Below, in pieces: positions 1 to 64,000 of a stretch of DNA of 64,000 nucleotides. How positions within the stretch are numbered: the stretch's first letter is position 1; the number at the start of each line of letters is the position of its first letter. The position numbers and the translations under genes are program-made. The DNA is taken from IMG/VR virus record IMGVR_UViG_3300049381_000011, positions 31,942 through 95,941 of that record. One strand, given 5' to 3'. The DNA comes from a virus. Taxonomy: Duplodnaviria; Caudoviricetes. Under the pieces are notes generated by a model that had not been told where the DNA came from, searched no databases, and saw nothing but the letters and a program-made list of their open reading frames with translations.

Positions 1-136
1 TGGACTGGTGGCCCATGGCACGGAGGTCGTCGCGGTTGATCCGGGCTCGGTTCTCGGGATCCTCGGCGACCCAGGCGTGCGCCCGGGTCGTCTTACCGCA
101 CCCCGGAATCCCACGGGTGATGATCAGCTTCGGCAT
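1..136 (-). CDS. T4 PNK-like polynucleotide kinase, N-terminal part (runs off window)
   Basis: Manual translation from ATG at 136: MPKLIITRGIPGCGKTTRAHAWVAEDPENRARINRDDLRAM. P-loop GxxGxGKT plus RxNRDDLR motif. Not in ORF track. Confidence 0.8.
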   Translation of the reverse strand, partial: MPKLIITRGIPGCGKTTRAHAWVAEDPENRARINRDDLRAMGHQS

Positions 137-169
137 GGCAGTCCAATCGGCGGGAAGCGGTGTTGCATC

Positions 170-206
170 AGACTGACCACTGTCCCGTAAATCGGCAACA
201 TTGTCA
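170..206 (-). promoter_or_regulatory. Variant of the element's shared promoter upstream of PNK
   Basis: ATGTTGCCGATTTAC on minus strand, 17-nt spacer, weak -10 CAGTCT. Confidence 0.45.
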
Positions 207-236
207 GCTCTGATGCCACCCCGCACACCGGCTGGA

Positions 237-479
237 TTACAGGTAGATCCAGTCGGTGCGGACCCAGTTGACCCGGTCGGGTTGCAGCATCAGCAGCGCC
301 GCGTACCCGGACGCCTGCCCGTTGAGCAGCGCGAGCGCTTCCATCTGCCCGTGGGGTGTGTCTGCGGCGTCGTGCCAGGCCTGCGATGTGATGGCCCACC
401 GTCGGCTGTGCTCCGGATCCGGGGTGCCGGGGATGATGCCGGCGGAGACCTCAGCAACGACCCGGGCAGTGTCCGACAT
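237..479 (-). CDS. Hypothetical protein
   Basis: ORF MSDTARVV..., co-directional with neighbours. Confidence 0.55.
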   Translation of the reverse strand: MSDTARVVAEVSAGIIPGTPDPEHSRRWAITSQAWHDAADTPHGQMEALALLNGQASGYAALLMLQPDRVNWVRTDWIYL

Positions 480-605
480 GTAGTTTCCACTCTGATAGTC
501 GTATCGACGGTGACGAGTTAATGCCACGATTTTGGTTGGAAAACAGGAAGTTGCCCTGTTCACCGGCCCTGTACCGTGTCCCGGAATGTGGTCGCCGAGC
601 TGCGG

Positions 606-908
606 TCAGCGGCGCCCAGCGGCGCGCACCGTGACAGGTTCGGCACCCATACGGGACCACGCGACCTGGCCGGTGAGATCCCGCCACACCTGCGCGGCCG
701 CCGGCGGCCAGTCGAAGCGCCGCCGGTCTGGGATCGCCGCGGCGAGCTGGTCGACGTGCACATGCCGACCTTCCGACCCGGGACAGTCGCGGGTGCACCA
801 GTCGAGCACAGCTAGCGGCACATTGCCGCCGTCGGGCGCCTGCGCGTAGACCCGGTCGTCGTCGAACCGCATCCAGATCGGTTCGCTGCCAGCGTGTGGA
901 TCCACCAT
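606..908 (-). CDS. Hypothetical protein
   Basis: GGAGG RBS before ATG 908. Confidence 0.55.
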   Translation of the reverse strand: MVDPHAGSEPIWMRFDDDRVYAQAPDGGNVPLAVLDWCTRDCPGSEGRHVHVDQLAAAIPDRRRFDWPPAAAQVWRDLTGQVAWSRMGAEPVTVRAAGRR

Positions 909-924
909 TGCCTCCATGCCCGAA

Positions 925-1575
925 CTAACCGGCGACACGTCTGGCGATGACGCGCAGCCCCGAGTTGACGCCGGTCATCGCATCGTGCTGGTCCTCAGGC
1001 GTGCCGACGACATCGTAGGTCAGGCCGCGGATCTGCAGCTGGTCCGCGGCGAGGACGACCGTCCCCGCGGGGAACAGCACTTCGACCTGGTCGACGGTCA
1101 TCTGATGCTGGCCAGGTTCCGTCGACGACAGCGGCCGTACAGCGGTGGTCATGGCCACCGTCAGCTCGTTCGCGTAGCGGGGGTTCTGGTGCCGGTCGAC
1201 GCCGACGGCGATCCGGCGCATGACGATGACCGGTTCGGCGCCGAGCGTCGGCCCGTACTCGGAGCCGATCGTCACGGCGATCTCAGCGTGGTCGGGGGTG
1301 CCCATCCCGGGCATGGTGTGGACGACGGACGCGGACACGTAGCCGCGTCGGCCGTCGGCCATCGTCGCGAGGGACCCGGCAGGGCAGACGACCTCAGGGC
1401 CGGCGACGATCGTCATCATCGTCAGCCGGACGACCCCGGTCGCCCCGACCGCCGAGACGATCTTCTCGTTGATGTGGCAGCGGACCTGTTCGGCAGCCCC
1501 GTACGACCCCCACACGCCCTGGTACGGCTCAAAGTCGAACACGTGGCGCAGCAGCGCTTTCGGTACCCGGCCCAT
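925..1575 (-). CDS. Head-tail stopper (head closure), apparently two tandem domains
   Basis: Follows adaptor; each half resembles actinophage stoppers (C-half VDRHQNP...ADQLQIRGLTYDVVGTP...RRVAG). Confidence 0.6.
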   Translation of the reverse strand: MGRVPKALLRHVFDFEPYQGVWGSYGAAEQVRCHINEKIVSAVGATGVVRLTMMTIVAGPEVVCPAGSLATMADGRRGYVSASVVHTMPGMGTPDHAEIAVTIGSEYGPTLGAEPVIVMRRIAVGVDRHQNPRYANELTVAMTTAVRPLSSTEPGQHQMTVDQVEVLFPAGTVVLAADQLQIRGLTYDVVGTPEDQHDAMTGVNSGLRVIARRVAG

Positions 1576-1583
1576 CAGTCAGC

Positions 1584-2252
1584 TCACCATGTTGTCGGGG
1601 CGTGGCCGAGCATCCCGGCCACGCGAAGGATGGACATCGTCGACGGGCCCAGCCGTGCCGCGGCGGCCGCCCGGGTGCCTTTGCCGCCGCTGTTCCAGCC
1701 CAGGGCCACGTTGGAGATGCTGGCCGAGGCGAGCATCGCGGTCGCGCCGGTACCGTCGTCGCCGATCTCCGCCCACCAGCGGACCGTTTCACAGACCGCC
1801 TCCATCATCGCTTTGATGATCTTGGTGTTGGTGGGCATCTCATCCTCGTCGACGTCGTACACCGACCCGATGAGGACCTCGTCGACGAGCGCCGACGCGT
1901 TACGCAGCCGCCAGTCCGCGTCGAGCGGCGGCGCCTCGTTGAGGTAGTGCGTCAGCTGGGCCGAGTTGGCGTACGTATGCCGGGGGTCGCTCCCGATCGA
2001 CGCTGGGCCGACCGCCACTTTCTGCACGCGCGACCCGGCACCGACACCGGTGATGACCCACACCATCTGCCACACGCCGGCCATCGTGTACGTGACCAGC
2101 GCCACCCACTTCCCGGTCAGCTCATCCCGGGTAACCGTCGCGACGAACGGCGTCCCGGTCGGTGGGTGAACCGTCAGCGCGACGGCGGTGTCGTCGTCGT
2201 ACACCTGCAGTGTGATGTCGATCGTGTCGGTGTTGCCCTCGGTCGCGGCCAT
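1584..2252 (-). CDS. Head-tail adaptor with N-terminal beta-rich (Ig-like) extension
   Basis: YA...LRNASALVD...AVCETVRWW...SASISNVAL...LRVAGML pattern; position downstream of capsid. Confidence 0.65.
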   Translation of the reverse strand: MAATEGNTDTIDITLQVYDDDTAVALTVHPPTGTPFVATVTRDELTGKWVALVTYTMAGVWQMVWVITGVGAGSRVQKVAVGPASIGSDPRHTYANSAQLTHYLNEAPPLDADWRLRNASALVDEVLIGSVYDVDEDEMPTNTKIIKAMMEAVCETVRWWAEIGDDGTGATAMLASASISNVALGWNSGGKGTRAAAAARLGPSTMSILRVAGMLGHAPTTW

Positions 2253-2260
2253 GGCTGTCC

Positions 2261-3721
2261 TTAGAGGCTGGTCGTGGTCCGGACGGAGTCGGACGGTGAC
2301 GTCCGGGTGAAGGTGACCAGCGGCGCGCTGCGGGTGGTGACAGCTGTCTGGGTCGGCGTCGCGGTGACCGTCATTCCCCTACCCGGCACAACGGTCGGCG
2401 GGGTCGGGTCTTCGCTGGCGGCGAACGCGGCCAGGTCCAGTCCGCTGCCCGCTGCCCGTACGGCGGCGGTCCCGTACGTGTACGCGTCGGCGAGGTCCAG
2501 GCCGACGAGCCCGGCCCGGGCGGCGTACGACACCCGACCGACGGACCCGGCAAGCTCGAGACCCCCACCGACCGTCCGACCGAACGCGACGGCACGGCTG
2601 CTGGTCGCGGCCGCCTGCAGCGCGCTGCCGACCGACCGGGATACCGCTGACGTGCGTTCGCCGGCGACAGCGAGTCCGAGCCCGGCGGTCACGGACCGGG
2701 CGATGACCGACGCGCCCGCTGCAGCACCGGCCAGGTCAAGCCCGCCGGCGATCGCGCGGTGAAGCTCCGCGGTACGGTTCGCGGCCGCCGACACGTTCAG
2801 TGCTGCCGCGCCGGCCCGCACCGATCCGAGGAGCCGCGTGACGTCGCCGGCGACGGCGAGCCCGGAGGCGATGCTGGCGTTTCGGGCGTTGATCCGGGCG
2901 GCCGCGCCGGCAAGGGCGAGCCCTGCTGCAGCGGCGCGCTGCCCGGCAACGGTACGGGTCGGGACCTGCGCGACGCCGATAGCCGCGGCAGCGGTGCGAC
3001 CGACAGCCTGCAGCGCGCTGTTGACGCCGGCGAGGCCGATCCCGCTGGCGATGCTGATGACGTGGTGGGGAAGGTTGGGCAGGGTCGTATCGGACAGGAC
3101 CAGGTCGTCGAGACGGACGGACGCGTTCGATGTCGCGCTCGCGGCCCCCCAGTCGATCTCACCGACCGCGTCGGTGCCCCAGCTGACCCCGGTCGGGTTG
3201 AACACCTCGTCCGGGGTCGCGACCAGCGGATTCCGGTGCACATACAGCAGCCCTGGCGCGGACAGCCCAACGGTGAAACCGAACCGGACCAGCCACCAGT
3301 CCGATGTCGTCATCCCGGCGGTCGTCGACACGACCGTGTTCGAGCCCGTCGACCGGCGCAGCTCGATCTGCCCCGACGTGTTGATACTCAGCCGTGCCAG
3401 CTGCACAGACGCGCCGCCCCTAGCCCGCCAGATCGGCGTGATCGAGGTCAGCGCTCCCGGCCGGATGAGGAGCCGCCCGTACACCTGGGTGATCGTCCCG
3501 CCGAGCGCGGTACTCCACCTGACCGACGCGACCGCCGCGGTGCCGCCGGTGGTGGCCTGCAGCGACAGAGCACCCCGTGAGGCGACACTGCTGTAGGCCA
3601 CCGTGGCGCCGGACCCGATCGTGACCAGGTTGAACGCGTTCCCACCGACAGCGGAGTTACCGGTGCTGACCGTCGTCCCGGACGACTGCCCGGATTCCAT
3701 CGTGTGAGCGAGGGTTACCAC
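2261..3721 (-). CDS. Putative virion protein: N-terminal beta-sandwich plus ~22-aa Ala/Gly repeats
   Basis: Periodic GLxLAG...R repeats; structural operon context. Confidence 0.55.
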   Translation of the reverse strand: MVTLAHTMESGQSSGTTVSTGNSAVGGNAFNLVTIGSGATVAYSSVASRGALSLQATTGGTAAVASVRWSTALGGTITQVYGRLLIRPGALTSITPIWRARGGASVQLARLSINTSGQIELRRSTGSNTVVSTTAGMTTSDWWLVRFGFTVGLSAPGLLYVHRNPLVATPDEVFNPTGVSWGTDAVGEIDWGAASATSNASVRLDDLVLSDTTLPNLPHHVISIASGIGLAGVNSALQAVGRTAAAAIGVAQVPTRTVAGQRAAAAGLALAGAAARINARNASIASGLAVAGDVTRLLGSVRAGAAALNVSAAANRTAELHRAIAGGLDLAGAAAGASVIARSVTAGLGLAVAGERTSAVSRSVGSALQAAATSSRAVAFGRTVGGGLELAGSVGRVSYAARAGLVGLDLADAYTYGTAAVRAAGSGLDLAAFAASEDPTPPTVVPGRGMTVTATPTQTAVTTRSAPLVTFTRTSPSDSVRTTTSL

Positions 3722-3741
3722 AGGGCGCCCCTCCGGTCAGG

Positions 3742-4146
3742 TCAGGACCCGGACAGGGTCACCGTTTCGGTGATCAGCACGCTGTCACCGACAGCGGCGA
3801 GTAGAGCGCTGGACGGCGACATCAGCGCAGACCAGGGCATGATCCCGGCCGATGCGGCATTGAACACGCCGACCTTCGCCGGCGTCGACGGCAGCACATC
3901 CGACCCGTTCGCCGTGAACGTCGCGGTGAGCGTGTACGTCGCCGCGTCGGTCGTGTGCCCGTACGTCGCGACCTTCCGGATCAGGCCACCACTCGCGGTG
4001 GCGATCTCCCCGGTGAGAGTCGTTTCGCCGGCCGACGGTGCGGTGGCGTCCTCGGTCAGCGCCAGGTAGTCCGCGACCGCTGCGCGTGAGCCGCTGCGGT
4101 CGCCGAGCGCCGAGGCGCCCCAGTTCCGGCCCGCTGTGTGAAACAT
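3742..4146 (-). CDS. Putative virion structural protein
   Basis: Beta-rich, YLALT...TTLTGEI...GVFNAASAG; operon context. Confidence 0.55.
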   Translation of the reverse strand: MFHTAGRNWGASALGDRSGSRAAVADYLALTEDATAPSAGETTLTGEIATASGGLIRKVATYGHTTDAATYTLTATFTANGSDVLPSTPAKVGVFNAASAGIMPWSALMSPSSALLAAVGDSVLITETVTLSGS

Positions 4147-4484
4147 CAGACCTCCCCATCCGGCTGGTGATCAGGGTCCGGGTCGCGTAGCTCGCAGCCC
4201 CAGTGAGCGGCGAGGAGCTGCCCGAGAACCTCATCCGTTGACGCCACCCAGGCGGGCGCGGCCGCAGACGAGTGAGCACTCCACACACCCCGGTTGGAGT
4301 CCGTGAGCTCGGCTGCCATCTCCAGCAGACCGAGACCAGGTGCCATAGTCACCGCAGTGCGGCGTTTTCCTGCGGGGAGCGGCACGAACGCCCTCGTCCC
4401 CCGGTTGTCGATTTCGACCAGCTCATGCGCGTCCCGGTTGCCCAGATACACGATCGTCGGCTGGCTGTCGGTGTCAGGCTGCAC
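4146..4484 (-). CDS. Hypothetical phage protein
   Basis: Coupled to downstream gene. Confidence 0.55.
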   Translation of the reverse strand: MQPDTDSQPTIVYLGNRDAHELVEIDNRGTRAFVPLPAGKRRTAVTMAPGLGLLEMAAELTDSNRGVWSAHSSAAAPAWVASTDEVLGQLLAAHWGCELRDPDPDHQPDGEV

Positions 4485-4581
4485 GTCATGACCTCACAGA
4501 GGGTCGCGTGATGGGTGGCGTCGACCGTCTCCCCGCCGAGAGCGGTCGACGCCACGAAAATGGCGGACGGCGCCCCCGCGT

Positions 4582-4965
4582 TTAGGCGGGGACGTCGACC
4601 GTGTAGTCGACCTCGATCGTGATCGCGGTCGGGGAACCGGCCGGTGCTGCGATGCTGACCGTGATGGCGTCACCGGCGTCAACGGACGCGTTCTGGATCG
4701 TCGTCGACGACGCCCAGGAGTCGGTCGTCGAGACCAGAGCGACGGCGAGGAAGTTCCCGTCGGCGCCGGCCGCGTTGATCGCGGCCGCTGAGCCGCCCGC
4801 CCGGTACGCGCGTACCGCGGTGACGGTCGCGGCGACCGGCATTTTGAAGATCGCATAGGTTGCCGCACTGGTGGTCAGGAACACCTGGCTGACCGTGCGC
4901 TTACGCGCGTGGAGCAGGCTGACCTCGCCGGCGACACCATCAACGCTGTGGACTTTGTAGCCCAT
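4582..4965 (-). CDS. Putative capsid decoration/structural protein
   Basis: Beta-rich Ala/Thr protein two genes after the major capsid; AAGGAG RBS. Confidence 0.5.
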   Translation of the reverse strand: MGYKVHSVDGVAGEVSLLHARKRTVSQVFLTTSAATYAIFKMPVAATVTAVRAYRAGGSAAAINAAGADGNFLAVALVSTTDSWASSTTIQNASVDAGDAITVSIAAPAGSPTAITIEVDYTVDVPA

Positions 4966-5009
4966 GTGCTGTTCTCCTTCGTGACGATTCGGTTAGGACC
5001 GTGCCGGCG

Positions 5010-5741
5010 TCAGCTGGCCTTGCCGCCCTTGGGGGTCTTCTTCGCCGGCGGTACCGGCTCGTCGGTGCCGGCGTCGCCGGCGTCCGCGGTGACGTCGCCG
5101 GTAGGCAGCTCGACGTCAACGACCGGCTGCTCCGCCTCGCCGTCGACGTCCGGGCCAGCGCCGGCGTCCGGGTCGACGTCCGGGTCGACGTCGACGTCGC
5201 CGGTGCTCTCCTCACCAGTGTCCGACGTGGCCGAGGCCTGCGCCTGCAGCGCCTCCTGCGCCTGCAGGGCCTCCCACTGCTCCCGGGTGAAGACCGGCTC
5301 CGCCTGGTCGGACGTGTTGACGACGAGCGCCGACGTCCGGCCGAGGATGCCCGCCGAGCTGTGCGCGGCCCGCTCCTGCTCGGCACGGGCCAGGAGCGAC
5401 TCCCGGTCGCCGCCGGGCGACGTCGCGGCCCGCATGCCCGGACGGGACAGGATGCCACCGCCGTCGTTGGTGCCCTCCGCCGTGGCGTGAGCGATCGTGA
5501 TGGCGTCCGGCTCCGGAGGAACATCGGTCAGGCCGTTGTTCGCCCGGTGCAGGGCCGCGTCGATCCGCGACTGCTGCTCGGTACGAGCCGCAAGAACAGC
5601 GTTGATCTGGGACTGCGGCGCCTCGGACACCGGCACCTGGGTGAAGTTCTGGCGAGCCTCCAGGTCGGCGGACACGCCGTCGGTGAGGTGGAGCTCGCCG
5701 GTGTTGGTGTTGCGGTATGCGATCAGGTTGACTTCGGACAC
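5010..5741 (-). CDS. Hypothetical acidic protein following major capsid
   Basis: Low-complexity acidic C-terminus. Confidence 0.6.
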   Translation of the reverse strand: MSEVNLIAYRNTNTGELHLTDGVSADLEARQNFTQVPVSEAPQSQINAVLAARTEQQSRIDAALHRANNGLTDVPPEPDAITIAHATAEGTNDGGGILSRPGMRAATSPGGDRESLLARAEQERAAHSSAGILGRTSALVVNTSDQAEPVFTREQWEALQAQEALQAQASATSDTGEESTGDVDVDPDVDPDAGAGPDVDGEAEQPVVDVELPTGDVTADAGDAGTDEPVPPAKKTPKGGKAS

Positions 5742-5788
5742 GGACGTCCGCCCCTCAGCTAGTAAAGATCTTCAATGTTCGGGAAGGG

Positions 5789-5830
5789 TGCGTGGGGGCC
5801 AAGCCCCCGCGGCCACACGGCCCCCACGCA
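5789..5830 (-). terminator. Hairpin after major capsid gene
   Basis: tgcgtgggggcc...ggcccccacgca inverted repeat. Confidence 0.55.
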
Positions 5831-5835
5831 GCTCG

Positions 5836-6741
5836 TTAGACGCCGAGCGCGCCGCGGATGAGTACCGCGCGGTTCGCGTCGAGGGTCTTCGTGCCGTACA
5901 GGCAGTCGATAGAAATGACGTCCTGCTTCTTGTCCATGTCGTAGCCGTAGATCACGCGCAGGCCGAAGCCCTTGTAGTTCGCGATCGCGGCGTTCGTCGC
6001 GCCGCGGGGCAGGGCCAGCGGACGGATCGCGAGCGCGAACGCGGTCCGGTGGAATGCGACGCCGACCTCGGTGGTCGAGACACCAGCACCAGGCGTGGGA
6101 ACGCTGATGTTGTTGGACATGTACGGGTCGAAGCCGTGGAGCCGGTTGCCCAGCGACGCCTCCGTGAGACCCGCGGTGTCGCCGCGAGCGTCGGCGCGCT
6201 GCAGGATGTCCTGCTTCGACCACTCAGCCGAGGTGACCGGGCCGACGACCGCGCGCCGCTCACTGAACGGCACATTGTTCTGGGTCAGGACCCGGCCGGC
6301 TGCGATGAGCGCGTTCGGGTGTGACCACAGCTCGCCGGAGGTGGTGCCGACCGTGGAGACGATGTCGGAGCGCAGCGCGAGGATGTCGCGGTCGATCTTC
6401 TGCGAGATCGCCTCCATCGCCGGGGCGAGGAGCCGCTCCGAGAAGTCGGTGATCTTCAGGGTCAGATCTTCGCTGGTCACCGCGAAGGAGACGTCGGCGA
6501 AGTGGTTGAGGGTCATCGGGATACCGGACTCGGTCGCGTCCTGGACCGTGATACCCGAAGCGCGAACGTACTCGTTCGCGACGAACACGGCCGGCTTACG
6601 GATCGTGATCGTGTCGCCCTGCCGACCCGCGAAGGTGTCCTCGTAGTCGCGGTGGACAAGCGCGGCCATGATCGTGGTCTCGTACAGGTTCGCGAGCGCC
6701 GCGTTAGCGATCACGTCCGGCGTGAGAAGAGTGTTTGCCAT
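5836..6741 (-). CDS. Major capsid protein (P22 coat-like, HK97 fold)
   Basis: MANTLLTPDVIA...RDYE...GDTITIRKP...AFHRTAFALA...IDCLYGTKTL. Confidence 0.9.
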   Translation of the reverse strand: MANTLLTPDVIANAALANLYETTIMAALVHRDYEDTFAGRQGDTITIRKPAVFVANEYVRASGITVQDATESGIPMTLNHFADVSFAVTSEDLTLKITDFSERLLAPAMEAISQKIDRDILALRSDIVSTVGTTSGELWSHPNALIAAGRVLTQNNVPFSERRAVVGPVTSAEWSKQDILQRADARGDTAGLTEASLGNRLHGFDPYMSNNISVPTPGAGVSTTEVGVAFHRTAFALAIRPLALPRGATNAAIANYKGFGLRVIYGYDMDKKQDVISIDCLYGTKTLDANRAVLIRGALGV

Positions 6742-6754
6742 AACAGGTCAGCTC

Positions 6755-7795
6755 CTAGCTGCCCGCGCCCCTACTGCTCTTGATCTGGGCGCGGAAATCG
6801 TCAACGGACTGGGGATCCGCGGTTCCTCCTCCGGCGGGCCCGCCGCCGAATTCGCCGCCGCTGGAGACGGGTGGCACCTGCGGCGCCGGAATCAGTCCGG
6901 TGACCTTGAGCGCTGGATCTGCCTTCACGGCTGTCTCAATTGCCGTGGAGAGCTGGGTTGCGAAGTCGGCGCCAGCCGGGTCCAGCCCGGTGACGGTGTC
7001 CATGAACCGGCGTGAGTCCGTCAGCCGGTGCGGGTCCGCTTCGTGTGTTTGCGCGGCCTGCCAGATCGCCAGCTCGACCGACTTCGTCTTGAGCGTGTCG
7101 GCGGTCTGCTTCTGCTCTTTCTGGGCCTGCTTGTGCTGCTGCTGCGACTCGGTCAGCTGCCCGGCGAGCTGCTCGACACGCTGCTCCGGAGTGAGCTCCT
7201 TGTCGGCCGGCGTCGGCTTCAAGCCGAGCGACTGCGACATCGTGTCGATCAGCTGCTGCAGCTTCGTTGAGGCTTCCGCCTGCGCCGTTTCAGCGGCCGT
7301 CTTCGCCGCATGCCGGTTGTCGCCGGACTCGCGGCGCAGCTCGCCGATGTACTGCTGCACATCGGGCGGGAAATCGGTGATCGGCCGTTTCGACATCGGC
7401 ACCGTTGCTGTCGCCGGCGGGGGTTGTGGTGCCCCGGACCCGGGCTGCCCGGGCGACTGCCCGGACGCCGGGACGACCGGTGGTGCCGTTGGCGTTGGTG
7501 CCGGCGGCGGGGTGAACTGGACCCCGGGCACTCCGGCCGGTGGGGTCGGGACTGCGGCGGGAGGCGCCGACGGGGCGACGGCACCTCCCACACCCAGACC
7601 GAGCGGATCGCCTCCCGGGTCGGCTGGTGCTGCAGGCGCCGTGGGGGCCGCGGGGGCGGCTGGCGTTGCAGCGGTGCCGTCCATGGGCACCCCGTACCGT
7701 GGCCGGCGCGCTGCGGCCGCGACCGCTGTCAACGCTGTGGCTGTGGTGCGGGGGTCAGCGAGCGCGTCAGGCGCATCCGCTCGGAGCTTCAACAT
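6755..7795 (-). CDS. Capsid scaffolding protein
   Basis: Pro-rich N-terminus, ELRRES..R coiled coil, LTDSRRF, SGGEF; directly upstream of capsid; GGAGG RBS. Confidence 0.75.
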   Translation of the reverse strand: MLKLRADAPDALADPRTTATALTAVAAAARRPRYGVPMDGTAATPAAPAAPTAPAAPADPGGDPLGLGVGGAVAPSAPPAAVPTPPAGVPGVQFTPPPAPTPTAPPVVPASGQSPGQPGSGAPQPPPATATVPMSKRPITDFPPDVQQYIGELRRESGDNRHAAKTAAETAQAEASTKLQQLIDTMSQSLGLKPTPADKELTPEQRVEQLAGQLTESQQQHKQAQKEQKQTADTLKTKSVELAIWQAAQTHEADPHRLTDSRRFMDTVTGLDPAGADFATQLSTAIETAVKADPALKVTGLIPAPQVPPVSSGGEFGGGPAGGGTADPQSVDDFRAQIKSSRGAGS

Positions 7796-7850
7796 GGGTG
7801 CCCTCCCGGGGCGTTCGGCGCCCGTCAAGGGCCCGTGGCGGGTATGAGTG

Positions 7851-7881
7851 AGCCCCGCCTGCCGGTGCGGCAGGCGGGGCT
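7851..7881. terminator. Perfect 14-bp hairpin
   Basis: agccccgcctgccg-gtg-cggcaggcggggct. Confidence 0.55.
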
Positions 7882-8045
7882 GAAAAGCCGAGCAGCCGCA
7901 GCCCAGAAGGGCTACGGCTGCAGGGAAGATGATCAGGCTGGGACGGTGACGGCCGTGTTAGGCTCTGATCCGCGGACTCGACATTCGCATCAGAGGCCCT
8001 GGTCTGGTGATTCACCAGCAACCGGGGCTTTCTTCATACCCCCGG

Positions 8046-8243
8046 TCATGACTCGTGATCGATGAGCCCGGGCGCTGGCGGCCGCCAGTGCAGATAGGAC
8101 CGCATCCACGCGGACGCGAGCGGCTGCTGGCTGGCGACGTCGTACGGGCAGGCAGCGACACCGACGTTCTGCCGGCCGGCGTGCATGCCCAGGTCCCGGG
8201 CCTGTTCGAGCGCGACAGCGGCATCATCGGCAGGGGTGCTCAT
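8046..8243 (-). CDS. Small Rmf/CrpP-like protein
   Basis: ARxxGxxAG...ACPY...AWMRSY pattern; ATGA overlap with upstream gene. Confidence 0.55.
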   Translation of the reverse strand: MSTPADDAAVALEQARDLGMHAGRQNVGVAACPYDVASQQPLASAWMRSYLHWRPPAPGLIDHES

Positions 8244-9913
8244 ACGAAGTCCCTTCCGTTCGACTGCCCGGCGGTGACCTTCGCCGCCGCCGTGTCAGCG
8301 CGCCGGCCCAACACCTGCGCTTTGAACTGGGTGTAGGTCATGCGCCCATTGTCAGACCACCAGCGCAGCAGATCCTCCGACGCGTACTTGCGTGCGGTGG
8401 CCAGCGGACCGGAGAACAGCATCACCGGGTCCATCCGGATGGACTTCCCTGCCGAGTTGAGCAGATGCCCACGCGTGTCGGCTTCGGCCTGGGCGTAGCG
8501 CAGGCTCACCCACTCGTCGTACTGGCGGCGGACCGCCCGGTCGGTCGTCTCCGCGCCGCTGCGGTCGACCGCCGAGGTGGCCTGCTCGGCGCGCATCGAC
8601 GTCGGATCGATGTCGTGCACTGCGGCGTACGCCTCCACGTAGTCCATACCCCGGCCGAGGAGCTCGTCCAGGCGCCGGTCCTGTTCCGGTGTCGGCTCCC
8701 GCCACTGCGTCGGTCGGGATCTCGCTGTCTGGCTGGTGCCGCGGTCGGGTGGCCCGTACCTCAGCCGGTCATTGCGGTCGACGCCGGCGAACTCGGCCAG
8801 GTCCCGGAACGCGGTGATGAACAGTGCGGCCTGCTGGTTCTCGGTGCGGGTGTCCCACCGGTGCGCCACCTGAATGTCGGCGAGCGGTGCGGTGTCGGCG
8901 AGCCCGTACGCGTGACGCATCGCCATCGCGTACCGGTCGTGGGTGGATGGGTCACCGGCAGCGCGGTCCTTCTGCGCCTGCTCGCTGATCTCTTTCCACG
9001 TGTCCCACGGCTTCGCGACGTTCGCCGCCCGGACCGCTTTCCGCGGTACGGTCAGCCCGCCCTCATCAGCGGGTCCGCGCTGCCATTCCCGCGCGTCGAC
9101 GGGCAGGTTCCCGAACTCGGCTTCGTGCCGGTACCAGGCCAAATACCACGATGTTCGTTCCTCCACCGACATGGAGTCGGCTGCTTCGGCGGCCCGAATG
9201 TCCTTCTCGCCGGCGTCGTCGGGCAGCCCGAGCGTCCGCTGCTGCGCGGTAGTCATCCGACGTCGGTCGGGGGACGACGAGTCGGTCGTGGCGTAGCTCT
9301 GGATCAGTCCCCACTGGCCGACGGGGTTACTGACCAGTGCCGGACCCTGCGGCCCGGCGGCTTTACGCCGGTCGTGGTCCTCACGCCGGTCCATCTCGTC
9401 GACGAGGCGCTGCATCAGCGACTCATCACCAAGCTCGGTAGCGAACGAGAACACCTCGTACAGCTCGTCTTCGCCGAGGTCTTCCGGCCGTTTGTTGAAC
9501 GCGGCTGATTCGAGCGCGGCCCGCGCTGCGAGCTCCTTTTTCAGCTCGCTGCGCCGGTGGATCTCCGTCCCGTACTGCGTTCCCAGGTCGCTGCCCATGT
9601 TGGCGATGACACCGGCGAACAGTTCACTGTCGGGGACCTGTGACAGGTCCGGGCGCATCGGCGACACCACCCGGACCGGCGCCGGGTCGACGTCGGCGGC
9701 CGCCGTGCCCGACTCGACGGTCACCGGATGGTTGCGCCGCTCGGCGGGGGTGTCGGCGTTCGCCGCGGCGACCTGCGCCATGCGGCGTACCACCACGGCG
9801 GTCCGTCCGGCGAGGCCACGACCGTGGAGGGTGCCACGGCACGCGCAGACGCACGTCGTCCCGTCGGCGTTCGAGCACTCGTCGCTGTGCGGCGCCCCGG
9901 GAATCTCCGCCAT
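8240..9913 (-). CDS. Head-associated protein with CxCxC-H leader, internal repeats and a C-terminal domain resembling actinophage minor-capsid extensions
   Basis: GGAGG RBS; leader shared with 21560..22603; C-term AEADTRGHLLN...LFSGP...KYASEDLLRWW. Confidence 0.7.
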   Translation of the reverse strand: MAEIPGAPHSDECSNADGTTCVCACRGTLHGRGLAGRTAVVVRRMAQVAAANADTPAERRNHPVTVESGTAAADVDPAPVRVVSPMRPDLSQVPDSELFAGVIANMGSDLGTQYGTEIHRRSELKKELAARAALESAAFNKRPEDLGEDELYEVFSFATELGDESLMQRLVDEMDRREDHDRRKAAGPQGPALVSNPVGQWGLIQSYATTDSSSPDRRRMTTAQQRTLGLPDDAGEKDIRAAEAADSMSVEERTSWYLAWYRHEAEFGNLPVDAREWQRGPADEGGLTVPRKAVRAANVAKPWDTWKEISEQAQKDRAAGDPSTHDRYAMAMRHAYGLADTAPLADIQVAHRWDTRTENQQAALFITAFRDLAEFAGVDRNDRLRYGPPDRGTSQTARSRPTQWREPTPEQDRRLDELLGRGMDYVEAYAAVHDIDPTSMRAEQATSAVDRSGAETTDRAVRRQYDEWVSLRYAQAEADTRGHLLNSAGKSIRMDPVMLFSGPLATARKYASEDLLRWWSDNGRMTYTQFKAQVLGRRADTAAAKVTAGQSNGRDFV

Positions 9914-9926
9914 GCTGGCCTGCCTC

Positions 9927-11126
9927 CTACGTGCTGGTCGGAAGATGCTCGGGGATGCCCAGGAGCGCGGCACGGTCGTTGACCCGGCCAGCCGGGGGGA
10001 TGATCCCGGCGCCGATCTGCTCCCGGTAGTGGACCCGGGTGAGTTTGTGGCGACGGATGTGAGCGGCCATCTCGGCGTCCCATACGGCGATCCGGTTGAG
10101 GGCCTGGCGGTGCGCCTGGTCGGTCAGCGACGTGAGCGCCATCTCGCGCCAGTGACGCAGCGTCCGTTCGATCTCACGCTGCCGGGCCCGGGCGGTGTTC
10201 CCGTCGGGGTCGGCGGTCCGGCCGGCTTTGATGAGCAGCGACACCCCCGGCCGGTACGACCGGATGGTGTGCAAACAGTTGGGGTGCATGAGCCCGGCGG
10301 CCATCGCCTGGTCGAGCGTCGCGACGACGTTGACGGTGACGGCGACACCGGTCCGGGCGTGCGGGACCTGCTGCCAGCCTGTCGGCCCCCACAAGGCGAG
10401 CACCTGCTGTTCCCACGGCCTGCAGCGCGGGCATTCGCCCGGACGATCGTCGACGGACACCAGCCGGACGCCGGCGGCAGTGAACTCGTCGACGAGGCCA
10501 ACGATCGCGGCGCGGTGAACAGCGGTCCGGACCGACATGTCCACGTAGGTGTGCAGGCGCAGCTGCCGGCCGTCGCTGGTCGTGAACGTCGTGATGCCGC
10601 GGGCGGCGAGCGCCGACCAGGCGGCCTGCGCGGCTTGCCTAGTTGTGACGGCGCCGGACAGGCGGCGCGCTGCAGCGCCGGCGACAGCACGCCGGTACAC
10701 GTCGATGGTGCGGGGCAGGATCGCCGCGTGAAGCGGCCGGAGCTCCTGGACGGTTGCGTCGGCGAGCGCCTGGATTGCTGCGGAGCCGCGGCGCGCTGCA
10801 GCACCGGCTGGTAGGCCTGCGGGGCGGATGGTGGGGGAGCCGTACGCCGCGAGCTCCGCGACGGCGTCGTGCGCTCCGGAGCGCCAGCCGGCGGCGATCG
10901 CGGCCCGGACCTCGCGGCCGCTGGCGAGGGTCAGCGAGACGGCGATTTTCTGCGCGTCTCGGCGTAGGGCGTGGATTTGATCGAGGCGGGTTTTCTGCCA
11001 GTCGGTGGCGTCGAGTCCCAGCGCGAGCCGGTCGGTGATCGCGCGGAGGAGCGCTGTTTCGCCTTCGCGGTAGATCGACGCTGTCGTGGCGGCGATCGCG
11101 GCCACATTGTGCATGTCAACCGGCAT
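9927..11126 (-). CDS. Phage minor capsid protein (MuF-like)
   Basis: YVDMSVRTA, ECPRCRPWE, GLMHPNCLH, QREIERTLRHW, REQI motifs. Confidence 0.85.
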   Translation of the reverse strand: MPVDMHNVAAIAATTASIYREGETALLRAITDRLALGLDATDWQKTRLDQIHALRRDAQKIAVSLTLASGREVRAAIAAGWRSGAHDAVAELAAYGSPTIRPAGLPAGAAARRGSAAIQALADATVQELRPLHAAILPRTIDVYRRAVAGAAARRLSGAVTTRQAAQAAWSALAARGITTFTTSDGRQLRLHTYVDMSVRTAVHRAAIVGLVDEFTAAGVRLVSVDDRPGECPRCRPWEQQVLALWGPTGWQQVPHARTGVAVTVNVVATLDQAMAAGLMHPNCLHTIRSYRPGVSLLIKAGRTADPDGNTARARQREIERTLRHWREMALTSLTDQAHRQALNRIAVWDAEMAAHIRRHKLTRVHYREQIGAGIIPPAGRVNDRAALLGIPEHLPTST

Positions 11127-11150
11127 CCAACACCCCGTTAAAGCGGATAT

Positions 11151-11230
11151 GACATGTTGACGATTTACCGCTTTCCGGTTAATGTAAAGACACCCGGGCG
11201 CTGGAACGCCCACCACGACCAGGAGGAACC
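11151..11230 (+). promoter_or_regulatory. Shared promoter (TTGACG-17-TAATGT) plus CTGGAA hairpin and RBS
   Basis: Matches copies at 27089, 29967 and 63935. Confidence 0.75.
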
Positions 11231-11232
11231 CC

Positions 11233-11586
11233 ATGGCACGTGAACTCAGCCCCCTCGCCCAGGCCGCGAAGACCGTCCGGGCGCAGATCAAGGTCGACCG
11301 GGCCGCAGGCAAGTACGAAGGCCTGCCCGCCGAGGTGAAGATCTCCGTACGGTCCGAGACCGCGAGCATGTACTCCAACCTGGCCATCGACCTGAGCGGC
11401 GTCCCCATCCAGTGGGGATGGGAGCACGGCGGCAAACCCGCGCCGGCGCTGAAGAAGATCGCTGAGGCGCTCGCCGACCTGGGTCGCGAGCACGCACCCT
11501 CGCACTCCTGGGTGAGCGTCACCGAAGACGACGCGCTGAGCCTCGCCAGCCGCTACATGGAGGGATGGCAGCCCGGTCGGGACTGA
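11233..11586 (+). CDS. Hypothetical moron-like protein
   Basis: Own promoter, AGGAGG RBS and terminator; opposite strand to head genes. Confidence 0.7.
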   Translation: MARELSPLAQAAKTVRAQIKVDRAAGKYEGLPAEVKISVRSETASMYSNLAIDLSGVPIQWGWEHGGKPAPALKKIAEALADLGREHAPSHSWVSVTEDDALSLASRYMEGWQPGRD

Positions 11587-11590
11587 CCGT

Positions 11591-11638
11591 CACGTCAGGC
11601 GCCCTGGGCTGAACGTCTGGCCTGGGGCGCCTGACGTG
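11591..11638 (+). terminator. Hairpin terminator
   Basis: cacgtcaggcgccc...gggcgcctgacgtg. Confidence 0.6.
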
Positions 11639-11721
11639 TCAGCACTGGCCACGTTATTCCGATTTATCGCCAGACGGAAAGTGTGAGACTACATACAGCG
11701 TCCCACGTAAGGAGCAAAGCA

Positions 11722-12843
11722 ATGCCCGATCCATACATGCGAATTGATGACCTGTTCAGTCCGGCGCTGCTCGCCGCGTCACTCGCGACTGGTCACGTCC
11801 GTCAACAGCTCCACCCGACCGAACCCCTGGCGATCCTCAACTACACCGAGATCTGCCAGTACACGAACGTGTGGGACGAGGTGACCTTCGCCTGCCGTGG
11901 CCTGATCTTCAACACCCAGACCCGCCAGATCGTCGCCCGCCCGTTCCCGAAGTTCTTCAACCACGGCCAGACCGGCGCCCCCGACATTCCGCTGAACGCT
12001 GCCGTCGAGGTGACCGACAAGGCCGACGGCAGCATGGGCATCCTGTACGAGCTGCCCTCCGGCGGCCACGCGATCGCGACCCGGGGCTCGTTCACCTCCG
12101 ACCAGGCGCTACACGCGACCGAGGTGTGGGACACCCGCTACATCGACCAAGTCACGCCGCTGCCCGGCACCACCGCACTATTCGAGATCATCTACCCGGC
12201 GAACCGGATCGTTGTCGACTACCGCGACGTCGACGACCTGGTCCTGCTCGGCGGAGTACAGATCGCCGACGGCATCAACCTGTCACCACAGATCATGCGA
12301 GCGGCGATCGGCTGGACCGGCCCGCTGATCGCCGTCATGCCCTACGCGACCCTCGCCGAGGCGCTCGCCGCCGAACCCCGCCCGAACAGCGAGGGCCTCG
12401 TCGTCACCTGGCCCGGCGGCGGCTGGTCACGGGTGAAGGTCAAGCAGGAGGACTACGTCCGGCTGCACCGCATCGTCACCGGCCTGACAGCCCGGGTCAT
12501 CTGGGAGCACCTGGCCCAGGGCCTGCACCTGCTGGAGCTGATCGCCGGCCTGCCCGACGAGTTTCACGCCTGGGCCCGCGCCGTCGCCGACTCGCTGGAG
12601 TCCGAGGTCCAGGACCACCACGAACGGATCACGAAGGAATACGCGGGGATCATCGACGAGATGCGGTACGCCGAAACGCTCGAGCGCCGTGACTTCGCCG
12701 ACCGGGTCGCTGACCACCCCGACAAGTGGGCGTTGTTCTTCCTCCTGGACCAGCGTGACATCCGCCCTGGTCTGTGGCAGATGGTCCGTCCGGCGGCGGG
12801 GTGGACACCGTCAGGGCGCACGTACAGCGACGCCGTAGCCTGA
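11722..12843 (+). CDS. T4 Rnl1-family RNA ligase
   Basis: CRGLI, RPFPKFFN, motif I KADGS, ATRGSF, FEIIYPANRIVVDY, EGLVV, KVKQEDY. Confidence 0.9.
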   Translation: MPDPYMRIDDLFSPALLAASLATGHVRQQLHPTEPLAILNYTEICQYTNVWDEVTFACRGLIFNTQTRQIVARPFPKFFNHGQTGAPDIPLNAAVEVTDKADGSMGILYELPSGGHAIATRGSFTSDQALHATEVWDTRYIDQVTPLPGTTALFEIIYPANRIVVDYRDVDDLVLLGGVQIADGINLSPQIMRAAIGWTGPLIAVMPYATLAEALAAEPRPNSEGLVVTWPGGGWSRVKVKQEDYVRLHRIVTGLTARVIWEHLAQGLHLLELIAGLPDEFHAWARAVADSLESEVQDHHERITKEYAGIIDEMRYAETLERRDFADRVADHPDKWALFFLLDQRDIRPGLWQMVRPAAGWTPSGRTYSDAVA

Positions 12844-12877
12844 CCCACCTGGCAGCCCGACCGCCACCCCCACGGGG

Positions 12878-14539
12878 CTACGGTCGGGCTTCGTCGTCTG
12901 CCGGCCCGGGCCCGGGCTCGCCTGGCTTGCCGGGTGCGGTGTCGCCGGCGACACCGGTGCCTGGGTCGGCAACCGGCGGCGGGGCGTCCTCCTCACGGAT
13001 CCGGATCACCTCCTGCTCGATCTTCTTCGCATCCCAGTCCGGATGCAGCCTGCTGACAAGGGTGTGGACGGACGCGGCCCGGGCGCTGGCGAGCAGCTGC
13101 AGCGTTGTCGCCTCCTGCTGCGGGTCGACCGCCACCCCGTCCGGCCAGTTGACCTTCGGCATCGCGGCGACCATGCCGTCCTTGCCGAACTGTTTGATGT
13201 CGATTTCCTGCATGGCGTAGGCCAGCCGGGCGATCGGCCCCCGCGCGTACAGGAGTTTCTTTCCCCTGGTCCGGTACGAGGCTGCCTCCCGCGCGACCAC
13301 TTCCGTTGCTGTCGCGGCGACCTCGTCAGCCTCACCGAACGTTTGCGTGGAGTAGCCGGATCCGCGCAGGATCTGCGCCACCAGCTGCGTGCACGTACGG
13401 TCGTGCTGCTCGACTCTGATTTCAAACTGGACGTGCTCCAGCTTCATGCCGCCTTCGGTGGAGTCGATCAGGTCGACGCCGGTGAAGACCTCCTGCTCCA
13501 GGTCAAACGTCGCGCCGGCGCCACGACCAGCGGTCCGTAGGTAGGACTTCGGGACGATGATCCTGCCCTTGCCCAGGCGCAGGTCACGCATCCATGACGT
13601 CCACGCCTCGTCGAGGGCGTCCATGAGCGGCTCGACACCCTGGTAGTCCGACCGGCCCAGCGGCGACCCGCGCAGAATCCGGTTCGGGCGCATGTTCGGC
13701 AGGTACTCGACTGCCATACCGGTAGCACCGGTCACGATCGTCGTCCCGTCGGCCGGGTCGACGAGCAGAGCGAACGCCGTCGTTTCCGGATGCGCGGTCA
13801 GCGGCATCCGATGGCCGAGTTTCCCCTCGTCCGTCGACCTGTACAGAGCGTGTTGGACCTGGGCGGCGCGGTGGTATTCGAGGTGGCGCCACCAGTACTT
13901 GCTGTCGGTGCCCTCCAGCCGTTCCAGATGCCGCCAGAACGTCACCCCGACGAGCTGCTGGCCACGCCACTCCGGCACAGCAGCGTCAGGTGGGATCGCG
14001 TCGAGCAGCGGATGCGCGGCGACGACCGGGTCCCAGCGGACGCGTAGGTAGGCGCCGCCGTACGCCGCGGCGATCTCGCCAGCCTCCAACCAGATCGCCT
14101 GCGCGTTGGCCAGTTCCAGGATGTCGTTCAGCCGGTCTTTCGTCGGGTTCGTTGCCGGGCCCGCATCATCGTCCGGTTCCTCGCCGCCCAGCGTGGGGAA
14201 CAGGAATTCGGGTGGCTCACCGAACAGCAGGTCCGCGGACGTTGCCGCGACGTCACCGGCGAGCGGGATGTGGAGCTTGTGCTGTTTGGTTGATCCGGCG
14301 CCGGGTGGGCTGCCCCAGAACCGGCGCTGGATCCCGCGGGCGATCGCCGTCACGAACCGGGCGCCGGCCGGCTGCCCGGTCGGGAGCTCGCTACCGGGCC
14401 CGAACCCTGGCGTGTCCTGGTAGACGGCGGCGAGCTCTTCCGGGTCGCCGCCGTACCAGGCACCCCATTGCGCGTACAGCTTGTTCGCCGCGGCCGTCGA
14501 CGGCGGTGGCCACGCGACGTTAGTGACGGGCAGCGGCAT
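12878..14539 (-). CDS. Phage portal protein
   Basis: KLHIPLAGDVAATSADLLFGEPP, LGRSDY, LDEAWTSWMRDLRLGKGRIIVP, TATEV. Confidence 0.9.
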   Translation of the reverse strand: MPLPVTNVAWPPPSTAAANKLYAQWGAWYGGDPEELAAVYQDTPGFGPGSELPTGQPAGARFVTAIARGIQRRFWGSPPGAGSTKQHKLHIPLAGDVAATSADLLFGEPPEFLFPTLGGEEPDDDAGPATNPTKDRLNDILELANAQAIWLEAGEIAAAYGGAYLRVRWDPVVAAHPLLDAIPPDAAVPEWRGQQLVGVTFWRHLERLEGTDSKYWWRHLEYHRAAQVQHALYRSTDEGKLGHRMPLTAHPETTAFALLVDPADGTTIVTGATGMAVEYLPNMRPNRILRGSPLGRSDYQGVEPLMDALDEAWTSWMRDLRLGKGRIIVPKSYLRTAGRGAGATFDLEQEVFTGVDLIDSTEGGMKLEHVQFEIRVEQHDRTCTQLVAQILRGSGYSTQTFGEADEVAATATEVVAREAASYRTRGKKLLYARGPIARLAYAMQEIDIKQFGKDGMVAAMPKVNWPDGVAVDPQQEATTLQLLASARAASVHTLVSRLHPDWDAKKIEQEVIRIREEDAPPPVADPGTGVAGDTAPGKPGEPGPGPADDEARP

Positions 14540-14711
14540 CGTCCGTCGTCTCCTTGCGTCGCTTGCGGCCGGTCATCATGCGGTGGCGGTAGCGCCACGA
14601 GTACGACCCGGTGTCCTCGTCACGGATGAGCTGGAATTCGGGTTTGCAGTCGCATTTGTCGTTCGCGCGATGCTGGCCGGCTTCCGCGTACGGGATGTAG
14701 TGAGCCGTCAT
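14520..14711 (-). CDS. Small hypothetical protein (CxC)
   Basis: MTAHYIP...HRANDKCDCKP; overlaps portal start. Confidence 0.45.
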   Translation of the reverse strand: MTAHYIPYAEAGQHRANDKCDCKPEFQLIRDEDTGSYSWRYRHRMMTGRKRRKETTDDAAARH

Positions 14712-14799
14712 CACCCCTACCCGCCCTTCGTGTACGCGGTTTGAGCTGCAAAAACGGCCCCAGCGGTCTGCTGGAGCCGTCAGGTCGGTCGGGTGTGGC

Positions 14800-15057
14800 T
14801 TAGACGTGCGCGGGACACCAGGCCGTGTGTGAGCCGCCGGCTGCTCGCGCGTCGGTTTCGGTGTCGTACAGGGCCACCGACGTCCGCCACTCCGGGACAT
14901 CCGCGGAGTCGCTGATCACGCGTACGTTGACGGTCCAGGAGCCGTCGGTGCGCTGGCTCCAGACGCGTGTGACCAGCGCGAGCGCTTCCTCCGCGCCGTT
15001 GTTCTTCTGGGCGTCCATCGGGACGATGACTTTCTGGCCGAGGCTGGGTGTCCGCAC
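14800..15057 (-). CDS. Small phage hypothetical protein
   Basis: PSLG..V...ALVTRVW...VNVRV...WRTSV; AGGAG RBS. Confidence 0.6.
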   Translation of the reverse strand: MRTPSLGQKVIVPMDAQKNNGAEEALALVTRVWSQRTDGSWTVNVRVISDSADVPEWRTSVALYDTETDARAAGGSHTAWCPAHV

Positions 15058-15282
15058 AGTGCTCTCCTACGTTGGGTGCGCCGACGTTCGGCGCGGGTCG
15101 GTACGGTGATGTCGTGGCCAGCCGAGTACAGATACAGCAGCAATTCGGCTTGTGGTGTGTGACCTGGGTCGAGCCCCGCCATGGCAGGCCGTGCCGCTTC
15201 TGGCAGTGGCACCGGTCGCAGACGATCGCCTACGACCACGCCGGCGAGCTGATCGCACAGGCGTCCAGCGGGGCGCCGGCTG

Positions 15283-15600
15283 TCAGTTGACGATCGTCCA
15301 GTCGTCGGCGAGGAGGTCCGAGATCGTCGGCACCCACGGGCAGAACGAGCCGTCGGCGGTGGCCAGCATCAGGTACGGGCGGAACACGCAGACGGTGCCC
15401 TCCGGGATACCGGTCGCCTGGGCGGTGTTCCCGTTGATCGCGATCCCGTCCGGGTAGCCCTTCTGCAGCACCACCCACTGACCGGGGCCGTTCCAGCTGG
15501 CCCGGGACACTTTGGACCCTGACTTCAGCTCGGCGAGCGCGTACGAGAAGTCGAGCTCGGCTGGCCGCTTGTTGGCTGGGTCGGGAAAGCTGTGGTCCAT
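15283..15600 (-). CDS. tad2: DUF2829 / Tad2-family anti-defence nucleotide-sponge protein
   Basis: FSYAL..LKSG.KVSR.SWNG...PYL...PWVPT..DLLADDW. Confidence 0.8.
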   Translation of the reverse strand: MDHSFPDPANKRPAELDFSYALAELKSGSKVSRASWNGPGQWVVLQKGYPDGIAINGNTAQATGIPEGTVCVFRPYLMLATADGSFCPWVPTISDLLADDWTIVN

Positions 15601-15678
15601 GGCGGGCGGGCCTTTCGTGATGGGATCCGACAGTCAGCCACCGGAGGCGGCCGCGACGGCGGGCAATAGGTTGGGCTG

Positions 15679-15942
15679 ATGGAGCACACGCTGAACGTCG
15701 AACTTGCCCGGATGAGCCGGCATGGCTGGCGGGTCGATCAGCGGTACGGGGCGCAGGCGACCGTGTCCAGGCCGACGCTGTGGCTGCCTACCTGGGTGCA
15801 CCTGCTGCTGATCGTGCCGACGTGCATGGTCTGGGCTGTGGTGTGGGCGTGGATGCGCAGCACAGGTATGCGTCGCACGTCCAGGCTCGTGACCGTGTTG
15901 CAGCCCGGTCGGGTGACGGTGACGTCGGTCCCGTCGTCGTAG
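15679..15942 (+). CDS. Small membrane protein
   Basis: Hydrophobic HLLLIVPTCMVWAVVW segment. Confidence 0.55.
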   Translation: MEHTLNVELARMSRHGWRVDQRYGAQATVSRPTLWLPTWVHLLLIVPTCMVWAVVWAWMRSTGMRRTSRLVTVLQPGRVTVTSVPSS

Positions 15943-15950
15943 CCGGCCGG

Positions 15951-16298
15951 TTAGCCCTGCAGCTCGTACGCGGTGATTTCCAGCTCGGCGTGCGCGACGT
16001 CGACGAGCAGGTAGCCGCCGTACAGGTTCGCTGGGTACGGACCGAACCGGATCGTTTTCCCCGCGGCGATCGGGGTGATCTTCGGTTCGATGCCTTGGCC
16101 GTCGGATCCGCCGAGGAGGTGGATGGTCACGGACCGGGCGGTCACCCCGCCGTTGGTGTTCTCGACGTCGATGAACATCCGCCCCCGGTTGGGGATCTTG
16201 TGGCCGTCGGCGGGGACGCCCACGGTCGCGACGACGGTGGACAGGTCCAGGCCGTCGGTCCGGTCGACGACGTACGGGGTGATCGTTCCGCGTGCCAT
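15951..16298 (-). CDS. Beta-rich hypothetical protein, possibly virion-associated
   Basis: GGAGG RBS; IRFGPYPANLY. Confidence 0.6.
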   Translation of the reverse strand: MARGTITPYVVDRTDGLDLSTVVATVGVPADGHKIPNRGRMFIDVENTNGGVTARSVTIHLLGGSDGQGIEPKITPIAAGKTIRFGPYPANLYGGYLLVDVAHAELEITAYELQG

Positions 16299-16363
16299 TT
16301 CGTACCTCCACTGATGTAAATGATCTGTTGACACTTGGCGGGACGTAAACGTATGATTTAGCT

Positions 16364-16579
16364 ATGATTTCCGCTGGAACGGTAAGTCTGATCACCCCGG
16401 CCAGGAACGCACCCGCGGCCGCTCACGGCAGCTGCGCCCACTGCATCTGCAACCCGCAGGCCAACCGTGGCCACCACTGCCACCAGGCCGGCTGCACCGC
16501 CTGCACCATCGGCTGCCCCGACGCCGGCGACGACGCCGGCTGCATCCGCGCACACGAAACGGTGACCATCCCGGCCTGA
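16364..16579 (+). CDS. Small Cys/His-rich hypothetical protein
   Basis: Seven Cys; TTGACA/TATGAT promoter-like sequence immediately upstream. Confidence 0.35.
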   Translation: MISAGTVSLITPARNAPAAAHGSCAHCICNPQANRGHHCHQAGCTACTIGCPDAGDDAGCIRAHETVTIPA

Positions 16580-16640
16580 CCTAGGCCCTGTCACACCGGG
16601 GGCGTAAAGATGTCATTTACGCCCCCGGTCAAGGAGCACC

Positions 16641-17006
16641 ATGGCAAAACGCATCGAAACGAGCCCCGACATCGCCCGGGCCGCCGGCGGGTACCTGCGC
16701 GCCAACGGCCTGGGCGACAACGCCGAAACAGCCATCCCCGCAGTCGCCACGCGAATCACTGACTACCGCCCGGAAGCGGTCCCAGACAAGTCGGTCACGC
16801 TGTCCGCGCTCGCCCTGCTGTCCGAGATCCGCACCGTGTACGACCGGCGCGAGCTGGTCCTGATCGACCACGCCCGCCAGCTGGGCGCCACATGGGACGA
16901 GATCGGACGGATGCTCGGCTACAACCCGACCATCCAGGGCGCCGCACAGCGCCGTAAGACCCTCGCCGAGCTCTACCTCCAGGAGGTCACCAGTGAGCAC
17001 CACTGA
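16641..17006 (+). CDS. HTH DNA-binding protein
   Basis: ARQLGATWDEIGRMLG...QGAAQR; AAGGAG RBS; cgtaaa..tttacg palindrome upstream. Confidence 0.7.
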   Translation: MAKRIETSPDIARAAGGYLRANGLGDNAETAIPAVATRITDYRPEAVPDKSVTLSALALLSEIRTVYDRRELVLIDHARQLGATWDEIGRMLGYNPTIQGAAQRRKTLAELYLQEVTSEHH

Positions 17007-17535
17007 CAACCTTTTCGCACCGTCACCCGAACCGGCCTTCCGCGCCCGGACCGACGTCCAGGCCACCGTCGACCGGATCATCGCGCTGATGAAGCCCGAC
17101 GGCTCCGGCTTCACCGAACGCCAGGTGCCGGGCTACTCCTTCACCGACCGCGTACCCGACCCGCTGCTCGCCATCCAAGCGGCGCAGCTCGTCCGTGACT
17201 ACGCCAGCTCCTACATCGACCGGGCAGCCCTGCTCGCCCGCCGGGAAGGCACGTCGTGGGCCGACCTGTTCACCCTGCTCGCGCTGGAAGCCGTCGACGG
17301 GAAGTCCACGGCGGAGGTTGCCTACGAGCACGTCCTAGGACCGGATCCGGAACACCAGCCGCTGTGGCAGACACGCACTGTGTCGTGGCACTGCTCAACC
17401 TGCAGCGCGTACGTCACCGACCGGGGACCGTACGAAAGCCACCCCGACGACAACGAAAGCGGCCACACCGCTGACTGCACCCGACACCAGACCGCGATCG
17501 CCGAGTGGCGCGTACGCACCGGATGGGAAGACTGA
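16993..17535 (+). CDS. Hypothetical protein (HTH-like segment plus CxxC)
   Basis: ARREGTSWADL; WHCSTC; AGGAGG RBS. Confidence 0.65.
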   Translation: MSTTDNLFAPSPEPAFRARTDVQATVDRIIALMKPDGSGFTERQVPGYSFTDRVPDPLLAIQAAQLVRDYASSYIDRAALLARREGTSWADLFTLLALEAVDGKSTAEVAYEHVLGPDPEHQPLWQTRTVSWHCSTCSAYVTDRGPYESHPDDNESGHTADCTRHQTAIAEWRVRTGWED

Positions 17536-17852
17536 TGTTCGGACAGACACGCCGCGAGGCGGCAGAAGCCGAACTCGAGCGCGAGCGCCAGGCCGTGGAG
17601 CGGCAGGAGCGGGACGCGCGAGATGAGGAGAGGCGAGCCGAAGCTAGACGCACTCAGGAAGCCCAGGCCGCCGAGCATGCAGCCAAGATCCAAGCGCGCA
17701 TCGCAGAGGTTCTAGCGCTTACCCCTGAGGAGCACATTCAGCGGGCCGCCAATTGGTCAGCCGAGCCCTTCAGCAGCGACCATGTGATCAAAGTCCAGAA
17801 CGCGATCCAGACCGAGCTCCTGTGGGCGCTCGTGAAACGACGCAGCTCATGA
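17535..17852 (+). CDS. Coiled-coil hypothetical protein
   Basis: TGATG coupling; E/R/A-rich. Confidence 0.6.
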   Translation: MFGQTRREAAEAELERERQAVERQERDARDEERRAEARRTQEAQAAEHAAKIQARIAEVLALTPEEHIQRAANWSAEPFSSDHVIKVQNAIQTELLWALVKRRSS

Positions 17853-17895
17853 CCGACGTACAGCGGATGACATCGACAATCCGGCTCCTCCGTGC

Positions 17896-18180
17896 ATGGC
17901 GACCACAGCTCTCGTATGTGCTGGGATCGGCTTAGCGTGCCTCGCCTTCTCGGTCGTCTTCACCGTGATTGCGGGCAGCTCACCGCGATGGATCTGGTAC
18001 GCCCAGATATCCACCACGGTGGTCCTGGCGTTCCTCATCCCGCTGGTGTACAGGAAGCGTCGCCAGCTGATCGTCCAGCTGCAGGAGCTCGACAAGACGC
18101 CGCAGCTCGACAAGACGGCTTATCAGGGCGGCGAGGCTCGCGTGCAACCAAGGCGTCGACCGTCAGCACTCAGGGGCTGA
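17896..18180 (+). CDS. Two-TM membrane protein
   Basis: Two hydrophobic segments. Confidence 0.5.
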   Translation: MATTALVCAGIGLACLAFSVVFTVIAGSSPRWIWYAQISTTVVLAFLIPLVYRKRRQLIVQLQELDKTPQLDKTAYQGGEARVQPRRRPSALRG

Positions 18181-18241
18181 TCATGCACGTAACCGACACC
18201 GTCAACAACGATCCCGACCAGATGGCAACCGAGGAGCGACC

Positions 18242-18691
18242 GTGACCAAAACGACCTACACCGGCGAACAGATGAGAGACCTACTGGTTGCCGGCAGCCT
18301 CTGCCAGGGCCGCCACGTCCAGGCCGCTGTACACCTGCTGCTTTTCACCGACCTCCACACCCGACCCTGGTTCGCCGAGATCGTTGAGATCGGCCCCGGC
18401 GGCGCCGGCGGGGCGTTGCTCGAGTGCGCATTCGTCAACTGGACGGATCTGCCCAACCGGATCGATCCTCGACTCGGATCCGGCACGGTCAACCTGATCA
18501 ATCTCGCCGTAGCGTTCGCCGACCGTCAGCAGATCGATATCGCTGCTGCGGTCACCAGCCACGGACACGCGCACGCGCGCCGGATCGCTGAGGCGGTCTT
18601 GATCCTGGCCGGCTACCAGGACTGGTACACGCTGCAGCCCGGCCCGGACCTCGTCGAGCACCAGCGCTTCACCGAGGAGCTGCTCGGATGA
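18242..18691 (+). CDS. Hypothetical protein
   Basis: GAGGAG RBS; coupled with next gene. Confidence 0.65.
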   Translation: MTKTTYTGEQMRDLLVAGSLCQGRHVQAAVHLLLFTDLHTRPWFAEIVEIGPGGAGGALLECAFVNWTDLPNRIDPRLGSGTVNLINLAVAFADRQQIDIAAAVTSHGHAHARRIAEAVLILAGYQDWYTLQPGPDLVEHQRFTEELLG

Positions 18692-19104
18692 CCCACGCAA
18701 TCGAGTGTGTCGACGACGACCACGCGGTCGACCTGGCCGCGGTGCTCCGCGATGAGTACCACTACCGCAACGTCCGGGTGGAGAACGCCACCGTCTACGC
18801 GGACCGGTTCGCTGTAGACGAAACCAGCGACACCCTGGTCACATATGCGATCGCGTACGGCTACGCGCCGAAGCCTGCCGAGCCGGTCCAGCTGGGTCCG
18901 TTCGAGGAAGACAAGCCGGACCCGTCGCAGCCCATGACCATGGGGCATGTCCGCGCGTGGGTTGCGGCCCGGTCGCACATCCCGGACGACTACCACGTCG
19001 ACGCGTCGCTGGTCGAGTTTCCTCGCAGCTGGGCTCGGGGCAACCCGTTCTACACGAACGTCCTGCTGAACCTCCACACGCCAGACCCGGCGGAGCTCAT
19101 CTAA
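18688..19104 (+). CDS. Hypothetical protein
   Basis: ATGA overlap; terminator follows. Confidence 0.6.
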   Translation: MTHAIECVDDDHAVDLAAVLRDEYHYRNVRVENATVYADRFAVDETSDTLVTYAIAYGYAPKPAEPVQLGPFEEDKPDPSQPMTMGHVRAWVAARSHIPDDYHVDASLVEFPRSWARGNPFYTNVLLNLHTPDPAELI

Positions 19105-19106
19105 AA

Positions 19107-19149
19107 CGGTGGGGTTCGGGGCGATCCGTAAGCGCCCCGAACCCCACCG
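19107..19149 (+). terminator. Perfect 17-bp hairpin
   Basis: cggtggggttcggggcg...cgccccgaaccccaccg. Confidence 0.65.
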
Positions 19150-19191
19150 ATCATCACATCCCGAACCGCCGACTATCCAGGGAGTACCGAA

Positions 19192-19644
19192 GTGACGAAG
19201 ATCAAAGACGCTGAGGAAGTCGTCAGCGAGCTGCACCCCTATTTCGAATGGTCCGCGAAGCACTCCAGCTCGGCGGCCGCGACGATCGCCGAATTGGTTC
19301 GCTACCTCAACCACGCCACCGAGCATCCCGAGGCAGTACCGCTGCCTCAGGATGTTGGCGCCATCCTCTACCAGCTCGGCACCACCCTGGAGCGGCTGCC
19401 GCAGACTCTCTGGCAGCTCGGCCAGCTGGTACGGAAGCATGCCGACAACCCGGCGCTGGCCAGTAGCGGGAGCCCTGAGCGGATGAAAGGGCATGCCGCG
19501 GCTGAATGGGCGTTGGTGGTCGCGGCCAGGCTGCGCGACACGCAGCGCGACACTCAGCTGAAGGACATCGGCAAGCAGTTGAAGCGGCTCGGCTGGGATG
19601 CCGAGTATCTGCACCTGACGGTATCCGACGACGAGGAGGTGTGA
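19192..19644 (+). CDS. Hypothetical helical protein
   Basis: GGGAG RBS; AELVRYLNHAT. Confidence 0.65.
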   Translation: MTKIKDAEEVVSELHPYFEWSAKHSSSAAATIAELVRYLNHATEHPEAVPLPQDVGAILYQLGTTLERLPQTLWQLGQLVRKHADNPALASSGSPERMKGHAAAEWALVVAARLRDTQRDTQLKDIGKQLKRLGWDAEYLHLTVSDDEEV

Positions 19645-19647
19645 TCC

Positions 19648-19944
19648 ATGACCGGCAGCACGGAGCGTGACACCGTGGTGGGCGACAAGCTGGCTGCGCT
19701 ACGCGGCAGCACCGACGCGGTGATCTGGCCGATCGAACCCGCCAGCCCCTGGCCTGGCCAGCCGATGGCGATCGCCATGCTCTGGCTCGCTGTCGCGGTT
19801 GCTGCCATCCTGGCGATCCGCGAGGTGCCGAGCAGCGCGACAGTCGACTTTTGGACCGCGTTCACGCTCGGTGCGGTCAGCGCGGCGCTGGCGTTCGTGA
19901 CCGTCCGGTTCGTGGCGCTGGTCGTCCGGCAGGTTCGGTCGTGA
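19648..19944 (+). CDS. Two-TM membrane protein
   Basis: GGAGG RBS; hydrophobic segments. Confidence 0.55.
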   Translation: MTGSTERDTVVGDKLAALRGSTDAVIWPIEPASPWPGQPMAIAMLWLAVAVAAILAIREVPSSATVDFWTAFTLGAVSAALAFVTVRFVALVVRQVRS

Positions 19945-20133
19945 CCGGCGGGTAGGTCGCGCGTCGCCCGTGGCGCTCGGTGGTAACGTGCGAGACGCCG
20001 ACCTGCTGGACCTGGAAACCGCCTTCATCGCTTACGCGTTGGGGGCGGTTTTCGCGTACGTGAAAAGGTTTCACCCGACCATAAGAGTCATTATGATGTA
20101 AGGTTTTCGCGAATCACGTTCGCGTTTGGTGGG

Positions 20134-20370
20134 TCAGTCGACCGGCTCGGACTCGGACGCAGCGTCGTCCAGAACGAACTGGAGGGTGTACTTCTGACCC
20201 GGCTCGAACAGATCGCCGACGGCACCCTTGACCGTCATGGACAGTGACAGCGACGGAGTGGCGGCCGCCCATTCCTGGTTCGCGCCGTCCGCGTAGTTCG
20301 GGGCAAACGACAGGTTGACCTGATCGCCATACGGGCTCTTGGTCTGGCACTGAACTTTCGCGGTGATCAT
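20134..20370 (-). CDS. Small phage hypothetical protein
   Basis: GAGGAG RBS; NQEWAAATPS...FEPGQKY. Confidence 0.65.
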   Translation of the reverse strand: MITAKVQCQTKSPYGDQVNLSFAPNYADGANQEWAAATPSLSLSMTVKGAVGDLFEPGQKYTLQFVLDDAASESEPVD

Positions 20371-20452
20371 GCTGCTACTCCTCTGTTCTCGAACGCTGCT
20401 CGCGTCCGTCGGTCATGGGACAGAAAACTCGCCGTGCGTCGGCCGGCCCCGG

Positions 20453-20776
20453 TCACCGCGGGATTCTCGTGAGGAATCCGCGTGGCGGCGCGGCAGCGTC
20501 GTCGTCGACGTCGACCGGGCGCAGTAGCCGGCGGCCCGTCTCGCCGAGCGCGACCCGGGCGGCGAACGTCAGCCCGTCGTCGAACTGTTCCTCATCGTGC
20601 AGACCGGCATAGCCGGGGTCGCGGTGCTCCCGGATGTCGCTGGCGATCTGCCGGCGCAGGTGCCGCAGCTCGCCTCTGGCGCGCTGGCGCCCGATGAACA
20701 GCAGCGCGATCACAGCGCCGGTGCCGAGCGGCAACACCAGGTGGTTCATAACCCACCAGAACAGGCCCACGTTCAT
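20453..20776 (-). CDS. Single-TM hypothetical protein
   Basis: GAGG RBS; N-terminal TM. Confidence 0.55.
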   Translation of the reverse strand: MNVGLFWWVMNHLVLPLGTGAVIALLFIGRQRARGELRHLRRQIASDIREHRDPGYAGLHDEEQFDDGLTFAARVALGETGRRLLRPVDVDDDAAAPPRGFLTRIPR

Positions 20777-20785
20777 CTCACCTCG

Positions 20786-21073
20786 TCAGACCGTCGACCC
20801 GACCACGGTGTAGGGCACCGCGTCGTCCGATGACACCAGTCGGATCGACGCCGCGTTCACGTCGAGATTCGCGACCCGCAGCCGGACCCGTTCGCCGGCG
20901 AGGACCGGGTACATGTCATCGGCGGCCGCTACCGGTGTGCTGCCGTCGACCGTCACCCAGATCGTGGCGGCCGCGGACCGGTTGATGATCTCGGCCCATC
21001 CTCCGTGCTGGACGATCGGCACCGTGACGGCGACGGTGGCGGCGAGGGTTCCGGACTTCGCGCGGGCTGCCAT
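20786..21073 (-). CDS. Beta-rich hypothetical protein, possibly virion-associated
   Basis: IINRS...IWVTVDGSTP. Confidence 0.55.
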   Translation of the reverse strand: MAARAKSGTLAATVAVTVPIVQHGGWAEIINRSAAATIWVTVDGSTPVAAADDMYPVLAGERVRLRVANLDVNAASIRLVSSDDAVPYTVVGSTV

Positions 21074-21095
21074 GGCGGGGCCTTTCGCTGGTGGG

Positions 21096-21383
21096 CTATC
21101 CGAGGTTCGTACGCCGCGGTGTAGCGCGCTCGGTTTCGATCGCGTCGATCTGCGCCTGGTCGGCGCCGGCGGCGAGCAGCAGCTCGCGCATGCGCGGTCC
21201 GGGCCATTGGTCGGGGGTGTTCGCTGCGGCGTGTGACAGCAGATGCACATCGGTGCTGATCGCGCGGAGGACCGAGGTCGGGTAGTCCGGGGGGACGTCG
21301 GTCAGGGCTGCGATCCGGTGGGCGGATCCGACCAGCTGGGCGACGGTCACGCGTTCGGCTTTGCGGTGCCGGGCGATCTCCAC
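21096..21383 (-). CDS. Hypothetical protein
   Basis: GTG start in co-directional cluster. Confidence 0.5.
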   Translation of the reverse strand: MEIARHRKAERVTVAQLVGSAHRIAALTDVPPDYPTSVLRAISTDVHLLSHAAANTPDQWPGPRMRELLLAAGADQAQIDAIETERATPRRTNLG

Positions 21384-21393
21384 ACCGGCGACT

Positions 21394-21570
21394 TTACGCG
21401 TCGATCGGGGTCCGGCTCTCCAGCTGGACGAGCAGCTGGCGAGCCGCGGGCGGCATCTGCTCGAACGTGTTGATGCCGGAGACACCGGCGCGGATCTGCA
21501 GGCGTTCGGCGACGGTGGCGCGGCCGTTGGTCATCGCGTCGGACGCGCGTCGCCATAGCTCAGGGGTCAT
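21394..21570 (-). CDS. 58-aa protein coupled to ART-like gene (candidate immunity/partner)
   Basis: Manual translation MTPELWRRASDAMTNGRATVAERLQIRAGVSGINTFEQMPPAARQLLVQLESRTPIDA; overlaps upstream stop by 11 nt; GGAGG upstream. Confidence 0.55.
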   Translation of the reverse strand: MTPELWRRASDAMTNGRATVAERLQIRAGVSGINTFEQMPPAARQLLVQLESRTPIDA

Positions 21571-22603
21571 ATCGGTCGCTCGCCTCCTCGATCATCAGTA
21601 CCGTCCGGTTGAAGATGATCACCTGGTCGGCGTTCTGCTCATCCGTGACGTCGTCAGGATAGTAGGCGCCGTCACCCTCGGAGTCCTCACCCTTGATGTG
21701 CACACCATCGTAGCCGCGCATGACCGCGTACCAGGAACTGTCCGATGCGGTGCTGAACCACTTCCAGGCGTCCGCGTCCTGGGTGTCCAGCCAGGCTCGG
21801 TGCTCGCGCTGCAGCTGCACAAAGTCGATGATCTTGGCGTCCGGGTCGATGGCCATCCGCATGAGACCGCCAGGGTTGCCGCCGTACGAGGTGACGAGGT
21901 CACCTGCCCACTCCCGCAGCCCGTCGGGTTCCCATCTGCCCTGGCCTTCGTACGGCCCGCTGCGGCTCATCATGATCGCCGGTTCGTGGCCGCGGTAAAC
22001 CTCGGCTGTCGACCTGCGGGGGGATGTGTAGATCCCGTTGCCGTAGATCCCTTTGCCCATCTCCCAGGCACCGGTCCGCGTTGCTTCGGACATCTCAACG
22101 GCCTTGAGGTCACCCGCGCCGGAAACGCCACGCCACACCTGCGACCAGCCGTTCGCGATCGCCGTGTCGAGCTCCTCAGGCGAGACGACACGCGCCGGAT
22201 CACTCCAGCCGGTCTGGCGGCGCACGAGCGCTGTCAGGAGCTTGTCGCCATGCGGGGCCGGGTCGCGTTTCGCGTCGGAGACCAGCGTGTCGAAGTCGTC
22301 GGCAGCCCGGTCCTCAATGTCACGGCCGGCGTGCCGGTTGCTCTTCCCTGCGACCTGCGCGGTCCGCACGGCGACAGCGTCCTGCCTGCGGTTCGTGGCG
22401 TCGAGCCGGACCGGGTCCCGGCGACGCTGCGCCGGCGTGGTCGTCGACGCTTCGGCCCGCATTTTGGCCATGCGGCGCAGGAGCGCACCGTCACGGCCTG
22501 GCTTGCGGACACCGTGGAGGGTGCCACGGCACGCGCAGACGCACACGGTGCCGTCGGCGTCGCCGCAGATGTCGGTGTGGGTGCCGCCGGCGATCTCAGA
22601 CAC
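21560..22603 (-). CDS. CxCxC-H leader protein with ADP-ribosyltransferase-like C-terminal domain
   Basis: WRG, GIYGNGIYTS, AEVY, GYDG, QVIIFN motif order of ART folds; GGAGG RBS. Confidence 0.65.
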   Translation of the reverse strand: MSEIAGGTHTDICGDADGTVCVCACRGTLHGVRKPGRDGALLRRMAKMRAEASTTTPAQRRRDPVRLDATNRRQDAVAVRTAQVAGKSNRHAGRDIEDRAADDFDTLVSDAKRDPAPHGDKLLTALVRRQTGWSDPARVVSPEELDTAIANGWSQVWRGVSGAGDLKAVEMSEATRTGAWEMGKGIYGNGIYTSPRRSTAEVYRGHEPAIMMSRSGPYEGQGRWEPDGLREWAGDLVTSYGGNPGGLMRMAIDPDAKIIDFVQLQREHRAWLDTQDADAWKWFSTASDSSWYAVMRGYDGVHIKGEDSEGDGAYYPDDVTDEQNADQVIIFNRTVLMIEEASDRYDP

Positions 22604-22627
22604 GCCAGCCTCCGCACAGTGGGGTTC

Positions 22628-23050
22628 TTACAGGAGGACGAAGACCTCGTCGACGGCGAGGAGTCCGGCGTCGGACGGGTGCGGGTCGTGGACCAGGCGC
22701 AGGTCCATGTCGACGATGACGACGTGCTGCCATGGTCCGCGTGGTGACGGGCCGGAGCCGATGACCCAGCGGTCGACGTCCGGGTCGACGAAGGCATGCC
22801 GGACGTCGCCGTCGACGACGGGCACGCACACGAACTTGCGGCCGCGGCCGGTGGCCCAGGCGCACATGTCGTCCCACCACGATTCGCCGGCAGCGGCGAA
22901 GTGGGGCACCTGGTCGTAGTCGACGCCGGCGAGCGACGCGACTGCGGCTCGGAGGCAGTCCCCGGGTTGGCCGTCGGCGTTGTGGCCGTCGCCGCGGCCG
23001 GGGTCGGCGATGATGCGCTGGCGGATGAGGAGGGTTGCTGTGGTGGCCAT
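22628..23050 (-). CDS. Putative papain-like (Cys-His-Asp) protein
   Basis: GDCLRAAVASL...HVVI...VHDPHP. Confidence 0.5.
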   Translation of the reverse strand: MATTATLLIRQRIIADPGRGDGHNADGQPGDCLRAAVASLAGVDYDQVPHFAAAGESWWDDMCAWATGRGRKFVCVPVVDGDVRHAFVDPDVDRWVIGSGPSPRGPWQHVVIVDMDLRLVHDPHPSDAGLLAVDEVFVLL

Positions 23051-23241
23051 GGCTACCGCTCGCCCCAGGTGTACATGGCGCCGGCGAGCCGGTCGACCAT
23101 CCGCCAGCTGCGCCGCTCCCACCGTTCGGTCCGGTGACGGTGCAGGCAGTCGTTGAGGCCGGTGAGCAGCAGACCGAGGCGTGCGATCCGGGGTAGTGGC
23201 GGCCGCGGCGGGCAGCTCTGGCACATGTCAACACTCCACAC

Positions 23242-23278
23242 TTGACATAACTTGTATGCGACTACATACTAGTTATGT
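23242..23278 (+). promoter_or_regulatory. TTGACA-17-CATACT promoter overlapped by a 14-bp inverted repeat operator
   Basis: acataacttgtatg-cgacta-catactagttatgt (13/14 match). Confidence 0.7.
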
Positions 23279-23309
23279 AGCTGGTTGGCGATCGAGATTG
23301 GACACCGCG

Positions 23310-23477
23310 ATGAACGACATGGATCTCTTCGGCACCGAGACCACGACCGACACCGCCCCGGTCGTCGTCGAGCAGCTGGGCCTGTTCGCCACCGAGGCGT
23401 TCACCCGCCCGAAGCCGCTCCCCACCGTCGTCAAGGCGCCGAAGTTCGCCGACCAGCTCGACCTGTTCTCCAACTGA
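23310..23477 (+). CDS. 55-aa peptide with two beta-clamp-binding motifs
   Basis: QLGLF, C-terminal QLDLF, also MDLF. Confidence 0.6.
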   Translation: MNDMDLFGTETTTDTAPVVVEQLGLFATEAFTRPKPLPTVVKAPKFADQLDLFSN

Positions 23478-23488
23478 AGGGCCCGACC

Positions 23489-23890
23489 ATGACCGGCACC
23501 GACCCGCAGACTCCCCCCACCGACCATCCGGGCGACGTCGTCGACGAGGAGGTGAGGCGGGCTTTCGAGATCGTCGAGAGAGGCGCTCGGGCGCGGCTAG
23601 CGCTGCAGGAACAGGTTGCGTCGCTCGCCGAAGCGGCACGCGAGATCGACGACGACTTCCCCGCGCTGCCGATCGACGTGAGACGCATAACCTCCCACGT
23701 CATCGCCGCGACCATCTCGGACCTGGTCAGGATCATCGACCTGGCACAGACGGCGATCGTCACCGCGATCGGGGCCGGTCGCGACCGGCCCGGCGACCAG
23801 CTCACCCGCGCGCAGCTCGCCGACGCGCTGGGCATCGACCCCCGCAACCTCGAACGGCACAAGCTGGTCCGGAAGGCCAGCGAGATCTAA
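23489..23890 (+). CDS. HTH DNA-binding protein
   Basis: C-terminal LTRAQLADALGIDPRNL. Confidence 0.65.
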   Translation: MTGTDPQTPPTDHPGDVVDEEVRRAFEIVERGARARLALQEQVASLAEAAREIDDDFPALPIDVRRITSHVIAATISDLVRIIDLAQTAIVTAIGAGRDRPGDQLTRAQLADALGIDPRNLERHKLVRKASEI

Positions 23891-23894
23891 ACGG

Positions 23895-24275
23895 CTACGC
23901 AGTACCGGCGGGCGCCTGGTCGGGCTCGCCGGCTTTCTGCTGCCCGGTCCACGGGAGCATCAGCCCGTCACCCGGCCTACGCGGTATGACGTGCACGTTC
24001 AGGTGGAACACCGTCTGCGTCGCAGCCGTACCGATCGACGTGATGATGTTGCAGCCGATCAGGTCGCTGGCGAGCAGCGCGGCGATCCGCATCACCCGTG
24101 CGGTGGTGAGGAGGTCCGTAGTCGCGTCCGGGACGTGGAGCCGCGGTACGACGAGCATGTGTCCCGGCACGACCGGTTCGAGCGGCTCGAAAGCGACGGC
24201 GGAGCGCCAGCCGCGGTCAAACTCTCGGCGCTGGATCCGGTCGCAGAACGGGCACTGCTCCGCTGGCGCGTTCAT
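23895..24275 (-). CDS. HIT-family protein with HxNxH variant motif
   Basis: CPFC, PVVPGHMLVVPRLH, ATQTVFHLNVHVIPR. Confidence 0.85.
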   Translation of the reverse strand: MNAPAEQCPFCDRIQRREFDRGWRSAVAFEPLEPVVPGHMLVVPRLHVPDATTDLLTTARVMRIAALLASDLIGCNIITSIGTAATQTVFHLNVHVIPRRPGDGLMLPWTGQQKAGEPDQAPAGTA

Positions 24276-24688
24276 CGGGCGCACAGCACGATGTCGGCGG
24301 ACCGTTCGGCGACGACCCGCGCTGCCCGACGGCGAACCCAGCTGAAAAACAGCCGATTGCCGATGTAGCCGGCGGCCTGGGCGCCGGCGGCGCCGGCGAA
24401 CAGCCAACTGTGCCAGCCGGCGACGTCGAGCGCGCCGACGGTCAGCGCGCTGCACGTCAGCACGTTGATCCCGAATCCTGTGAAGCCGAGGATCCAGCCG
24501 GCCCGACCGGGGGACGCGAGCGCCTGCACCACAGCGAACTGGAGGTGCGGTGCGGCGGCGGTAATGGCCAGACGTGCGTCGGCGGCCGCGTGCCGCATGT
24601 CGGTCGTCGGTCGTTCGAGGAGCACGAGCTCAGCCGCGTCAAACGCGGCCTGGCTGATCGGGGCGAGAAGTTGCGTGATGGGTCGCAT
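24272..24688 (-). CDS. Membrane hypothetical protein
   Basis: GGAGG RBS; hydrophobic C-half. Confidence 0.5.
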   Translation of the reverse strand: MRPITQLLAPISQAAFDAAELVLLERPTTDMRHAAADARLAITAAAPHLQFAVVQALASPGRAGWILGFTGFGINVLTCSALTVGALDVAGWHSWLFAGAAGAQAAGYIGNRLFFSWVRRRAARVVAERSADIVLCAR

Positions 24689-24727
24689 GGTTCCTCCAAG
24701 GTGCGGGCTCGGCGGACGTACAGAGGT

Positions 24728-24943
24728 CTACTTGTCTTCGGCGGGGGGTCTGGCCAGGCCGTGGGTGGCGATCGCGACGCCGAGGTCGCGCCACCCTTCC
24801 GCGACGGCCAGGAGCCGGCTCGCTTCGCCGATGCTCTCGCAGCTCTCGGCCTGGGCGAGCAGGACGGCTGCCCGTTCGGCGCAGGTGTGCCGGTCGACTG
24901 CCTGCGACTGTGGGACGGCGACGGGTGTCTCAGACGTCGTCAT
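24728..24943 (-). CDS. Small hypothetical protein
   Basis: ATGA overlap with terL. Confidence 0.5.
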   Translation of the reverse strand: MTTSETPVAVPQSQAVDRHTCAERAAVLLAQAESCESIGEASRLLAVAEGWRDLGVAIATHGLARPPAEDK

Positions 24944-26256
24944 AGGATGATCTTGTCCTTGATGTAGGGCCGCCAAAGCGACTCGGTGGTGTGGACGCCA
25001 TAGCGGAGCGCGTCGCAGCTGTGGTCATCGGCCTTGATCGGGACGTCTTCGCCCTTCTGGGCCTTCTCGTCATCCCAGCTGTAGCCCGGGATTTCGTCGA
25101 TCAGGCCGCGGCACGACTCGTGGACCAGCAGCCGGAAGTTCGCGAGCAGCGTCGCGACGTTCCGGATGCCGTCCAGGACGTTGTTGCGTGCTTTCGTCGG
25201 CGTGAGGTCGTCCTCGAACAGCTGGACGATGAACGACCTGGCGGACGGGTCGACGCAGATGTACTCCGGGTCGATCCCCCGCTGCGGGACGAGTAGCCCT
25301 GTCGCCGCATCCGGTGTGCCGGTGCCGGGGATCTCGTGGTTGGCCAGCCAGCGCTGGATCGACACGCTGTACTGCGCGTCGGTTTTGCTCTTGTGCGCCT
25401 GCTTGGCGTCGTAGCGGTATTCGCTGGTCGCGTACAGGCGCTGGTCGACGCCCATGCCGAGCGAGATCGCCGAGAACGGGTTGGAGGTGCCGTAGTCGAC
25501 GCCGACGGACAGCCAACGGTCCATGATCGGGAGCCGGTTGACGACGTGGCGGGACTCGTCCCACATGTCGTAGATCGCACCCTCAGCGGCGACCCAGTGC
25601 CCGAGGACGAAGCGGCGGAAGTAGAGGCCCACGAATTGGGCTTTGATCGCTGCTTTGAATTCCGGGTCGAGGAACGGGTTGTCGTCCAGGGTGAAGTGCC
25701 AGTGCCGCAGCCGGGTGTCCTGCGGCCGCAGGATGAAGTCTTTGCGCAGCCAGTGCGACGGGTTGTCGGGGTTGGTGGTGGCGAACAGCATCGCCCCGCG
25801 GACGCTCATGCGGCCCAGGAGCTGGGTCCAGAACTCGCGCGGTACGAGGGTCGCCTCGTCGACGTAGGCGCCGGCCACCGTCATGCCTCGCAGGCGGGTT
25901 TCCGCCCGGGCGTCGTTAGCTCCGATGATGTCGACGACCCTGCCGAAGATCCACGCCTGGTTAGAGCCGGGCGTGTAGTGGATCTCGTCGGCGATCGGTC
26001 CGAACAGCGCCGGGTCCTGCAGCACGGAGAACAGGTTCCGGTTGATCGTGTCCTTGGTGCGGCCGACCATGACCAGGCGGCCGCCGAGCGGCGCGTTACG
26101 GACGTACAGCACCCAGCGCAGCAGCGACGCGACCGTCTTGCCGGCACGGATCGCGCCGGTCCACACGTTGACGCGGGCCCGCGCCTGCCGGATCGACGCG
26201 AGTTGTGCCAGTGACAGCGGCGGCGCGGCGCGGAGCTCGTCGTAGGCGACGGTCAT
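24940..26256 (-). CDS. terL: Terminase large subunit (PBSX family)
   Basis: GAIRAGKT, YVDEAT, TTNPDNPSHWL, GVDYGTSNP, VDPSA, DDHSCDALRY. Confidence 0.95.
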   Translation of the reverse strand: MTVAYDELRAAPPLSLAQLASIRQARARVNVWTGAIRAGKTVASLLRWVLYVRNAPLGGRLVMVGRTKDTINRNLFSVLQDPALFGPIADEIHYTPGSNQAWIFGRVVDIIGANDARAETRLRGMTVAGAYVDEATLVPREFWTQLLGRMSVRGAMLFATTNPDNPSHWLRKDFILRPQDTRLRHWHFTLDDNPFLDPEFKAAIKAQFVGLYFRRFVLGHWVAAEGAIYDMWDESRHVVNRLPIMDRWLSVGVDYGTSNPFSAISLGMGVDQRLYATSEYRYDAKQAHKSKTDAQYSVSIQRWLANHEIPGTGTPDAATGLLVPQRGIDPEYICVDPSARSFIVQLFEDDLTPTKARNNVLDGIRNVATLLANFRLLVHESCRGLIDEIPGYSWDDEKAQKGEDVPIKADDHSCDALRYGVHTTESLWRPYIKDKIIL

Positions 26257-26834
26257 GACGGGCCGTCGCCGGCGTCGACGTCGCCGGCGGCCGGGGTGTC
26301 GGTGGCGATCGACGGGAGTGGTTCGGGGTATCCGTCGTCGTATCCGTCGCCCTGGTCGACGTCGAGGGCGAGCATCTGCGCGAGCCGGTCGACGAGCGAG
26401 ACACCGGAGTTGCCCTCGTCGGGTTTCGTGTCGTACTTCAGCAGGTTGATGTGCTGGGTGACGGCGATCCCGACGGCGGCCATGCCGTGTTTGACCTCGG
26501 ACAGGGGCGGCTCACCGAGCCGCATCGTGATCACTTCGTTTTTGACCGGGATGTGGACGACGTACGCCGACGTGCACCGCGCGGCGACATGCTCGGCGAG
26601 GTCGAGGAGCTGCTGCGCGAACGCGGCCCGGCGGGCGGCGAGGTCGACGACCCGCGCCTCGGTGGCCGCTGCGGTCGCTGACCGGTTGAACGCATCCGGT
26701 TTGATCTTCTTCGCCAGTCCGGACACGGTGCCACGGCCTACGCCGTGGTCGCGTGCGATCTGGTTGCGTGGCTTGCCGGCCTCGATGTCGGCGATGATCG
26801 CCGCCCGGACCTCTTCGGACAGAGGGGCACCCAC
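26253..26834 (-). CDS. terS: Terminase small subunit (HTH)
   Basis: RNQIARDHGVGRGTVS; coupled to terL. Confidence 0.75.
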   Translation of the reverse strand: MGAPLSEEVRAAIIADIEAGKPRNQIARDHGVGRGTVSGLAKKIKPDAFNRSATAAATEARVVDLAARRAAFAQQLLDLAEHVAARCTSAYVVHIPVKNEVITMRLGEPPLSEVKHGMAAVGIAVTQHINLLKYDTKPDEGNSGVSLVDRLAQMLALDVDQGDGYDDGYPEPLPSIATDTPAAGDVDAGDGPS

Positions 26835-27088
26835 GACGGTTCACACCCCTTGACGGCGAGCACGGGGCACGGCAGCCGTCAACGTGATGTGAGTGGCGAC
26901 CCGGTGCCCGACCGGGACAGCCCCGGATTCAGTCCGGGTGAGACGCGGCAGCGCCCGGGGTGCCGATGATTGGGCACACTCCGGGCGCTGCGTAAGGCGT
27001 TGGATGGATCCTGACGGGTTGGCGGGTGGTCGTCAAGCGTGTCGCGGTTTGGTGTGTTTTCTGGTCCACCAAAACCAGACATAATCGT

Positions 27089-27172
27089 GCACATGTTATT
27101 GACGATTTAACGGGTTGGGGATAGAATTGATCTACACCCGGGGTGCTGGAACACCCCACCTGACCAGGGAGA
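27089..27172 (+). promoter_or_regulatory. Shared promoter (TTGACG-17-TAGAAT) plus CTGGAA hairpin
   Basis: 21-mer gcacatgttattgacgattta identical at 27089, 27487 and 29967. Confidence 0.8.
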
Positions 27173-27178
27173 ACACCT

Positions 27179-27427
27179 GTGGATATCAAGACTCAGTGGA
27201 CGATTCAGACGAGCGAGACGTTCTCCGCGCTGATCCCGCTGGCCGAAATCGCCGAGCAGCTGCAGGAGACCGAGGAGGAGACTTTGCGCCTGGTGGCGGC
27301 CGGCGAGGTCGAGGCGCACGACCGTTGGTCCGAAACCGTGCTCAGCGGCCGCGAGACCGAGGACATCTCCGTCTACTTCGCCGTTGACGAGCGCTCCATC
27401 GACGAGATGGGGCCGCACCTGTTCTGA
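27179..27427 (+). CDS. Acidic hypothetical protein
   Basis: Promoter-hairpin-RBS cassette with terminator. Confidence 0.65.
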   Translation: MDIKTQWTIQTSETFSALIPLAEIAEQLQETEEETLRLVAAGEVEAHDRWSETVLSGRETEDISVYFAVDERSIDEMGPHLF

Positions 27428-27434
27428 TGATCGG

Positions 27435-27477
27435 TCGGGGGTTCGGGCAGGTCATGCGGCTTGCCCGAACCCCCCGA
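27435..27477 (+). terminator. Hairpin terminator
   Basis: tcgggggttcgggca...tgcccgaaccccccga. Confidence 0.6.
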
Positions 27478-27486
27478 ATATATCCC

Positions 27487-27525
27487 GCACATGTTATTGA
27501 CGATTTAACTCTGGGCGGTTACTAT
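27487..27525 (+). promoter_or_regulatory. Shared promoter (TTGACG-17-TACTAT)
   Basis: Identical 21-mer. Confidence 0.8.
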
Positions 27526-27556
27526 AGACAAAGAAGCCACCCCCGAAGGAGCCCCC

Positions 27557-27808
27557 ATGCTGGACCTGGACCTGGCCACACAGATCAAGAAGCTCCACAC
27601 CGCCACCTACGGCATGGTCACCCCCGCCCGGACGGCAACGCCCCTCATCGACGACGACGCGATCACCGCCGCGCACATGCTCGTCAACGGCAAGCCGGAC
27701 GAGGCCCGCGAACTGTTCGGCAGCAACGGACGCCTGGGCGGCGCGCTCCTGCGCCAGCTGCAGAACCTCCAGTACCTCCAGGCCCACGGCGAGCACATCC
27801 AAGCCTGA
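27557..27808 (+). CDS. Hypothetical protein
   Basis: AAGGAG RBS. Confidence 0.65.
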   Translation: MLDLDLATQIKKLHTATYGMVTPARTATPLIDDDAITAAHMLVNGKPDEARELFGSNGRLGGALLRQLQNLQYLQAHGEHIQA

Positions 27809-27870
27809 CCGGACCAGGGGCGGGCACTGCCCGCCCCTCCCGCACCGAACGCGCAGGGGAGGAACCGACA

Positions 27871-28311
27871 ATGTTCGAGCAGTTCACCACTGAAGTCATC
27901 CCCCACTGGCACGACTTCGGCTCCGGCCGCACATGCGCGAGCTGCCAGGCCACCGATTTCAGCTGGGGCACATACCTGCTCGGCTCAGAAGCGGAGACGA
28001 CTGTCGCCTGCTACCCGTGCGGCGCCCGGTACCGCGACGAATACGACTGGCCACTGATCCAGATCGACGTCACCCCCGAAGCCGAGCAGACGCTGTACGA
28101 GGCGATCAGCGTCCAAGCTGCCGAGCTCAACCGGCTCGCGAACGCGACCTACGGCATGGACGGCCGCGACGAGACGACGATCGAAGCGGCGCTGCAGTGG
28201 ATGGCCGGCGAGCACGCCCTGGCCGTCGCGATGGTCGGCACCCTCCGCGCTGACCTGCTAGCCGCGATCGTCGACGAGATGGACAACCTCAACTGGCTCA
28301 GCAACAGCTGA
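27871..28311 (+). CDS. Hypothetical protein with two CxxC
   Basis: GGAGG RBS; CASC, CYPC. Confidence 0.65.
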   Translation: MFEQFTTEVIPHWHDFGSGRTCASCQATDFSWGTYLLGSEAETTVACYPCGARYRDEYDWPLIQIDVTPEAEQTLYEAISVQAAELNRLANATYGMDGRDETTIEAALQWMAGEHALAVAMVGTLRADLLAAIVDEMDNLNWLSNS

Positions 28312-28363
28312 CCGCGATCCGCCCGGGCGCTGGAACGCCCACCCCCCGACCAGGAGGCAACAC

Positions 28364-28882
28364 GTGATCACAGCAACGACGACCATCGGCCAGCAGCTCG
28401 CCGGCGAGATCGTCACCATCGGCCGGAGCCTGTACCCGGACGTCGCCGAGCGCGTCGACCGGGCGTTCGGAACGGTCGGGGTCGCGCTCGCCCGCCTGGT
28501 CGAGGCGGGGCACGTCGTCGACGTCACCGAGTCGGGAGTGGCCAGCATGCGAGCGGCCGTCCACCACCTGCACCAGGAGGTCGGCGAACACGCGCTCGGC
28601 GCCGGCTGTCTTCTGTGCGGCCCTGCCGGTCAGCTGGACGTCGACGTTGCCGGAACGCGTATGGCACCTGACCTGATCTCGACCGAGCTGGAGCGGTACG
28701 AAGGCCGGCTGGAGTCGATCCACATCATCGCGATGCGGAAGGGGCTGTCGGAGTGGGAGGTCGTCGAGGTGTATGTGCACGGTGACGTGTCCGGTCCGGA
28801 GACTGTCTGGACAGCGTGGTCGACGGCGGCGATCGCGCAGCGCGTCCAGTGCGCTGTCGACCGTGGGTTCGCTGTGGTGTGA
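28364..28882 (+). CDS. Hypothetical protein
   Basis: CTGGAA hairpin and AGGAGG upstream. Confidence 0.65.
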   Translation: MITATTTIGQQLAGEIVTIGRSLYPDVAERVDRAFGTVGVALARLVEAGHVVDVTESGVASMRAAVHHLHQEVGEHALGAGCLLCGPAGQLDVDVAGTRMAPDLISTELERYEGRLESIHIIAMRKGLSEWEVVEVYVHGDVSGPETVWTAWSTAAIAQRVQCAVDRGFAVV

Positions 28883-28953
28883 CCTCGGCAGGAGAGCAGT
28901 AACGTCATCAACCACACGAGGCGCTGGAACGCCCACTACCCGAGGAGACCAGG

Positions 28954-29496
28954 ATGTCGACCCCCACCGCTGGCCAGCAGCTCGCCGCGACGGTTCACGA
29001 TGGATCGCCCTACTGCATCGGTCACCATGACGCGGATGGCGAATGCGTCGAAGCCTCTCCCTGCGACCCCCGCTGCCTGGGCCATCACGGCAAGCCTGTG
29101 CCCTGCACCCCGTGCCCCCAGTCGCGGTGCGTCGAACACGACACTGCCGGCTGCGCAGACCTGTGCCAAAGGATCTACTGCACCGGCCACGAAATGGACG
29201 ACGACGAGGACCTGTGCTGCATCATCGCCAAGCACGCGCCCTGGTGCCCGCCGGCATGCCGCGCCCACGGGACCGACGGCGAGCACGAGCTGGACCTCGG
29301 CAACGACGTCGTCATCTACAGCGAGCTGCTCGAACCCAGTACATACATGTGCGTCTCACTCGACGACAGCGCCCACGATGTCGCCGACGCCGACGCGCTG
29401 ATCGCCAAGACCGAAGCGATCCTGGCTGCGATGCGCACAGCCAGGATGATCCTCGCGGTGGAGGCAGCCAGCGCGGCCGCGCTGCAGCTCCCCTGA
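28954..29496 (+). CDS. Cys/His-rich hypothetical protein
   Basis: About 15 Cys in repeated CxxxCxxH units; hairpin leader. Confidence 0.6.
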   Translation: MSTPTAGQQLAATVHDGSPYCIGHHDADGECVEASPCDPRCLGHHGKPVPCTPCPQSRCVEHDTAGCADLCQRIYCTGHEMDDDEDLCCIIAKHAPWCPPACRAHGTDGEHELDLGNDVVIYSELLEPSTYMCVSLDDSAHDVADADALIAKTEAILAAMRTARMILAVEAASAAALQLP

Positions 29497-29534
29497 ACGC
29501 CACCGAGGCGCGAAACGCTCGATACCGTCGTCGC

Positions 29535-29930
29535 ATGCGACAAGAAGCTGTTGCGACGTCGACGCCGGCGACGCCCACACCCGGACCGCCGTCCCTCAGC
29601 ACCTATGACGACAGCGCTGTCCTTTGGGGCGCGTGGTCGTACTCCCCGACGCTGAGCCATTACCCGGAAGCCTGCCCGAATGCGCGCTGTGGCTACACCG
29701 GGCCGTCGCTCGTGACTGTCGGAGTTGTCCAACCGCTGCTCAATGAGGTTTTCATCGGTGAGGTGCGGGCGGACGGCGTCACGCAGTTGGTGGAGGTTCT
29801 TCCTCTGGCTCGTCTGATCGCGTTCCGGTGTGAGGTGTGCGCGAACCAGCGGATCTACGACCGGTGGGGCGGCGCTGGCGGGGAGTTCGTCGAGATCGAC
29901 GGTGAGGGTACGCAGGAGACCCTGTTCTGA
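29535..29930 (+). CDS. Zn-ribbon hypothetical protein
   Basis: CPNARC, CEVC; ends QETLF. Confidence 0.5.
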   Translation: MRQEAVATSTPATPTPGPPSLSTYDDSAVLWGAWSYSPTLSHYPEACPNARCGYTGPSLVTVGVVQPLLNEVFIGEVRADGVTQLVEVLPLARLIAFRCEVCANQRIYDRWGGAGGEFVEIDGEGTQETLF

Positions 29931-29966
29931 CCTGCGTCGGACGTATCATCTCAGCCCGTAAAACGG

Positions 29967-30050
29967 GCACATGTTATTGACGATTTACCGGCATACGTGT
30001 AGCGTGAACATCACCGGGCACTGGAGAGCCCCACCACGACCAGGGAGAGA
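29967..30050 (+). promoter_or_regulatory. Shared promoter (TTGACG-17-TAGCGT) plus variant hairpin
   Basis: Identical 21-mer; gggc-a-ctggag-a-gccc. Confidence 0.8.
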
Positions 30051-30052
30051 AC

Positions 30053-30466
30053 ATGAACGACATCGCCAACGCGGACCAGGCCACCAACCCGCTCGCAGCC
30101 CACCAGGCCGCCGCAACACACGCCGTACGGCTCGCCGCGCTGCTCCCGGCAGACGAGATCCGCGGGCACTTCTACCGGCACGACGGCTCGCCGACCAACC
30201 GGTGGGCGCTCGTCACCCTGTACGCCAACAGCTGCGAGCACGCCGACCTGGCCGCGACGCTCAACCCGTCGCCGTGGGCCATGAAGATGCTGAACTGGGC
30301 GGTCCGCGCGCTGGCCGGAATGGTGGAGCGGTCCGGGGCGGTCGACCTGGCGCACATCGACGCGCTGGCCGAGGACGCCGCTCGCGAAGAGGCGATGCTC
30401 GCGGCCGTCACGCCCGATCGGCCCCTTACTGGCATCTTCTCGACGCCGTGGCTTCCGAACGTCTGA
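30053..30466 (+). CDS. Hypothetical protein
   Basis: Cassette leader. Confidence 0.65.
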   Translation: MNDIANADQATNPLAAHQAAATHAVRLAALLPADEIRGHFYRHDGSPTNRWALVTLYANSCEHADLAATLNPSPWAMKMLNWAVRALAGMVERSGAVDLAHIDALAEDAAREEAMLAAVTPDRPLTGIFSTPWLPNV

Positions 30467-30585
30467 TCCGCAGGCCGAAACACATCGCCGGGAGGCAGAC
30501 GTGTCGGACGGTGGATCCGTCCCCGATGAGGCCATCGGTCCGTACCGCCAGGGCGCTGGAACGCCCACCCGACCAGGAGGAACGC

Positions 30586-31146
30586 ATGCCCCACACCACC
30601 ACCCCGACGCTCGCCGAGCTGGCCACCACCATCAACACACTGTGGACCGGCCTGCCCGCCAACATCCGGAACGTCGAGGCTGGATTCCTGCGTACCGAGC
30701 TGGAGCTCGCGTCGCTGATCGCATCGGGCACCGTGACCGGCGTGAGCGCCGACGGCATCACCACGCTGCAGCAGACCGCCGCGTACCTCCAGATGCGCCA
30801 CGACGACGGGACCGTCGTCCCCCGGATGGCGCTGGCCACCATCACCGACCCGGAGCCTGCCGGCGAGTCGGTCATCTACACCCACCGCGCCACCGCCAAG
30901 CGCTTCGCCCTGGTCCACGTTGGCCGCGGCCGCCCGGTCATGGCAAAGGCCGGCGACCGGGTCGAGAACGCCGACGGAGCCGAGGTTGAGCTGTCCCCCG
31001 TCGCGGCGACGATCATCCCTGTCCCCGATGACCAGCCGACCTACATCGTCTGCCGGTTCATCGACGAGGACGACGACGTCAACGATGAGGATGCGTACGT
31101 GAAAGCCCACGAATTCACCGGCCTGGTCTGGGTCGCGATCAACTGA
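30586..31146 (+). CDS. Hypothetical protein
   Basis: CTGGAA hairpin and AGGAGG. Confidence 0.65.
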   Translation: MPHTTTPTLAELATTINTLWTGLPANIRNVEAGFLRTELELASLIASGTVTGVSADGITTLQQTAAYLQMRHDDGTVVPRMALATITDPEPAGESVIYTHRATAKRFALVHVGRGRPVMAKAGDRVENADGAEVELSPVAATIIPVPDDQPTYIVCRFIDEDDDVNDEDAYVKAHEFTGLVWVAIN

Positions 31147-31233
31147 CCCGCCCCGCCCCGGCCTGCCGGACGGGCAAGTGCTCGTCCGGCAGGCCACCTG
31201 CACACCGAATCCGATTCGAGAGAGGTCAACCTG

Positions 31234-32196
31234 ATGCAGCCGACACAAACCGCTGATGCCGTCCCCGCCACGCAGACAACCGGCGAGGTAACCCTCCTAC
31301 GCGCCGAGCTTGCACACACGCAGGAGATGCTCCGCGACGCACGCTCCATCACGATGCTGGAGCTCGCCAACCGTCTCGACCCCGGCCCGTCCGCCGGCCT
31401 GCCGGACGGGCTGAACGAAGTGGGTCGTATCGCGCTGGCCCGCGATCGAGGCCTGGCCGGCAATCTGCGCATGTGGGCACGTCAGCCCGGTGTGCTCGAC
31501 AAGCCCTACGCGGCCGTCGGATTCCGTACCCAGCTGCTCGCCGCGCTCGCCGACCAGGAGACACACACCGGTCTGCGCCCGCTGCTGGCCGCCGCGCTGC
31601 ACGTCCTGACCCAGTCGCCTGCTCTGGACCTGGTCCAGGAGCCGGCGAGCATCTACCGCCTGTCCAGCGATGCGCATGTCGTTGAGCTGATCGCCACAGC
31701 GATCCGCAAGCGGGAGAGGACCGCAGAGGAGATCACATCCGCCGAGCATGAGCTCGGCTACCACAACGCGATCATGGGCTATCGGGACCTGGCCCGCGAC
31801 ATCCTGCGCGAGATCGACAAGACGGTCGCCGCCTTACCCACGGCCGCCAGCGTCGAGCAGAGCCACACTGTGCCCGAATCTGAGTCCGAGGAGCTGCCGC
31901 TGCCGACGCTGTACATCGACTGCCCGAGCTGTACAGACGAGGAAGCCACGAAGGCCAACCATGCCGAGTGGCGGGCCTGGCACCTCAGCGAAGAGAAAGC
32001 ACTCGCTTCTTACATCGAAGCCGGTGGCAGCCTCGCCGACTGGGAACGCAGCCCGGCACGCAAGGAGTTGGACCACAGCCGCCCGAATGATCTGGAGGAG
32101 GGGTGCGGCGACTGCGAAGGGACCAGGAACCAGGCGACACCGGCCGGACAGCAGGTGCTCGACTTCCTCCACGCCATGGGATGGACAAGCGCATGA
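31234..32196 (+). CDS. Hypothetical protein with C-terminal split Zn finger
   Basis: CPSC...CGDCEG..ATPAGQQVLDFL. Confidence 0.6.
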   Translation: MQPTQTADAVPATQTTGEVTLLRAELAHTQEMLRDARSITMLELANRLDPGPSAGLPDGLNEVGRIALARDRGLAGNLRMWARQPGVLDKPYAAVGFRTQLLAALADQETHTGLRPLLAAALHVLTQSPALDLVQEPASIYRLSSDAHVVELIATAIRKRERTAEEITSAEHELGYHNAIMGYRDLARDILREIDKTVAALPTAASVEQSHTVPESESEELPLPTLYIDCPSCTDEEATKANHAEWRAWHLSEEKALASYIEAGGSLADWERSPARKELDHSRPNDLEEGCGDCEGTRNQATPAGQQVLDFLHAMGWTSA

Positions 32197-32492
32197 GTTT
32201 CACCATCACCAAATCCCGGATCGATCTGCTGAAGGCGTGCGCGGCGTCGGAAGTCCAGCAGAGCCGACGCAACAAGGGCCAGTCGTTCCGCGACGGCGCG
32301 AAGAACCAGTCCGACCGGCGCGTCACCTCGGAGATCGAGAAGCTGTCCGCCGCCGGCTGGGTCTACCTCAGCAAACATGACAGCGGCGCTGGCCGGATGT
32401 GGACGCCGACCACGCGCGGCCACGAGCTGCTGTCTGAACACTGCCCCGGCTGGGACGACGTCGCCCCGGCCGCGCCTGAGCCGGCTGCCTGA
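32193..32492 (+). CDS. Winged-helix-like protein
   Basis: KLSAAGWV...PTTRGHELL. Confidence 0.5.
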   Translation: MSFTITKSRIDLLKACAASEVQQSRRNKGQSFRDGAKNQSDRRVTSEIEKLSAAGWVYLSKHDSGAGRMWTPTTRGHELLSEHCPGWDDVAPAAPEPAA

Positions 32493-32493
32493 C

Positions 32494-32856
32494 ATGCCGA
32501 TCCGGCCGGAGAACCGTGACCGGTACCCGGCCGACTGGGATGCCATCTCCCTGCACATTCGCACGGTCCGCGCTGAGGGCCGTTGCGAATGTGCAGGCGA
32601 GTGTGGTCGGGGCACGCATGACGGGCGCTGCCCGAACATGAACGGCGGGCAGGCGTACGGGACCGGGTCCAAAGTCGTCTTGACGGTGGCGCACCTGGAT
32701 CACACTCCGGAGCACTGCGACCCGGAGAACCTTCGGGCGATGTGCAATGGCTGTCATCTGCACTACGACCGTGACCACCACGCTGAGACCAGATCACGGA
32801 CCCGCGAAGCGGCGCGGCTCGCCGCCGGCGTTGTGCCGCTGTTCGATCTCGGCTGA
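32494..32856 (+). CDS. HNH endonuclease-like protein
   Basis: RYPADW...RCEC...LTVAHLDH...NLRAMCNGCH. Confidence 0.75.
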   Translation: MPIRPENRDRYPADWDAISLHIRTVRAEGRCECAGECGRGTHDGRCPNMNGGQAYGTGSKVVLTVAHLDHTPEHCDPENLRAMCNGCHLHYDRDHHAETRSRTREAARLAAGVVPLFDLG

Positions 32857-33007
32857 CACAGTTGCTGCGCCGGTCCGGCGTGGCGGGCGCGCTGGGTCGT
32901 TCGCGCGCGGGCGCGCGTTGCTGGGGTGTGACCGGACAGAGGATGCCCACGGATCCTGCAATCGGTGGGTGGACGGTCGGAAGCGTCGTACGTGGTGCCG
33001 GCCCTGG

Positions 33008-33199
33008 TCAGTGGTGGCGGGGGTCGAGCGCGCAGAGGGTGGTGACCAGGCCGACGGTGACGCCGGCGATGAAGACGCTGAATAGCCACCAGCCTGCGGC
33101 GGGGCCGACGATGAGCATGGCGAGCAGTGCTGATGCGACGGCGAAGACGACGAGTAGGAGCATGCCCACGGTGGCGGCGAGGAACGTTGGCCATTTCAT
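33008..33199 (-). CDS. Small two-TM protein
   Basis: Almost entirely hydrophobic. Confidence 0.45.
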   Translation of the reverse strand: MKWPTFLAATVGMLLLVVFAVASALLAMLIVGPAAGWWLFSVFIAGVTVGLVTTLCALDPRHH

Positions 33200-33346
33200 G
33201 TGTTGACCTGCTTGTATGCGTTGGCGGCGCGACCAGGTTACCCGTTTGTCCTCTTTGGTGGTGTACGAAGAGGTGAATAGTCTTTGGCCGGGTGTGTCTG
33301 TGTTGCGGCTTATAGTGGGGTCTCATCGACTCTTGGAGGTCCCCCG

Positions 33347-33535
33347 ATGACCGATCCTGTTTCGCCCGGCGACCAGCCGGAGTCCTCTCGCCACACCGAT
33401 GACAGCCTGGCGGAGGCTGCGGCGGACATGCCGGTGGTCCCTGATGACCGGCCCGATGATCCGCATGACCATGGGCTCGATGGCGTGCCTGTGACGTCCC
33501 CGTTCGACCTGGACGACGACGGGTCGGTGGGCTGA
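33347..33535 (+). CDS. Small acidic protein upstream of lysin
   Basis: GGAGG RBS. Confidence 0.45.
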   Translation: MTDPVSPGDQPESSRHTDDSLAEAAADMPVVPDDRPDDPHDHGLDGVPVTSPFDLDDDGSVG

Positions 33536-33536
33536 C

Positions 33537-34586
33537 ATGTCGACGATCACGGGGGGTCAGGTGTGGGACCCGTACTACGGGTTGACTCGGGACTGGCGAC
33601 CGGTCGGCCCGGTCGTCAACGAGTACGGGTTCTACACCGCGACCAGCGCCGACGACTTCGTGTGTCTGGGTGTGCTGGGTAACACGGCGCACTGGGATCG
33701 GCCGGACGGGCAGGATCACACGTCGCGGGCGACGGGTACGACGACGGATCTGGCTGGGCGGACGTTGTCGCCGAAACCTGGCTGGGTCTACGCGATCGAC
33801 GGGACCGTGCCGGAGCCGCTGCGGTTCGAGGGCTGGCTCCTGGGCCGGCTACGGGCCGGCGTGTACGCGCACCTGGTCAAATACTTCAACATCAACAATC
33901 GGCATTGGAACCGCAAGCAGGTCAAGAACGGTGTCCTGTTCGCGTCGGCGGTGTCGTCGAGCGACACCCACCTGCACATGTCCTTCATGCCCGATCAGGA
34001 GTACGCGACCAGCTCGATCCTCGCCGACTACGAGGTGTGGCGCACGACGGGCGTGGTCGTGCCCGGGCAGCGGCCGGCGCCGCAGGCTGAGCAGATGACG
34101 ATCGCCGAGCTCGCCGCGGGCTGGCTCCGGACGGTGAGGTCTGGCAACACCGGTCGTGTGGTTCGGATCCTGCAGGGGCTCCTGCTCGGGCACGGCTACG
34201 GGGTCGGTGACCGGTCGGCGATCGACGGCAGGTGCGGGCCGAACACCACCGCGAGGTTGAAGGCGTTCCAGGTCGACCACCAGGTGGCGAACAGTGTCGT
34301 CGACGGGCACGGCGACGGGGTCGGGGGCCGGCAGTCGTGGCTGGTCCTGATCACGCCGAACCTGCCGACGGTCATCTACGGCTCCGATGGCCTGCCCGTG
34401 AAGCTCCTGCAGGGGCTGTTGTGCGCGCAGGGCTACCCGACGGCGGTCGACGGGCGAGCAGGCCCGGACACCATCGGGAAGCTGAAGGCGTTCCAGGTCG
34501 ACCACCGGGTCGCGAACAGTGTCGTGGGCGGTCGCGGCGACGGGATCAGCGGCCGGCAGTCGTGGCTGGCGGCTTTGAGGCCCTGA
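33537..34586 (+). CDS. Endolysin-like protein: putative Zn-peptidase domain plus two peptidoglycan-binding domains
   Basis: DH...AID...HLHMSF; duplicated V..LQGLL..GY...DG..GP.T...LKAFQVDH...DG..GRQSW. Confidence 0.75.
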   Translation: MSTITGGQVWDPYYGLTRDWRPVGPVVNEYGFYTATSADDFVCLGVLGNTAHWDRPDGQDHTSRATGTTTDLAGRTLSPKPGWVYAIDGTVPEPLRFEGWLLGRLRAGVYAHLVKYFNINNRHWNRKQVKNGVLFASAVSSSDTHLHMSFMPDQEYATSSILADYEVWRTTGVVVPGQRPAPQAEQMTIAELAAGWLRTVRSGNTGRVVRILQGLLLGHGYGVGDRSAIDGRCGPNTTARLKAFQVDHQVANSVVDGHGDGVGGRQSWLVLITPNLPTVIYGSDGLPVKLLQGLLCAQGYPTAVDGRAGPDTIGKLKAFQVDHRVANSVVGGRGDGISGRQSWLAALRP

Positions 34587-34670
34587 CCTGCTGCATCATC
34601 CGGGCGGACGTACACCACGGTGTGCGTCCGCTTTTTCGTGCCCGACGGTTGGGTGGGGTGCTGGGCTGCG

Positions 34671-34955
34671 ATGCCGGATTTTCGGACTACATTGCCGGGT
34701 GTGCGCGCATTTTCCCGGCTTGAGAAGCGGTTCGCTGCCCGGCTGCCCAGGGTGCGGGACGCCCGCGGCATGTCGCAGCGCGAGGTGGCGGCCGCCGCGG
34801 GGATGCACCGGACGGCGCTCGGCTCGGTTGAGCACGGCCGGCGCGGGATCCAGCTCGGTGAGGCTGCGCTGCTGTGTGAGGCCCTGGGCGTGCCGCTGGC
34901 CGACATGCTGTCCCCGGACCCGCTGGTCCTGCGGGTCGACGTAGCGATCGAGTAG
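34671..34955 (+). CDS. XRE-family HTH regulator
   Basis: RGMSQREVAAAAGMHRTALGSVEHGRR. Confidence 0.8.
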   Translation: MPDFRTTLPGVRAFSRLEKRFAARLPRVRDARGMSQREVAAAAGMHRTALGSVEHGRRGIQLGEAALLCEALGVPLADMLSPDPLVLRVDVAIE

Positions 34956-34965
34956 CGGCCTGGCA

Positions 34966-35015
34966 GTGGCACGACGAAGCCCCGCGCTCATCTCGAAGAG
35001 AGCTGCGGGGCTTCG
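34966..35015 (+). repeat. 50-bp hairpin, direct repeat copy 1
   Basis: Identical to 52930..52980 except one indel. Confidence 0.9.
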
Positions 35016-35268
35016 CGGCGCGCTGGGCTAGCTGCACTCCGACCGTATGGCGTGATTGGCACGATCGCCGTCCGCCGCGCCGACGAAGTTGTCGGAGCCA
35101 TGCCCTATCCTCGATGGCAGTGGCAGCGCGCCTGCCCATCCGAGCCCCGGCCCCCACGCGGCCAGCGGCATCGAGGAGAAGGTCCCACGGATCGCGCACA
35201 CGGCCTTGCTGGATCGGTCCCGACCTCAGTGTGCCGTGCGTGGGACGGCTCGCGAGAGGACACGACCC

Positions 35269-35946
35269 ATGACCAGCAACAACGCACTCAAGAAGCAGAT
35301 CCGAGCCCGGATGGCCGAGACCGGCGAGCCGTACACCGCCGCCCGGTCCGCGCTCCTGACCGCCGAACGGCCGGCGATCGACCCGCAGCTGCTCGCCCCT
35401 TACCCGTACGAGCTGATCCGCCCGGCCACCGCCGGCGACAACTGGAAGCCGCCGACCACCGAAGAGCTGGGCTGGCGAGCCCTGCCAGCCGACGCGACCC
35501 CCCAGCAGCGCGCCACCGCCGAGTCGTACTGGCGGCCTGTGAACCCCGACCTCCCATGCCGCTGCTCCGGACCATGTGCCCACGGCACCGAGTGCGAATA
35601 CGCCCCCGACTGCCCCGGCCGGCTCTGGCACAGCGACCGCCGCGCCTACCTCAGCAGCAGCCCCGACCTCCTCATGTGGCACGACCTCTACATCTGCAGC
35701 GGCGACTGCGGCGACGATCTGGAAGACGTCGCCATCACGACAGTGCCGTGGGGCCGACGCGTCGCAGGCGAACTGCGCCTGTTTCCTGGCATCCGACGTG
35801 CCGACGTCCTGCCCGCCGAGTGGCAGTGCACGGAGTGCGGCGCGGCGAACCAGTATTACTGCGGCTGCCGCGACATGAACGACCCCGACGAGTGCGAGGA
35901 ATGCGGCGCCACCGGCCCGTACGCCTGTGGCTGCAATGAAGACTGA
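35269..35946 (+). CDS. Cys-rich hypothetical protein
   Basis: N-term KKQIRARMAETGEPYTAAR; multiple CxxC. Confidence 0.65.
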   Translation: MTSNNALKKQIRARMAETGEPYTAARSALLTAERPAIDPQLLAPYPYELIRPATAGDNWKPPTTEELGWRALPADATPQQRATAESYWRPVNPDLPCRCSGPCAHGTECEYAPDCPGRLWHSDRRAYLSSSPDLLMWHDLYICSGDCGDDLEDVAITTVPWGRRVAGELRLFPGIRRADVLPAEWQCTECGAANQYYCGCRDMNDPDECEECGATGPYACGCNED

Positions 35947-36514
35947 TCCGGACCCGACGATCGCCCTCAGCCGCGGCCTCGCTGTGTTCGGCCTGCCGGC
36001 CGGTGAGCGGAGGGCCTTGCCCGGCTGGCAGGGCCACTGCATCCGTACCGTCGACGAGCTCGCGCTGCGATGGCGGCCGGGGGACAACCTCGGGATCGGC
36101 TGCCGCGAGTCGAATGTCGTCGGCGTCGACCTGGACCGCAAGGATGGAAAGGACGGCGTCGCCGAGCTGGACCGGCTCGCCGCGGCCGCCGGCGCGGGCT
36201 GGCCAGACACGCTCACCGTGGCGACGCCGAACAACGGCCTGCACCTGTACTTCCGCATGCCGGCTGGGATCGCGGTCCCGTCGACCACCGGAAAGATCGG
36301 CCCCGGGATCGACGTCCGCGCCCCGGGCCGCCGCCAGGGCGGCTACCTCATCGGCCCAGACTCGGTGGTCGGCGGCCGCCGGTACACGATCGAGCACGAT
36401 GTTGCCGCGGCGATCCTGCCCGGGTGGCTCGCCAGGCTGGTACGAGCCGGCCGGCGACCAGCGACGTCGAAGCTGCCCGGGTGGACTACTTCGCCGGGCA
36501 GCTTCGCGAAGTAG
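35936..36514 (+). CDS. Bifunctional DNA primase/polymerase (Prim-Pol) domain protein
   Basis: GLAVFGL, NLGIGC, VDLD, TPNNGLHLYF, GIDVRA, GYLIGPDS. Confidence 0.85.
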   Translation: MKTDPDPTIALSRGLAVFGLPAGERRALPGWQGHCIRTVDELALRWRPGDNLGIGCRESNVVGVDLDRKDGKDGVAELDRLAAAAGAGWPDTLTVATPNNGLHLYFRMPAGIAVPSTTGKIGPGIDVRAPGRRQGGYLIGPDSVVGGRRYTIEHDVAAAILPGWLARLVRAGRRPATSKLPGWTTSPGSFAK

Positions 36515-36597
36515 TCCACCCGGTTGTGTGGACGAGGCCCGGGTAGGAGATCTCCTGCCCGGGCTTGGTGTGGTCGGACGTCTATGGGGATGCGGTT

Positions 36598-36966
36598 CTA
36601 CCGTTCGGCGCTGGCTTCCATCTCGCCTACGCGTGTGCCGTGCCGGTACTGGCCGTCGATCCACATCAGCGGGTCGTAGCCGGTGGGGTAGTCCGCTGGG
36701 TTGTACTGCCCGTGGGGCAGCATGCGGCCGTAGGTCAGCCCGGCGGTGCGGCCGGCGTCGAATACGGCGGTATCGAGCGGTTCGGCGGCCGCGGCACGGT
36801 CCGGCAGGTCGCAGGCGACGTGTGGCGTTCCGGTGGATGTGGCCGTCGAGGTGTGCCTCCAACCGCGCAGCTCGCCGGTTGCGCCGGTCGTGCAGATGAT
36901 CTCGGTGTGGCAGTTGCGGCACTCGTCATGCGTCCCGACGGGGGTCGGCTGTAGCACGATGGTCAT
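36598..36966 (-). CDS. Hypothetical protein
   Basis: ATGA overlap; CRNC. Confidence 0.5.
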   Translation of the reverse strand: MTIVLQPTPVGTHDECRNCHTEIICTTGATGELRGWRHTSTATSTGTPHVACDLPDRAAAAEPLDTAVFDAGRTAGLTYGRMLPHGQYNPADYPTGYDPLMWIDGQYRHGTRVGEMEASAER

Positions 36967-37913
36967 CGCTGGTCACCGCCGATCGAGGCCAACTTGGAGA
37001 TCTCACGGATGTGCTCGTTCTGCTCGTCGACGGCCGTCTTCATCACCGGCGTGATGTAGTCGTGCACGAGGTCGGTGCCGCCGTAGCTGGACTGCCAGTG
37101 TTTCTCGCTGATATCACGGGGCAGACCCGGCACGTCGGACCACTCGTTGACCTTCACGCCGTCCCGCTGCTCGACCTCGTTGTAGGCGTCCTGGCGGATT
37201 TCGTAGTGGTAGGTGACCTCGTTGAGCCCATGCTGGTGGTCCTCGTAGAGGCGATCCCAGCTTTCAGCGGCGGCGACGGCCATCCGCTGAGCGGTGAGCA
37301 ACGTCGCGACGGCGACCCGCCACGACAGGCTCCCGTCAGTCGTCGCCGTGGTGTAAGCCGCCTGCAGCGCGGTCCACGCTTCCAGCAGTGCCGACCAGGC
37401 GACCTGCAACTGGGTGGCGTCGTGCCGGATGACGGTGATCAGCTTCTCGCGCATCCACAGGCCTTCCGCCTGGTTGACCTCGTGCCGCGCGGCCTCGTAC
37501 GTCTCGCTGTCCCACTGGCCCCAGCTGTCCGGCAGTGCCGGACGCTTCTCGTGGCCGGTGAACGCCTTGAACACGATCATCACCCGATCGCGCTCGGTGA
37601 ACTCTCCGATGTAGTTCTCGTGGTGCCACGGCCGCCTCACGAACACGGTCCCGGGCGGAATCTGCGCCTTGATCTTCCGCTCCCTGGCGACGTGGATGCC
37701 GTGCAGAGCGAGGTCGACGTAGATCGTGCTCCGCTCGACGCCGGCGAGCCGAGACAGCTCGGCGACGTTCTGCAGACCGGCTCGCCAGCACGCGGCAACC
37801 AGATCGGCACGGCGTTTGCTGGACCAGTCGAGCAGGTTCTGCCTGGCGGTCGCCAGCACGGGGGAGATGTTGACGGGGACGGGGGATTCAGGTACCTCGA
37901 CGGCATGGGTCAT
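36963..37913 (-). CDS. Protein with N-terminal HTH
   Basis: NVAELSRLAGVERSTIY; palindrome-rich upstream region. Confidence 0.65.
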   Translation of the reverse strand: MTHAVEVPESPVPVNISPVLATARQNLLDWSSKRRADLVAACWRAGLQNVAELSRLAGVERSTIYVDLALHGIHVARERKIKAQIPPGTVFVRRPWHHENYIGEFTERDRVMIVFKAFTGHEKRPALPDSWGQWDSETYEAARHEVNQAEGLWMREKLITVIRHDATQLQVAWSALLEAWTALQAAYTTATTDGSLSWRVAVATLLTAQRMAVAAAESWDRLYEDHQHGLNEVTYHYEIRQDAYNEVEQRDGVKVNEWSDVPGLPRDISEKHWQSSYGGTDLVHDYITPVMKTAVDEQNEHIREISKLASIGGDQR

Positions 37914-37991
37914 GCCGAAATCCTATGTAGGAAAATCCCACATGTCGTCAAATTCGACACTCACTCATGTGTCGGCCCGACGACACCCCGC

Positions 37992-38633
37992 CTACCGCCC
38001 CGGCACCTCCAACACCCGCACACAATCCCGCCGGAACAGAGTCCTCGCCTCACTGTCCTGCCGCGCCGCGACCATCCGACCGTCAGCCGTCCACCACTCG
38101 CACGCCGTGCACCACCCCTCCCGCGCGTCAACGTCGCCGACCGCGACCAGGCCGCAGCCCGGACAGGAAAACTCGAGACGTGCCGGCAACTGCCCGAGCG
38201 TGTCCACCCCGCGGTCATAGCCGGCCAGCGCCGCGTCGAGCCCGTACGGGTCGGCGGCACGGTGCACCAGCTCCCGAATCTCGCCGACCGTCCGTGCCTG
38301 CCCGATCAGCGCACCGAACAGGTCGAGCTGCGTCCCCGTGTACTGCTGCGACGCCCAGTACCGCGCAGCCCCCATCATCGGCCTGGCCGGGTCTTCGATC
38401 AGCAGCCCAATCAGCCGCGACCGGTGTATCTCGTCGGCGCGCGCCTGATCACGGTCTGACATCTCAGCAAAGACCCTGATCGACGCGTACTCGAACGTGC
38501 GAGTGTCGAGCACCGTCAACACCCGTGCCGGCACCCGCCAGTCCGCCGCCAGGTCCACCGGCCGCCCTGTCCACCCGTGCAGCAGCAGGTACCGCTCATC
38601 CCGGTCCGGCGACACCAGGTCCTGCTCACTCAT
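37992..38633 (-). CDS. Hypothetical protein (internal QLDLF, C-terminal Zn ribbon)
   Basis: CPGC..CTAC; coupled. Confidence 0.6.
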   Translation of the reverse strand: MSEQDLVSPDRDERYLLLHGWTGRPVDLAADWRVPARVLTVLDTRTFEYASIRVFAEMSDRDQARADEIHRSRLIGLLIEDPARPMMGAARYWASQQYTGTQLDLFGALIGQARTVGEIRELVHRAADPYGLDAALAGYDRGVDTLGQLPARLEFSCPGCGLVAVGDVDAREGWCTACEWWTADGRMVAARQDSEARTLFRRDCVRVLEVPGR

Positions 38634-39229
38634 GCGCGCCCCTCCAAAAGCCCCTCAGCCATCGCCTCAACCTCGTCATCCGTCAGGTCCGGATCATCGC
38701 GTCGAACCTTGGCCCTCATCAGCTTGTACGCCTCGGTGGCCATCGACATCGCCAGCTGGTACATCGTCACCGCGTCCATCGGATCCGGCTTCGGCGGCAG
38801 CACTACCGCAGCCGAAGCGTCGATCCCACTCACCCAGCCGGGAACGATCTGCCGCGCCGCTACCAACGCCTCGACCGGCCCGACCTCCGGAGCCGTGCCC
38901 AGCAGCCCGCCCCAGATCTGCGCCGCCAGGTCGACCACCGCGCCCGGGTCGCCGGCGACGGCGGCCGCCTGGACGTCACGCCGCAGCGCTCCCGCCAGCA
39001 TCTCCCGACCGGCGTCGGTCAGCAGCACTTCGTAGTAGCCCTCCGCCACGGCGAGCTTCCGCTCGATCAACCGCCATACGCCGTCGACCCGGTGCCCGCA
39101 CGGGATCGTGTCGTCGTACACCGTCCAGTGGTCATCGCCGATCGACGACACCTCACCGGCCGCGATCAGCCGCAACAGCACCCCCACCGTGCCGAGCTGC
39201 GCCGCCCTACGGTCCTCAATGCTCGTCAT
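38630..39229 (-). CDS. Hypothetical protein (winged-helix-like)
   Basis: LLTDAGREML. Confidence 0.55.
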   Translation of the reverse strand: MTSIEDRRAAQLGTVGVLLRLIAAGEVSSIGDDHWTVYDDTIPCGHRVDGVWRLIERKLAVAEGYYEVLLTDAGREMLAGALRRDVQAAAVAGDPGAVVDLAAQIWGGLLGTAPEVGPVEALVAARQIVPGWVSGIDASAAVVLPPKPDPMDAVTMYQLAMSMATEAYKLMRAKVRRDDPDLTDDEVEAMAEGLLEGRA

Positions 39230-39319
39230 GGAGCCACCGCCAGAGACACAGCGTCGACCCGTCCGCCCGCTGCAGCTGCCCGAACCGCGGCCGCGTCTCC
39301 TGCCCAGCATCGTCGTACG

Positions 39320-39706
39320 TCATCGGATACCGCCGCCCAGCGAACGGCCCGTGGCGATCGCCTCGACCGCGATCTGCCTGCACTCAGCCTGCACCTGCTC
39401 GTACGACAACTCGCCCCCCACCGTGGCCAGCGCCTCCACCTTCGCCGCGATCTCGACCACTGCCTGCTCGGCGTCGCGGTTGAAGTCGTTCCACGTGTAG
39501 GACGCCAGCGCTACCGGCGTACGCCATCCGGCATCGATGAGCGCTGCGGTTATCGACGCCGCCACGAACGTGATCGTCGACTCAGGTAGGCGCATTCCGA
39601 TCGTATTCAGTCCGGCTTTCATCCACTCGGCTGCGATGGCTCGTCCAGCTAGCAGCGGGTCGTACGGCTGTTGGTCGTGTGTCGCCTGGCTTTCCTGCTC
39701 GCCCAT
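39320..39706 (-). CDS. Hypothetical protein
   Basis: GGAGG RBS before MGEQES. Confidence 0.55.
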   Translation of the reverse strand: MGEQESQATHDQQPYDPLLAGRAIAAEWMKAGLNTIGMRLPESTITFVAASITAALIDAGWRTPVALASYTWNDFNRDAEQAVVEIAAKVEALATVGGELSYEQVQAECRQIAVEAIATGRSLGGGIR

Positions 39707-39708
39707 GT

Positions 39709-40386
39709 TCACGCCACCTCCTGCGGCAGGTAGTGCAGCGCCTTGCGGTGCCTGGCTGCCAGTTCCCGTCGGGATTCGGTGGGATCGGAGTCTCGGTCGC
39801 ATTGCTCGGCGAGCAGCGGCAGGCCGGAGTCGATCGACTCGATGATTTCGGCGCGGGTTGCTGGTCTGCCTGCGGCCCACCAGGACGTCATGGTCGGGTC
39901 TTTGAGCTGGAACAGCACCCCGTAGGTGTCGCCGACGGGAGGCCGGAATGTTGACCATCCGCTGACCCAGATCAGGCAGACGCCCGGGTTGCGGAGGATC
40001 GCTACGCCGGCGAAGCCGAGGTCGTCGGGCAGGCCGCGTTGGCGGCGGTTCATCTCCGGTCGGACCATGAACGGGCATACCTTGGCGGCGTACTCGGCAC
40101 ACTCGATGTGTGATGGCGGGTCTGGTGACACCCGGTTGATGGCACACATCGGGCCGATCACGAAGGCGGAGTCGGCGCGGCGGCGTTTCTGGCCGCAGAC
40201 CCAGCACATCCGGTCGGTGATGCATGCCGCGTAGGCGGTGGGGTCGGCGATCCGGAAGTCCCGCTCTCCGTCGATCTTGGCGGCGAAGAAGGGAATCGGG
40301 TACCCGGCGCGGTTGCGGGGCAGCGCCCGGATCCGGCTGGGCATCTGAACAGTGCGTAGGAGAGACAGCTGCTCTATGGACGTCAT
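39709..40386 (-). CDS. Phage hypothetical protein (Zn-binding)
   Basis: GYPIPFF, CWVCG, PPSHIECA, CPFM; GGAGG RBS. Confidence 0.7.
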   Translation of the reverse strand: MTSIEQLSLLRTVQMPSRIRALPRNRAGYPIPFFAAKIDGERDFRIADPTAYAACITDRMCWVCGQKRRRADSAFVIGPMCAINRVSPDPPSHIECAEYAAKVCPFMVRPEMNRRQRGLPDDLGFAGVAILRNPGVCLIWVSGWSTFRPPVGDTYGVLFQLKDPTMTSWWAAGRPATRAEIIESIDSGLPLLAEQCDRDSDPTESRRELAARHRKALHYLPQEVA

Positions 40387-40409
40387 CGTTCCTCCAGCTG
40401 GTGCGCGGC

Positions 40410-40708
40410 CGCTGCTTGTCGGTGGCGGGGATGCCGAGCGCCTCGGCGAGCACGCCGTGGCCAGCGCCGATCTCGATCGCAGTCCGGCCGGCGATCAGCT
40501 CCTGCAGGTGCTCGACGAGCTCCACGGTGGGATAGCTGTAGAGACCGTGGCGGTGACCGAGCATGGCGCGTTCTTCGGGTGTGGTCTCTGCCCAGAATGC
40601 GGCCGGCAGGATGCGCAGCCGGCCGCTGGCGTCGAGGACGTCGGGGGCTAGGTCGCGGATGGAGGCCGGGTCGAGTTGGTAACTGGTCGGGGATCCGTAG
40701 GTGGTCAT
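40410..40708 (-). pseudogene. Truncated SAM-methyltransferase-like gene
   Basis: AIEIGAGHGVLAEALGIPATD motif I, then abrupt loss of protein-like sequence at the next gene's RBS. Confidence 0.5.
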
Positions 40709-41046
40709 GGCGTCGGTCCGAATCCGCTGATGTTGTCGAGGTTGCCCTGGCTGGACAGTCCGCAGTCGTTGCCGATGCCGAGGTGTTGCAGGAGGCAATC
40801 CAGATGCCAGGGCCGGATCGTGACCTCGGTCCGCGTCGTCCGAATCGTCGCGAAGGCTGTCTCGTCTCCCCAGTGCTGGATGTTGACGTCGTCCTGGACG
40901 ACGTCGACGTGTGGGATCAGCATCCCTTGGTCGTCTGCGGCGATCGGGTTTCCGCAGGAGCCGTGGCAGGCCTTCCCGACCGGGGGTGGCTCGTATTCGG
41001 CGCTGTCAGTCGCCGGCGATGACCACGGCTTGCCGAAGAACCTCAC
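40705..41046 (-). CDS. Hypothetical protein
   Basis: Coupled at both ends. Confidence 0.55.
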   Translation of the reverse strand: MRFFGKPWSSPATDSAEYEPPPVGKACHGSCGNPIAADDQGMLIPHVDVVQDDVNIQHWGDETAFATIRTTRTEVTIRPWHLDCLLQHLGIGNDCGLSSQGNLDNISGFGPTP

Positions 41047-41519
41047 TCGTTGGCTGCCGGTACGGTGCCCTGCTGCAGGTTGCGGACCTGGGTGTTGGTG
41101 TCCGGCCGCCAGCGCAGCCGCCAGTCTCCGCAGGGCTGGCACATCTTCACATCCACCGACCTGGTGTCGTTGTGGATCCGGATGACCTGTGATGCCTCGC
41201 CTGTGCAGAACATGCCGTCGGCGCGGTGCTGGCCGCATAGGCAGATGCACGGAGCTGTGGGTTCGATGTCCCGCAGCGCGGTCAGGTCGTCGATAGTAAG
41301 GCCTGACGCTTCGAGTTGGGACTGGAGCTGGGCCCATGCGGCGCTGCACAAGTCGATCCAGGGTTGGAGCGCCTGGGCGAACTGGCGCCACGCCGCGTTG
41401 ATAGCGTCCGGGTCCAAGTCCGGGAGGCGCATCTCGACGAGCGTCTGGCGGACCTTTTCCAGGTCTGCGAGCGGCGTAGCCGGCTGTGCCGGTTCGGGCA
41501 GGGTCGGTTCGCTGGTCAT
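41043..41519 (-). CDS. Hypothetical Cys-containing protein
   Basis: GGAGG RBS. Confidence 0.6.
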   Translation of the reverse strand: MTSEPTLPEPAQPATPLADLEKVRQTLVEMRLPDLDPDAINAAWRQFAQALQPWIDLCSAAWAQLQSQLEASGLTIDDLTALRDIEPTAPCICLCGQHRADGMFCTGEASQVIRIHNDTRSVDVKMCQPCGDWRLRWRPDTNTQVRNLQQGTVPAANE

Positions 41520-41523
41520 CGGG

Positions 41524-42156
41524 TTACCTCCGTCGGGTGTAGGACAGGCGTGTGACGCGGACCCGGTCGGAGCGCCAGTCGACGGTCGGCGGCCGCCGCC
41601 GTGGTTGGGCTCGCCGGCGACGTAGTTGGACGTCGAGAGTGGCGACCACCCGCGCGTGGCCTTGCTGGGCGGCGCGGATGGTGGCGTAGCGCCACTGATG
41701 CCCGGTCACTGCCCGTCGCGGATCGTCGCTCCTGCGGTGGCGGTAGAAGACCATCGTTTCCCACAGGATCGGGCGGGCGGTGCCGGGCTCGCTGAGCGGG
41801 AAGCTCTGCGGAAAGAACATCGTCGACACGTGGATTTCGACGCCCTGGCAGTGGCGGATCGTGAAGTTCCCGCCCGCCCGGTCCAGCATGAGCCGGTCCG
41901 CTTCGGCCCTGATTTCGTCGGGGGTGCCGGTGAGCTCGTGGCCGTCGGGCCCGTAGTACGGGACCCCATCCCACAGCCATGTCGGCTTTGCCGGGGGCGT
42001 GGTCGGCGGGTCGCCGGTGAGGGTGCGGGCCAGGATCAGCGTGTCGAACACGCTGGCCCATGCGGGCTGCTGCTCTTGCTCGTCCTGGTGGTCGGCGAGA
42101 ATCTCCGCCAGCTGGTAACCGAGCTCGTGTTCAGTGGGGGCCGTTGCGTTCGTCAT
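41524..42156 (-). CDS. Hypothetical protein
   Basis: VSTMF...PILWETMVF...RYAT..AAQQGH. Confidence 0.6.
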   Translation of the reverse strand: MTNATAPTEHELGYQLAEILADHQDEQEQQPAWASVFDTLILARTLTGDPPTTPPAKPTWLWDGVPYYGPDGHELTGTPDEIRAEADRLMLDRAGGNFTIRHCQGVEIHVSTMFFPQSFPLSEPGTARPILWETMVFYRHRRSDDPRRAVTGHQWRYATIRAAQQGHARVVATLDVQLRRRRAQPRRRPPTVDWRSDRVRVTRLSYTRRR

Positions 42157-42316
42157 GCGGCATCTGCCTTTCCCTGTTGTGGCCGTAGTCCTGCCAGGAC
42201 GGGGTCGCCTGTCCACCAGTGGCAGGCGCCGCAGTACCCGTCGGCGAGATCTTGGGGATGCGCGGAGCGGCGGCCGCGATCCGGGCAGACGAATACGTGG
42301 ACCAGCTGCAGTCCGG

Positions 42317-43084
42317 TCATGACGGGCGTCCGATCCGGTTCCGCTGCTGGTGTTCCTTGATCGTTGGCCAGCGTTCGGAGAACTGTTCAGCCGGCGGAAC
42401 GGTGCCGTCTACGGCGGCGACCAGGATTCGTAGCGAGGTCGTGATGTCTCCGATCCATGGCCCGTTCATGGCGAGGACGGGCGCCTGACCGCGGTGACGA
42501 ACGACCTGGTGAACCTGGTCGGTGAAGTCGATGGCGTACAGGGTTCGGGCTTCGATCGCTCCCGGGACGTCGTCCCAGTCCATCTCCCACGCGAATGCCT
42601 TCTCGGCGAGGTCAGGCGGGGTATGCGGTCCGGGGGTCCAGCCGTAGCCGGCAAACGCGAATCCGATAATGCCCGGTTCCCGCAAAGTCGATAGAAGGCG
42701 GGCAGGCTCCTCAGCCTGGCCGGCGTAGGCGACGTTCATCGCCATGTTCCGCAGCGCCACCCACGACTCGAGGTCCACCCACGGCGGGCCGAGGTTGACC
42801 ATCCGCTGGGCTGAGAACCGACCGACGCGGGTCGCTGGGCCGAGGTTGGGATTCTGTCCGCAGATCCGGCGGAACAGCTGGTCGACGGTGCCGTGCTGGT
42901 TGTCGAAGAGGACGAGTAGTTGGGGCGGGAGTTTCTCCCAGCCCGCCCGGTGGATGCGCTGCTCGACCGCTGTCAGGAGCTGGCCGAGTTGGGTGGGGTC
43001 GACGTCGACGCGGGTTGGCGGCGGGGCCAGGTCCACGGCAGAACCTCCAGAGTCGGTGACGGGTGGGTGGTGCAGACTTACCAT
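42317..43084 (-). CDS. Hypothetical protein
   Basis: Long ORF in co-directional run. Confidence 0.6.
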   Translation of the reverse strand: MVSLHHPPVTDSGGSAVDLAPPPTRVDVDPTQLGQLLTAVEQRIHRAGWEKLPPQLLVLFDNQHGTVDQLFRRICGQNPNLGPATRVGRFSAQRMVNLGPPWVDLESWVALRNMAMNVAYAGQAEEPARLLSTLREPGIIGFAFAGYGWTPGPHTPPDLAEKAFAWEMDWDDVPGAIEARTLYAIDFTDQVHQVVRHRGQAPVLAMNGPWIGDITTSLRILVAAVDGTVPPAEQFSERWPTIKEHQQRNRIGRPS

Positions 43085-43151
43085 TTCACGGTAAAGAGAT
43101 CAGGTCCGCGCCCTGGCGGCCGCGGACCGTAATCCCTGACACTGCGGCGTG

Positions 43152-43538
43152 TCAGCCCTGCACAGCTACGGGCGGTCCGGCCGGTGCGGGCAGTGTTTCG
43201 AGGTAGGTGACCGGGGCGTCGCGGTACTGCGGCTCCCGCTCACCCTCGAAGATCGACAGTGCCAGTTCGAGGCCGTTGAACATGCCGCGCATATACCCGG
43301 AGTAGTTCCAGTTCCCATCGGCGCCCTGCGTGGCGTGCACGGACCGGAGCTTGTCCAGTGGCGGAAGCATGACCTCGGCACACACGGCGATCATCAGCGC
43401 CCGGTTCACGGCCGGAACCTCCGCCCATGGTTTCGCCGATGCCTCGCGAGTCTCGTAGCCACGCGCGAGGGCTAGCCGCTCGTACGCCTCGTGGAAGCGT
43501 TGGGCGAGCTGCTCTGCATCGATCAGGGTTTCTGACAT
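43152..43538 (-). CDS. Hypothetical two-domain phage protein
   Basis: GAGGAG RBS. Confidence 0.6.
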   Translation of the reverse strand: MSETLIDAEQLAQRFHEAYERLALARGYETREASAKPWAEVPAVNRALMIAVCAEVMLPPLDKLRSVHATQGADGNWNYSGYMRGMFNGLELALSIFEGEREPQYRDAPVTYLETLPAPAGPPVAVQG

Positions 43539-43560
43539 GGTGGATCTCCTCAATAGTGGG

Positions 43561-43893
43561 TCAGGCGAGTGCGAGGCGTGGTGGTCGGCGGGCGCGGCCG
43601 CCGCGGGCCCGGCGGGTTTGACGGGTTTGGGTTTCGACGCGGACGATGTCGGCCCACCTGTAGACGTTCTCTCGCCCGGTTCGGCCGGGGACCCGTGCCG
43701 GGGCGGTCCCGTCGACGCCGGCAGGCAGCTGCTGTTCGAGTGCGGCCGCGAGTTCGGCGACGGTGACGACGGACAGCCGGCTGTGGTCGACCCAGGTACG
43801 TAGGAGCGCGGTTGTGACGTCCTCGTAGCCGGTCTCGTCGCGGATTTGGGATGCGGTGATGTAGGTGTGGCCGTCGACGGCGGTGTAGCGCAC
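43561..43893 (-). CDS. MerR-like HTH protein
   Basis: TASQI...TALLRTWV...VYRWADI. Confidence 0.55.
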   Translation of the reverse strand: MRYTAVDGHTYITASQIRDETGYEDVTTALLRTWVDHSRLSVVTVAELAAALEQQLPAGVDGTAPARVPGRTGRENVYRWADIVRVETQTRQTRRARGGRARRPPRLALA

Positions 43894-43911
43894 AGGTCCC
43901 TCCGGTGGGTG

Positions 43912-44958
43912 TCAGGTGCGGACGGTCAGTTCGAGGATTTCGGCGCGGTGCTCGTCGCCGAGGATGTCGTCGGGGTCGTCGTACGGTTCGGTGTTGGGCA
44001 GGGTGACGCCGAGGCGTTTGGCGAGCCCGTCGGGTCCGTCCCAGGTTCGGGCTGGCCACATGTGTGTCCGGCCGGCACGTTTCGCGGTGCCGATTCCGCA
44101 GAGGCAGCGCCAGCCTGTGCAGTGGCAGTCGGGGCCGTTGCAGCGCACGGACCAGTCGCGGGCGCGGGGGCTCGATACTTCGGCGTACATTTCGCGGCTG
44201 CCGCAGACGGGGCATTCGGCGGTCAGCCGGCGCTGGTCGGGGCCGTCGCCGGCTGCGAGTTGCGCGAGCGCCGCGGTGTTGTGGAGGGTCACCTCCGCGT
44301 CTGAGACGGTTTCGGTGTCGCATGTGTCGAGCTGGTCGTCGACGACGGCGGACGCGAGAACGAAGGTGATGTCGGCACGGTCGCAGTCACACGCGCCGGC
44401 GGTGTGGCAGGCCTGGCATTGCCGGCCCGCGGGAACCATGCCGCTGCCCCTGCAGCGGCTGCACGGGGCCGCGGGGGGCATGACTGGTCTGGCCCAGACG
44501 GTCGGCCAGTCGCAGATCCCGGTGCCTTTGCACCAGGCGCACGTAGCGACGTCGATGCGGCTGGCCGGGTCGCGGACGAGTAGCCGCAGCCCGTCGTCGC
44601 GGGTGGCGGCCCACATCCGCTGTGCGAGCTCCAGGAGCGTGCGGGCGATCGCGGCGCGGGCGGCGACCGGGCCGAGGCGTGCGGGTGCTGGATGCGGCCC
44701 GGACGGGACCCTGCCGGCGACTCCGGCCTGGAACGCAGCATCCCGGTCGTCGTGCCAGGCCTGTGTGGCGGCGGCGGCCCGGCGGGCGTCGACGGGCCGC
44801 TGGACGGGGAGGGGCGGCGGTCCGGGTTGGCGTGCGATGCCGATCTGGGGCCACATCGCGCGGATCCGGCCGAGGGACACGCGAGCGGCGTCGGCGAGCT
44901 GCTGCGCCACCTCGGACGGGGTGCTCATGTCGTCGGGGTAGACGGGGGTTGCGGTCAT
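43912..44958 (-). CDS. Zn-finger-rich hypothetical protein
   Basis: CAWCKGTG, CSRCRGSG, CPVCG. Confidence 0.65.
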   Translation of the reverse strand: MTATPVYPDDMSTPSEVAQQLADAARVSLGRIRAMWPQIGIARQPGPPPLPVQRPVDARRAAAATQAWHDDRDAAFQAGVAGRVPSGPHPAPARLGPVAARAAIARTLLELAQRMWAATRDDGLRLLVRDPASRIDVATCAWCKGTGICDWPTVWARPVMPPAAPCSRCRGSGMVPAGRQCQACHTAGACDCDRADITFVLASAVVDDQLDTCDTETVSDAEVTLHNTAALAQLAAGDGPDQRRLTAECPVCGSREMYAEVSSPRARDWSVRCNGPDCHCTGWRCLCGIGTAKRAGRTHMWPARTWDGPDGLAKRLGVTLPNTEPYDDPDDILGDEHRAEILELTVRT

Positions 44959-45326
44959 GGGCTGACCTTGTGCCGCCGGTGTAGGAGCATCCCCCCGGCC
45001 CGGACGTGGTCCCATGCGCTGCCACCTGCCTGGCGCATCGCTTCCATGGTCTTCGCGTTCGGTGTTCGCCATTCCCACCGCGGGGTGGTCGGCACGCCGG
45101 CTGGCCACGGGTTCGGGCGGCCGATCGATTCGGCGATCCCCGCCTCCGGCCATGCTGCGCAGGCTGCGGCCGGGCAGCGGATCGCCTGGGACGTTTTCCC
45201 GTCACCTACATCAACGGTGACGGTGTATTCGGCACACTGGGAGCACAGGTAGGCGTCGAGTCGGCCGAACATCGGTGTGACCGCCCGGGCGGCCGTGTTG
45301 CGGCGGAAGCGGCGTGCGGCGCCCAT
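44955..45326 (-). CDS. Small Zn-ribbon protein
   Basis: CSQC; coupled. Confidence 0.5.
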   Translation of the reverse strand: MGAARRFRRNTAARAVTPMFGRLDAYLCSQCAEYTVTVDVGDGKTSQAIRCPAAACAAWPEAGIAESIGRPNPWPAGVPTTPRWEWRTPNAKTMEAMRQAGGSAWDHVRAGGMLLHRRHKVSP

Positions 45327-46003
45327 CAGCTACCCGCCCCGTCGCGGCCGCTGGCTGCAACTGCTGCTCCGGCGGCGCGACCGCGTCGTTCGGCTTCGGC
45401 AAGCAGCGCGACGAACCCGCCGGCGAGCGCGTTGGCCAGGCCTGTCATCGCGTCCATCGCCGGGGCGATGCCAAAGGTCGCGAGCTCAGCCACGGTCGGG
45501 GTCAGGGTGTTGTCACCGCGGTACGGGACCGGGATGAGGATCTCGACGGTGCCGTACTTCCCGCCGGCGATGTCGTCCCAGCTGCAAATCCAGGTGGTGC
45601 CGTTGGGGTTGCGTGTCGACCATTCGCCGTCGCCAGACGTGGTCCAGATGGAGTCGGTGTGTGATGTCCGAACGGGCAGGCCGGGTAGCGGCGGATCCGT
45701 GCGCGCCTTCGCCAGGTCGACCGGCTTCTCCGGTTCGACGGGCGGCTGGGGAGGTGCTGGCGGGCGCTGGACTCCGCGGAACGTCCGCGGTGTGATGTCC
45801 GTCGACGGGATAGCGATCAGGCCGCAGCGTCGAGCACCCTCGATGACGGCTGCGATCTCCTCAGGCCGGTCCTCCGCGTCGTACTCGATCGCAGGGAAGT
45901 AGAGGGCGATGGTCTGCAGCTTGGCGAGCAGGGCAGGGTTCGGCTCAGCGGCCTGGTCGACGGGCACGGGTTCGGGCATGGCAGGTGCTCCCTCAATGGT
46001 CAT
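45326..46003 (-). CDS. Hypothetical protein
   Basis: Coupled ORF. Confidence 0.55.
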   Translation of the reverse strand: MTIEGAPAMPEPVPVDQAAEPNPALLAKLQTIALYFPAIEYDAEDRPEEIAAVIEGARRCGLIAIPSTDITPRTFRGVQRPPAPPQPPVEPEKPVDLAKARTDPPLPGLPVRTSHTDSIWTTSGDGEWSTRNPNGTTWICSWDDIAGGKYGTVEILIPVPYRGDNTLTPTVAELATFGIAPAMDAMTGLANALAGGFVALLAEAERRGRAAGAAVAASGRDGAGS

Positions 46004-46293
46004 TTGTCGACGGCGTGTCGCTGGCAGATCGGGCACAGGACTACCTGGATTTCGCCGACGATGTCGCCGAGCGTGTCGCGGTCGGACACCCTGCGGACCG
46101 GTACGGCGATCGTGTTCGCCGGCCGGCCCGGGCATGGCAGCGTTCCGGGGCAGTACCGGCCGGTGCCGACGATCCGTGATCCGTCAGGGTCAGCGGCGAT
46201 CTGTTCCCCGACGTCGGTCGATTCGGCGAGGTCACGTGCGGCGGCTACCATCTGCTGCTCGCGTGTCAGACCTAGCGGATTACTGCTGGTCAC
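46000..46293 (-). CDS. Small Zn-ribbon protein
   Basis: CPGTLPC...LCPIC. Confidence 0.5.
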   Translation of the reverse strand: MTSSNPLGLTREQQMVAAARDLAESTDVGEQIAADPDGSRIVGTGRYCPGTLPCPGRPANTIAVPVRRVSDRDTLGDIVGEIQVVLCPICQRHAVDK

Positions 46294-46472
46294 AGGCACC
46301 CCCGGCGGTTGTTGGACGGGGTGCGCGGGTATGCCAGAGCAGACGGTCCGCTGGGATAGCGTGCCGTCGACCTGGCTGCTGTGGTTTGCGTTTGCCCCGT
46401 GCCCCACATGTACTGAAAACCACTGTAACCGGCGGTAACGCGAACGCAGGTATGCGTATGTGGTCTATTCGG

Positions 46473-46775
46473 TCAGTTGTTGAGGCGGGGGAGAACCCAC
46501 GGCGGCCGGAACCGCATCGTGCCGAACCCGTCGCGTTCGACCTCGAACTCGATGTGGATGCTGGCCGGGTGGGTGTCCATTTCGATCCGGAACGGTTCGG
46601 GGGCCGCCAGCCCCGCCGGCCCGAACGCGTGGAAGACCCGCTCGGTGGTGGTGTCCAAACCCCTGACGAGACGCATCGGGACAGCCGCCCCGCCCGCGGT
46701 GAGCATCCGGACGGAGAACCCTGCCGGTAGCGGAGCAATGTCGATCGGCGGCATCACGACCTTGATCGGCAGCAT
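46473..46775 (-). CDS. Hypothetical protein
   Basis: Coupled to recombinase-like gene. Confidence 0.5.
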   Translation of the reverse strand: MLPIKVVMPPIDIAPLPAGFSVRMLTAGGAAVPMRLVRGLDTTTERVFHAFGPAGLAAPEPFRIEMDTHPASIHIEFEVERDGFGTMRFRPPWVLPRLNN

Positions 46776-47797
46776 CACGTCTGGTCCTCTCCGGGTGGCA
46801 GCCCGACCGTCAGCGTCGACGTGGGCGCCCACGTGTCCGACGCGCGAATCCAGTCCAGCATCACTGATTTCGACGCCGGCGACAGACCGATTTCGGCGGC
46901 GAGCTCGTCAACGGTCGCCCGCTGCAGCCGGCGGACGCCGGCGCCGCCCAGGCGCAGCGACCGGTACGTGTACCGCTCCGGATCGGCGACCCCGGCACGG
47001 GTGAGCAGACCGACGAGTGCATGACTGAGCCCGCGTTTCGTCATCGCCCCGTCCGGCGGGTCCTGCCCGGCGCGGGCCGGGTCGACGCCGGCGATGTGCC
47101 CGTGCCGGTCCACGGGCCGGATCAGCCTGCCCGACGAGCCGACACCACGACCTGCGAGGAGCGTCGCCCACGACTGGGTCGCCTCGACCGGGCACACCGC
47201 GGGGTGGTGGGCGCCGTCGATCGTCCAATGGCGCATCACCCTGACCTGCCCGTCAGCGGTCACAGCGAGACCGTCCGGGTGGTCGGCGATGTCGCGCAGC
47301 CGCAGGTGGATCAGACCGTCGTTGGTGACCAGGCCGACGTAGGACAGCAGCAGCAGACAGCGGTCACGACGACCCTGCGCCGTCGCCCCGTCCGTCCGCG
47401 ACAGAATCTGGATCGCCGTGTCGAGCGTCAACGCGTCGGTGTGTCTGGGTGTCCAACCCTCCTCGCGGCGACTAGCCTCGTGAGCACGCAGCAGCACCAT
47501 CGCGTGGTGACCGTCGGGAACCGGTTGACCATGCTTGCGATGCCAGGACCGAATCCCCCGCACAATTTTGCGGATCGTGTCCGGCGCCCGGTCCAGCTGC
47601 GCGAGGTGTAGGACGTACTCGGCGAGCGTGGTGGAGGTGCACGGCATGACGGTTCGGCCCTCAGGCTCACACCACGCCTTGAAGTCGGCCCAGATCGCCA
47701 TGTACGTGTCCTCGGTGGACTGTGACCACGGCTTTCCGCTGGTACGCGTGTCGAAGCCCGCCTCGAACGCGGCGCGTAACTTCTCTTCGTCGCTCAC
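46775..47797 (-). CDS. Tyrosine-recombinase-like protein lacking most catalytic residues
   Basis: SAM-like N-domain (WADFKAWC...TLAEYV), RDRCLLLL, CPVEA, RSLRLGG. Confidence 0.75.
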   Translation of the reverse strand: MSDEEKLRAAFEAGFDTRTSGKPWSQSTEDTYMAIWADFKAWCEPEGRTVMPCTSTTLAEYVLHLAQLDRAPDTIRKIVRGIRSWHRKHGQPVPDGHHAMVLLRAHEASRREEGWTPRHTDALTLDTAIQILSRTDGATAQGRRDRCLLLLSYVGLVTNDGLIHLRLRDIADHPDGLAVTADGQVRVMRHWTIDGAHHPAVCPVEATQSWATLLAGRGVGSSGRLIRPVDRHGHIAGVDPARAGQDPPDGAMTKRGLSHALVGLLTRAGVADPERYTYRSLRLGGAGVRRLQRATVDELAAEIGLSPASKSVMLDWIRASDTWAPTSTLTVGLPPGEDQT

Positions 47798-47821
47798 CTG
47801 ACACCCCCTGCCGTAGGACAG

Positions 47822-47857
47822 TCTAGCGCCATTGAAGGATGATTCTTTGGCGCTAGA
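47822..47857. promoter_or_regulatory. 10-bp inverted repeat upstream of recombinase-like gene
   Basis: tctagcgcca-N16-tggcgctaga. Confidence 0.55.
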
Positions 47858-47994
47858 TTTCCGGCCTGCAAGACCGGCGTGTTCACGGTGAGTGGTCGAA
47901 CCTTCAAGCTTTGATCTTGACCTGGGCCATACGGCATCGGCGAGAGAAGGCCTACTCATCGCCGAACTCGCTGCGGCCGCTGACTGGGGTCAAC

Positions 47995-48300
47995 CTAGCT
48001 AGGTATGGCAGCGTTGATGCGGCGCTGGTGCTCGACCCCGGCGCGGATCTCTGTGACCAGATCGCCGGCGAACGGCTCAGGGATGTCCGTCGACAGCCAG
48101 TCTTCTTCGCGGTCGACGGCTTTGATGAGCCCGTTGCCGAACAGGTACGCGAGCGCGGCCTGCAGCAGCAGAGCGTCGGGGGTGGCCGGGGTGCACGCGG
48201 CCAGCTCGGCACGGTGGTCGCTCGTGAAGCCGAGAGTGCCCAGGACCGCCGCGTACACGGCGTCGTTGATCGCGGTTCGGGTCTGCTCGATGTCGATCAC
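47995..48300 (-). CDS. Hypothetical protein
   Basis: GGGAGG RBS. Confidence 0.55.
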   Translation of the reverse strand: MIDIEQTRTAINDAVYAAVLGTLGFTSDHRAELAACTPATPDALLLQAALAYLFGNGLIKAVDREEDWLSTDIPEPFAGDLVTEIRAGVEHQRRINAAIPS

Positions 48301-48478
48301 GGTGGGCCTCCCTGCCGCTGGCGGTTTGGGGCTGTATGACCTTACTAGTAGACGCGCTGGGACAGGGGTAGGCGGTTGCAGCCGTGACCTCGTTCGCAGC
48401 GGTAGCGCCAGCGGAACCATCCGAGGACGGTGGGGACGTGGCGGACGCGCCAGGTTGATCCGCAGCGTTCGCAGGCGT

Positions 48479-48841
48479 TCATGGTGCGGGCCTTGTCCGG
48501 GGGCAGGCTGGTGTGCCTGCCCCCGGATGCGTCCGGCAGTGCGCCCCGTGGCTATCCACACCGTCGGAGTGGGTCGTGCCGGACAGTCGGCGTTCTGGCT
48601 GGGTTCGGGTTGTCCAGGCCAGATAGCGGTTGTGCAGGATACCCGTTGGTGGCCAGGGTTCGCCGATTTCGGTGAGTGCGTCAGCGTAAACGCGCACCAT
48701 GATCCGCAAAAGGTCTTTGCGGATCGGATGTTGATCGAGTAGTTCCGTTCGGGCTGGTTCGCATGGCCATTCGGCGGCGCAGATCGTGCAGTCGCCGTAT
48801 GGGCTGGCGTAGCTGTGGGCTATCGCGAGTTTCATGGTCAC
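48479..48841 (-). CDS. Small Zn-binding protein divergent from XRE regulator
   Basis: H...CTIC..EWPC..AR.ELL. Confidence 0.55.
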   Translation of the reverse strand: MTMKLAIAHSYASPYGDCTICAAEWPCEPARTELLDQHPIRKDLLRIMVRVYADALTEIGEPWPPTGILHNRYLAWTTRTQPERRLSGTTHSDGVDSHGAHCRTHPGAGTPACPRTRPAP

Positions 48842-49049
48842 CTGCCCTGGTCGGGGCGGGCGACGGCACAGATTTCGGGGTCATGTGCCGTCGCCCGGGT
48901 CGCTCGTCCTACACCGTGGACGTCCGTAGCCTCGGTATTTGCGCGGTGTAGTTAGGCGTTGTCTCACCGTAGGCGGATGGCATGGCGCGAGTGGTGCCAT
49001 CTGTCACCGGCAGTTCTACTGTGGTTGGTGGAGCGAGAGGAAGTGCGCG

Positions 49050-50246
49050 ATGCCACGACTAGACAGCGATCTTGATAGGACGCCCGGGGACGCGATCCGG
49101 GCCCGACGGCAGCAGCGCGGCTGGTCAATCCGCCATGCCGCGTCACGCGCCGGAATCGACCACAGCACGTGGTCGCGGATCGAACGCGGCGAACGCGGCA
49201 CCGACAACCGGATCATGCTCGCGAAGATCGGGCAGGCACTGGAATGCGCGGTGACGGATCTGACCGGCACGCCGTTCGTGGCCGCCGGCGACGACGCCGA
49301 CGCCGCGGTGTACCGGACGATGACGGCGCTGATCGAGTCCGACCTCGACTACCCGTCGGATCGGGAGGTCCTGCCGGTCGACGTGCTGCAGCGCGAGCTC
49401 GATCTGATCGTCGCGCTGCGGCTGCGGTGTGACTACGCCGGCGCGGTCGCCCGGCTGCCTGACCTGATCCGGGGCGCGCACGCCGCGGCCGCCGGTCCGG
49501 AGCGCGCCCAGGCGCTGCGGCTGATGTGCCTGGCGACGGAGTCGGCCGGGTTCATCGTCCGCTACCTGGGCCATCCGACGTCGGCGGCGCAGATCACCGA
49601 CCGGACCCGGCAGGCCGCGGTCGTGTCCGAGGATCCGGTCATGCTCGGCCTGGCGGCGTGGGCGCAGTCGCACTCGGCGACGTCGTGTGGCCTGTACGCG
49701 CGGGCGGGGCAGATCGCGGAGCGTGGGATCCGGGATCTGATCGGGCACACCGACCTGCCGGAGTCGCTGGAGATGCTCGGCCAGCTGCACATGCTGACCG
49801 GCTTCTCCAGGTATGCGCTCGGCGACCAGGGCGGCGCGGCCGCGGCGGTCGCCGAGGCGCAGCAGCTGGCGGCGCACACCGGTCAGTCGGCGGCGCTGGG
49901 CCTGAATTTCGGGCCGACGAACATCCAGTTTTGGCAGATCAGCATGGAGGCTGACGGGCCGGAGCCGGAACGGGCGGTGCGGATGGCCCGGTCGATCAAC
50001 CCTGCTGAGGTGCCGGTGACGTCACGGCAGACGTCGTTTTGGTTGGACATGGCCCGGGCGTACGCGAACACGAAGCAGGATGCGCAGGCGCTGACCGCGT
50101 TGCTGACGGCTGAGCGGCTGGGTCCGCAGCGCGTGCGTCGCTCCCCCATCGCGATGGAGACCCTCCGGGCGCTCCTTGAGCGCACCCGGCGCAACGCGGT
50201 GTCGCCGGCGCTACGCGGCCTGTGTGAACGGGTCGGTGTCCAGTGA
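49050..50246 (+). CDS. XRE-family regulator with helical C-terminal domain
   Basis: IRARRQQRGWSIRHAASRAGIDHSTWSRIERGER; FGPTNI. Confidence 0.85.
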   Translation: MPRLDSDLDRTPGDAIRARRQQRGWSIRHAASRAGIDHSTWSRIERGERGTDNRIMLAKIGQALECAVTDLTGTPFVAAGDDADAAVYRTMTALIESDLDYPSDREVLPVDVLQRELDLIVALRLRCDYAGAVARLPDLIRGAHAAAAGPERAQALRLMCLATESAGFIVRYLGHPTSAAQITDRTRQAAVVSEDPVMLGLAAWAQSHSATSCGLYARAGQIAERGIRDLIGHTDLPESLEMLGQLHMLTGFSRYALGDQGGAAAAVAEAQQLAAHTGQSAALGLNFGPTNIQFWQISMEADGPEPERAVRMARSINPAEVPVTSRQTSFWLDMARAYANTKQDAQALTALLTAERLGPQRVRRSPIAMETLRALLERTRRNAVSPALRGLCERVGVQ

Positions 50247-50387
50247 CCAGCCCGTAGCCCGCCACCTGGTCTTGATACGGTGGCGTTCTCACTACCCATG
50301 AGGACGATCTCGGTCACGACGGAGCCCCACCTGCAGCTGCGCGGGTGGGGCTTTCCCGTGGCCACGACCAGGGCGGACGGCGGGCGG

Positions 50388-50786
50388 CTATGACAGGTCG
50401 ATGATGTGGTAGCTGTCCAGGAGCGCGGTCGCCGGCGCCGGCAGGGTGGTGGCCAGTACGGCGTTGTGCCGGCACGCCTCGTGGACCGCGTGGGCCAGGC
50501 CTGCGTCGCTTTTGACCCGGTCGGCGAGCTGCAGCACGGTGACGACGTCAGCGGCGAGCAGCGGCAGCACCTCGACGGGGCTGTCGGGCTCGTCGAGGAG
50601 CTCCCGCAGGCGTCCGCTTTCCTCCGTGGACAGGTTCGGCCACACGTCGGCGATGACCAGCGCGGGCAGGCCGGTGACGCCGCCGGACTCGGCGACGGTG
50701 CCGATGAGCTCACCGGCGGCGACGCCGTCAAGCTCCAGATAGGCGTGCAGCGCGAACGCGTCGAAGACGACCCGGACGTGGCTCAT
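50388..50786 (-). CDS. PIN-like (VapC-like) toxin
   Basis: VVFDAFAL...PALVIADV...AHAV...VLAT; coupled to antitoxin. Confidence 0.55.
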   Translation of the reverse strand: MSHVRVVFDAFALHAYLELDGVAAGELIGTVAESGGVTGLPALVIADVWPNLSTEESGRLRELLDEPDSPVEVLPLLAADVVTVLQLADRVKSDAGLAHAVHEACRHNAVLATTLPAPATALLDSYHIIDLS

Positions 50787-51037
50787 GCTGCCTGCTGGGT
50801 GGTGTGACGCCGGCGCTGGTCCTCGATGGCGGCAAGCCGCTCCCCCATGGCGTCCATACCTTCGGTGGTGATGGCCTGGTCGTCGGTGTAGCCCTGCCGG
50901 GCGAACAGGTCGGCGAGCTGGGCGCGGCGGCGGTCGGCGGCGATGAGGCTGGCGAGGTAGGCGGACGCGTTGCCTTTGCTGCGCGCGTATTCGGCGAGGT
51001 CGGTGGGGAGGCTGATGGACGTCTTATCGCTGGTCAT
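50783..51037 (-). CDS. Ribbon-helix-helix antitoxin
   Basis: KTSISLPTDLAEYAR..GNASAYL. Confidence 0.6.
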   Translation of the reverse strand: MTSDKTSISLPTDLAEYARSKGNASAYLASLIAADRRRAQLADLFARQGYTDDQAITTEGMDAMGERLAAIEDQRRRHTTQQAA

Positions 51038-51107
51038 ACCAGCTATCATATATTGGTAGTATAGATCAACATAGTGTTGTGGCGATCGCCGATTCGAGGA
51101 GTCCCGT

Positions 51108-51548
51108 GTGGCAGTCCAGGTGAAATGGCCAGAGCACGCCGAGTTTTTCACCCGATGGTTCGACCCGCTGCAGGCGGCCGCGGGCTTGAAGGACTCCGAG
51201 ATCGCCCGACGGGCCCTCATGAGCCATTCAACGATCAGCGGGTGGCGCTCCGGCCGGCAGCAGCCCACCGCGTACCGGATCGCCGCGGTCGCGGCGGTGT
51301 TCGACCGGCCGGCGACGGAAGCCTGGGCCGCCGCCGGCATCCGCGTCGACGCCGACAATGAGGTCGTCCGAGAGCACGGGCCGGTCGAAACGGTGGAGAG
51401 GATCCGGGCCGCAGGCCTGTCGCCGGCGCTCACCGCGATCCTGGTCGACCAGTACCTGGACGACGTGCTGCGGTCGCGGCTGGCCGTCGAGCGGCGCCTG
51501 CAGGAGAAGCTCGACCTGCTCGGCGCTGCTTCACCAGCCGGGCGTTAG
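51108..51548 (+). CDS. XRE-family HTH regulator
   Basis: SEIARRALMSHSTISGWRSGRQQP. Confidence 0.75.
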   Translation: MAVQVKWPEHAEFFTRWFDPLQAAAGLKDSEIARRALMSHSTISGWRSGRQQPTAYRIAAVAAVFDRPATEAWAAAGIRVDADNEVVREHGPVETVERIRAAGLSPALTAILVDQYLDDVLRSRLAVERRLQEKLDLLGAASPAGR

Positions 51549-51582
51549 CGCTGCGCGCTCTGTCGCGCACGTGACACGGCCT

Positions 51583-51625
51583 ATCTGTACAGATGGCTCG
51601 ACACCGTCCTGTACAGACTGTACAG
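51583..51625. promoter_or_regulatory. Three CTGTACAG palindromes (Phd/YefM-type operator)
   Basis: Copies at 51585, 51609 and 51618. Confidence 0.7.
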
Positions 51626-51633
51626 TTTGGGGT

Positions 51634-52215
51634 GTGACTGAATCCCGCTACAGCATCCAGGACGCACGGGCCAGCTTCGCCGAAATCATCGACGACGCGC
51701 AGCACCACGGCCGCTCGACCACCATCACCCGACGCGGTAAGGCGGCCGCCCGGATCATCCCGGCCACCGCACATTCCGCGGCCGCGCCGCTGGCCATGAC
51801 CGCCAGCCGCATCCGTGACCTCGTCCAGGCCGAACTCGCCGACATCAACGGGCGGATGGCCCTCCCGATCCCGGACCGCGCCCAGGGTTCGACCGTGCGG
51901 TTCCTGTCCGTTGCTGCCAGCCACCACGGGGCCCTCGGTCAGGTCGGCTACGAGGTGCTGCCCTGGGCGCAGCTGGCCGACGACATCGGCCCGGATTTCG
52001 AGAAGGACACCGACCCGATCAACGATCTGGACGCCGCCTACATCGTGGAGGTCACGACCCGCGAGCTGGGCGAGGCGCAGTACGACGTGAGCCAGTTCGT
52101 GTGGCCCACTCCGTCCACCGACCACGTCGAACTGATGCGTGCGTCGTCGGCGATCGCCAAGCACGCCGGCCTGGTCCGCTTCATCAACATCCTGACCGGA
52201 GGGGAGCAGCCCTGA
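51634..52215 (+). CDS. Phd/YefM-domain protein with long C-terminal extension
   Basis: SIQDARASFAEIIDDA...TITRRGKAAARIIP. Confidence 0.75.
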   Translation: MTESRYSIQDARASFAEIIDDAQHHGRSTTITRRGKAAARIIPATAHSAAAPLAMTASRIRDLVQAELADINGRMALPIPDRAQGSTVRFLSVAASHHGALGQVGYEVLPWAQLADDIGPDFEKDTDPINDLDAAYIVEVTTRELGEAQYDVSQFVWPTPSTDHVELMRASSAIAKHAGLVRFINILTGGEQP

Positions 52216-52310
52216 ACTACGACGAGTACAACCAGTTCAGGTGGCCGGTCCCAGGCACCAGCAATGCCCCGGACCGGTTCGATCACCCTACCGAGAGGAC
52301 CAGCGACATC

Positions 52311-52922
52311 ATGCGGACCAGCGTGCCCAGCAACGACATCGAACTTCCCCCGAGCACTCACGTCACCACGCTTACCGGGATCGACGTAGTCACCGGGGAG
52401 GACCTCTCCTACACCGTGGTGTGGGCTGACCGGCCTTACCATGACTGCCCGCGCTGCTATGAGCCCGTCGGTGAGACCGTTGACGGCTGCCCTGCCTACC
52501 TGAACACTGGCGCGGGTGCCGGCGGCACGCTGCAGGACCAGAGTCCTCAGCACGGCTGTGGGCTGCGGCTGGCCGTGGACTGGACTCATGTCGAGCCGGC
52601 CAGCGATGAAGCTGTCCTCGGGGCCGCCGAAGAACTCGCCCAGCGGCGAACCGGCGCGGTCGACGATCGGATGAAGGCGATCGAGCAGGAGCTGCGTACG
52701 CAGCTGGCCGCAGCGCTCGCCAGGTTGGCCGAGCCGTTAATGGACGGCGAGACGGTTGACGACCGGGAGTATGAGGTGCGTACGGGTGGCGACGCGACCC
52801 CAGGCATCTACCGCGATTCCGATGGGACATGGCTGGCCTGGGACTACAGCCCTGTTGACGCAGAGACGACCGTGACAGTGTTCGACACCGACCTTGTCGG
52901 AGATTCCAGCGCCGGCTCCTGA
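52311..52922 (+). CDS. Hypothetical protein
   Basis: GAGGA upstream; CPRC; hairpin follows. Confidence 0.6.
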   Translation: MRTSVPSNDIELPPSTHVTTLTGIDVVTGEDLSYTVVWADRPYHDCPRCYEPVGETVDGCPAYLNTGAGAGGTLQDQSPQHGCGLRLAVDWTHVEPASDEAVLGAAEELAQRRTGAVDDRMKAIEQELRTQLAAALARLAEPLMDGETVDDREYEVRTGGDATPGIYRDSDGTWLAWDYSPVDAETTVTVFDTDLVGDSSAGS

Positions 52923-52929
52923 CCCATGC

Positions 52930-52980
52930 GTGGCACGACGAAGCCCCGCGCTCATCTCGAATGAGAGCTGCGGGGCTTCG
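52930..52980 (+). repeat. 51-bp hairpin, direct repeat copy 2 (terminator-like)
   Basis: Matches 34966..35015. Confidence 0.9.
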
Positions 52981-53049
52981 TCATGCGCTGACGATTCGCT
53001 TCCGGCCCGGCTCGTTGACCCGGCAGACCGTCAAGGAAATCCTTGACGG

Positions 53050-53730
53050 ATGGATTCAGACCTCCGAACACGTGCCGTCGCGGCCGCCGAAACGCTCGCC
53101 AGCGACCGGCTGCAGGCCAGGGATCCAGGGCGTGCCCGGATGCCCGATGACCTGCTAGGACTCGTCGAATACCTGTGCTCGCACAGGGAGCTGGCCGGGT
53201 CGTTCCGCATGGAGGAATTCGATCGCGTGTGGTTGGTGCTCGATTTCGTGGCCGCGGAGGTCGACCGGCTGCGGCTGTCCGCGATCCGGACCGCCCGGGC
53301 CGCCGGGCGGTCGTACGGCAGCATGGCGCCGGCGTTGAACGTCGCCGGTCGGGCTGGTGTCGAGGCTCGGGTGCGGCGTTTGGAGTCGGCTCTCGTCGGC
53401 GGGGCGAAGGACGAGAGGCTGACGCGGGCGCTGCGTGCGCAGGAGGCCACGGTGGAGCGGGCCCGGAGGGAGCGCGGGGACTTGGTCCGGTCGTTGGCCC
53501 TTAACCTCGTCGCGCTGCGGCATCTGCTGCCTGACGTCGACCTGGGCGAGGAGGTCGGCGCCGACGTCGACGACCTGGTCCTCGGTCTGAGGGAGGCACC
53601 CCACGGCGTCGATCCGTCGCCGATGCTCGTCGCGCAGGTCAAACTGATCCTGGCCTGGCTGTCCGGGCAGCCCGTCGACGAGCAGCTGCGCGGCGTCGTC
53701 GACGCCGGCGCGCTGCTGCTGCAGGGGTAG
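53050..53730 (+). CDS. Hypothetical HTH-containing protein
   Basis: ARAAGRSYGSMAPALNV. Confidence 0.55.
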   Translation: MDSDLRTRAVAAAETLASDRLQARDPGRARMPDDLLGLVEYLCSHRELAGSFRMEEFDRVWLVLDFVAAEVDRLRLSAIRTARAAGRSYGSMAPALNVAGRAGVEARVRRLESALVGGAKDERLTRALRAQEATVERARRERGDLVRSLALNLVALRHLLPDVDLGEEVGADVDDLVLGLREAPHGVDPSPMLVAQVKLILAWLSGQPVDEQLRGVVDAGALLLQG

Positions 53731-53741
53731 CATCCTCGATC

Positions 53742-53942
53742 ATGGCCAGGATGGTGTTCGGCGAAGATGTCGACGCGGAGGCTCTGTTCCGGATGGAGCC
53801 GGTCGTCGAGCCGGTGACGGTGGCGTACTACCTGGAAGCGGTGGGCGGCGAGCCGCTGCTCCCGGACGGTGAGGGGCGGATCGATGTCGCCCCGGGTGGT
53901 TTCGTGTACGCCGGCTTGCCGCCAGAGTCAGACGCGGACTAG
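53742..53942 (+). CDS. Small hypothetical protein
   Basis: Short ORF. Confidence 0.4.
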   Translation: MARMVFGEDVDAEALFRMEPVVEPVTVAYYLEAVGGEPLLPDGEGRIDVAPGGFVYAGLPPESDAD

Positions 53943-54910
53943 GCAGGTGCTCCGGGCGCCGGTGTGGTTACCGCGGTGCGGGGGTAGCAGCCGTGCATCG
54001 GCGTAGTCGACGGGTCGACGGGGCAGCGGTTGTCGAGCTGGTGCGTGATGGATGCGCAGAGCGCGGCGCCGTGCTGCAGCCCGTACGTGCGGGGGTAGCG
54101 GGTGAGGATCGCTACCGACCAGCGTCCGTCGACGATGGCGAGGCAGTTGACGTGCCATTCGTCGCCGTGAGGGGTCCAGCCGTTCTTGTAGACGACGTCG
54201 ACATCGGGCAGCGCGTCGACGATGCCGAAGCGGCCCTCCCCGCTGATGTCGTGCATGGTCTGCAGGAGCCAGGGTGTCCAGGCCGGACCGGCGGCGGTGC
54301 CGTCGGCGATGCACACGCCCAGGTGTGCGGCCGCGGTGGCGTCGATCTCGGTGAGTGACCACCAGTGGTGGTGGATGGTGATGTTGTGCAGGCCGCAGGT
54401 TTTGATCATCCGGTCGATGACGAGGTCGTAGCCGCCGGATCCGTAGATGTCCTGGGCTGCGTCGTCGTCACTGTCGATGATCATGGTGCGGATTTGGTCG
54501 AGGCGCCGTTCGGTGACGGTCGGGTGCGAGTGCAGGTAGTCCGCGGCGATCCAGGCTTTGATCATCGACTCGGTTGTGGTTGTCTCGCCGGCGTTGTCCG
54601 ATGAGGCGACCACCTGGCCGGTGTCGACGTCGGCGAGCGCCCACGACACCCAGCCGGCGTCAGCGGGGACGGTGATGGCGGTCGGGGCGGTCAGCGAGTA
54701 TTCGGAGCTGAGCGGGCCCTGCGCGCTGGACCGGGTCGGCGTCGCCGGCGGGAGCACCTCGGTGTCGAGGGACGAGCCGATGAGGATGGTCGGGATGGCG
54801 ATCGCGGCGATGAGTAGGAGAACGACGGCGACCGCGGCCGTCCGGGCTCGGCTGGTGTGGGGGGTGGGCCCGAAGAGCCGCAGCAGCGCTTCGGGCATGG
54901 CGGACCACAT
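53939..54910 (-). CDS. Membrane-anchored serine beta-lactamase/PBP-like hydrolase
   Basis: N-terminal TM; SMIK (SxxK), SDD, KNG; AGGAGG RBS. Confidence 0.75.
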   Translation of the reverse strand: MWSAMPEALLRLFGPTPHTSRARTAAVAVVLLLIAAIAIPTILIGSSLDTEVLPPATPTRSSAQGPLSSEYSLTAPTAITVPADAGWVSWALADVDTGQVVASSDNAGETTTTESMIKAWIAADYLHSHPTVTERRLDQIRTMIIDSDDDAAQDIYGSGGYDLVIDRMIKTCGLHNITIHHHWWSLTEIDATAAAHLGVCIADGTAAGPAWTPWLLQTMHDISGEGRFGIVDALPDVDVVYKNGWTPHGDEWHVNCLAIVDGRWSVAILTRYPRTYGLQHGAALCASITHQLDNRCPVDPSTTPMHGCYPRTAVTTPAPGAPA

Positions 54911-55130
54911 AGTTCCTCCTGGTAGGTCGGGCGCGGGTTCCCTGACGCGCCGGACGTTTCGACCATAGGTCCTAAAAGTGGAGGTTCTGTGCAGCGTCGC
55001 CGCGTCGTGGTGGCGCTGGTTCCCGGATGTGACCGTCCGGTCGGGGCGGCGCACCGACCGGTCAGACCACCTCGGACGCGGGAAGGGCGGACGTCAGATC
55101 TGACGTCCGCCCTTTTCGGTCTTGCCGTTT

Positions 55131-55397
55131 CTAGTCGAGCAGGTCGACCGGCTTCACGTAGATGTCCCAGCCGGCCAGGTCCGCTTTGTACCCCGATCCG
55201 GAGACCAGGGCGTGCATGTTGCTGGCCGCGTCGTTCGGCTGGTACAGGTGCCGGATCTTGACGACTCGGACGAGGAGGGGCCCGTCGGGGGTTTCCAGCC
55301 ACAGTTCGTGGTTGTCGCCGGGCGGCTGGTCGCCGTCCGTGGACCACAGCTCCTTGCCGCCGTCGACGGCGAGGAACCGCAGGGGAAGAAACCGCAT
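55131..55397 (-). CDS. Hypothetical protein
   Basis: Follows traB-like gene. Confidence 0.5.
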   Translation of the reverse strand: MRFLPLRFLAVDGGKELWSTDGDQPPGDNHELWLETPDGPLLVRVVKIRHLYQPNDAASNMHALVSGSGYKADLAGWDIYVKPVDLLD

Positions 55398-55405
55398 GAC
55401 CGGTC

Positions 55406-57676
55406 CTATCGCTGGGAGAACTGGATGTCGAACATGAGCCCTTTACGGTTGCGGATCGGCTGGGCGATGGCGCCGGCCAACACACCGCGATCGCGGAACG
55501 AGTAGATCGTAGTCCTGGCCTCGGGCGCGCAGCCTTCAGCGGCCATCTTCGTCAGGGCCGCGGTCGGGGTGATCCCTTCCCAGCCTGCCTCTTTGACGAT
55601 TCCCAGGAAGCGCGTGTACGGGTCGATGGCGTTGTACGCCGGCCCGTCGTAGGCGGCCTTCACCCGTTGGAACGCTGCCTCTTCCACGGCGTCCATCTCG
55701 GTCGACTCGTCGTCCGGGTCGTCGGTGAGCGTCGCGACCGGCGACGTCTGGAACGGCGACTCCTGCTCGTCGTCGACGCCGAGCAGCTGCGCGGCGTTCG
55801 CCGGCACGCCGGCCTCCGGCCGGGCGGCCGGTGCGTTCCAACGTCGCTCGGGGTGTTCCTCGCCCCAGAACCATCCGAGCTGGTCGCGGTCCCAGCGGTG
55901 GGAGTAGCCGTACCTCTCGATCGCGGCCGCGGTGCCCTCGTCGAGGTCCGGCCGCCACTGGGTGTGCTCGAACACGGCGCCGTGGACACGCCGCACGTGG
56001 TCGTCGCCGTCACCGAGGAAGTCGAACTTCGCCCGGACCGGCTGCGGGTTGTCCTGGTCCTGGACGACGACGGAGCCTTTGTGGAGCAGCTGGGCGTGCA
56101 TGCGTGCGCCTGCGGTCCGGTCGCTGCCTTGGAAAATGTCGCTGCTGTCGCCGGTGTCGGCCATCCGCCACCCGTACCGGCCGCCCATCTGCGATTTCGC
56201 GTCGCCGCCGGGCATCATCGTGACGGTGGCGCGCTGCGACGCGGTGATGAAGTAGACGCCTTCGCCGGCGCCGAGCATGTGCCCGCGGGTGATGAATGCC
56301 GCCAGTTCGGAGCTGCTCGCCCCCTGGCTGAGATCGCCGAAGCCGGGCTCGGCGTACTGGCCGGTACCTTCGGCGATCTCGTCGGAGATGACGAAGATCG
56401 CAGGGTGCTTCGGGGTAGCCATCCACTTCGTGCCGCTGGCGAGCCGCGGGCGTGCCTTCGCTGCCGCGATCGCCGACAGGAAGATCCGCTCGGCGACGAA
56501 CCGGTTCGTTCCCACCCAGTCGATGATCGGCCGGGCGAGAGGTCGATCGGTTCGCGGGTCGATGACGTTGCGGAGGTACAGCTCGACCCATGCCCGGAAC
56601 AGCCGGCCGCCCTTGAAGTCGATACCCCAGATGAGAGCGTCGGTGCAGCGTGACAACTGCCAGATGAACACCCCGATGCCGTTGCTCTTGCCCTCACGGG
56701 TTTGACCGACGAGCATCCGGTGGATGTCGGCAGGGGTGGTCATCAGCGGCAGGCCGTTTTCGAGGACGCCGAGCCGGAACGCGTTGTAGATCGACATTGC
56801 GCCGTGCTCGGCCGGCATGTAGGTGATCCGGGCGAGGATGTCTTCGAGGTCGACGTAGATCTTCGCCCGGGTAGGAACGGGCTGGCCCTTGAAGTTCACT
56901 CCGCGCTCGATCCGGATCGCGCCGGACCGCACGCCGCCGGAGTCGGCGAAGACCCGGTCGAGGACCATCTCCAGCGCTTCGAGACCGTTGTCCAGAGCCG
57001 TGAAGTTCATGCGCGAACCTTCAGCGAATTCGACGTCCAGGACGAAGTTGCTGTCGATCGTGACCTGGCGGCGCTGGAACAGCAGACCGTCCAGGCTCGC
57101 CCGGCGGAAGATGTCGTTCCACTCGTCGCGTTCTTTTTCCTCTGGCGTCCGTACCGGAGGTGGTGGGGGCGGCGGCTGGACGGGTGCTGGCGGCTGGACG
57201 GGGATCAGACGCCGGCGCTCGCGGAGATCCTGTTCCAGGCTCAGCTGGGAGGTTTTGACCCGGTGCCACGTCGCGGTGCCCGCGAACGCGAGAACTGCCC
57301 AGATGGCCAGCGCGGCGTATCCGCCGTAACCCCACCCTTCGCTGGTCAGCGGAAGCGCCGATGTCGCGGTGGTCGCGGTGAGCCACAGCACGCCGGTGAA
57401 GACGGTGGCGGGCTGGTAGACCCGAAGCGGGGCGCTGTAGTCGTCACCGAGGTGGGTGAGCGTCAGGACGACGGATGCGATGAGCGCGAACGCGAATCCG
57501 ACACCGGCGACGGTGAGCCGGTCGACGATGCCGGTCAGCGGGGCGTGACTTGTTCCGATCCCGACCAGGAACAGCAGTCCCCAACCGATCGCGGGCACGT
57601 ACCAGGACCGGCCGGGACGCCACAGGGTGCCGTAGGGGGTGAGCGCAGCCTGCCGGGTGGTGTCGATGGTGGCCAT
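55406..57676 (-). CDS. traB: FtsK/SpoIIIE-family TraB-like conjugative DNA translocase
   Basis: N-terminal TMs; Walker A GQTREGKS; IDFKGG; Walker B VISDE; ASQRAT; C-terminal wHTH-like region. Confidence 0.8.
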   Translation of the reverse strand: MATIDTTRQAALTPYGTLWRPGRSWYVPAIGWGLLFLVGIGTSHAPLTGIVDRLTVAGVGFAFALIASVVLTLTHLGDDYSAPLRVYQPATVFTGVLWLTATTATSALPLTSEGWGYGGYAALAIWAVLAFAGTATWHRVKTSQLSLEQDLRERRRLIPVQPPAPVQPPPPPPPVRTPEEKERDEWNDIFRRASLDGLLFQRRQVTIDSNFVLDVEFAEGSRMNFTALDNGLEALEMVLDRVFADSGGVRSGAIRIERGVNFKGQPVPTRAKIYVDLEDILARITYMPAEHGAMSIYNAFRLGVLENGLPLMTTPADIHRMLVGQTREGKSNGIGVFIWQLSRCTDALIWGIDFKGGRLFRAWVELYLRNVIDPRTDRPLARPIIDWVGTNRFVAERIFLSAIAAAKARPRLASGTKWMATPKHPAIFVISDEIAEGTGQYAEPGFGDLSQGASSSELAAFITRGHMLGAGEGVYFITASQRATVTMMPGGDAKSQMGGRYGWRMADTGDSSDIFQGSDRTAGARMHAQLLHKGSVVVQDQDNPQPVRAKFDFLGDGDDHVRRVHGAVFEHTQWRPDLDEGTAAAIERYGYSHRWDRDQLGWFWGEEHPERRWNAPAARPEAGVPANAAQLLGVDDEQESPFQTSPVATLTDDPDDESTEMDAVEEAAFQRVKAAYDGPAYNAIDPYTRFLGIVKEAGWEGITPTAALTKMAAEGCAPEARTTIYSFRDRGVLAGAIAQPIRNRKGLMFDIQFSQR

Positions 57677-57703
57677 CAGTCGGTCCTCCTTGCCTCGGGT
57701 GGG

Positions 57704-59866
57704 TCAGTTGGCGCGTACTGCGGTGGAGACGTCGGCCCATTCCGGGCTGCGGCGGTCGGCCCGCCGTCCGAGGTCGTGCTGGTAGACGACCGCGTGCTTC
57801 TTCGCGACGTCACCGGCGGTGGTCGCGGTGTCGTGGTAGCCCTTGATCAGGTAGTTCCAGTATTTGTGAATATCGTTGTCGATGGGGTACTGCTGCACAA
57901 GACGGTCGGCGAGGGCACGCTGCTGCAGCGCCATCCCGTACATGGTGTTGCTGATCCCGTTGACGAACTGGGTGAAGTCGACGATCGCGTCGAGGGATGC
58001 CTGCCCGGTCCGCGGGTCGTAGCTGCGGATGCCGGCACGGTGGGCGCCGATGATGAGCGCGGCCCGTTCGTGGAGCGGACTCCCGTCGATCATGTTCGGG
58101 ATGGAGCCGCCGTTCGACGTCCGCACAATGTCGGCGATCGCCTCGTTCACCCGGATACCGCGGTGACGGTCGAGGTCGGCCGCGTGGCGGGTCTCGTAGG
58201 CGGCGAACAGCGCGGCGGCACGCTCGGCGAGGTTGCCGTGCATGTTCGCGACGGCGCCGATGTAGGCGTGCAGGTGGTCGGCGCCGGGGAAGAGGTTCGC
58301 CATGTTGAGTCCGAGACCACGCCAGTCGGTTTCGGCTTCGGTCATGACGACGGGGAGGCTTTTCAGGAACCGGTGCAGGTCGGGTACGCCTCCGCGCGGG
58401 TCGAAGGTGGCGATCGCTGCACGGTAGGCCTCGAGGACGCGAACCTGGGCGGGGTGTAGGCCCGCAAAGACCTGGTCTGGTGTGGTGGTGGTGGACATGT
58501 CGTCTCCGATCGGTCGGTCTGGCTTGTCGACGGGCGGCAGGACTGGCGCTCGTGTCGTTGCCGGGTCGGGGGTGGCGGGTCGGTGGCCGACGTCGGTGTC
58601 GGTGTCGGCGTCGGCCTGGTCGCCGGACGGGCCGGGTGTGGTCGGCTGGACGGTAGGGGCGGCGGCCGGCTGGACGGTGGCGGTCGCTGCGAGACCGGCG
58701 AGGATGTCAGCAACCGTTTTGCCGTTACGCGGTTTGGCAGCAGCAGCAGCAGCAGCGGGTGCGGCCGCGGGTGCGGCCGCTTTCGGCGTAGCTGGGGCCG
58801 GGCGCCGTCGGCGGGTGCTCTTATGGTTCGGATCCCATACCCAGCTCATCACCCGGCGTGCGATACGACGGGGGGTGTCGGGGTCATGCGCGGCGTTCTC
58901 GGCACGTAGCAGCCAGCCCTCGATCCCTGCTGCGCGTTTGCGCCACATCCTGCGGGCGGTCTTGCTGGACAGGCGGGCCAGCCCAACGAACGGCGCGACG
59001 AGCGCTGCGGCAGCGAGCATGACCGGGCGTCCGGAGTACCGCTCACGTAGCTTCGGCCGGGTCGTGGCCGGCGACGGGACGGGCTTGCGACTCGTCGACA
59101 CCTTCGGCGACGGCGAGCTGGTTCGGTTGGTTCGCCACGGCATGGCCAGACCGCCCGGGCCGCGCCCGCGGGTGGCCTGACCGAGCCGGGTCGACGCCAT
59201 CGGCATCGTCGACCGGCCGGCACGGCGGCTGGTCCCGGTAACACCGGTGGTGGGGCTCGGTGCACGGCCACGACGGAACCACCCCGACCGTCCGGCAGCC
59301 GCAGGTGCTGGCGTGGGGGTGCGGCCACGTCCGGTCAGACCTGTACCCCGCCGTCCGGTCGTGCTCGCGGCGGCCGGCTTGCCGCCACCGAACAGTCCGC
59401 GGCCGGTCCGTCCGGACCGCAGCGGGTTACGGCCACCGAACAGGGACCGTCCGGACCGTCCGGATCCGCCCCGGAAGAGGCCTGCCCCGCGTGACCGGGA
59501 CAGTCCGCCACCGGTACGGGACCGACCCCATCCGGTCCGGCCGGACCGTAGCGGGTTGCGGCCGGAGCGGGCCGATTTGACGGCCAGGGTTCCAGCGCCG
59601 GCGGCGGCCGCGGTGCCGGCAGCGATCGCGAGCACGATCACGCCGAACACCTGGAAGAGGATCACTCCGCCGACGGCGGCGGCGACGACGGATCCGGCAA
59701 CGGGCAGTGCTCGACCGCCGGACTCCTGGGGCGTCGCGATGAGTGTCTTATCGGAACGGACCGGTCCGGCCGGTCCGAACGGTCCGGTCCGGAGGTCGTC
59801 GACGCTCGGCCGGGCTGGTCCGGCCCGGCTGGTCCGGGCGCGTGGGCGAGGGGTGTCAGTGCTCAC
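57704..59866 (-). CDS. Transfer-associated membrane protein with duplicated C-terminal domain
   Basis: TM, basic low-complexity region, FDPRGG/YDPRTG repeats; upstream of traB. Confidence 0.65.
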   Translation of the reverse strand: MSTDTPRPRARTSRAGPARPSVDDLRTGPFGPAGPVRSDKTLIATPQESGGRALPVAGSVVAAAVGGVILFQVFGVIVLAIAAGTAAAAGAGTLAVKSARSGRNPLRSGRTGWGRSRTGGGLSRSRGAGLFRGGSGRSGRSLFGGRNPLRSGRTGRGLFGGGKPAAASTTGRRGTGLTGRGRTPTPAPAAAGRSGWFRRGRAPSPTTGVTGTSRRAGRSTMPMASTRLGQATRGRGPGGLAMPWRTNRTSSPSPKVSTSRKPVPSPATTRPKLRERYSGRPVMLAAAALVAPFVGLARLSSKTARRMWRKRAAGIEGWLLRAENAAHDPDTPRRIARRVMSWVWDPNHKSTRRRRPAPATPKAAAPAAAPAAAAAAAKPRNGKTVADILAGLAATATVQPAAAPTVQPTTPGPSGDQADADTDTDVGHRPATPDPATTRAPVLPPVDKPDRPIGDDMSTTTTPDQVFAGLHPAQVRVLEAYRAAIATFDPRGGVPDLHRFLKSLPVVMTEAETDWRGLGLNMANLFPGADHLHAYIGAVANMHGNLAERAAALFAAYETRHAADLDRHRGIRVNEAIADIVRTSNGGSIPNMIDGSPLHERAALIIGAHRAGIRSYDPRTGQASLDAIVDFTQFVNGISNTMYGMALQQRALADRLVQQYPIDNDIHKYWNYLIKGYHDTATTAGDVAKKHAVVYQHDLGRRADRRSPEWADVSTAVRAN

Positions 59867-61284
59867 GCCATAACCTCCTGATCAAGCTCGGCGGCGTCGT
59901 CCGGCACGTCTGGCATCAGCTGCTCGCGGTACCGGAACGCATCCCGTAGGCGGTCCTTGCCGATGCCGGTCTTGCCGTAGATGAGGTTGCGGGAAGGTCC
60001 ACCGGCAGCGATGCCGTCGCGGAGCTGGTCCCAGGTGTGGTCGGGGTAGGCGGCGCGGATTTCCATCAGGGCGTCACGCAGGGAGTCGATCTGCTTCTGG
60101 CTGAGCGGGCCGTCGTCACCGAGGATCGGCATCTCGACGGTGTCCTCCTGCAGGGCCTTCTTGGCTGCCGGCTTCGTGGTTGACTTCGTGGCTGGCTTAC
60201 GTGGTTCGGGGGCGGGCTTGGTCTTCTGCTCGCGTGCGTCGTTTGCCGTATCGAGGTTGTCGGCGTCTGGTGGGGGCAGCAGGTCAAGGTTTCGCGCCTT
60301 CGCTACCCGGGCGGCGACCTCGGTCGGGCTGCTTTCTGCCCTGCCGGTGTAGAGGACGTGGAGCATCGCGTCGTATTCGTCCCGGACGCTCTTGTTCGTC
60401 GCGTAGCCCAGGCGCTCGTTGGCGAGCTCGAACTGCGCGTCGAGCTTGCGGCGCATCCGGGCGTCCAGCCACTTCCATCGGCGTTCGGATCCGGTGTGGT
60501 AGCGCGCTGCGGCGCGGGAGAGGCTGGACAGCTGCCGCTGGCGGGCCACGACGGACATGTCGCGGTCGTCTTCGTCGAGCTCGATCCAGCCCCATCGGAC
60601 GAGTACGCGTTCGGCTGCTGACGTGAAGTTCCAGCGGAGCCGCTTGCGGGTTTCCGGCTTGTGGGCCAGGGCCGGGTTGGCTAGGACTTCGTCTTTGCGC
60701 TTCAGGATCGTTGCGATGTTCAGGACGAGCTCGAACATGAAGGCGGTCGCCATCGGCGGGAAGAACCGGAACAGGGCCTCAGCGAAGTTGTGGGCGTCGA
60801 GCGAGGCGAACAGGCCGGTGATGAACGCGAAGGCCCACACAGCCTTGCCTGCGGGGCCGGAGCTGCCGGTGTGCCTGCGCTGGAAGCGCGCGTAGAACGC
60901 GCAGGCCAGCATCAGTACCTCAAAGATGGCGAAGCCGGTCCACTGTTCAGGGCCATCGGAGCCGAGCTTTTCCGCGAAGAACCGCAGCATGGCGCCGGCG
61001 CTGACGCTCATGGTGATTGTGCCGGCCACCAGCGCGAGGGTCTGGATGATGGCGACGTCGCGACGGTCGGATCGTGCTTCCTTCGCGTGCATTGCTTTGG
61101 TCTTGTTGGCGTTGGCGGCCTGGTTGCGTGTCCGGCGGCGTAGCCGGCGGATCAGGTATGTCTGCGAGGCGACGGTCAGTGTTAGCAGCCCGAGGACGAC
61201 GAGGTTGACCGGGTTGTTGAGCCAGTTGCCGAGCGCGTCAACGATCTCGTCGAGACTCATCCAGGTGAGGCCGAACATGCTCAT
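59863..61284 (-). CDS. Spd/DUF2637-like multi-TM spread protein
   Basis: About five TMs, FAIFEVLMLACA, RFFPP; GGAGG RBS. Confidence 0.65.
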   Translation of the reverse strand: MSMFGLTWMSLDEIVDALGNWLNNPVNLVVLGLLTLTVASQTYLIRRLRRRTRNQAANANKTKAMHAKEARSDRRDVAIIQTLALVAGTITMSVSAGAMLRFFAEKLGSDGPEQWTGFAIFEVLMLACAFYARFQRRHTGSSGPAGKAVWAFAFITGLFASLDAHNFAEALFRFFPPMATAFMFELVLNIATILKRKDEVLANPALAHKPETRKRLRWNFTSAAERVLVRWGWIELDEDDRDMSVVARQRQLSSLSRAAARYHTGSERRWKWLDARMRRKLDAQFELANERLGYATNKSVRDEYDAMLHVLYTGRAESSPTEVAARVAKARNLDLLPPPDADNLDTANDAREQKTKPAPEPRKPATKSTTKPAAKKALQEDTVEMPILGDDGPLSQKQIDSLRDALMEIRAAYPDHTWDQLRDGIAAGGPSRNLIYGKTGIGKDRLRDAFRYREQLMPDVPDDAAELDQEVMA

Positions 61285-61294
61285 CCCTCCAGTG

Positions 61295-61830
61295 CCGACT
61301 GGTCGGCGGTCACGTAGGTGGTCGGAGTCGACCGGTCGGCTCCGACCGGTCGGAAGTTTTGGGGGTGGGCGACCGGGGTGGTCGACCGGTCGGCGGGGTG
61401 GTCGACCGACCGGTCGGTTGGGCTGGTCGGGGTGGTCGACTGGTCGACTACATGGGCTTCCCGACCGGTCGGAAGGGTGGTCGGGGAGCTTTCCGACCGG
61501 TGGTCGACCGGTGGGTGTCGACCGGTCGGGCTGGCTCCGACCGGTCGGCGGGTGCCGGTCGGGCGGCCGGACAGGTCGATGGTTGGGAGCATTTGTGCAG
61601 CTACAGGGCCGTCCGACCGGTCGGAGTCGACCGGTCGGGTAAGCGGTCGACCGGTCGGCTGGTGGCGGTCGACCGGTCGGCTCCGACCGGTCGGGTTGTT
61701 CTGTCCGCGGTCGACCGGTTGGCTCCGACCGGTCGGGGAAGCGAGCTCGCGGACCGGTCGGCGTCGACCGGTCGGGCTCAGCTGGTGGGTCTCCGACCGG
61801 TCGGGCAACGCCCGTCGCACCGGTCCGGTC
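61295..61830. repeat. Array of palindromic CGACCGGTCG repeats
   Basis: About 15 exact CGACCGGTCGG copies plus variants, counted by eye. Confidence 0.9.
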
Positions 61831-62039
61831 GAGATCTTCATGTGAGTTAGTGTGACATAGCCTTGACACTCTGGGTACTTTAGATACTGTAAAGATCTTG
61901 ACCTTTGACCGGTCGTGATCAATGTGTACCGTCCTCACAGTGTGCAACACATCGGCGTTTGGCTGCAGGAGAATCTCCGTGCCATCGTCTCGTTCCGACA
62001 CTGCAATGCGAAAATTGATCAATCGAGAGTGGAGGCGCG

Positions 62040-62309
62040 GTGACGGATGGGCAACCCATGACCATGAGCGAAGCGGTCGCGTACACCGGTTTGTCCAGGT
62101 CAACCGTGCAACGCCGAGTCGATCTGTGGCAAACAGGCGACCGGACGGCGGCAGCGCTCAAAGGCGGGCGCACGCACGGCACCCATGGTGAGCGGCGGGT
62201 GGACCCAGTCGACGCCGAGCGGGCACGACTGCAACTAGCTGGCGAGCTGCCAGGCACGGTGACACCGGACGAGTATCTGCAGATGGTGCGGGCACGGGAC
62301 GGTTCCTGA
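62040..62309 (+). CDS. Excisionase/HTH-like regulator divergent from transfer operon
   Basis: MTMSEAVAYTGLSRSTVQRRV; GGAGG RBS. Confidence 0.65.
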   Translation: MTDGQPMTMSEAVAYTGLSRSTVQRRVDLWQTGDRTAAALKGGRTHGTHGERRVDPVDAERARLQLAGELPGTVTPDEYLQMVRARDGS

Positions 62310-62496
62310 CCGTACGGACGATCACGACGGCCGGTGCCTCACAGGCGACCGGCCGTTACTGTGTGTGGCGGAATGTTGTCGTCGTCGGCGACGACGACAA
62401 CGGGTGGCATGCGAACAACCCCGTGTTTGCGCTGTTCGGCAGCGTCAGACACGGGGTTTTCTGTTGTCGTCGTCGCCGACGACGACAACGCGTCGG

Positions 62497-62865
62497 TTAC
62501 TGAGGGTGCATGTCGCTGATTTCGCTGATCGTCTCGCCGACGTGGGATTCGAGGATGGACAGCAGCTCCGTCGGAACGTTCGTGCTCGCCTGCCGGCCCT
62601 CCCAGTCGGTCACCGTGATCTCCAGCCAGTCGGCTGATTCGAGGTACCAGCCGGCGAACGTCCGGGTCGTGATCGATCCTCCGTCGAGCTGGATCGTTCT
62701 CGGCTGGCTGATGTGCGCCTCGTTGTCGATCTCCTCGTCGTCGTTGACGCACCAGTCCGGGTGGTCGACGTCAGGAGCATCGTCGTCGGCATCCGGATCC
62801 TCGTCATCGTCGTCCGGGTCGTCGTAGTCGATGATTCCCATCCTCGCCGGATCCTCGTCGATCAT
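62497..62865 (-). CDS. Acidic hypothetical protein
   Basis: ATGA coupling; HPDWC. Confidence 0.55.
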   Translation of the reverse strand: MIDEDPARMGIIDYDDPDDDDEDPDADDDAPDVDHPDWCVNDDEEIDNEAHISQPRTIQLDGGSITTRTFAGWYLESADWLEITVTDWEGRQASTNVPTELLSILESHVGETISEISDMHPQ

Positions 62866-63530
62866 GACGTGCGGCCTTGCTGGCGGGGCACGGCCAGCCC
62901 CCGGCGGTTGGACCGGGCGAGCAGCGACGCGGTGACGATGAGTCCGGCCACGACGGGCAGGAGGAGCAGCGCCAGGCCTGGGCTCTGGTAGGACAGGTGA
63001 GCCGTCACGAACAGTGTCGGGGCGACGAGCCCGGCACAGATCAGCGCGGCCACGCTACGGCCGTTGCCGGTTGCCTTTTCGGCTGGCGCCGGCCTGGACT
63101 GTCGGCGGGGGGCGGGCGCAGCGGGCGCGGCCGGCGGCGTCGACGCCTCGGCGGGCTCGCTGGCCCAGGCGGTCAGCAGGGTGAAGTCTTCGTCGCGCAG
63201 GAGGTCGCGGGCGAGGATCGCGAGCGCCAGAATGGCGGCGATGTCGTCGAACTCGGTGAGCGCGCCGAGGTCGGCGAGGTGGGGGTCGTCGACGCCGACG
63301 ACCTTGTGGTCGGGGGTGACGCGGCCGCTGGCGTAGATGGCCAGCTCGGCACGCTCGGCCGCGTCGATGAACGTCGAGCGGCTGTCCAGGTATTTGATGG
63401 TCAGCTCGTCGGACTCGGCGTCGGTCATGGCGTACATGGCTGCGGCGTAGTCGGTGTAGGCAGCGAGGGTTTCGGGGCTGGCGGGGATGAGGACGTGCTC
63501 GAGGCTGGACATGATCGGCTCCCGGGTCAC
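62862..63530 (-). CDS. Membrane hypothetical protein
   Basis: Two C-terminal TMs. Confidence 0.55.
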   Translation of the reverse strand: MTREPIMSSLEHVLIPASPETLAAYTDYAAAMYAMTDAESDELTIKYLDSRSTFIDAAERAELAIYASGRVTPDHKVVGVDDPHLADLGALTEFDDIAAILALAILARDLLRDEDFTLLTAWASEPAEASTPPAAPAAPAPRRQSRPAPAEKATGNGRSVAALICAGLVAPTLFVTAHLSYQSPGLALLLLPVVAGLIVTASLLARSNRRGLAVPRQQGRTS

Positions 63531-63889
63531 TGGGTGGGGGTGTCGGAGGGTGCGGGCCTGCGCCAGGTCACTCCTGCGCCCACGATCAGGCCGCAGGCTA
63601 TCGCGCCGGCGGCGGCGATGGCAGTCATGAGACGGATGTTCGTGGGCGCCCAGCTGCGGGCGGCGGCCAGCGCGCCGGCGGCGGCGAGCAGGAGCGTGGC
63701 GCCGATAGCTGCGAGGCGGCGCATGATCCGGTTGTACTGGGCTGCGGTGTACCGCTCGGACGGACTGGGCCTGCGTAGGAGCAGCAGTTGCAGCGCGCTG
63801 CTACGGCGGCGGATCGGGAGCCGGTTGCCGCGGACTGCGGGGAGCCGGTCGTGGGCGGCGGGTAGCTGGCGGACGGGTGTGGCGGTCAA
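63527..63889 (-). CDS. Two-TM hypothetical protein
   Basis: AGGAGG RBS with hairpin leader. Confidence 0.6.
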   Translation of the reverse strand: MTATPVRQLPAAHDRLPAVRGNRLPIRRRSSALQLLLLRRPSPSERYTAAQYNRIMRRLAAIGATLLLAAAGALAAARSWAPTNIRLMTAIAAAGAIACGLIVGAGVTWRRPAPSDTPTQ

Positions 63890-63892
63890 CGT

Positions 63893-63975
63893 GGCCTCCT
63901 GGTCGAGGGTGCGCCTTCCAGGGCGCGTCCATCTACGCTAACCGTACGGCTGTAAATCGGCAATATGTTGTGCAC
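63893..63975 (-). promoter_or_regulatory. Shared promoter (TTGCCG-17-TAGCGT) plus GCGCC-CTGGAA-GGCGC hairpin
   Basis: Same architecture as 11151 and 27089. Confidence 0.75.
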
Positions 63976-64000
63976 GAAAAACAGGGGTGGGCCAGCAGAG

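Follow-up and report, generated by a model that had tools for sequence, protein, structure and literature searches.

The proteins that phages inject serve as an early weapon against the defences of the host, and the way in which such proteins enter the capsid is known for only a few model phages, such as T4 and P1. The capsid targeting sequence (CTS) of T4 is a linear peptide of about ten residues with affinity for the scaffolding core, and it is a substrate of the prohead protease. It constitutes a conserved N-terminal element on diverse internal proteins, which are taken up by the prohead and later injected along with the DNA (PMC3012670). In phage P1, at most 30 N-terminal residues of DarB act as a signal sufficient to load this large anti-defence protein, or a reporter, into the capsid (PMC9024508). 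In the MuF polymorphic toxins (PMC5576092) and the phage polyvalent proteins (PMC5512222), the effector is found in one polypeptide with MuF or portal.

Here, we describe a phage head region in which two separate genes, encoding P0001 and P0002, begin with the same Cys/His-rich module (the leader). The window, that is, the whole stretch of 64,000 nucleotides that was analysed, comes from an uncultured phage of ~96 kb with 68% GC, whose host is probably an actinobacterium; when the region was compared with phages by megablast, an RNA ligase gene was the sole match. The features of the locus are collected in Table 1. The longest ORF at the MuF position (9927..11522, 531 aa) was rejected as the MuF gene, as the true start is at 11126; its PF06152 (Phage_min_cap2) match reaches 163.5 bits, with a Pfam cut-off of 26.3. 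P0001 does lie directly behind MuF, as had been claimed for one leader copy, and a gap of 13 nt separates the MuF stop from the P0001 start. P0002 is found ~10 kb from the MuF gene, with terminase on one side and portal on the other.

Table 1. Position of the leader genes, their parts and the surrounding head genes in the window
Feature	Coordinates	Strand	Remarks
P22-type major capsid gene (context)	5836..6741	-	directly downstream
Scaffold-like gene (context)	6755..7828	-	directly downstream
P0003, 65 aa	8046..8243	-	RMF-like; ATGA overlap with P0001 stop
P0001, 557 aa	8240..9913	-	leader, helical repeats, conserved C-terminal domain
P0001 C-terminal domain, ~146 aa	8243..8680	-	
Leader copy A (P0001 residues 1-70)	9704..9913	-	core, then RRM and TPAERRxHPV motifs
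34-bp identical stretch, copy 1	9821..9854		encodes (C)VCACRGTLHG
Short MuF-like minor capsid gene, 399 aa	9927..11126	-	Phage_min_cap2 domain only
Portal gene (context)	12878..14539	-	
P0004, 58 aa	21394..21570	-	partner of ART-fold domain; 11-nt overlap with P0002
P0002, 347 aa	21560..22603	-	leader + ART-fold cargo domain
P0002 cargo domain (residues 88-347)	21563..22342	-	ART-type fold in the model
Leader copy B (P0002 residues 1-70)	22394..22603	-	
34-bp identical stretch, copy 2	22511..22544		same letters as copy 1

The preliminary description had reported a common leader on two proteins that diverge completely after it. The ORFs translate as described, and BLASTP aligns residues 1-68 of P0001 with residues 1-69 of P0002 (52% identity, E = 9e-20), with no further alignment outside the leader. 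Both starts are preceded, a few bases to the 5′ side, by a GGAGG ribosome-binding site. The 34-bp identity that had been noticed is also seen in the DNA alignment, and in a set of 91 leader pairs no identical run is longer (next longest 23, median 9). Given the same residue, the probability of the same codon is 0.71, and that of eleven identical codons is therefore ~0.02, so that the run is modestly above background. It fits a relationship in which the leaders of P0001 and P0002 (55% identity) are each other's closest relatives.

The leader core may be written as H-x3-C-x7-CxCxC-x4-HG, and a degenerate DNA pattern of the motif matches twice in the window, with 0.00 matches expected from shuffles. 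Ten positions are invariant in 14 leaders (M1, H9, C13, A16, C21, C23, C25, G27, H30 and G31), including six possible metal ligands with fixed spacing (H9, C13, C21, C23, C25 and H30, in 14/14). Together, the invariant residues probably make up a small site for a metal, namely zinc. No entry matching the leader was found in Pfam, NCBIfam or the PDB, nor did tblastn against 50,697 cultured phage records return a match; likewise, searching the PDB by sequence or profile gave no meaningful match for P0001, P0002 or the alignments of leader, cargo, C-domain and MuF. Regarding structure, every ESM Atlas score for the leader alone was below 0.9 and uninformative, and the AlphaFold2 model of full-length P0002, made from a shallow alignment, was unusable (pLDDT 49.5; 34-49 in the leader region). 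The complex predicted for MuF, the leader and two Zn scored 0.00, with the leader fold itself uncertain, and has no bearing on binding.

It had been set beforehand as a test that a modular leader should occur with varied C-termini near MuF, and this is what was observed. A leader profile searched against 1.84 billion representative proteins gave 19 matches, and in all of the best 15 of the 19, which were examined, the module is N-terminal (protein lengths of 132-1437 aa). Across twelve uncultured phage contigs, the leader heads four classes of cargo: the repeats and C-terminal domain of canonical actinophage MuF proteins (class A), an HExxH domain (class B), a long protein of unknown function (class C), and the ART-fold domain of P0002 (class D). 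In 11 of these 12 contigs, leader genes directly follow a short gene that encodes a MuF domain and nothing else. For instance, the order in L006 is MuF, P0020 (leader and HExxH), P0021 (leader and a 1144-aa protein), P0018 (leader and class-A C-terminus), an RMF-like ORF, the scaffold gene and the capsid gene, and synteny of this type is also found in L005, L007-L010, L022, L107 and L117. All seven aligned MuF genes of the clade (window and L005-L010) encode 384-403 aa with the Phage_min_cap2 domain only. Additionally, for the two newer cargo classes, the class D leader of the window and the class C leader of L006 both have their nearest relative in their own genome (55% identity each), which indicates that the tag was duplicated locally and joined to new cargo. 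A concerted evolution of the leaders of each genome was ruled out, as class-A and class-B leaders of one genome share 32-36% identity.

Behind its leader, P0001 has helical repeats (‘GDE..DEMDRRE’ and ‘LGLPDDA..WY..WYR’) and a C-terminal domain whose resemblance to actinophage minor-capsid extensions had already been pointed out. In fact, the C-terminus matches the C-terminal part of MuF and protease-fusion PHROGs, and domains of this type are found in 382 cultured actinophage records, at the C-terminal end of genes annotated as MuF-like or ‘capsid maturation protease’. In gp9 of the Mycobacterium phage KiSi and gp17 of the Arthrobacter phage LiSara, the class-A repeats and C-domain make up the C-terminal half of MuF. 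Pfam detects a MuF domain in neither P0001 nor P0002, MuF being a separate gene, and BLASTP found no similarity between P0001 and the scaffold-like protein. Rather than as an effector, P0001 is more readily understood as the C-terminal half, now detached, of a canonical MuF-like protein of actinophages.

Both leader genes have, as stated in the preliminary description, a small ORF overlapping their stop, but an immunity role, as in MuF toxins, looks plausible for P0004 and not for P0003. The latter matches PF04957, the ribosome modulation factor (RMF) (Pfam, 30.0 bits with a cut-off of 27.9, E = 5.4e-7), and its homologues in L007 and L009 are weak RMF matches; BLASTP found no similarity to KiSi gp10. 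As it is RMF-like and recurs in the head module behind each of the class-A leader genes, P0003 was discarded as an effector-specific immunity gene. A partner of the P0004 type is kept with the ART-fold domain in four of four contexts, in three of them with the identical 11-nt overlap, as in L172 and L173, where P0004 homologues follow the domain, and in the other, L171, fused to it (protein P0007). Together with the ART-fold domain, P0004 makes an overlapped partner pair similar to MuF toxin-immunity pairs, and it looks like a candidate immunity protein.

The cargo domain of P0002 shares 42-53% identity with C-terminal domains of MuF-containing proteins. One of these is the C-terminus of P0029, a 643-aa MuF protein whose gene is flanked by portal and capsid genes (50% identity over P0002 residues 88-347, E = 3e-74), and related copies occur in P0030-P0036 and C-terminally in MuF proteins of 747-1627 aa. 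The ‘ART-like domain’ initially ascribed to P0002 appears to hold at the level of fold only. Confidence in the cargo model is high (pLDDT 83.8), and nearly all of the model's top Foldseek rows are ART-fold proteins, with a best E-value of only 3.8e-3; VIA gave middling Z values of 5.3-6.5 (below 8), with an rmsd of 3.7-6.8 Å over 119-146 aligned residues. A cyanophage pre-ejectosome chain is among the best structural matches, and the ESM Atlas neighbours of P0002 include ART-PolyVal clusters. However, no Pfam ART family model matches the sequence of P0002, and the PF18760 model has no hit in the whole phage genome at E values up to 10. As far as motif reading goes, neither an R-S-E or H-Y-E catalytic triad nor the canonical catalytic Glu is evident, and the residues that are invariant comprise, among others, the WRG arginine, a segment Y-T-S and one Q, with no invariant His or Q/E-x-E motif.

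Homologues of these cargos are covalently fused to head proteins in other phages, classes A and D to MuF and class B to portal. For instance, the class B HExxH domain forms the C-terminal end of a portal fusion of 1166 aa (41% identity, E = 4e-41), and it is also present in a protein that has NUDIX and 2′-5′ ligase domains and a MuF match below threshold. Such fusions are predicted if a tag replaces the MuF fusion, and, because the cargo domains are fused directly to MuF or portal elsewhere, the module is probably a detachable tag.

We propose that the leader would be a non-covalent capsid docking or packaging tag replacing MuF or portal fusions, with P0001 as the ancestral cargo and P0002 as a newer one, an explanation to which we give about an even chance. 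The MuF-like protein that actinophages usually have (MuF domain, helical repeats and C-terminal domain) is split into separate genes in this clade, namely a short MuF gene and then one to three genes, each opening with a module of ~65-80 residues. The module, as a small metal (zinc) site, would dock head-internal, and probably ejected, cargo on the head-assembly machinery (MuF, portal or scaffold). As the tag would replace covalent fusions, cargo genes would be free to swap or move. P0001 would retain the MuF C-terminal half, whereas P0002 would have received a toxin-type domain of ART fold and a leader taken from P0001 within the lineage; P0004 would have come along with this cargo, likely as its neutraliser in the cell that makes the phage. 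The comparisons establish homology, modularity, synteny and the fusion partners in other phages; metal binding, docking, packaging and injection are inferred. The widespread MuF C-domain of class-A proteins could itself be the capsid-binding element. The position of P0002, which is not adjacent to MuF, counts against the tag explanation.

Among the alternatives, it is somewhat unlikely that the module is a general small Cys/His domain with its own biochemistry, acting in the cytoplasm or after delivery, with packaging, if any, relying on other elements. Nucleic-acid or partner binding, oligomerisation, and metal or redox sensing have been offered as its roles, and the class-A C-terminal domain, which those 382 phages carry without any leader, as a possible packaging element. 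This possibility draws on the distribution of the 23-residue core motif (H-x3-C-x2-A-x4-CxCxC-x-G-x2-HG), for which public contigs were searched with degenerate DNA patterns. There are 153 occurrences, whose constant spacing follows from how matches were selected, and 134 of them have a possible start codon at most 12 residues upstream. The motif is N-terminal on at least 29 unrelated C-terminal families in bacteria, archaea, CPR bacteria and viruses. The cellular examples include helical proteins of ~280-340 aa (Actinomadura, Streptosporangium, Microbacterium) whose neighbours are integrase/RepSA, transposase or SF1-helicase genes and which have no capsid genes in the vicinity; other fusions have, by motif reading, regions resembling TIR and ParB domains. 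Pfam and NCBIfam gave no match for the cellular proteins, nor did tblastn of three small motif-bearing proteins against the same cultured phage records. As the core is found on many cellular proteins and outside capsid contexts, it must have a function that does not need a capsid, and by itself it is not capsid-specific. On the other hand, the extended phage-type leader (~65-80 aa, with RRM and ERRxHPV, or PPGGGT, segments) was found only in MuF-linked head modules, and classes B, C and D do not have the class-A C-domain; since the homologues of B and D are fused to portal or MuF, these cargos would need another route into the head. The original idea of a detachable tag used instead of MuF is supported in part, by modularity, MuF synteny and cargo fusions. 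A broader and, in our opinion, unlikely reading is that the core is a portable and hitherto undescribed N-terminal domain, a universal adaptor that would pass conflict effectors of various kinds on to delivery or assembly machinery, acting in this clade as a folded and metal-dependent capsid-loading tag in place of covalent MuF and portal fusions. The effectors considered are the ART-fold domain, the HExxH peptidase and possibly the TIR-like and ParB-like regions (again by motif reading), and its users would be phages and perhaps other mobile elements.

It is improbable that the leader acts as a cap or pro-region by which toxic cargo would stay inactive or unfolded within the producer cell until the leader is removed or released on assembly or ejection, for instance at ERRxHPV. 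Type-I leaders do end in a conserved basic motif, two cargo classes are toxin-like (ART fold and HExxH motif), and T4 targeting sequences are cleaved after loading; however, class A is not toxin-like and P0002 is already paired with a dedicated small partner. Finally, that the common 5′ end is a functionless by-product of recent recombination or duplication, as the close relationship of the two copies and their 34-bp run might suggest, is close to refuted by protein-level conservation over 12 or more contigs, with numerous synonymous differences, by invariant Cys/His positions and four cargo classes.

If the docking tag exists, such a compact element on several separate cargos would explain how effectors are exchanged without rebuilding a structural protein, and it would provide a ready-made handle to load chosen proteins into actinophage particles. 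In any case, the core motif represents a widespread, unannotated N-terminal domain; the families that carry it number in the dozens, and many belong to mobile elements.

Compared with described systems, the locus resembles MuF polymorphic toxins and polyvalent proteins in its cargo set (ART-type domains, metallopeptidases and MuF C-terminal extensions), its head-module location and the small ORF behind the toxin-type domain. Unlike them, the window phage has a stand-alone short MuF, and its cargos are separate genes with a common Cys/His module, one of them ~10 kb away; P0002 and P0004 present the variable C-terminal toxin-type domain and small downstream ORF of MuF toxins, but not their N-terminal MuF domain. 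The toxin-antitoxin pairs ParT-ParS and MbcT-MbcA, which are among the structural matches, also combine an ART-type fold, which the model suggests for P0002, with a small adjacent partner, although they share no sequence similarity with P0002/P0004 and belong to chromosomal loci rather than to a phage head module; in one homologue of the phage pair, the partner is fused to the toxin-type domain. As for the T4 CTS, in both cases a conserved N-terminal element is found on otherwise diverse proteins, but the leader is a module of 65-80 residues with six invariant Cys/His, and no protease gene was identified. While the Dar proteins of P1 have no common consensus, the leader is one module on several cargos, across phages.

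As the preliminary description stated, two ORFs of the window, P0001 (557 aa) and P0002 (347 aa), begin with a common Cys/His module (the leader), and their translations match what was described. Residues 1-68 of the former and 1-69 of the latter are 52% identical (BLASTP, E 9e-20), with no alignment over the rest of the proteins; a degenerate motif pattern matches the window exactly twice (0.00 expected from shuffles), and the whole phage genome holds only these two leaders. A GGAGG site lies upstream of both starts, and the reported overlaps of each stop with a small ORF were also found (ATGA for P0001/P0003, 11 nt for P0002/P0004). The 34-bp identity noticed between the leaders is present in the DNA alignment; none of the other pairs among the 91 compared has so long an identical run (the median is 9), and its probability is about 0.02 if a shared residue is encoded by the same codon with P = 0.71. 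This run agrees with the two leaders being mutual nearest relatives and is no evidence for nucleotide-level constraint.

The source record is a 95.9-kb IMG/VR virus (about 93% complete by estimate, 66-72% GC), of which the window covers bases 31942-95941. On the minus strand, a terS-like gene is followed by TerL and then by a stretch of small genes (about 10 kb) in which P0002 and P0004 lie. Next come the portal gene, an antisense RNA ligase gene, the minor capsid gene MuF, P0001 and P0003, and after these the scaffold-like gene, the P22-type coat gene and connector genes. The gap between TerL and portal, with mostly unannotatable genes on both strands, is atypical for a head module. The RNA ligase gene is the region's sole nucleotide similarity to cultured phage (Arthrobacter phage Seahorse). 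As the 132-residue N-terminal extension of the longest MuF ORF is missing in all six orthologues aligned, the true start is most likely the one giving 399 aa.

Positions of the features discussed, in the window and in compared contigs
Feature	Sequence	Position	Strand
P0001, leader gene	window	8240-9913	-
P0003, RMF-like ORF	window	8046-8243	-
P0002, leader gene	window	21560-22603	-
P0004, small ORF	window	21394-21570	-
MuF, longest ORF (531 aa)	window	9927-11522	-
MuF, most likely start at 11126	window	9927-11126	-
Rnl1-type RNA ligase gene (PF09511, phrog_562), between portal and MuF	window	11683-12843	+
TerL-portal gap	window	14540-24940	both
RMF-like ORF	L006	10438-10680	
RMF-like ORF	L007	12311-12514	
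RMF-like ORF	L009	11237-11446	
In-frame TAG in class-A leader gene	L004 (IMG/VR contig 3300044712_000982)	7026-7028	
P0007, ART-fold domain fused to P0004-like partner	L171	5431-6330	

Varied C-termini near MuF, which the preliminary description had anticipated, were indeed recovered. A two-leader profile gave 19 matches among 1.84 billion representative proteins, and the module was N-terminal in all 15 of the best matches examined (on proteins of 132-1437 aa). Four cargo classes follow it, mostly behind MuF. Class A, which includes most homologues, is built like P0001, with the leader followed by helical repeats that vary in number and by a conserved C-domain of about 146 aa; an HExxH motif is present in class B, whose proteins have 530-575 aa; class C comprises P0021, from a compared contig, and a relative in L022; and class D is P0002, found only in this window. 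In L006, three consecutive leader genes stand between MuF and an RMF-like ORF, behind which lie the scaffold and coat genes, and leader genes also follow MuF in L005, L007-L010, L022, L107 and L117. The exception is L004, where glycosyltransferase genes lie upstream. The leader gene of this contig has an in-frame TAG where homologues have Trp (YDE-W-V); its C-domain stays in frame beyond the TAG, which might be explained by a nonsense mutation, readthrough or a sequencing error.

Ten residues are invariant in 14 leaders taken from DNA references (M1, H9, C13, A16, C21, C23, C25, G27, H30 and G31), and the leader would probably bind metal. It had no match in Pfam, PHROGs, NCBIfam or PDB profile searches and is missing from all 50,697 cultured phage records. 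Leader types follow cargo (type I with class A, type II with class B), and the two are only 32-36% identical within one genome. By contrast, the closest relative of the class D leader (window) and of the class C leader (L006) is a leader in its own genome (55% identity each), which indicates that, for these rarer classes, the tag was copied locally onto new cargo.

Homologues of the cargo are covalently fused to head proteins in other phages. The class-A C-domain is present in 382 records of cultured actinophages, within genes whose annotation is either MuF-like minor capsid or capsid maturation protease. For instance, gp9 of Mycobacterium phage KiSi joins a MuF domain to the class-A 'GDE..DEMDR' repeat and C-domain; an ORF of 63 aa follows it, and then the scaffold and capsid genes. 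Because such genes carry these parts without a leader, P0001 is best read as the C-terminal half of a MuF-like protein that has been split, the leader occupying the former position of the covalent link. Similarly, the class-B HExxH domain matches the C-terminus of a 1166-aa Phage_portal protein (41% identity, E 4e-41) and is also part of a protein that has NUDIX and 2'-5' RNA ligase domains and matches MuF below the threshold. Residues 88-347 of P0002 match the C-terminal end of a Phage_Mu_F protein of 643 aa (50% identity, E 3e-74) encoded between portal and capsid genes, and the class-D domain also ends MuF proteins of 747-1627 aa, several with a separate canonical ADPrib_exo_Tox domain.

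The ART-like domain proposed for P0002 appears to hold at the level of the predicted fold. Its cargo model (AlphaFold2, 12 homologues in the alignment; pLDDT 83.8, pTM 0.85) had almost exclusively ADP-ribosyltransferase-fold proteins as top Foldseek matches (best E-value 3.8e-3), including exotoxin A, cholix toxin, diphtheria toxin, MbcT, ParT and PARP2, and VIA-align gave Z 5.3-6.5 over 119-146 residues. Its ESM Atlas neighbours include ART-PolyVal clusters as well as the C-terminus of a MuF cluster. However, P0002 matched no Pfam ART model and no canonical catalytic triad was identified in the cargo, so "ART-like" is limited to the fold. Among the best structural matches was a cyanophage A4 pre-ejectosome chain (PDB 9k3a_B; Z 6.2, 136 residues aligned), which may represent a solved ART-like fold within a virion.

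A role as immunity genes, like those that follow MuF toxins, would suit only one of the small coupled ORFs. In L172 and L173, a P0004 homologue lies directly behind the ART-fold domain, with the 11-nt overlap kept, and P0007 carries a P0004-like partner as an in-frame C-terminal fusion to that domain (46% identity, E 6e-11); hence, P0004 appears to be its dedicated partner. MuF toxins have immunity ORFs (PMC5576092), and by analogy P0004 is a candidate for this role. Such a fusion is unusual for a toxin-immunity pair. P0003, by contrast, exceeds the Pfam RMF (PF04957) cut-off (30.0 vs 27.9 bits) and, as it is kept behind all six class-A genes examined, is a head-module gene rather than an effector-specific immunity gene. 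An RMF-like ORF between the MuF-derived and scaffold genes, present in every clade member examined, is unexpected for a head module.

The 23-residue core of the leader seems to be a widespread, unannotated N-terminal module. Its DNA pattern matched 96 metagenome, 55 genome and 6 viral stretches; the core H-x3-C-x2-A-x4-CxCxC-x-G-x2-HG had 153 matches (L015-L170), in frame in every stretch translated and with a start codon at most 12 residues upstream in 134. Sequences with a tail of 60 aa or more fall into 29 unrelated tail clusters, whose members come from bacteria, archaea, CPR bacteria and viruses. With 54 members, the largest contains helical proteins of about 280-340 aa from actinobacterial genomes (e.g., Actinomadura) and metagenome contigs, and the genes examined adjoin integrase and RepSA, transposase or SF1 helicases; further tails are TIR-like or ParB-like by motif reading only. 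Given these unrelated tails and cellular neighbours, the core is not capsid-specific. The main rival explanation, a generic Cys/His functional domain acting independently of loading, is possible, if rather doubtful. The extended leader, by contrast, turned up nowhere but in head modules linked to MuF.

The best-supported reading, to which we give roughly an even chance, is that the leader is a non-covalent docking or packaging tag replacing covalent MuF and portal fusions: it would bind metal, dock on a partner and thereby bring its cargo into the capsid. As such, it may be analogous to the capsid targeting sequence of T4 (PMC3012670) and to the N-terminal signal of phage P1 DarB (PMC9024508), although the leader is longer than either and probably metal-binding.

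Follow-up and report, generated by a model that had tools for sequence, protein, structure and literature searches.

The stretch analysed here, referred to as the window, comprises 64,000 nucleotides of a 95,941-bp virus record (G000) and carries seven copies of a leader element in which a hairpin with a CUGG-type loop precedes a start codon. All seven hairpins listed in the original prediction were found where it had placed them, six on the + strand, with stems starting at 11196, 27140, 28325, 28920, 30016 and 30551, and the seventh on the - strand at 63911-63926. Four further copies precede the window in the record, at record positions 8352 (-), 11337 (-), 12107 (-) and 13519 (+), which brings the total for the whole record to 11. 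The elements of the window, the promoters of a repeated family that accompany them and the genes that they serve are the following.

11157..11185, + strand: family promoter, TTGACG, 17 nt, TAATGT; ends 10 nt before hairpin 1
11196..11235, + strand: leader element 1, hairpin GGGCG-CUGGAA-CGCCC (11196-11211), linker ACCAC, GACCAGGAGG at 11217-11226, ATG at 11233; 54.1 bits
11233..11586, + strand: gene of element 1, 117-aa ORFan
27099..27127, + strand: family promoter, TTGACG, 17 nt, TAGAAT; 12 nt before hairpin 2, consensus 10/12
27140..27181, + strand: leader element 2, GGGGUG-CUGGAA-CACCCC, ACCU, GACCAGGGAG, GUG at 27179; 52.8 bits
27179..31146, + strand: accessory island with five elements and three family promoters, served ORFs 27179-27427, 28364-28882, 28954-29496, 30053-30466 and 30586-31146
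28325..28366, + strand: leader element 3, GGGCG-CUGGAA-CGCCC, ACCCCCC, GACCAGGAGG, GUG at 28364; 52.9 bits
28920..28956, + strand: leader element 4, intercistronic outlier, GGCG-CUGGAA-CGCC; 39.8 bits
29977..30005, + strand: family promoter, TTGACG, 17 nt, TAGCGT; ends 10 nt before hairpin 5
30016..30055, + strand: leader element 5, variant loop, GGGC-ACUGGAGA-GCCC, CACCAC, GACCAGGGAG, ATG at 30053; 46.7 bits
30551..30588, + strand: leader element 6, intercistronic, GGGCG-CUGGAA-CGCCC, ACCC, GACCAGGAGG, ATG at 30586; 55 bits
54906..54959, - strand: possible degenerate relative with a different loop, GGCGCG-UCAGGGAACC-CGCGCC, CGACCUACCAGGAGG, ATG; 18.2 bits
63527..63889, - strand: gene of element 7, 120-aa ORFan, hydrophobic in its C-terminal half
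63887..63926, - strand: leader element 7, GCGCC-CUGGAA-GGCGC, ACCCUC, GACCAGGAGG, UUG start at 63889; 46.2 bits
63935..63963, - strand: family promoter, TTGCCG, 17 nt, TAGCGT; ends 8 nt before hairpin 7

The 11 full motifs compare with an expectation of 0.24 ± 0.49, and a maximum of 2, in 100 dinucleotide-preserving shuffles, while related phage and prophage loci, 2.7 Mb in all, contain a more loosely defined motif about once per megabase of strand. As bare words, CTGGAA and GACCAGG are commoner than expected across the window because of coding bias, and the specificity lies only in their combination, not in either word alone. The element family is sharply bounded, since a covariance model run on the G000 genome gives the 11 copies 40-55 bits and everything else at most 18 bits. 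Orientation is identical in all 16 copies known to us, namely these 11 and five more in a related genome (G001).

The original prediction held that the stems change but keep pairing, and this is borne out by compensatory changes that indicate an RNA-level structure tied to translation starts. Compensatory double changes occur at five of the six stem pairs (13 alignment cells), 85% of the stem cells are paired, and the covariation score was reached by none of 500 shuffles; when the alignment is slid by 1-3 columns, pairing drops to 24-54%. The stem is 4-8 bp long and free in sequence, and the loop bases CUGGA are invariant in all 11 G000 copies. Leader folding energies are ordinary for the G+C content (z from -1.7 to +1.2), and the support for the structure comes from covariation, not from stability. 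Downstream of a short, C/A-rich, unpaired linker stands an ACCAGG box, 4-15 nt 3' of the hairpin, which is merged with the Shine-Dalgarno (SD) site in 10 of the 11 copies and whose consensus in the alignment, (GA)CCAGG(A/G)(A/G)G, lies 5-10 nt before the start. GACCAGG does follow each hairpin, as predicted, but its expected place at or next to the ribosome-binding site has an exception in the copy at 28920, where the SD sequence GAGGAG comes first and GACCAGG abuts the ATG at 28954. The distance from the first loop base to the start codon is 29-35 nt in all window and left-flank copies (n = 11), and the spacing from CUGG to CCAG is narrow (14-25 nt), since the linkers shorten as the stems lengthen. 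No second conserved box was found upstream of the hairpin in the alignment of the copies.

In eight of the 11 copies, a repeated sigma-70-like promoter (TTGACG-17-TAnnnT) places its -10 box 7-12 nt before the hairpin; with transcription starts predicted from these promoters, the eight hairpins would form the mRNA 5' end, at about +1 to +5. The remaining three copies (28325, 28920 and 30551) are intercistronic and promoterless, and at 28325 the TGA of the upstream ORF lies 13 nt before the element. The promoter at 11157..11185 sits in the divergent gap between a MuF-like gene, with a likely start near 11126, and the gene at 11233-11586.

The eleven served genes are small accessory ORFans, for which neither Pfam, above its cut-off, nor PHROG gave a family. 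Behind the gene of element 1, the next gene of its island encodes an Rnl1-like RNA ligase (11683-12843), which is typical accessory cargo. The five served ORFs of the island at 27179..31146 gave no convincing Pfam or PHROG family, the sole Pfam row among them being 30053-30466 against PF04978, with 17 bits and below the 27-bit cut-off.

One syntenic relative was found, G001, an 83-kb genome with proteins 30-84% identical to those of G000. The motif was found in these two genomes only, and both boxes are near-invariant in them. The five G001 copies all keep CUGG and, except for one CCGG (63135, +), also CCAG, while their stems are wholly unlike those of G000 and the remaining loop bases have changed. 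The G001 stems contain four G.U pairs, which are possible only in sense-strand RNA. When the downstream genes were compared between the relatives, as the original prediction had proposed, the element proved to be retained in both members of two orthologous gene pairs with 37-40% protein identity, and nine of the 11 served genes had no G001 homologue. Of the two genes that are conserved together with the motif, one codes for a small winged-helix-like protein, with structure matches to PadR/ArsR/MarR clusters at TM 0.6-0.7, and, going by this structural model, it sits where an autoregulator would; the product of the other is a Cys/His-rich protein of 204 aa in which no fold was recognised. Each phage also has, between its MuF-like and portal genes, an island on the opposite strand that opens with promoter-plus-hairpin units. 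The cargo of the two islands is unrelated, namely the 117-aa ORFan and the Rnl1-like ligase in G000 and a DUF6884 protein and a 218-aa ORF in G001. The element is thus a real, uncatalogued expression signal, because a distant relative keeps the motif, and it is selected as a sense-strand RNA structure. Its retention spans about 60% protein divergence, and every copy is tied to a start codon and most copies to a predicted transcript 5' end.

The original prediction allowed for the motif being one already described, and no described family of Rfam 15 matches in the whole window at gathering scores; at E values up to 5, positions 27000-30700 gave only unrelated chance matches, none of them on the elements. 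A CsrA-type site had been suggested on account of the GGA in the loop. The G000 boxes CUGGAA and CAGGAG do both contain GGA, about 18-20 nt apart, one in the loop and one at the SD, and a GGA at each of these places matches the two-site mode in which a dimeric reader of the CsrA/RsmE type works. However, the phage has no CsrA gene (at E values of 1 or below, PF02599 had no match in the virus record), and the loop GGA present in 11 of 11 G000 copies is lost in three of the five G001 copies (CUGGGC, CUGGGC and CUGGCG), which nevertheless keep CUGG, so that this part of the prediction is not upheld. To our knowledge, Actinobacteria are not known to have CsrA. Neither G000 nor G001 has a match to the Aca2 family (PF08965, Aca2_YdiL) at E values of 1 or below, and no RNA-binding domain turned up when about 40 phage proteins were scanned against Pfam.

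The reading that we tentatively prefer, giving it slightly less than an even chance from the sequence comparison, is an mRNA leader operator whose reader co-controls the translation or stability of swappable early or accessory cassettes. It would be a cis-acting leader module confined to a single lineage of actinobacterial siphophages and made of a 4-8 bp hairpin with a fixed CUGG(A) loop, a C/A-rich linker and an ACCAGG box fused to the SD. The loop and the CCAGG/SD box would be the two parts of one operator, contacted jointly by a trans-acting reader that would switch the translation, and hence the mRNA lifetime, of many unrelated early or accessory cassettes at once. The likeliest candidate for this reader would be a protein encoded by the phage; a host factor or the ribosome itself is less probable. 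Hairpins read by a factor classically show a fixed loop on top of a stem that co-varies freely; the existence of a reader, its identity and its action as a repressor or an activator are what we infer. Within a genome, part of the conservation could come from recent duplication of a promoter-leader cassette. A more specific version, in which the element is the operator of a new phage-encoded translational regulator (the winged-helix-like or the Cys/His-rich 204-aa protein being the candidates) with an early/anti-defence regulon in actinobacterial phages, seems to us rather unlikely; if true, it would add a new reader-operator pair with a private post-transcriptional regulon, analogous but unrelated to Aca2 and CsrA.

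An intramolecular contact between CUGG and CCAG could explain the joint conservation of the boxes without a protein. The loop and the downstream box would then form a self-contained pseudoknot, H-type and preQ1-I-like in architecture, that needs no trans factor to set ribosome access and could serve as translational tuner, thermometer-like element or standby structure, the last G of CCAG being the first G of the SD. The two words are exact complements, near-invariant and both present in 15 of 16 copies from two diverged genomes; the lone exception, the CCGG of G001, still pairs with CUGG by a U.G wobble, and copy 28920 retains GACCAGG though its SD stands elsewhere. The geometry is poor, however, with connecting loops of 0 nt between the 5' stem strand and CUGG in G000 and of just 2-3 nt between CCAG and a stem of 7-8 bp in three of the five G001 copies, and longer stems come with shorter linkers, the opposite of what a stem-crossing loop needs. 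Three of the four pairs of this helix never vary and the fourth varies only via the misaligned copy at 28920, so that it lacks true covariation, and the boxes may equally well be one word, C-W-G-G-R, that occurs twice; we hold this fold to be unlikely. Stem-loops at the 5' end are established stabilisers, as in E. coli ompA, B. subtilis aprE and phage SP82, and the hairpin might likewise, with no reader, shield the mRNA from 5'-end-dependent RNases and block pairing of upstream sequence with the ribosome-binding site, either at the transcript's own 5' end or at a processed one. The position of the eight promoter-proximal hairpins suits such a role, as do the flanks, which stay unpaired because they are C/A-rich and G-poor, and the hairpin being the predicted minimum-energy element in 10 of the 11 leaders. 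Protection of this kind leaves unexplained the invariant CUGG and ACCAGG beside a free stem and their retention across such protein divergence; moreover, three copies are operon-internal, six of the 14 family promoters have no CUGG-loop element, and one of these six, at genome 6998 (-), has another kind of hairpin. We regard it as decidedly unlikely.

Two further explanations are both very improbable in our view. If the element were a recombination anchor at the DNA level, patches of promoter-hairpin-SD homology would let accessory cassettes swap, with expression control secondary. The many served genes without a homologue in G001 and the unrelated cargo behind the same heads in the MuF-like/portal gap fit this idea, the phage has a YqaJ-like exonuclease and AAA_24 recombination proteins, and the promoter-early stem-loop (PeSL) cassettes of the T4-type phages RB49 and phi1, for which recombination was shown by mini-circles, share the composite make-up and the association with ORFans (Arbiol et al. 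2010, PMC2839356). Yet homology needs sequence identity, and the stems have diverged by compensatory change, which demonstrates selection for pairing; outside the promoter, identical stretches are just 6-10 bp, the G.U pairs of G001 suit one strand only, and the strict start-codon distance and the fusion to the SD point to the mRNA. The element might instead be a processing or shut-off site, cut at the hairpin and the CCAGGAGG box by a phage or host endoribonuclease that inactivates early messages or matures polycistronic RNA into hairpin-protected units. The SD context, extended and conserved, is reminiscent of the targets of T4 RegB, which inactivates early messages at GGAG and needs GGAG plus further conserved sequence (PMC1702504). 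The copies between genes of one operon (28325, 28920 and 30551) and the C-rich, single-stranded linker are in line with cleavage, against which stand stems of 4-8 bp, too short for RNase III, and the lack of a nuclease candidate among the scanned proteins.

The leader operator, our preferred reading, can be set beside several known systems. Like lambda N/boxB, the element is a short hairpin with a phage-specific fixed loop and a 5-bp stem just past early promoters. Lambda nut sites are independent of start codons, require boxA and have GNRA-like pentaloops, whereas all 16 copies of our element are coupled to an SD and a start codon and no conserved box lies upstream; the antiterminator role considered in the original prediction thus fits poorly with so strict a link to start codons. 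Among published systems, those nearest to our element are the SAS/ESAS of Cluster K mycobacteriophages, the PeSLs of T4-type phages and the Aca2 leader hairpins. The SAS, a 13-mer with the consensus GGGATAGGAGCCC, precedes the start codon by 3-7 bp (Pope et al. 2011, PMC3203893). As here, SAS/ESAS is a repeated actinobacteriophage motif in 11-19 copies of one orientation that holds the SD core and stands a few bases before non-structural genes with sizeable upstream gaps; the SAS is also conserved before unrelated genes and not in the host, with an inverted repeat upstream at about half of its sites. The box of our element is (GA)CCAGG(A/G)(A/G)G and not GGGATAGGAGCCC, and there is no homology between the two. 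The ESAS arms are sequence-conserved 17-bp inverted repeats whose departures do not support RNA pairing, and its authors favour a DNA-binding protein (PMC3203893), while the arms here are 4-8 bp, free and compensatory around a fixed loop.

PeSLs likewise unite a strong sigma-70-like promoter, a G/C stem-loop, an SD and a start codon in one unit that heads ORFans in plastic regions of a large phage genome, as a candidate vehicle of cassette shuffling, and this layout (promoter, stem-loop, SD, start, ORFan) is found in eight of our 11 copies. In contrast, their stem-loops overlap the -35 and -10 boxes or fall between them and terminate upstream transcription (PMC2839356), whereas the hairpin here follows the -10 box within the leader, with a C/A-rich linker and no U-tract; its loop is invariant, three copies are promoterless, and the host phylum is another. 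The Aca2/Aca1 leader motif is also an RNA motif just after the transcription start, behind a promoter with its own conserved DNA site, with extra copies between operon genes and several neighbouring accessory/anti-defence operons served (PMC13551039 and references therein). The Aca2 reader is a small HTH protein from a regulated operon, and its binding blocks the ribosome (PMC13551039). It differs from our case in that neither phage has a PF08965 gene, in having two hairpins where we find one, and in that its reader contacts the RNA helix, whose sequence is free here. By analogy, the combination of a promoter, eight hairpins at the predicted +1 to +5 and three intercistronic copies appears to be the same layout as that of the experimentally shown Aca2 system.

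The element is an mRNA leader consisting of a hairpin on a free stem, a linker, a second fixed box, and the start codon, and it is present in eleven copies across the whole 95,941-bp record (L304 in genome coordinates). The original prediction had located seven hairpins in the window, and every one is at its predicted position; the other four are at genome positions 8352 (-), 11337 (-), 12107 (-), and 13519 (+). The stems have 4-8 bp, and the loop is CUGGAA in all copies except one CUGGAAA and one ACUGGAGA. A C/A-rich linker of 4-11 nt leads to the box (GA)CCAGG(A/G)(A/G)G, which serves also as the Shine-Dalgarno (SD) site. The first loop base lies 29-35 nt from the start codon, and the loop-to-box spacing is narrow (14-25 nt) because shorter linkers accompany longer stems. 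The copy at 28920 has a distinct GAGGAG first, with GACCAGG adjoining the ATG, which shows the box to be an independent element rather than a mere SD variant.

The element exceeds chance expectation: the 11 full motifs observed compare with 0.24 +/- 0.49 (maximum 2) in 100 dinucleotide-preserving shuffles of the genome, and under a looser definition 2.7 Mb of related phage and prophage DNA yields roughly one match per megabase of strand. Coding bias raises the frequency of CTGGAA and GACCAGG throughout the window, and neither word means anything by itself. The leader folding energies are ordinary for the base composition, and thermodynamic z-scores are uninformative at 68% G+C; the case therefore rests on covariation. 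The covarying stems of the original prediction were borne out, with both-sided changes in five of the six stem pairs (13 cells) and with GC, CG, AU, and UA all represented. In the alignment of the eleven copies, 85% of the stem cells are paired, a proportion that falls to 24-54% when the 3' partner is slid by 1-3 columns, and the covariation score was matched by none of 500 shuffles. A covariance model built from the eleven gives them 40-55 bits, while the next-best site in the genome reaches 18 bits.

The window covers the right-hand two thirds (31942-95941) of the record, a single IMG/VR sequence with 68% G+C and an estimated completeness of 93%. The record belongs to a tailed phage whose closest named phages are Streptomyces phages, with a terminase identity of about 55%. 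Gene calls were our own, from GC-frame statistics. The features to which the text refers are the following.

Window 24940-26256, minus strand: large terminase.
Window 12878-14539, minus strand: SPP1-type portal.
Window 9927-11126, minus strand: MuF-like minor capsid protein, start near 11126 by homology.
Window 11683-12843, plus strand: 386-aa protein with a T4 Rnl1-type RNA ligase domain (PF09511, E 1e-12).
Genome 11462-12076 (L304:11462-12076), minus strand: motif-bearing 204-aa protein, 40% identical to its orthologue in the relative G001.
Genome 13554-13901 (L304:13554-13901), plus strand: motif-bearing 115-aa protein, 37% identical to its G001 orthologue.
L304:17123-19720: 865-aa tail-region protein with a PhoD-like phosphatase domain.
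Genome 4120-6239 (minus strand) and window 35927-36514 and 33537-34586 (plus strand): AAA_24, YqaJ-like, Prim-Pol, and peptidoglycan-binding proteins, listed jointly.
Window 198 (-), 11157, 27099, 27497, 29977, and 63963 (-): promoter copies, with eight more in genome 1-14700.

The AAA_24 protein and the YqaJ-like exonuclease form a recombination module, a Prim-Pol domain protein was also recognised, and the protein with two peptidoglycan-binding domains is a likely lysin. A 1434-aa ORF to the left of the window is read as the tape-measure gene on account of its size and its position within the virion genes.

Five copies of the element are packed in a 4-kb island (27.1-31.1 kb), and another heads a small plus-strand island that separates the MuF-like gene from the portal gene within the minus-strand virion module. 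Island sequence showed no DNA-level match in the named phage and plasmid collections. In a naive ORF call, the longest MuF-like ORF (window 9927-11522, minus strand) extends about 130 codons too far upstream and would span the promoter, hairpin 1, and the start of the gene at 11233-11586. Homology of the MuF-like protein to its G001 counterpart starts at residue 130, and its start is therefore likely the ATG at 11126 or 11114; with a start near 11126, the promoter and hairpin 1 fall in an unobstructed divergent gap.

That promoter belongs to a family of 14 near-identical sigma-70-like copies in the genome, (A)CATGTTATTGACGATTTA-N12-TAnnnT. Eight of the eleven hairpins start 7-12 nt past the -10 hexamer of a family promoter, which puts them roughly at positions +1 to +5 of the predicted mRNA; the hairpins at 28325, 28920, and 30551 are intercistronic within one operon and lack a promoter. 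No CUGG-loop hairpin accompanies six of the family promoters. The upstream promoter word AACATGTT, which has the form AACATGTTGTTGACTAAAGAT in G001, is an 8-bp palindrome adjoining the -35 box and is possibly an operator for a dimeric regulator.

The served proteins have 82-212 aa, and none of them has a Pfam family above the cut-off or a PHROG family. The Rnl1-like RNA ligase gene comes after one served gene and is second in the promoter-plus-hairpin island that runs antisense to the flanking MuF-like and portal genes; it could be an RNA-repair or counter-defence gene. The 204-aa protein has an invariant Cys/His pattern (RCxCGG...HVDACxxC...H..FC...CC..CC) and 69 homologues in a full HMMER search of 1.8 billion representatives. 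AlphaFold models the protein with confidence (pLDDT 88, pTM 0.82), and fold searches gave nothing convincing (Foldseek E-values of 0.3 or worse; in VIA, a Z of 6.0 over 61 residues at best). The Atlas model of the 115-aa protein resembles PadR/ArsR/MarR winged-helix regulators (TM 0.6-0.7), which makes this protein a candidate autoregulator, a lead rather than a result. Its gene adjoins a gene-poor stretch of about 790 nt with several strong hairpins, in which no antisense or sponge RNA with UUCCAG or CCUCCUGG was found.

Three further hairpins deserve mention. At genome 6327-6342 (-) (L304), GGGCA-CUGGAA-UGCCC has the family loop and lies just past the stop codon of the preceding gene, ahead of a second hairpin, with no CCAGG/SD directly after it. 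At two more genes, window 54906-54959 (-) and 48845-48897 (-), a G/C hairpin is followed by (C)GACC..ACCAGG and an SD. The loops of these two differ from CUGGA, being UCAGGGAACC and a 13-nt loop on a 13-bp stem, respectively, and both may belong to the family in decayed or diverged form.

A search of IMG/VR and the GTDB species genomes with exact patterns (the commonest hairpin plus GACCAGG, and the promoter word ATGTTATTGACGATTTA) returned single chance matches only, none accompanied by a second copy or a promoter. Wider relatives were gathered through the large terminase, giving about 160 loci and 2.7 Mb. G001 (IMGVR_UViG_2739368068_000001, 83 kb) alone stands out among them, being syntenic over most of its length with 30-84% protein identity and carrying five copies of a recognisably homologous element. 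Its stems, of 6-8 bp, are unrelated in sequence to those of the present phage; its loops are UGCUGG (three copies), ACGCUGG, and GUGCUGGAC, and a linker of 2-7 nt is followed by CCAGGAGG or CCAGGGGAG, with CCGGAGG in one copy. CUGG and CCAG are thus kept, while the two loop A's, and hence GGA, are lost and CUGG has shifted from the 5' to the 3' side of the loop. Because CUGG occupies the opposite loop side, the G001 stems are mis-registered in a 16-sequence MAFFT alignment of both genomes, which the pair counts leave out. Four G.U pairs in the G001 stems would be A.C mismatches on the opposite strand, and orientation is uniform in 16 of 16 copies, which together indicate a structure in the sense-strand RNA.

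Two motif genes, those of the 204-aa and 115-aa proteins, have G001 orthologues that also bear the element; at this level of protein identity (37-40%), unselected non-coding sequence would be unrecognisable. The 204-aa protein retrieved only G001 and two N-terminally truncated metagenome fragments in a related-locus search, and 401 genomes from the class to which G006 belongs, along with four named hosts, gave no match; neither did a tblastn search of named phages and plasmids with the conserved motif-bearing protein. The element was found in two genomes. It is absent from four complete relatives of 80-85 kb (G002-G005), which have only a few virion and other genes in common with the present phage; these and the roughly 160 loci yield isolated look-alikes only. 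One of them, in the more distant 80-kb relative G005 (G005:C1:16766-16807 (+), L388), reads GGCGG-CUGGUAA-CCGCC followed by CGCACCAGCC and SD/ATG, has ACCAG downstream of its loop, and may be a remnant of the element or chance.

A two-part RNA operator would be expected to show just this combination: an invariant loop whose stem is free to change, another conserved box on the ribosome-binding site, and little variation in the distance between the two. In our leading reading, to which we give a little under an even chance, both boxes are bound by a single reader, in all likelihood a phage protein; it would contact the loop and the CCAGG/SD box together, and binding would set the translation and mRNA lifetime of the whole set of cassettes. 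Alternatively, the loop CUGG could pair with the downstream CCAG in a pseudoknot reaching into the SD as far as its first G. The two are exact complements, and the single altered copy (CCGG) still pairs through U.G, but the connectors fall short of what a canonical H-type fold needs (in the present phage, 0 nt on one side; in G001, 2-3 nt across a stem of 7-8 bp), and it is just as possible to read the boxes as C-W-G-G-R occurring twice. Covariation cannot decide here, since both boxes are invariant, and we consider the pseudoknot unlikely.

A 5' stabiliser or insulator, which would agree with the location at the predicted transcript end, leaves the fixed loop unaccounted for and appears less probable still. 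Recombination anchoring in the manner of PeSL, the promoter-early stem-loop cassettes of T4-type phages, fits the ORFan cargo and the unrelated genes found behind a like leader in the MuF-portal island of the two genomes; compensatory evolution, strand-specific G.U pairs, and short identical stretches do not fit it, and we regard it as improbable. We would give similarly little weight to a RegB-like processing or shut-off site. The operator, pseudoknot, stabiliser, anchor, and processing readings are not mutually exclusive.

With covariation, a fixed loop, and a second box, the question of the reader is directly testable with loop, stem, and compensatory mutants. The element marks eleven ORFan genes as a single, putatively co-controlled set, one of them heading a two-gene island with an RNA ligase gene, and offers a practical way to look for genes of early host takeover or counter-defence in a phage group almost without annotation. 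Should a phage protein turn out to be the reader, high-G+C actinomycetes would gain an orthogonal translational switch in this pair.

Compared with Rfam 15 over the whole window, the element matches none of the families. The resemblance to CsrA sites that had been suggested for the loop does not hold, as the phage has no CsrA gene and the loop GGA is missing from three of the five G001 copies, and the proposed antiterminator role fits poorly, since with its lock to start codons the element is not a nut site. The layout is like that of Aca2, an experimentally characterised anti-CRISPR-associated HTH protein that attaches both to promoter DNA and to hairpins in the 5' UTR, blocking the ribosome (PMC13551039): both have a repeated promoter with its own palindromic word, an RNA element right after the start site, and intergenic copies. 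No Aca2 gene was found in either phage. PeSL cassettes carry their stem-loop on the opposite side of the -10 box, and the present element has no terminator tail (PMC2839356). The start-associated SAS/ESAS motifs of Cluster K mycobacteriophages, known since 2011 and lacking a mechanism, have another sequence, and the ESAS arms show no covariation (PMC3203893). The element is of the same functional kind as the CsrA, SAS, PeSL, and nut comparators, that is, repeated start-associated or leader motifs of phage early or accessory genes, and in contrast to SAS/ESAS it combines clear covariation at the RNA level with an invariant loop and another fixed box on the ribosome-binding site.

Follow-up and report, generated by a model that had tools for sequence, protein, structure and literature searches.

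The DNA analyzed here, referred to as the window, is a stretch of 64,000 nucleotides that comprises bases 31942-95941 of a 95.9-kb (~ 96-kb) virus record in IMG/VR (IMGVR_UViG_3300049381_000011; Caudoviricetes), which is 93% complete. On the plus strand of the window, a gene for a 55-aa peptide (23310-23474, stop codon at 23475-23477) is followed by a gene for a 133-aa protein (23489-23890), and both lie downstream of a promoter (23242-23270) that is overlapped by an inverted repeat. The record has a GC content of 66-72%. Its TerL protein (24940-26256, minus strand) is ~ 55% identical to Streptomyces phage terminases, and this kinship points to a high-GC actinobacterium as the host.

The two-gene unit is placed in an accessory stretch, with terL on one side and the head genes on the other. 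The neighboring genes, which encode a HIT-family protein (PF01230, E 2.9e-10), a phrog_5845 protein, a 57-aa product, and a 347-aa protein, are all found on the minus strand, and the peptide gene and the 133-aa gene are antisense to this array. The arrangement is best explained as an independently transcribed two-gene cassette that lies antisense in the late-gene/accessory region of the phage.

Promoter, candidate operator and coding status of the two genes

The promoter is of the Sigma-70/HrdB type and consists of TTGACA (23242-23247), a 17-nt spacer, and CATACT (23265-23270). It agrees with the consensus at 10 of the 12 positions, was the only site in the 1.2 kb scanned (0.1 expected in shuffled sequences), and is identical in two related contigs. 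An AT-rich inverted repeat with 14-nt arms (23245-23258 and 23265-23278), complementary at 13 of 14 positions and separated by a 6-nt gap, overlaps the promoter spacer and the -10 hexamer. A preliminary description of the locus had proposed a promoter covered by a 14-bp inverted repeat, and this is indeed the arrangement found. No second copy of the repeat was detected in the whole 95.9-kb record when up to three mismatches were allowed. The geometry suggests that the repeat acts as the operator of its own promoter. After the unit, a weak terminator-like hairpin (23916-23942, plus strand) with a 5-bp stem and a T-poor tail was noted with low confidence; it falls within the 3' end of the convergent HIT gene.

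The 55-aa frame is coding according to the codon-position GC pattern of the genome itself. Its GC content at codon positions 1, 2, and 3 is 0.62, 0.40, and 0.98, as compared with 0.64, 0.44, and 0.92 for terL, and the frames that overlap it reach a GC3 of only 0.49-0.55 without any coding pattern. The same ORF was picked by gene callers on two independent metagenomic contigs (L003 and L004), which are ~ 97-98% identical to the window. In these contigs, it differs by two synonymous changes and two replacements in a linker (T39V and V40A), with the frame kept and the three motifs described below unchanged. Motif conservation in these copies says little, because they are ~ 97% identical.

The start codon ATG 23310 falls where, in the alignment, the related peptides described below begin with MEQLDLF. 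Between the promoter and this ATG, the two contigs carry a 2-bp indel, and starts further upstream were therefore ruled out. Two candidates of this kind were rejected, namely a longer ORF from GTG 23181 and a fusion of the peptide to the 133-aa frame from TTG 23285. Both have an upstream part with a non-coding GC3 of 0.49, and both are broken by the indel in the related contigs.

The preliminary description had made its reading depend on translation of the ORF, which could instead be an open frame present by chance in the 5' leader that precedes the 133-aa gene. Such a frame would be consistent with the lack of a clear Shine-Dalgarno sequence ahead of ATG 23310 and of a family match for the 55-aa ORF. 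However, the combination of a GC3 of 98% with a low GC2, which is the coding pattern of the genome and is missing from the overlapping frames, argues for a translated gene, as do the identical gene calls on two other contigs and the kind of changes seen there. An ORF that is not translated is accordingly considered highly improbable.

The 133-aa gene begins 11 nt past the stop codon of the peptide gene in another reading frame and is preceded by a ribosome-binding-like sequence, GAAGGG. With a GC3 of 0.89, it is a real gene, as had been proposed, whereas the HTH label given to it earlier is weak: HTH_20 was matched with 20.3 bits (E 5.6e-4), under the cut-off of 27 bits, and the region falls in a low-confidence part of the predicted structure. 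Single-sequence AF2 prediction gave a pLDDT of 68 and a helical hairpin (residues 14-56 and 64-96), followed by a short, poorly resolved three-helix end, in which the C-terminal helices (107-132) had pLDDT values of 34-59. Fold searches with this model returned only generic helical hairpins covering residues 6-99 (best Foldseek E 0.57; VIA Z ≤ 9.9), and a sequence search of the PDB returned nothing. In Pfam, the match to the antitoxin domain Xre-like-HTH (E 0.033) was under threshold, and no match to the Mor family was found at E values up to 0.1. The product carries no clamp motif. For neither gene was there a convincing match to a toxin, antitoxin, or defense family in Pfam, PHROGs, NCBIfam, or PADLOC, and the PADLOC match PD-T7-4 (E 0.009, no passing domain) was regarded as noise. 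A dimeric hairpin-plus-HTH protein that binds the 14-6-14 palindrome over its own -10 hexamer would nevertheless be a reasonable model for an autorepressor, and the 133-aa protein is thus a candidate for this function or for a partner of the peptide.

Clamp motifs in the peptide and in other proteins

Three motifs joined by T/P/K-rich linkers had been reported for the peptide, and all of them were recovered on the plus strand. Motif 1 (DMDLF, residues 3-7; 23316-23330) is degenerate and keeps only DLF. Motif 2 (QLGLF, residues 22-26; 23373-23387) is a variant of the form QL.LF, and E. coli Pol II likewise has QLGLF as its C-terminal motif. Motif 3 (QLDLF, residues 49-53; 23454-23468) is an exact consensus motif located two residues from the C-terminus. 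Motifs 1 and 3 are thus each within two residues of a terminus, and the linkers between the motifs are 14 and 22 residues long, with an abundance of T, P, A, V, and K (47% of residues). The preliminary description had taken QL[S/D]LF as the DnaN-binding consensus, in agreement with published work on the bacterial beta-clamp (PMC12867686, PMC11139829), in which QLDLF is the strongest-binding pentapeptide (PMC11139829). Even the degenerate motif 1 has a precedent, as an N-terminal DLF is the only such motif of Mor from phage Mu, where it is functional by itself and required for function (PMC12867686).

A chance origin of the motifs in the peptide is excluded: two QL.LF motifs were present in none of its 2,000,000 shuffled versions. 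Within the GC3-filtered gene set of the phage (119 genes, 23,265 aa), QL[SD]LF was observed three times against 0.013-0.017 expected (~ 200-fold enriched), and QL[SDG]LF four times against 0.023-0.028 expected; these counts of three and four, respectively, were reached in 0 of 2000 shuffles. AF2 prediction of the peptide, based on an alignment with its relatives, gave a pTM of 0.15 and no secondary structure except at residues 45-49, and the peptide is accordingly predicted to be intrinsically disordered. Several motifs within one clamp partner are expected to add avidity, although this effect is not yet understood (PMC11139829).

Two further proteins of the phage carry the motif, both encoded on the minus strand and without a family match: a 213-aa protein (37992-38633) with an internal QLDLF at residue 102, and a 140-aa protein encoded outside the window (G000:C1:10251-10673) that ends with QLDLF plus six residues. 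An N-terminal QLSLL in a 225-aa protein (39709-40386) was rejected as a clamp motif, as it is not conserved in the homologue from a Rhizobium phage. When IMG/VR was scanned for QLDLF located no more than three codons from a stop, such tails were found on N6-adenine methyltransferase-like proteins, Mor-like HTH regulators, an rve-type transposase, and others. Tandem terminal motifs ~ 20-27 residues apart were also seen on bacterial enzymes from Nonomuraea, Sorangium, and Aurantimonas.

Clamp-motif tags on proteins of mobile elements are thus of a known and common kind. Like the peptide, the tails of transposases and phage methyltransferases place a QL[SD]LF tag in a flexible terminal region; unlike the peptide, they tether an enzyme or a DNA-binding domain to the clamp. 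What stands out in the window is a product without any cargo domain.

Sequence searches and candidate relatives

Both genes appear as orphans in sequence searches. With tblastn, no match to either gene was obtained among 50,697 phage records, and a word search of 5.8 billion proteins with both genes retrieved only ~ 97% identical copies. A full phmmer search of 1.84 billion representatives with the 133-aa protein returned only its own cluster and two spurious long proteins. No related locus was found in IMG/VR, and the best score in the ESM Atlas (0.76) was uninformative.

It was therefore decided to look for relatives by pattern. Species-representative genomes were scanned for two QLxLF motifs spaced 17-27 residues apart and encoded with GC-rich codons. 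Most matches were due to chance or to large proteins, and those of use were an ORF of 62 aa from a Micromonospora genome (L069) and the above-mentioned bacterial enzymes that have tandem motifs at a terminus. A profile built from this ORF and the window peptide then detected four more peptides (P0006-P0009) with E values from 1.5e-9 to 1.8e-6. In IMG/VR, a DNA pattern for DLFGT...QLxLF gave no match, and DNA patterns for tandem motifs in GC-rich codons gave only low-GC repeats and out-of-frame noise.

The Micromonospora-type peptides (P0005-P0009) are 62-67 aa long and share one order of elements: MEQLD[LI]FGTAT, a linker rich in A, P, and T with indels, Q[LI][SA]LFRPDF, a basic [KR]APK, and an LDPxLHxxTLI end. 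The window peptide is 35-38% identical to them and has in common with them the spacing at the start, DLFGT-x-T, QLxLF, and V[KR]APK. Motif 1 aligns with their N-terminal QLDLF, and motif 2 with their conserved Q[LI][SA]LF. Motif 3 is not present in these peptides and stands where they have the LDPxLH end. Fixed short motifs combined with freely varying linkers have the look of short linear motifs in a disordered chain. Common descent of the window peptide and the Micromonospora-type peptides is plausible from these alignments; the likeness may also reflect convergence, since it consists of short, low-complexity segments and pairwise BLAST recognizes only the motifs. Conservation of the motifs in homologues, one of the checks proposed for the peptide, thus gave a divided answer: motifs 1 and 2 are kept while the linkers vary, but motif 3 is missing from these peptides, whose kinship is itself uncertain.

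The loci of the Micromonospora-type peptides resemble mobile elements, with genes for an ECF sigma factor, a tyrosine recombinase, and an FtsK/SpoIIIE-like protein nearby. The FtsK/SpoIIIE-like protein belongs to the same PHROG (31069) as the product of 55406-57676 in the window. Downstream of the peptides, either a conserved protein of ~ 160 aa or another one of 385 aa is encoded, and no homologue of the 133-aa gene is found there. The window peptide may be described as a putative clamp client in which nothing but the motifs is left, and a few peptides that resemble it occur in mobile elements of actinobacteria.

Possible roles at the host clamp

The only DNA-synthesis enzyme detected in the record is a 195-aa Prim-Pol (35927-36514, plus strand; PF09250, E 9e-29; phrog_5852). 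Neither a DnaN domain nor a polymerase of family A, B, or C was found in the record, which is 93% complete, indicating that the phage probably needs the host clamp and depends on host Pol III together with it. A phage-encoded clamp as the target of the peptide was rejected, given the same absence of a DnaN domain from the 93%-complete record. Outright arrest of host replication, which had been suggested as the role of the peptide, is an unlikely purpose for a phage with this reliance, and that suggestion is unsupported and somewhat disfavored. Reliance on the host clamp fits better with an adaptor, or with a competitor that is dosed, in which case the operator would explain the dosing. The other part of the earlier interpretation, that the motifs are clamp-binding motifs, is supported indirectly by the consensus, the enrichment in the phage proteome, the recurring tails on other proteins, the presence of motifs 1 and 2 in the Micromonospora-type peptides, and the predicted disorder.

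We consider the best reading of the unit to be a multivalent binder of the host clamp pockets, tuned by a co-transcribed autorepressor, and assign it a probability of roughly 0.45. Binding of the host clamp as such is the part we regard as probable, with the motifs judged by the published consensus. The peptide would dock to the DnaN dimer of the host, in its hydrophobic client pockets, and several motifs on one flexible chain would allow binding by avidity and could fill both pockets of one ring. Once docked, it would compete with host clamp clients, e.g., polymerases and repair enzymes, and it may in addition keep clamps available to the other phage proteins bearing the same motif. The cassette would be driven by its host-type promoter, and the 133-aa helical-hairpin/HTH protein probably binds the overlapping palindromic operator as a dimer. 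Such autorepression would keep the dose of the peptide low, to the benefit of a phage that apparently requires the host clamp for itself. The parts of this model that we infer are clamp binding, competition, and autoregulation. A strong blocker of the pockets would hinder a phage relying on the host replisome too, and this counts against a peptide that simply occupies them.

Other readings of the unit were weighed against this model. The peptide may be a real small protein whose LF motifs serve a non-clamp role, at some other hub of the host or phage, or are a by-product of internal duplication. The absence of motif 3 from the Micromonospora-type peptides, which retain their LDPxLHxxTLI end, would be in line with this, and the QLSLL of the 225-aa protein illustrates that look-alikes occur. 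We nevertheless regard it as rather unlikely, given that the exact strongest-binding pentapeptide and a second QL.LF are found within a disordered chain of 55 aa, that the motif is strongly enriched in the phage proteome, and that phage enzymes acting on DNA repeatedly carry the same tail. Alternatively, by analogy to SocB and RipA, the unit could be a toxin-antitoxin, abortive-infection, or addiction pair, in which the peptide is a clamp-poisoning toxin and the 133-aa protein an antitoxin and autorepressor; loss of the antitoxin would then free the peptide and stall replication. Such a pair might look like the unit in the window, a compact operon of two genes with a promoter of its own and a palindromic operator, placed in an accessory island in a moron-like antisense orientation. 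There is precedent for toxins of this type acting on the same clamp pocket (PMC12795458), and over-expression of MuC and Mor is toxic through the clamp, with MuC being lethal in E. coli (PMC12867686). This explanation is nonetheless unlikely, as neither PD-T7-4 nor Xre-like-HTH amounts to a family match and, with the Micromonospora-type peptides having another downstream partner, obligate pairing is not conserved.

The peptide could also be an adaptor that bridges the DNA-loaded clamp to the 133-aa protein, RNA polymerase, or other phage proteins, and in this way ties gene expression or DNA processing to replication, as known for MuC/Mor and T4 gp33/gp55-gp45. Activators of the MuC/Mor family are proteins of ~ 130-140 aa with a C-terminal HTH and with clamp motifs at the N- and C-termini (PMC12867686), and IMG/VR contigs hold Mor-like proteins that end with QLDLF. 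In the window, a motif-bearing peptide is co-transcribed with a 133-aa protein that has a weak C-terminal HTH, and the probable need of the phage for the host clamp would suit an adaptor as well. However, the motifs and the HTH are located on separate polypeptides, and the 133-aa protein lacks a Mor-family match even at relaxed E values. Beyond its motifs, the peptide also offers no obvious second binding surface, except for the short basic [KR]APK shared with its relatives. The position of the repeat, over the -35 to -10 spacer and the -10 hexamer, is furthermore the geometry of a repressor and not of an activator, and an adaptor role is on the whole considered improbable.

Sequence relations between the window pair and toxin-antitoxin or defense models were not detectable. 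The toxins SocB (Caulobacter) and RipA (S. pneumoniae) are larger than 55 aa. They are not known to be motif-only peptides, and their antitoxins are not HTH autorepressors of the type seen in the window. What they share with the window unit is the organization in small gene pairs, in which the toxin acts on the hydrophobic DnaN pocket and replication is stalled (PMC12795458). MuC of phage Mu has one near-consensus clamp motif at each end (PMC12867686), and both MuC and Mor are folded HTH activators with the motifs on the same chain, whereas in the window the motifs account for nearly all of the 55-aa peptide, and a separate gene encodes the HTH-like protein. [quoted passage not shown]

Small disordered proteins with tandem motifs that occupy the client sites of a clamp are known for PCNA in eukaryotes, with p21 as one example. 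S. pombe Spd1 (cited in PMC11139829) is another disordered PCNA binder, and in such proteins the client sites are occupied through one or several short motifs. Both act on another clamp (PCNA) and through another motif (PIP/APIM), and the likeness to the window peptide is one of analogy only. With regard to the same pocket, synthetic QLDLF-derived peptides and griselimycin inhibit clamp-client contacts (PMC11139829). The synthetic peptides are monovalent and griselimycin is a non-ribosomal cyclic depsipeptide, whereas the window peptide is gene-encoded and has multiple motifs.

A wider interpretation, which we put forward tentatively and consider possible at best, is that the window peptide and the Micromonospora-type peptides form a class of gene-encoded, cargo-less, multivalent ligands of the clamp pocket in actinobacterial mobile elements. 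Such ligands would be a bacterial/phage counterpart of p21 or Spd1; they would hold both DnaN pockets by avidity and would evict host repair or translesion clients or throttle replication, at a dose set by a dedicated repressor. If the peptide did not bind the clamp, it would be another orphan small phage gene. If it does, it would represent a phage factor of a new kind, for host takeover or regulation, and it would extend the emerging view of a systematic use of the host clamp by mobile elements, of which MuC/Mor, transposases, and phage methyltransferases are examples. A natural peptide composed solely of two or three motifs with tuned linkers would also provide a minimal model for clamp avidity and a template for bivalent inhibitors. 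The beta-clamp pocket is already a validated antibiotic target, as demonstrated by griselimycin and the QLDLF-derived peptides, and griselimycin illustrates that actinobacteria already target DnaN in nature (PMC11139829).

Replication gene content and the surroundings of the 213-aa QLDLF carrier

In the ~96-kb phage record that contains the window, neither a family A, B or C DNA polymerase nor a clamp was detectable, and a Prim-Pol of 195 aa (35927-36514) was the only DNA-synthesis enzyme found. This predicted gene content implies that the phage relies heavily on the host replisome.

A gene for a 199-aa protein (38630-39229, minus strand) immediately precedes that of the 213-aa QLDLF carrier (37992-38633, minus strand), and the two overlap by 4 nt, the stop of one at the start of the other. 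PF18993, the Rv0078B-related antitoxin domain, matches the last 35 residues of the 199-aa protein (E 5.3e-6; 26.8 bits versus a cut-off of 27.1 bits). Homologues of a 225-aa Cys-rich protein (39709-40386, minus strand) occur in Rhizobium phages of ~109 kb, and one carries the annotation ‘putative clamp loader subunit’; the QLSLL at the N-terminus of the 225-aa protein is not conserved in these homologues.

Promoter and promoter-like sequences of the phage and of a Micromonospora contig

The AT-rich motif TGTTATTGACGATTTA was found at three sites in the phage record: once in the window (27070-27130), where it has the promoter-like arrangement TTGACG-17-TAGAAT, and twice outside it (record positions about 13445-13485 and 14625-14665). 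It may represent a repeated phage promoter, different from the peptide cassette's promoter, which is unique.

In the Micromonospora contig G001:C23, four different genes, including that of the clamp-motif peptide, are each preceded by a near-identical promoter and leader of ~85 nt (loci L142:1480-1720, L143, L144 and L145, at about 55.5, 92.7, 73.7 and 40.8 kb of the contig, respectively). This ~85-nt stretch contains a hairpin, GGGCGGCC...GCCGCCC, and the ribosome-binding site GAGGAG. Such sharing of upstream sequence suggests that the four genes are regulated together, possibly by the neighbouring ECF sigma factor.

Related elements, tandem clamp motifs and the gene facing the cassette

An FtsK/SpoIIIE-like protein (phrog_31069) is encoded in the phage at 55406-57676 (minus strand) and also, at L277:3-2501, beside the clamp-motif peptide in a related metagenomic element, and this common protein hints that the two elements are akin. 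Bacterial proteins were observed with a pair of consensus clamp motifs, spaced 20-27 residues apart, at one terminus: C-terminally in Nonomuraea (L060:2180-3271 and L074:2142-3182) and Aurantimonas (L053:6426-7367), and N-terminally in Sorangium (L031:4161-5210).

Convergent with the peptide cassette lies a HIT-family phage gene (23895-24284, minus strand), for which PADLOC returned a weak match to ThsC (HIT family; E 2.2e-4).
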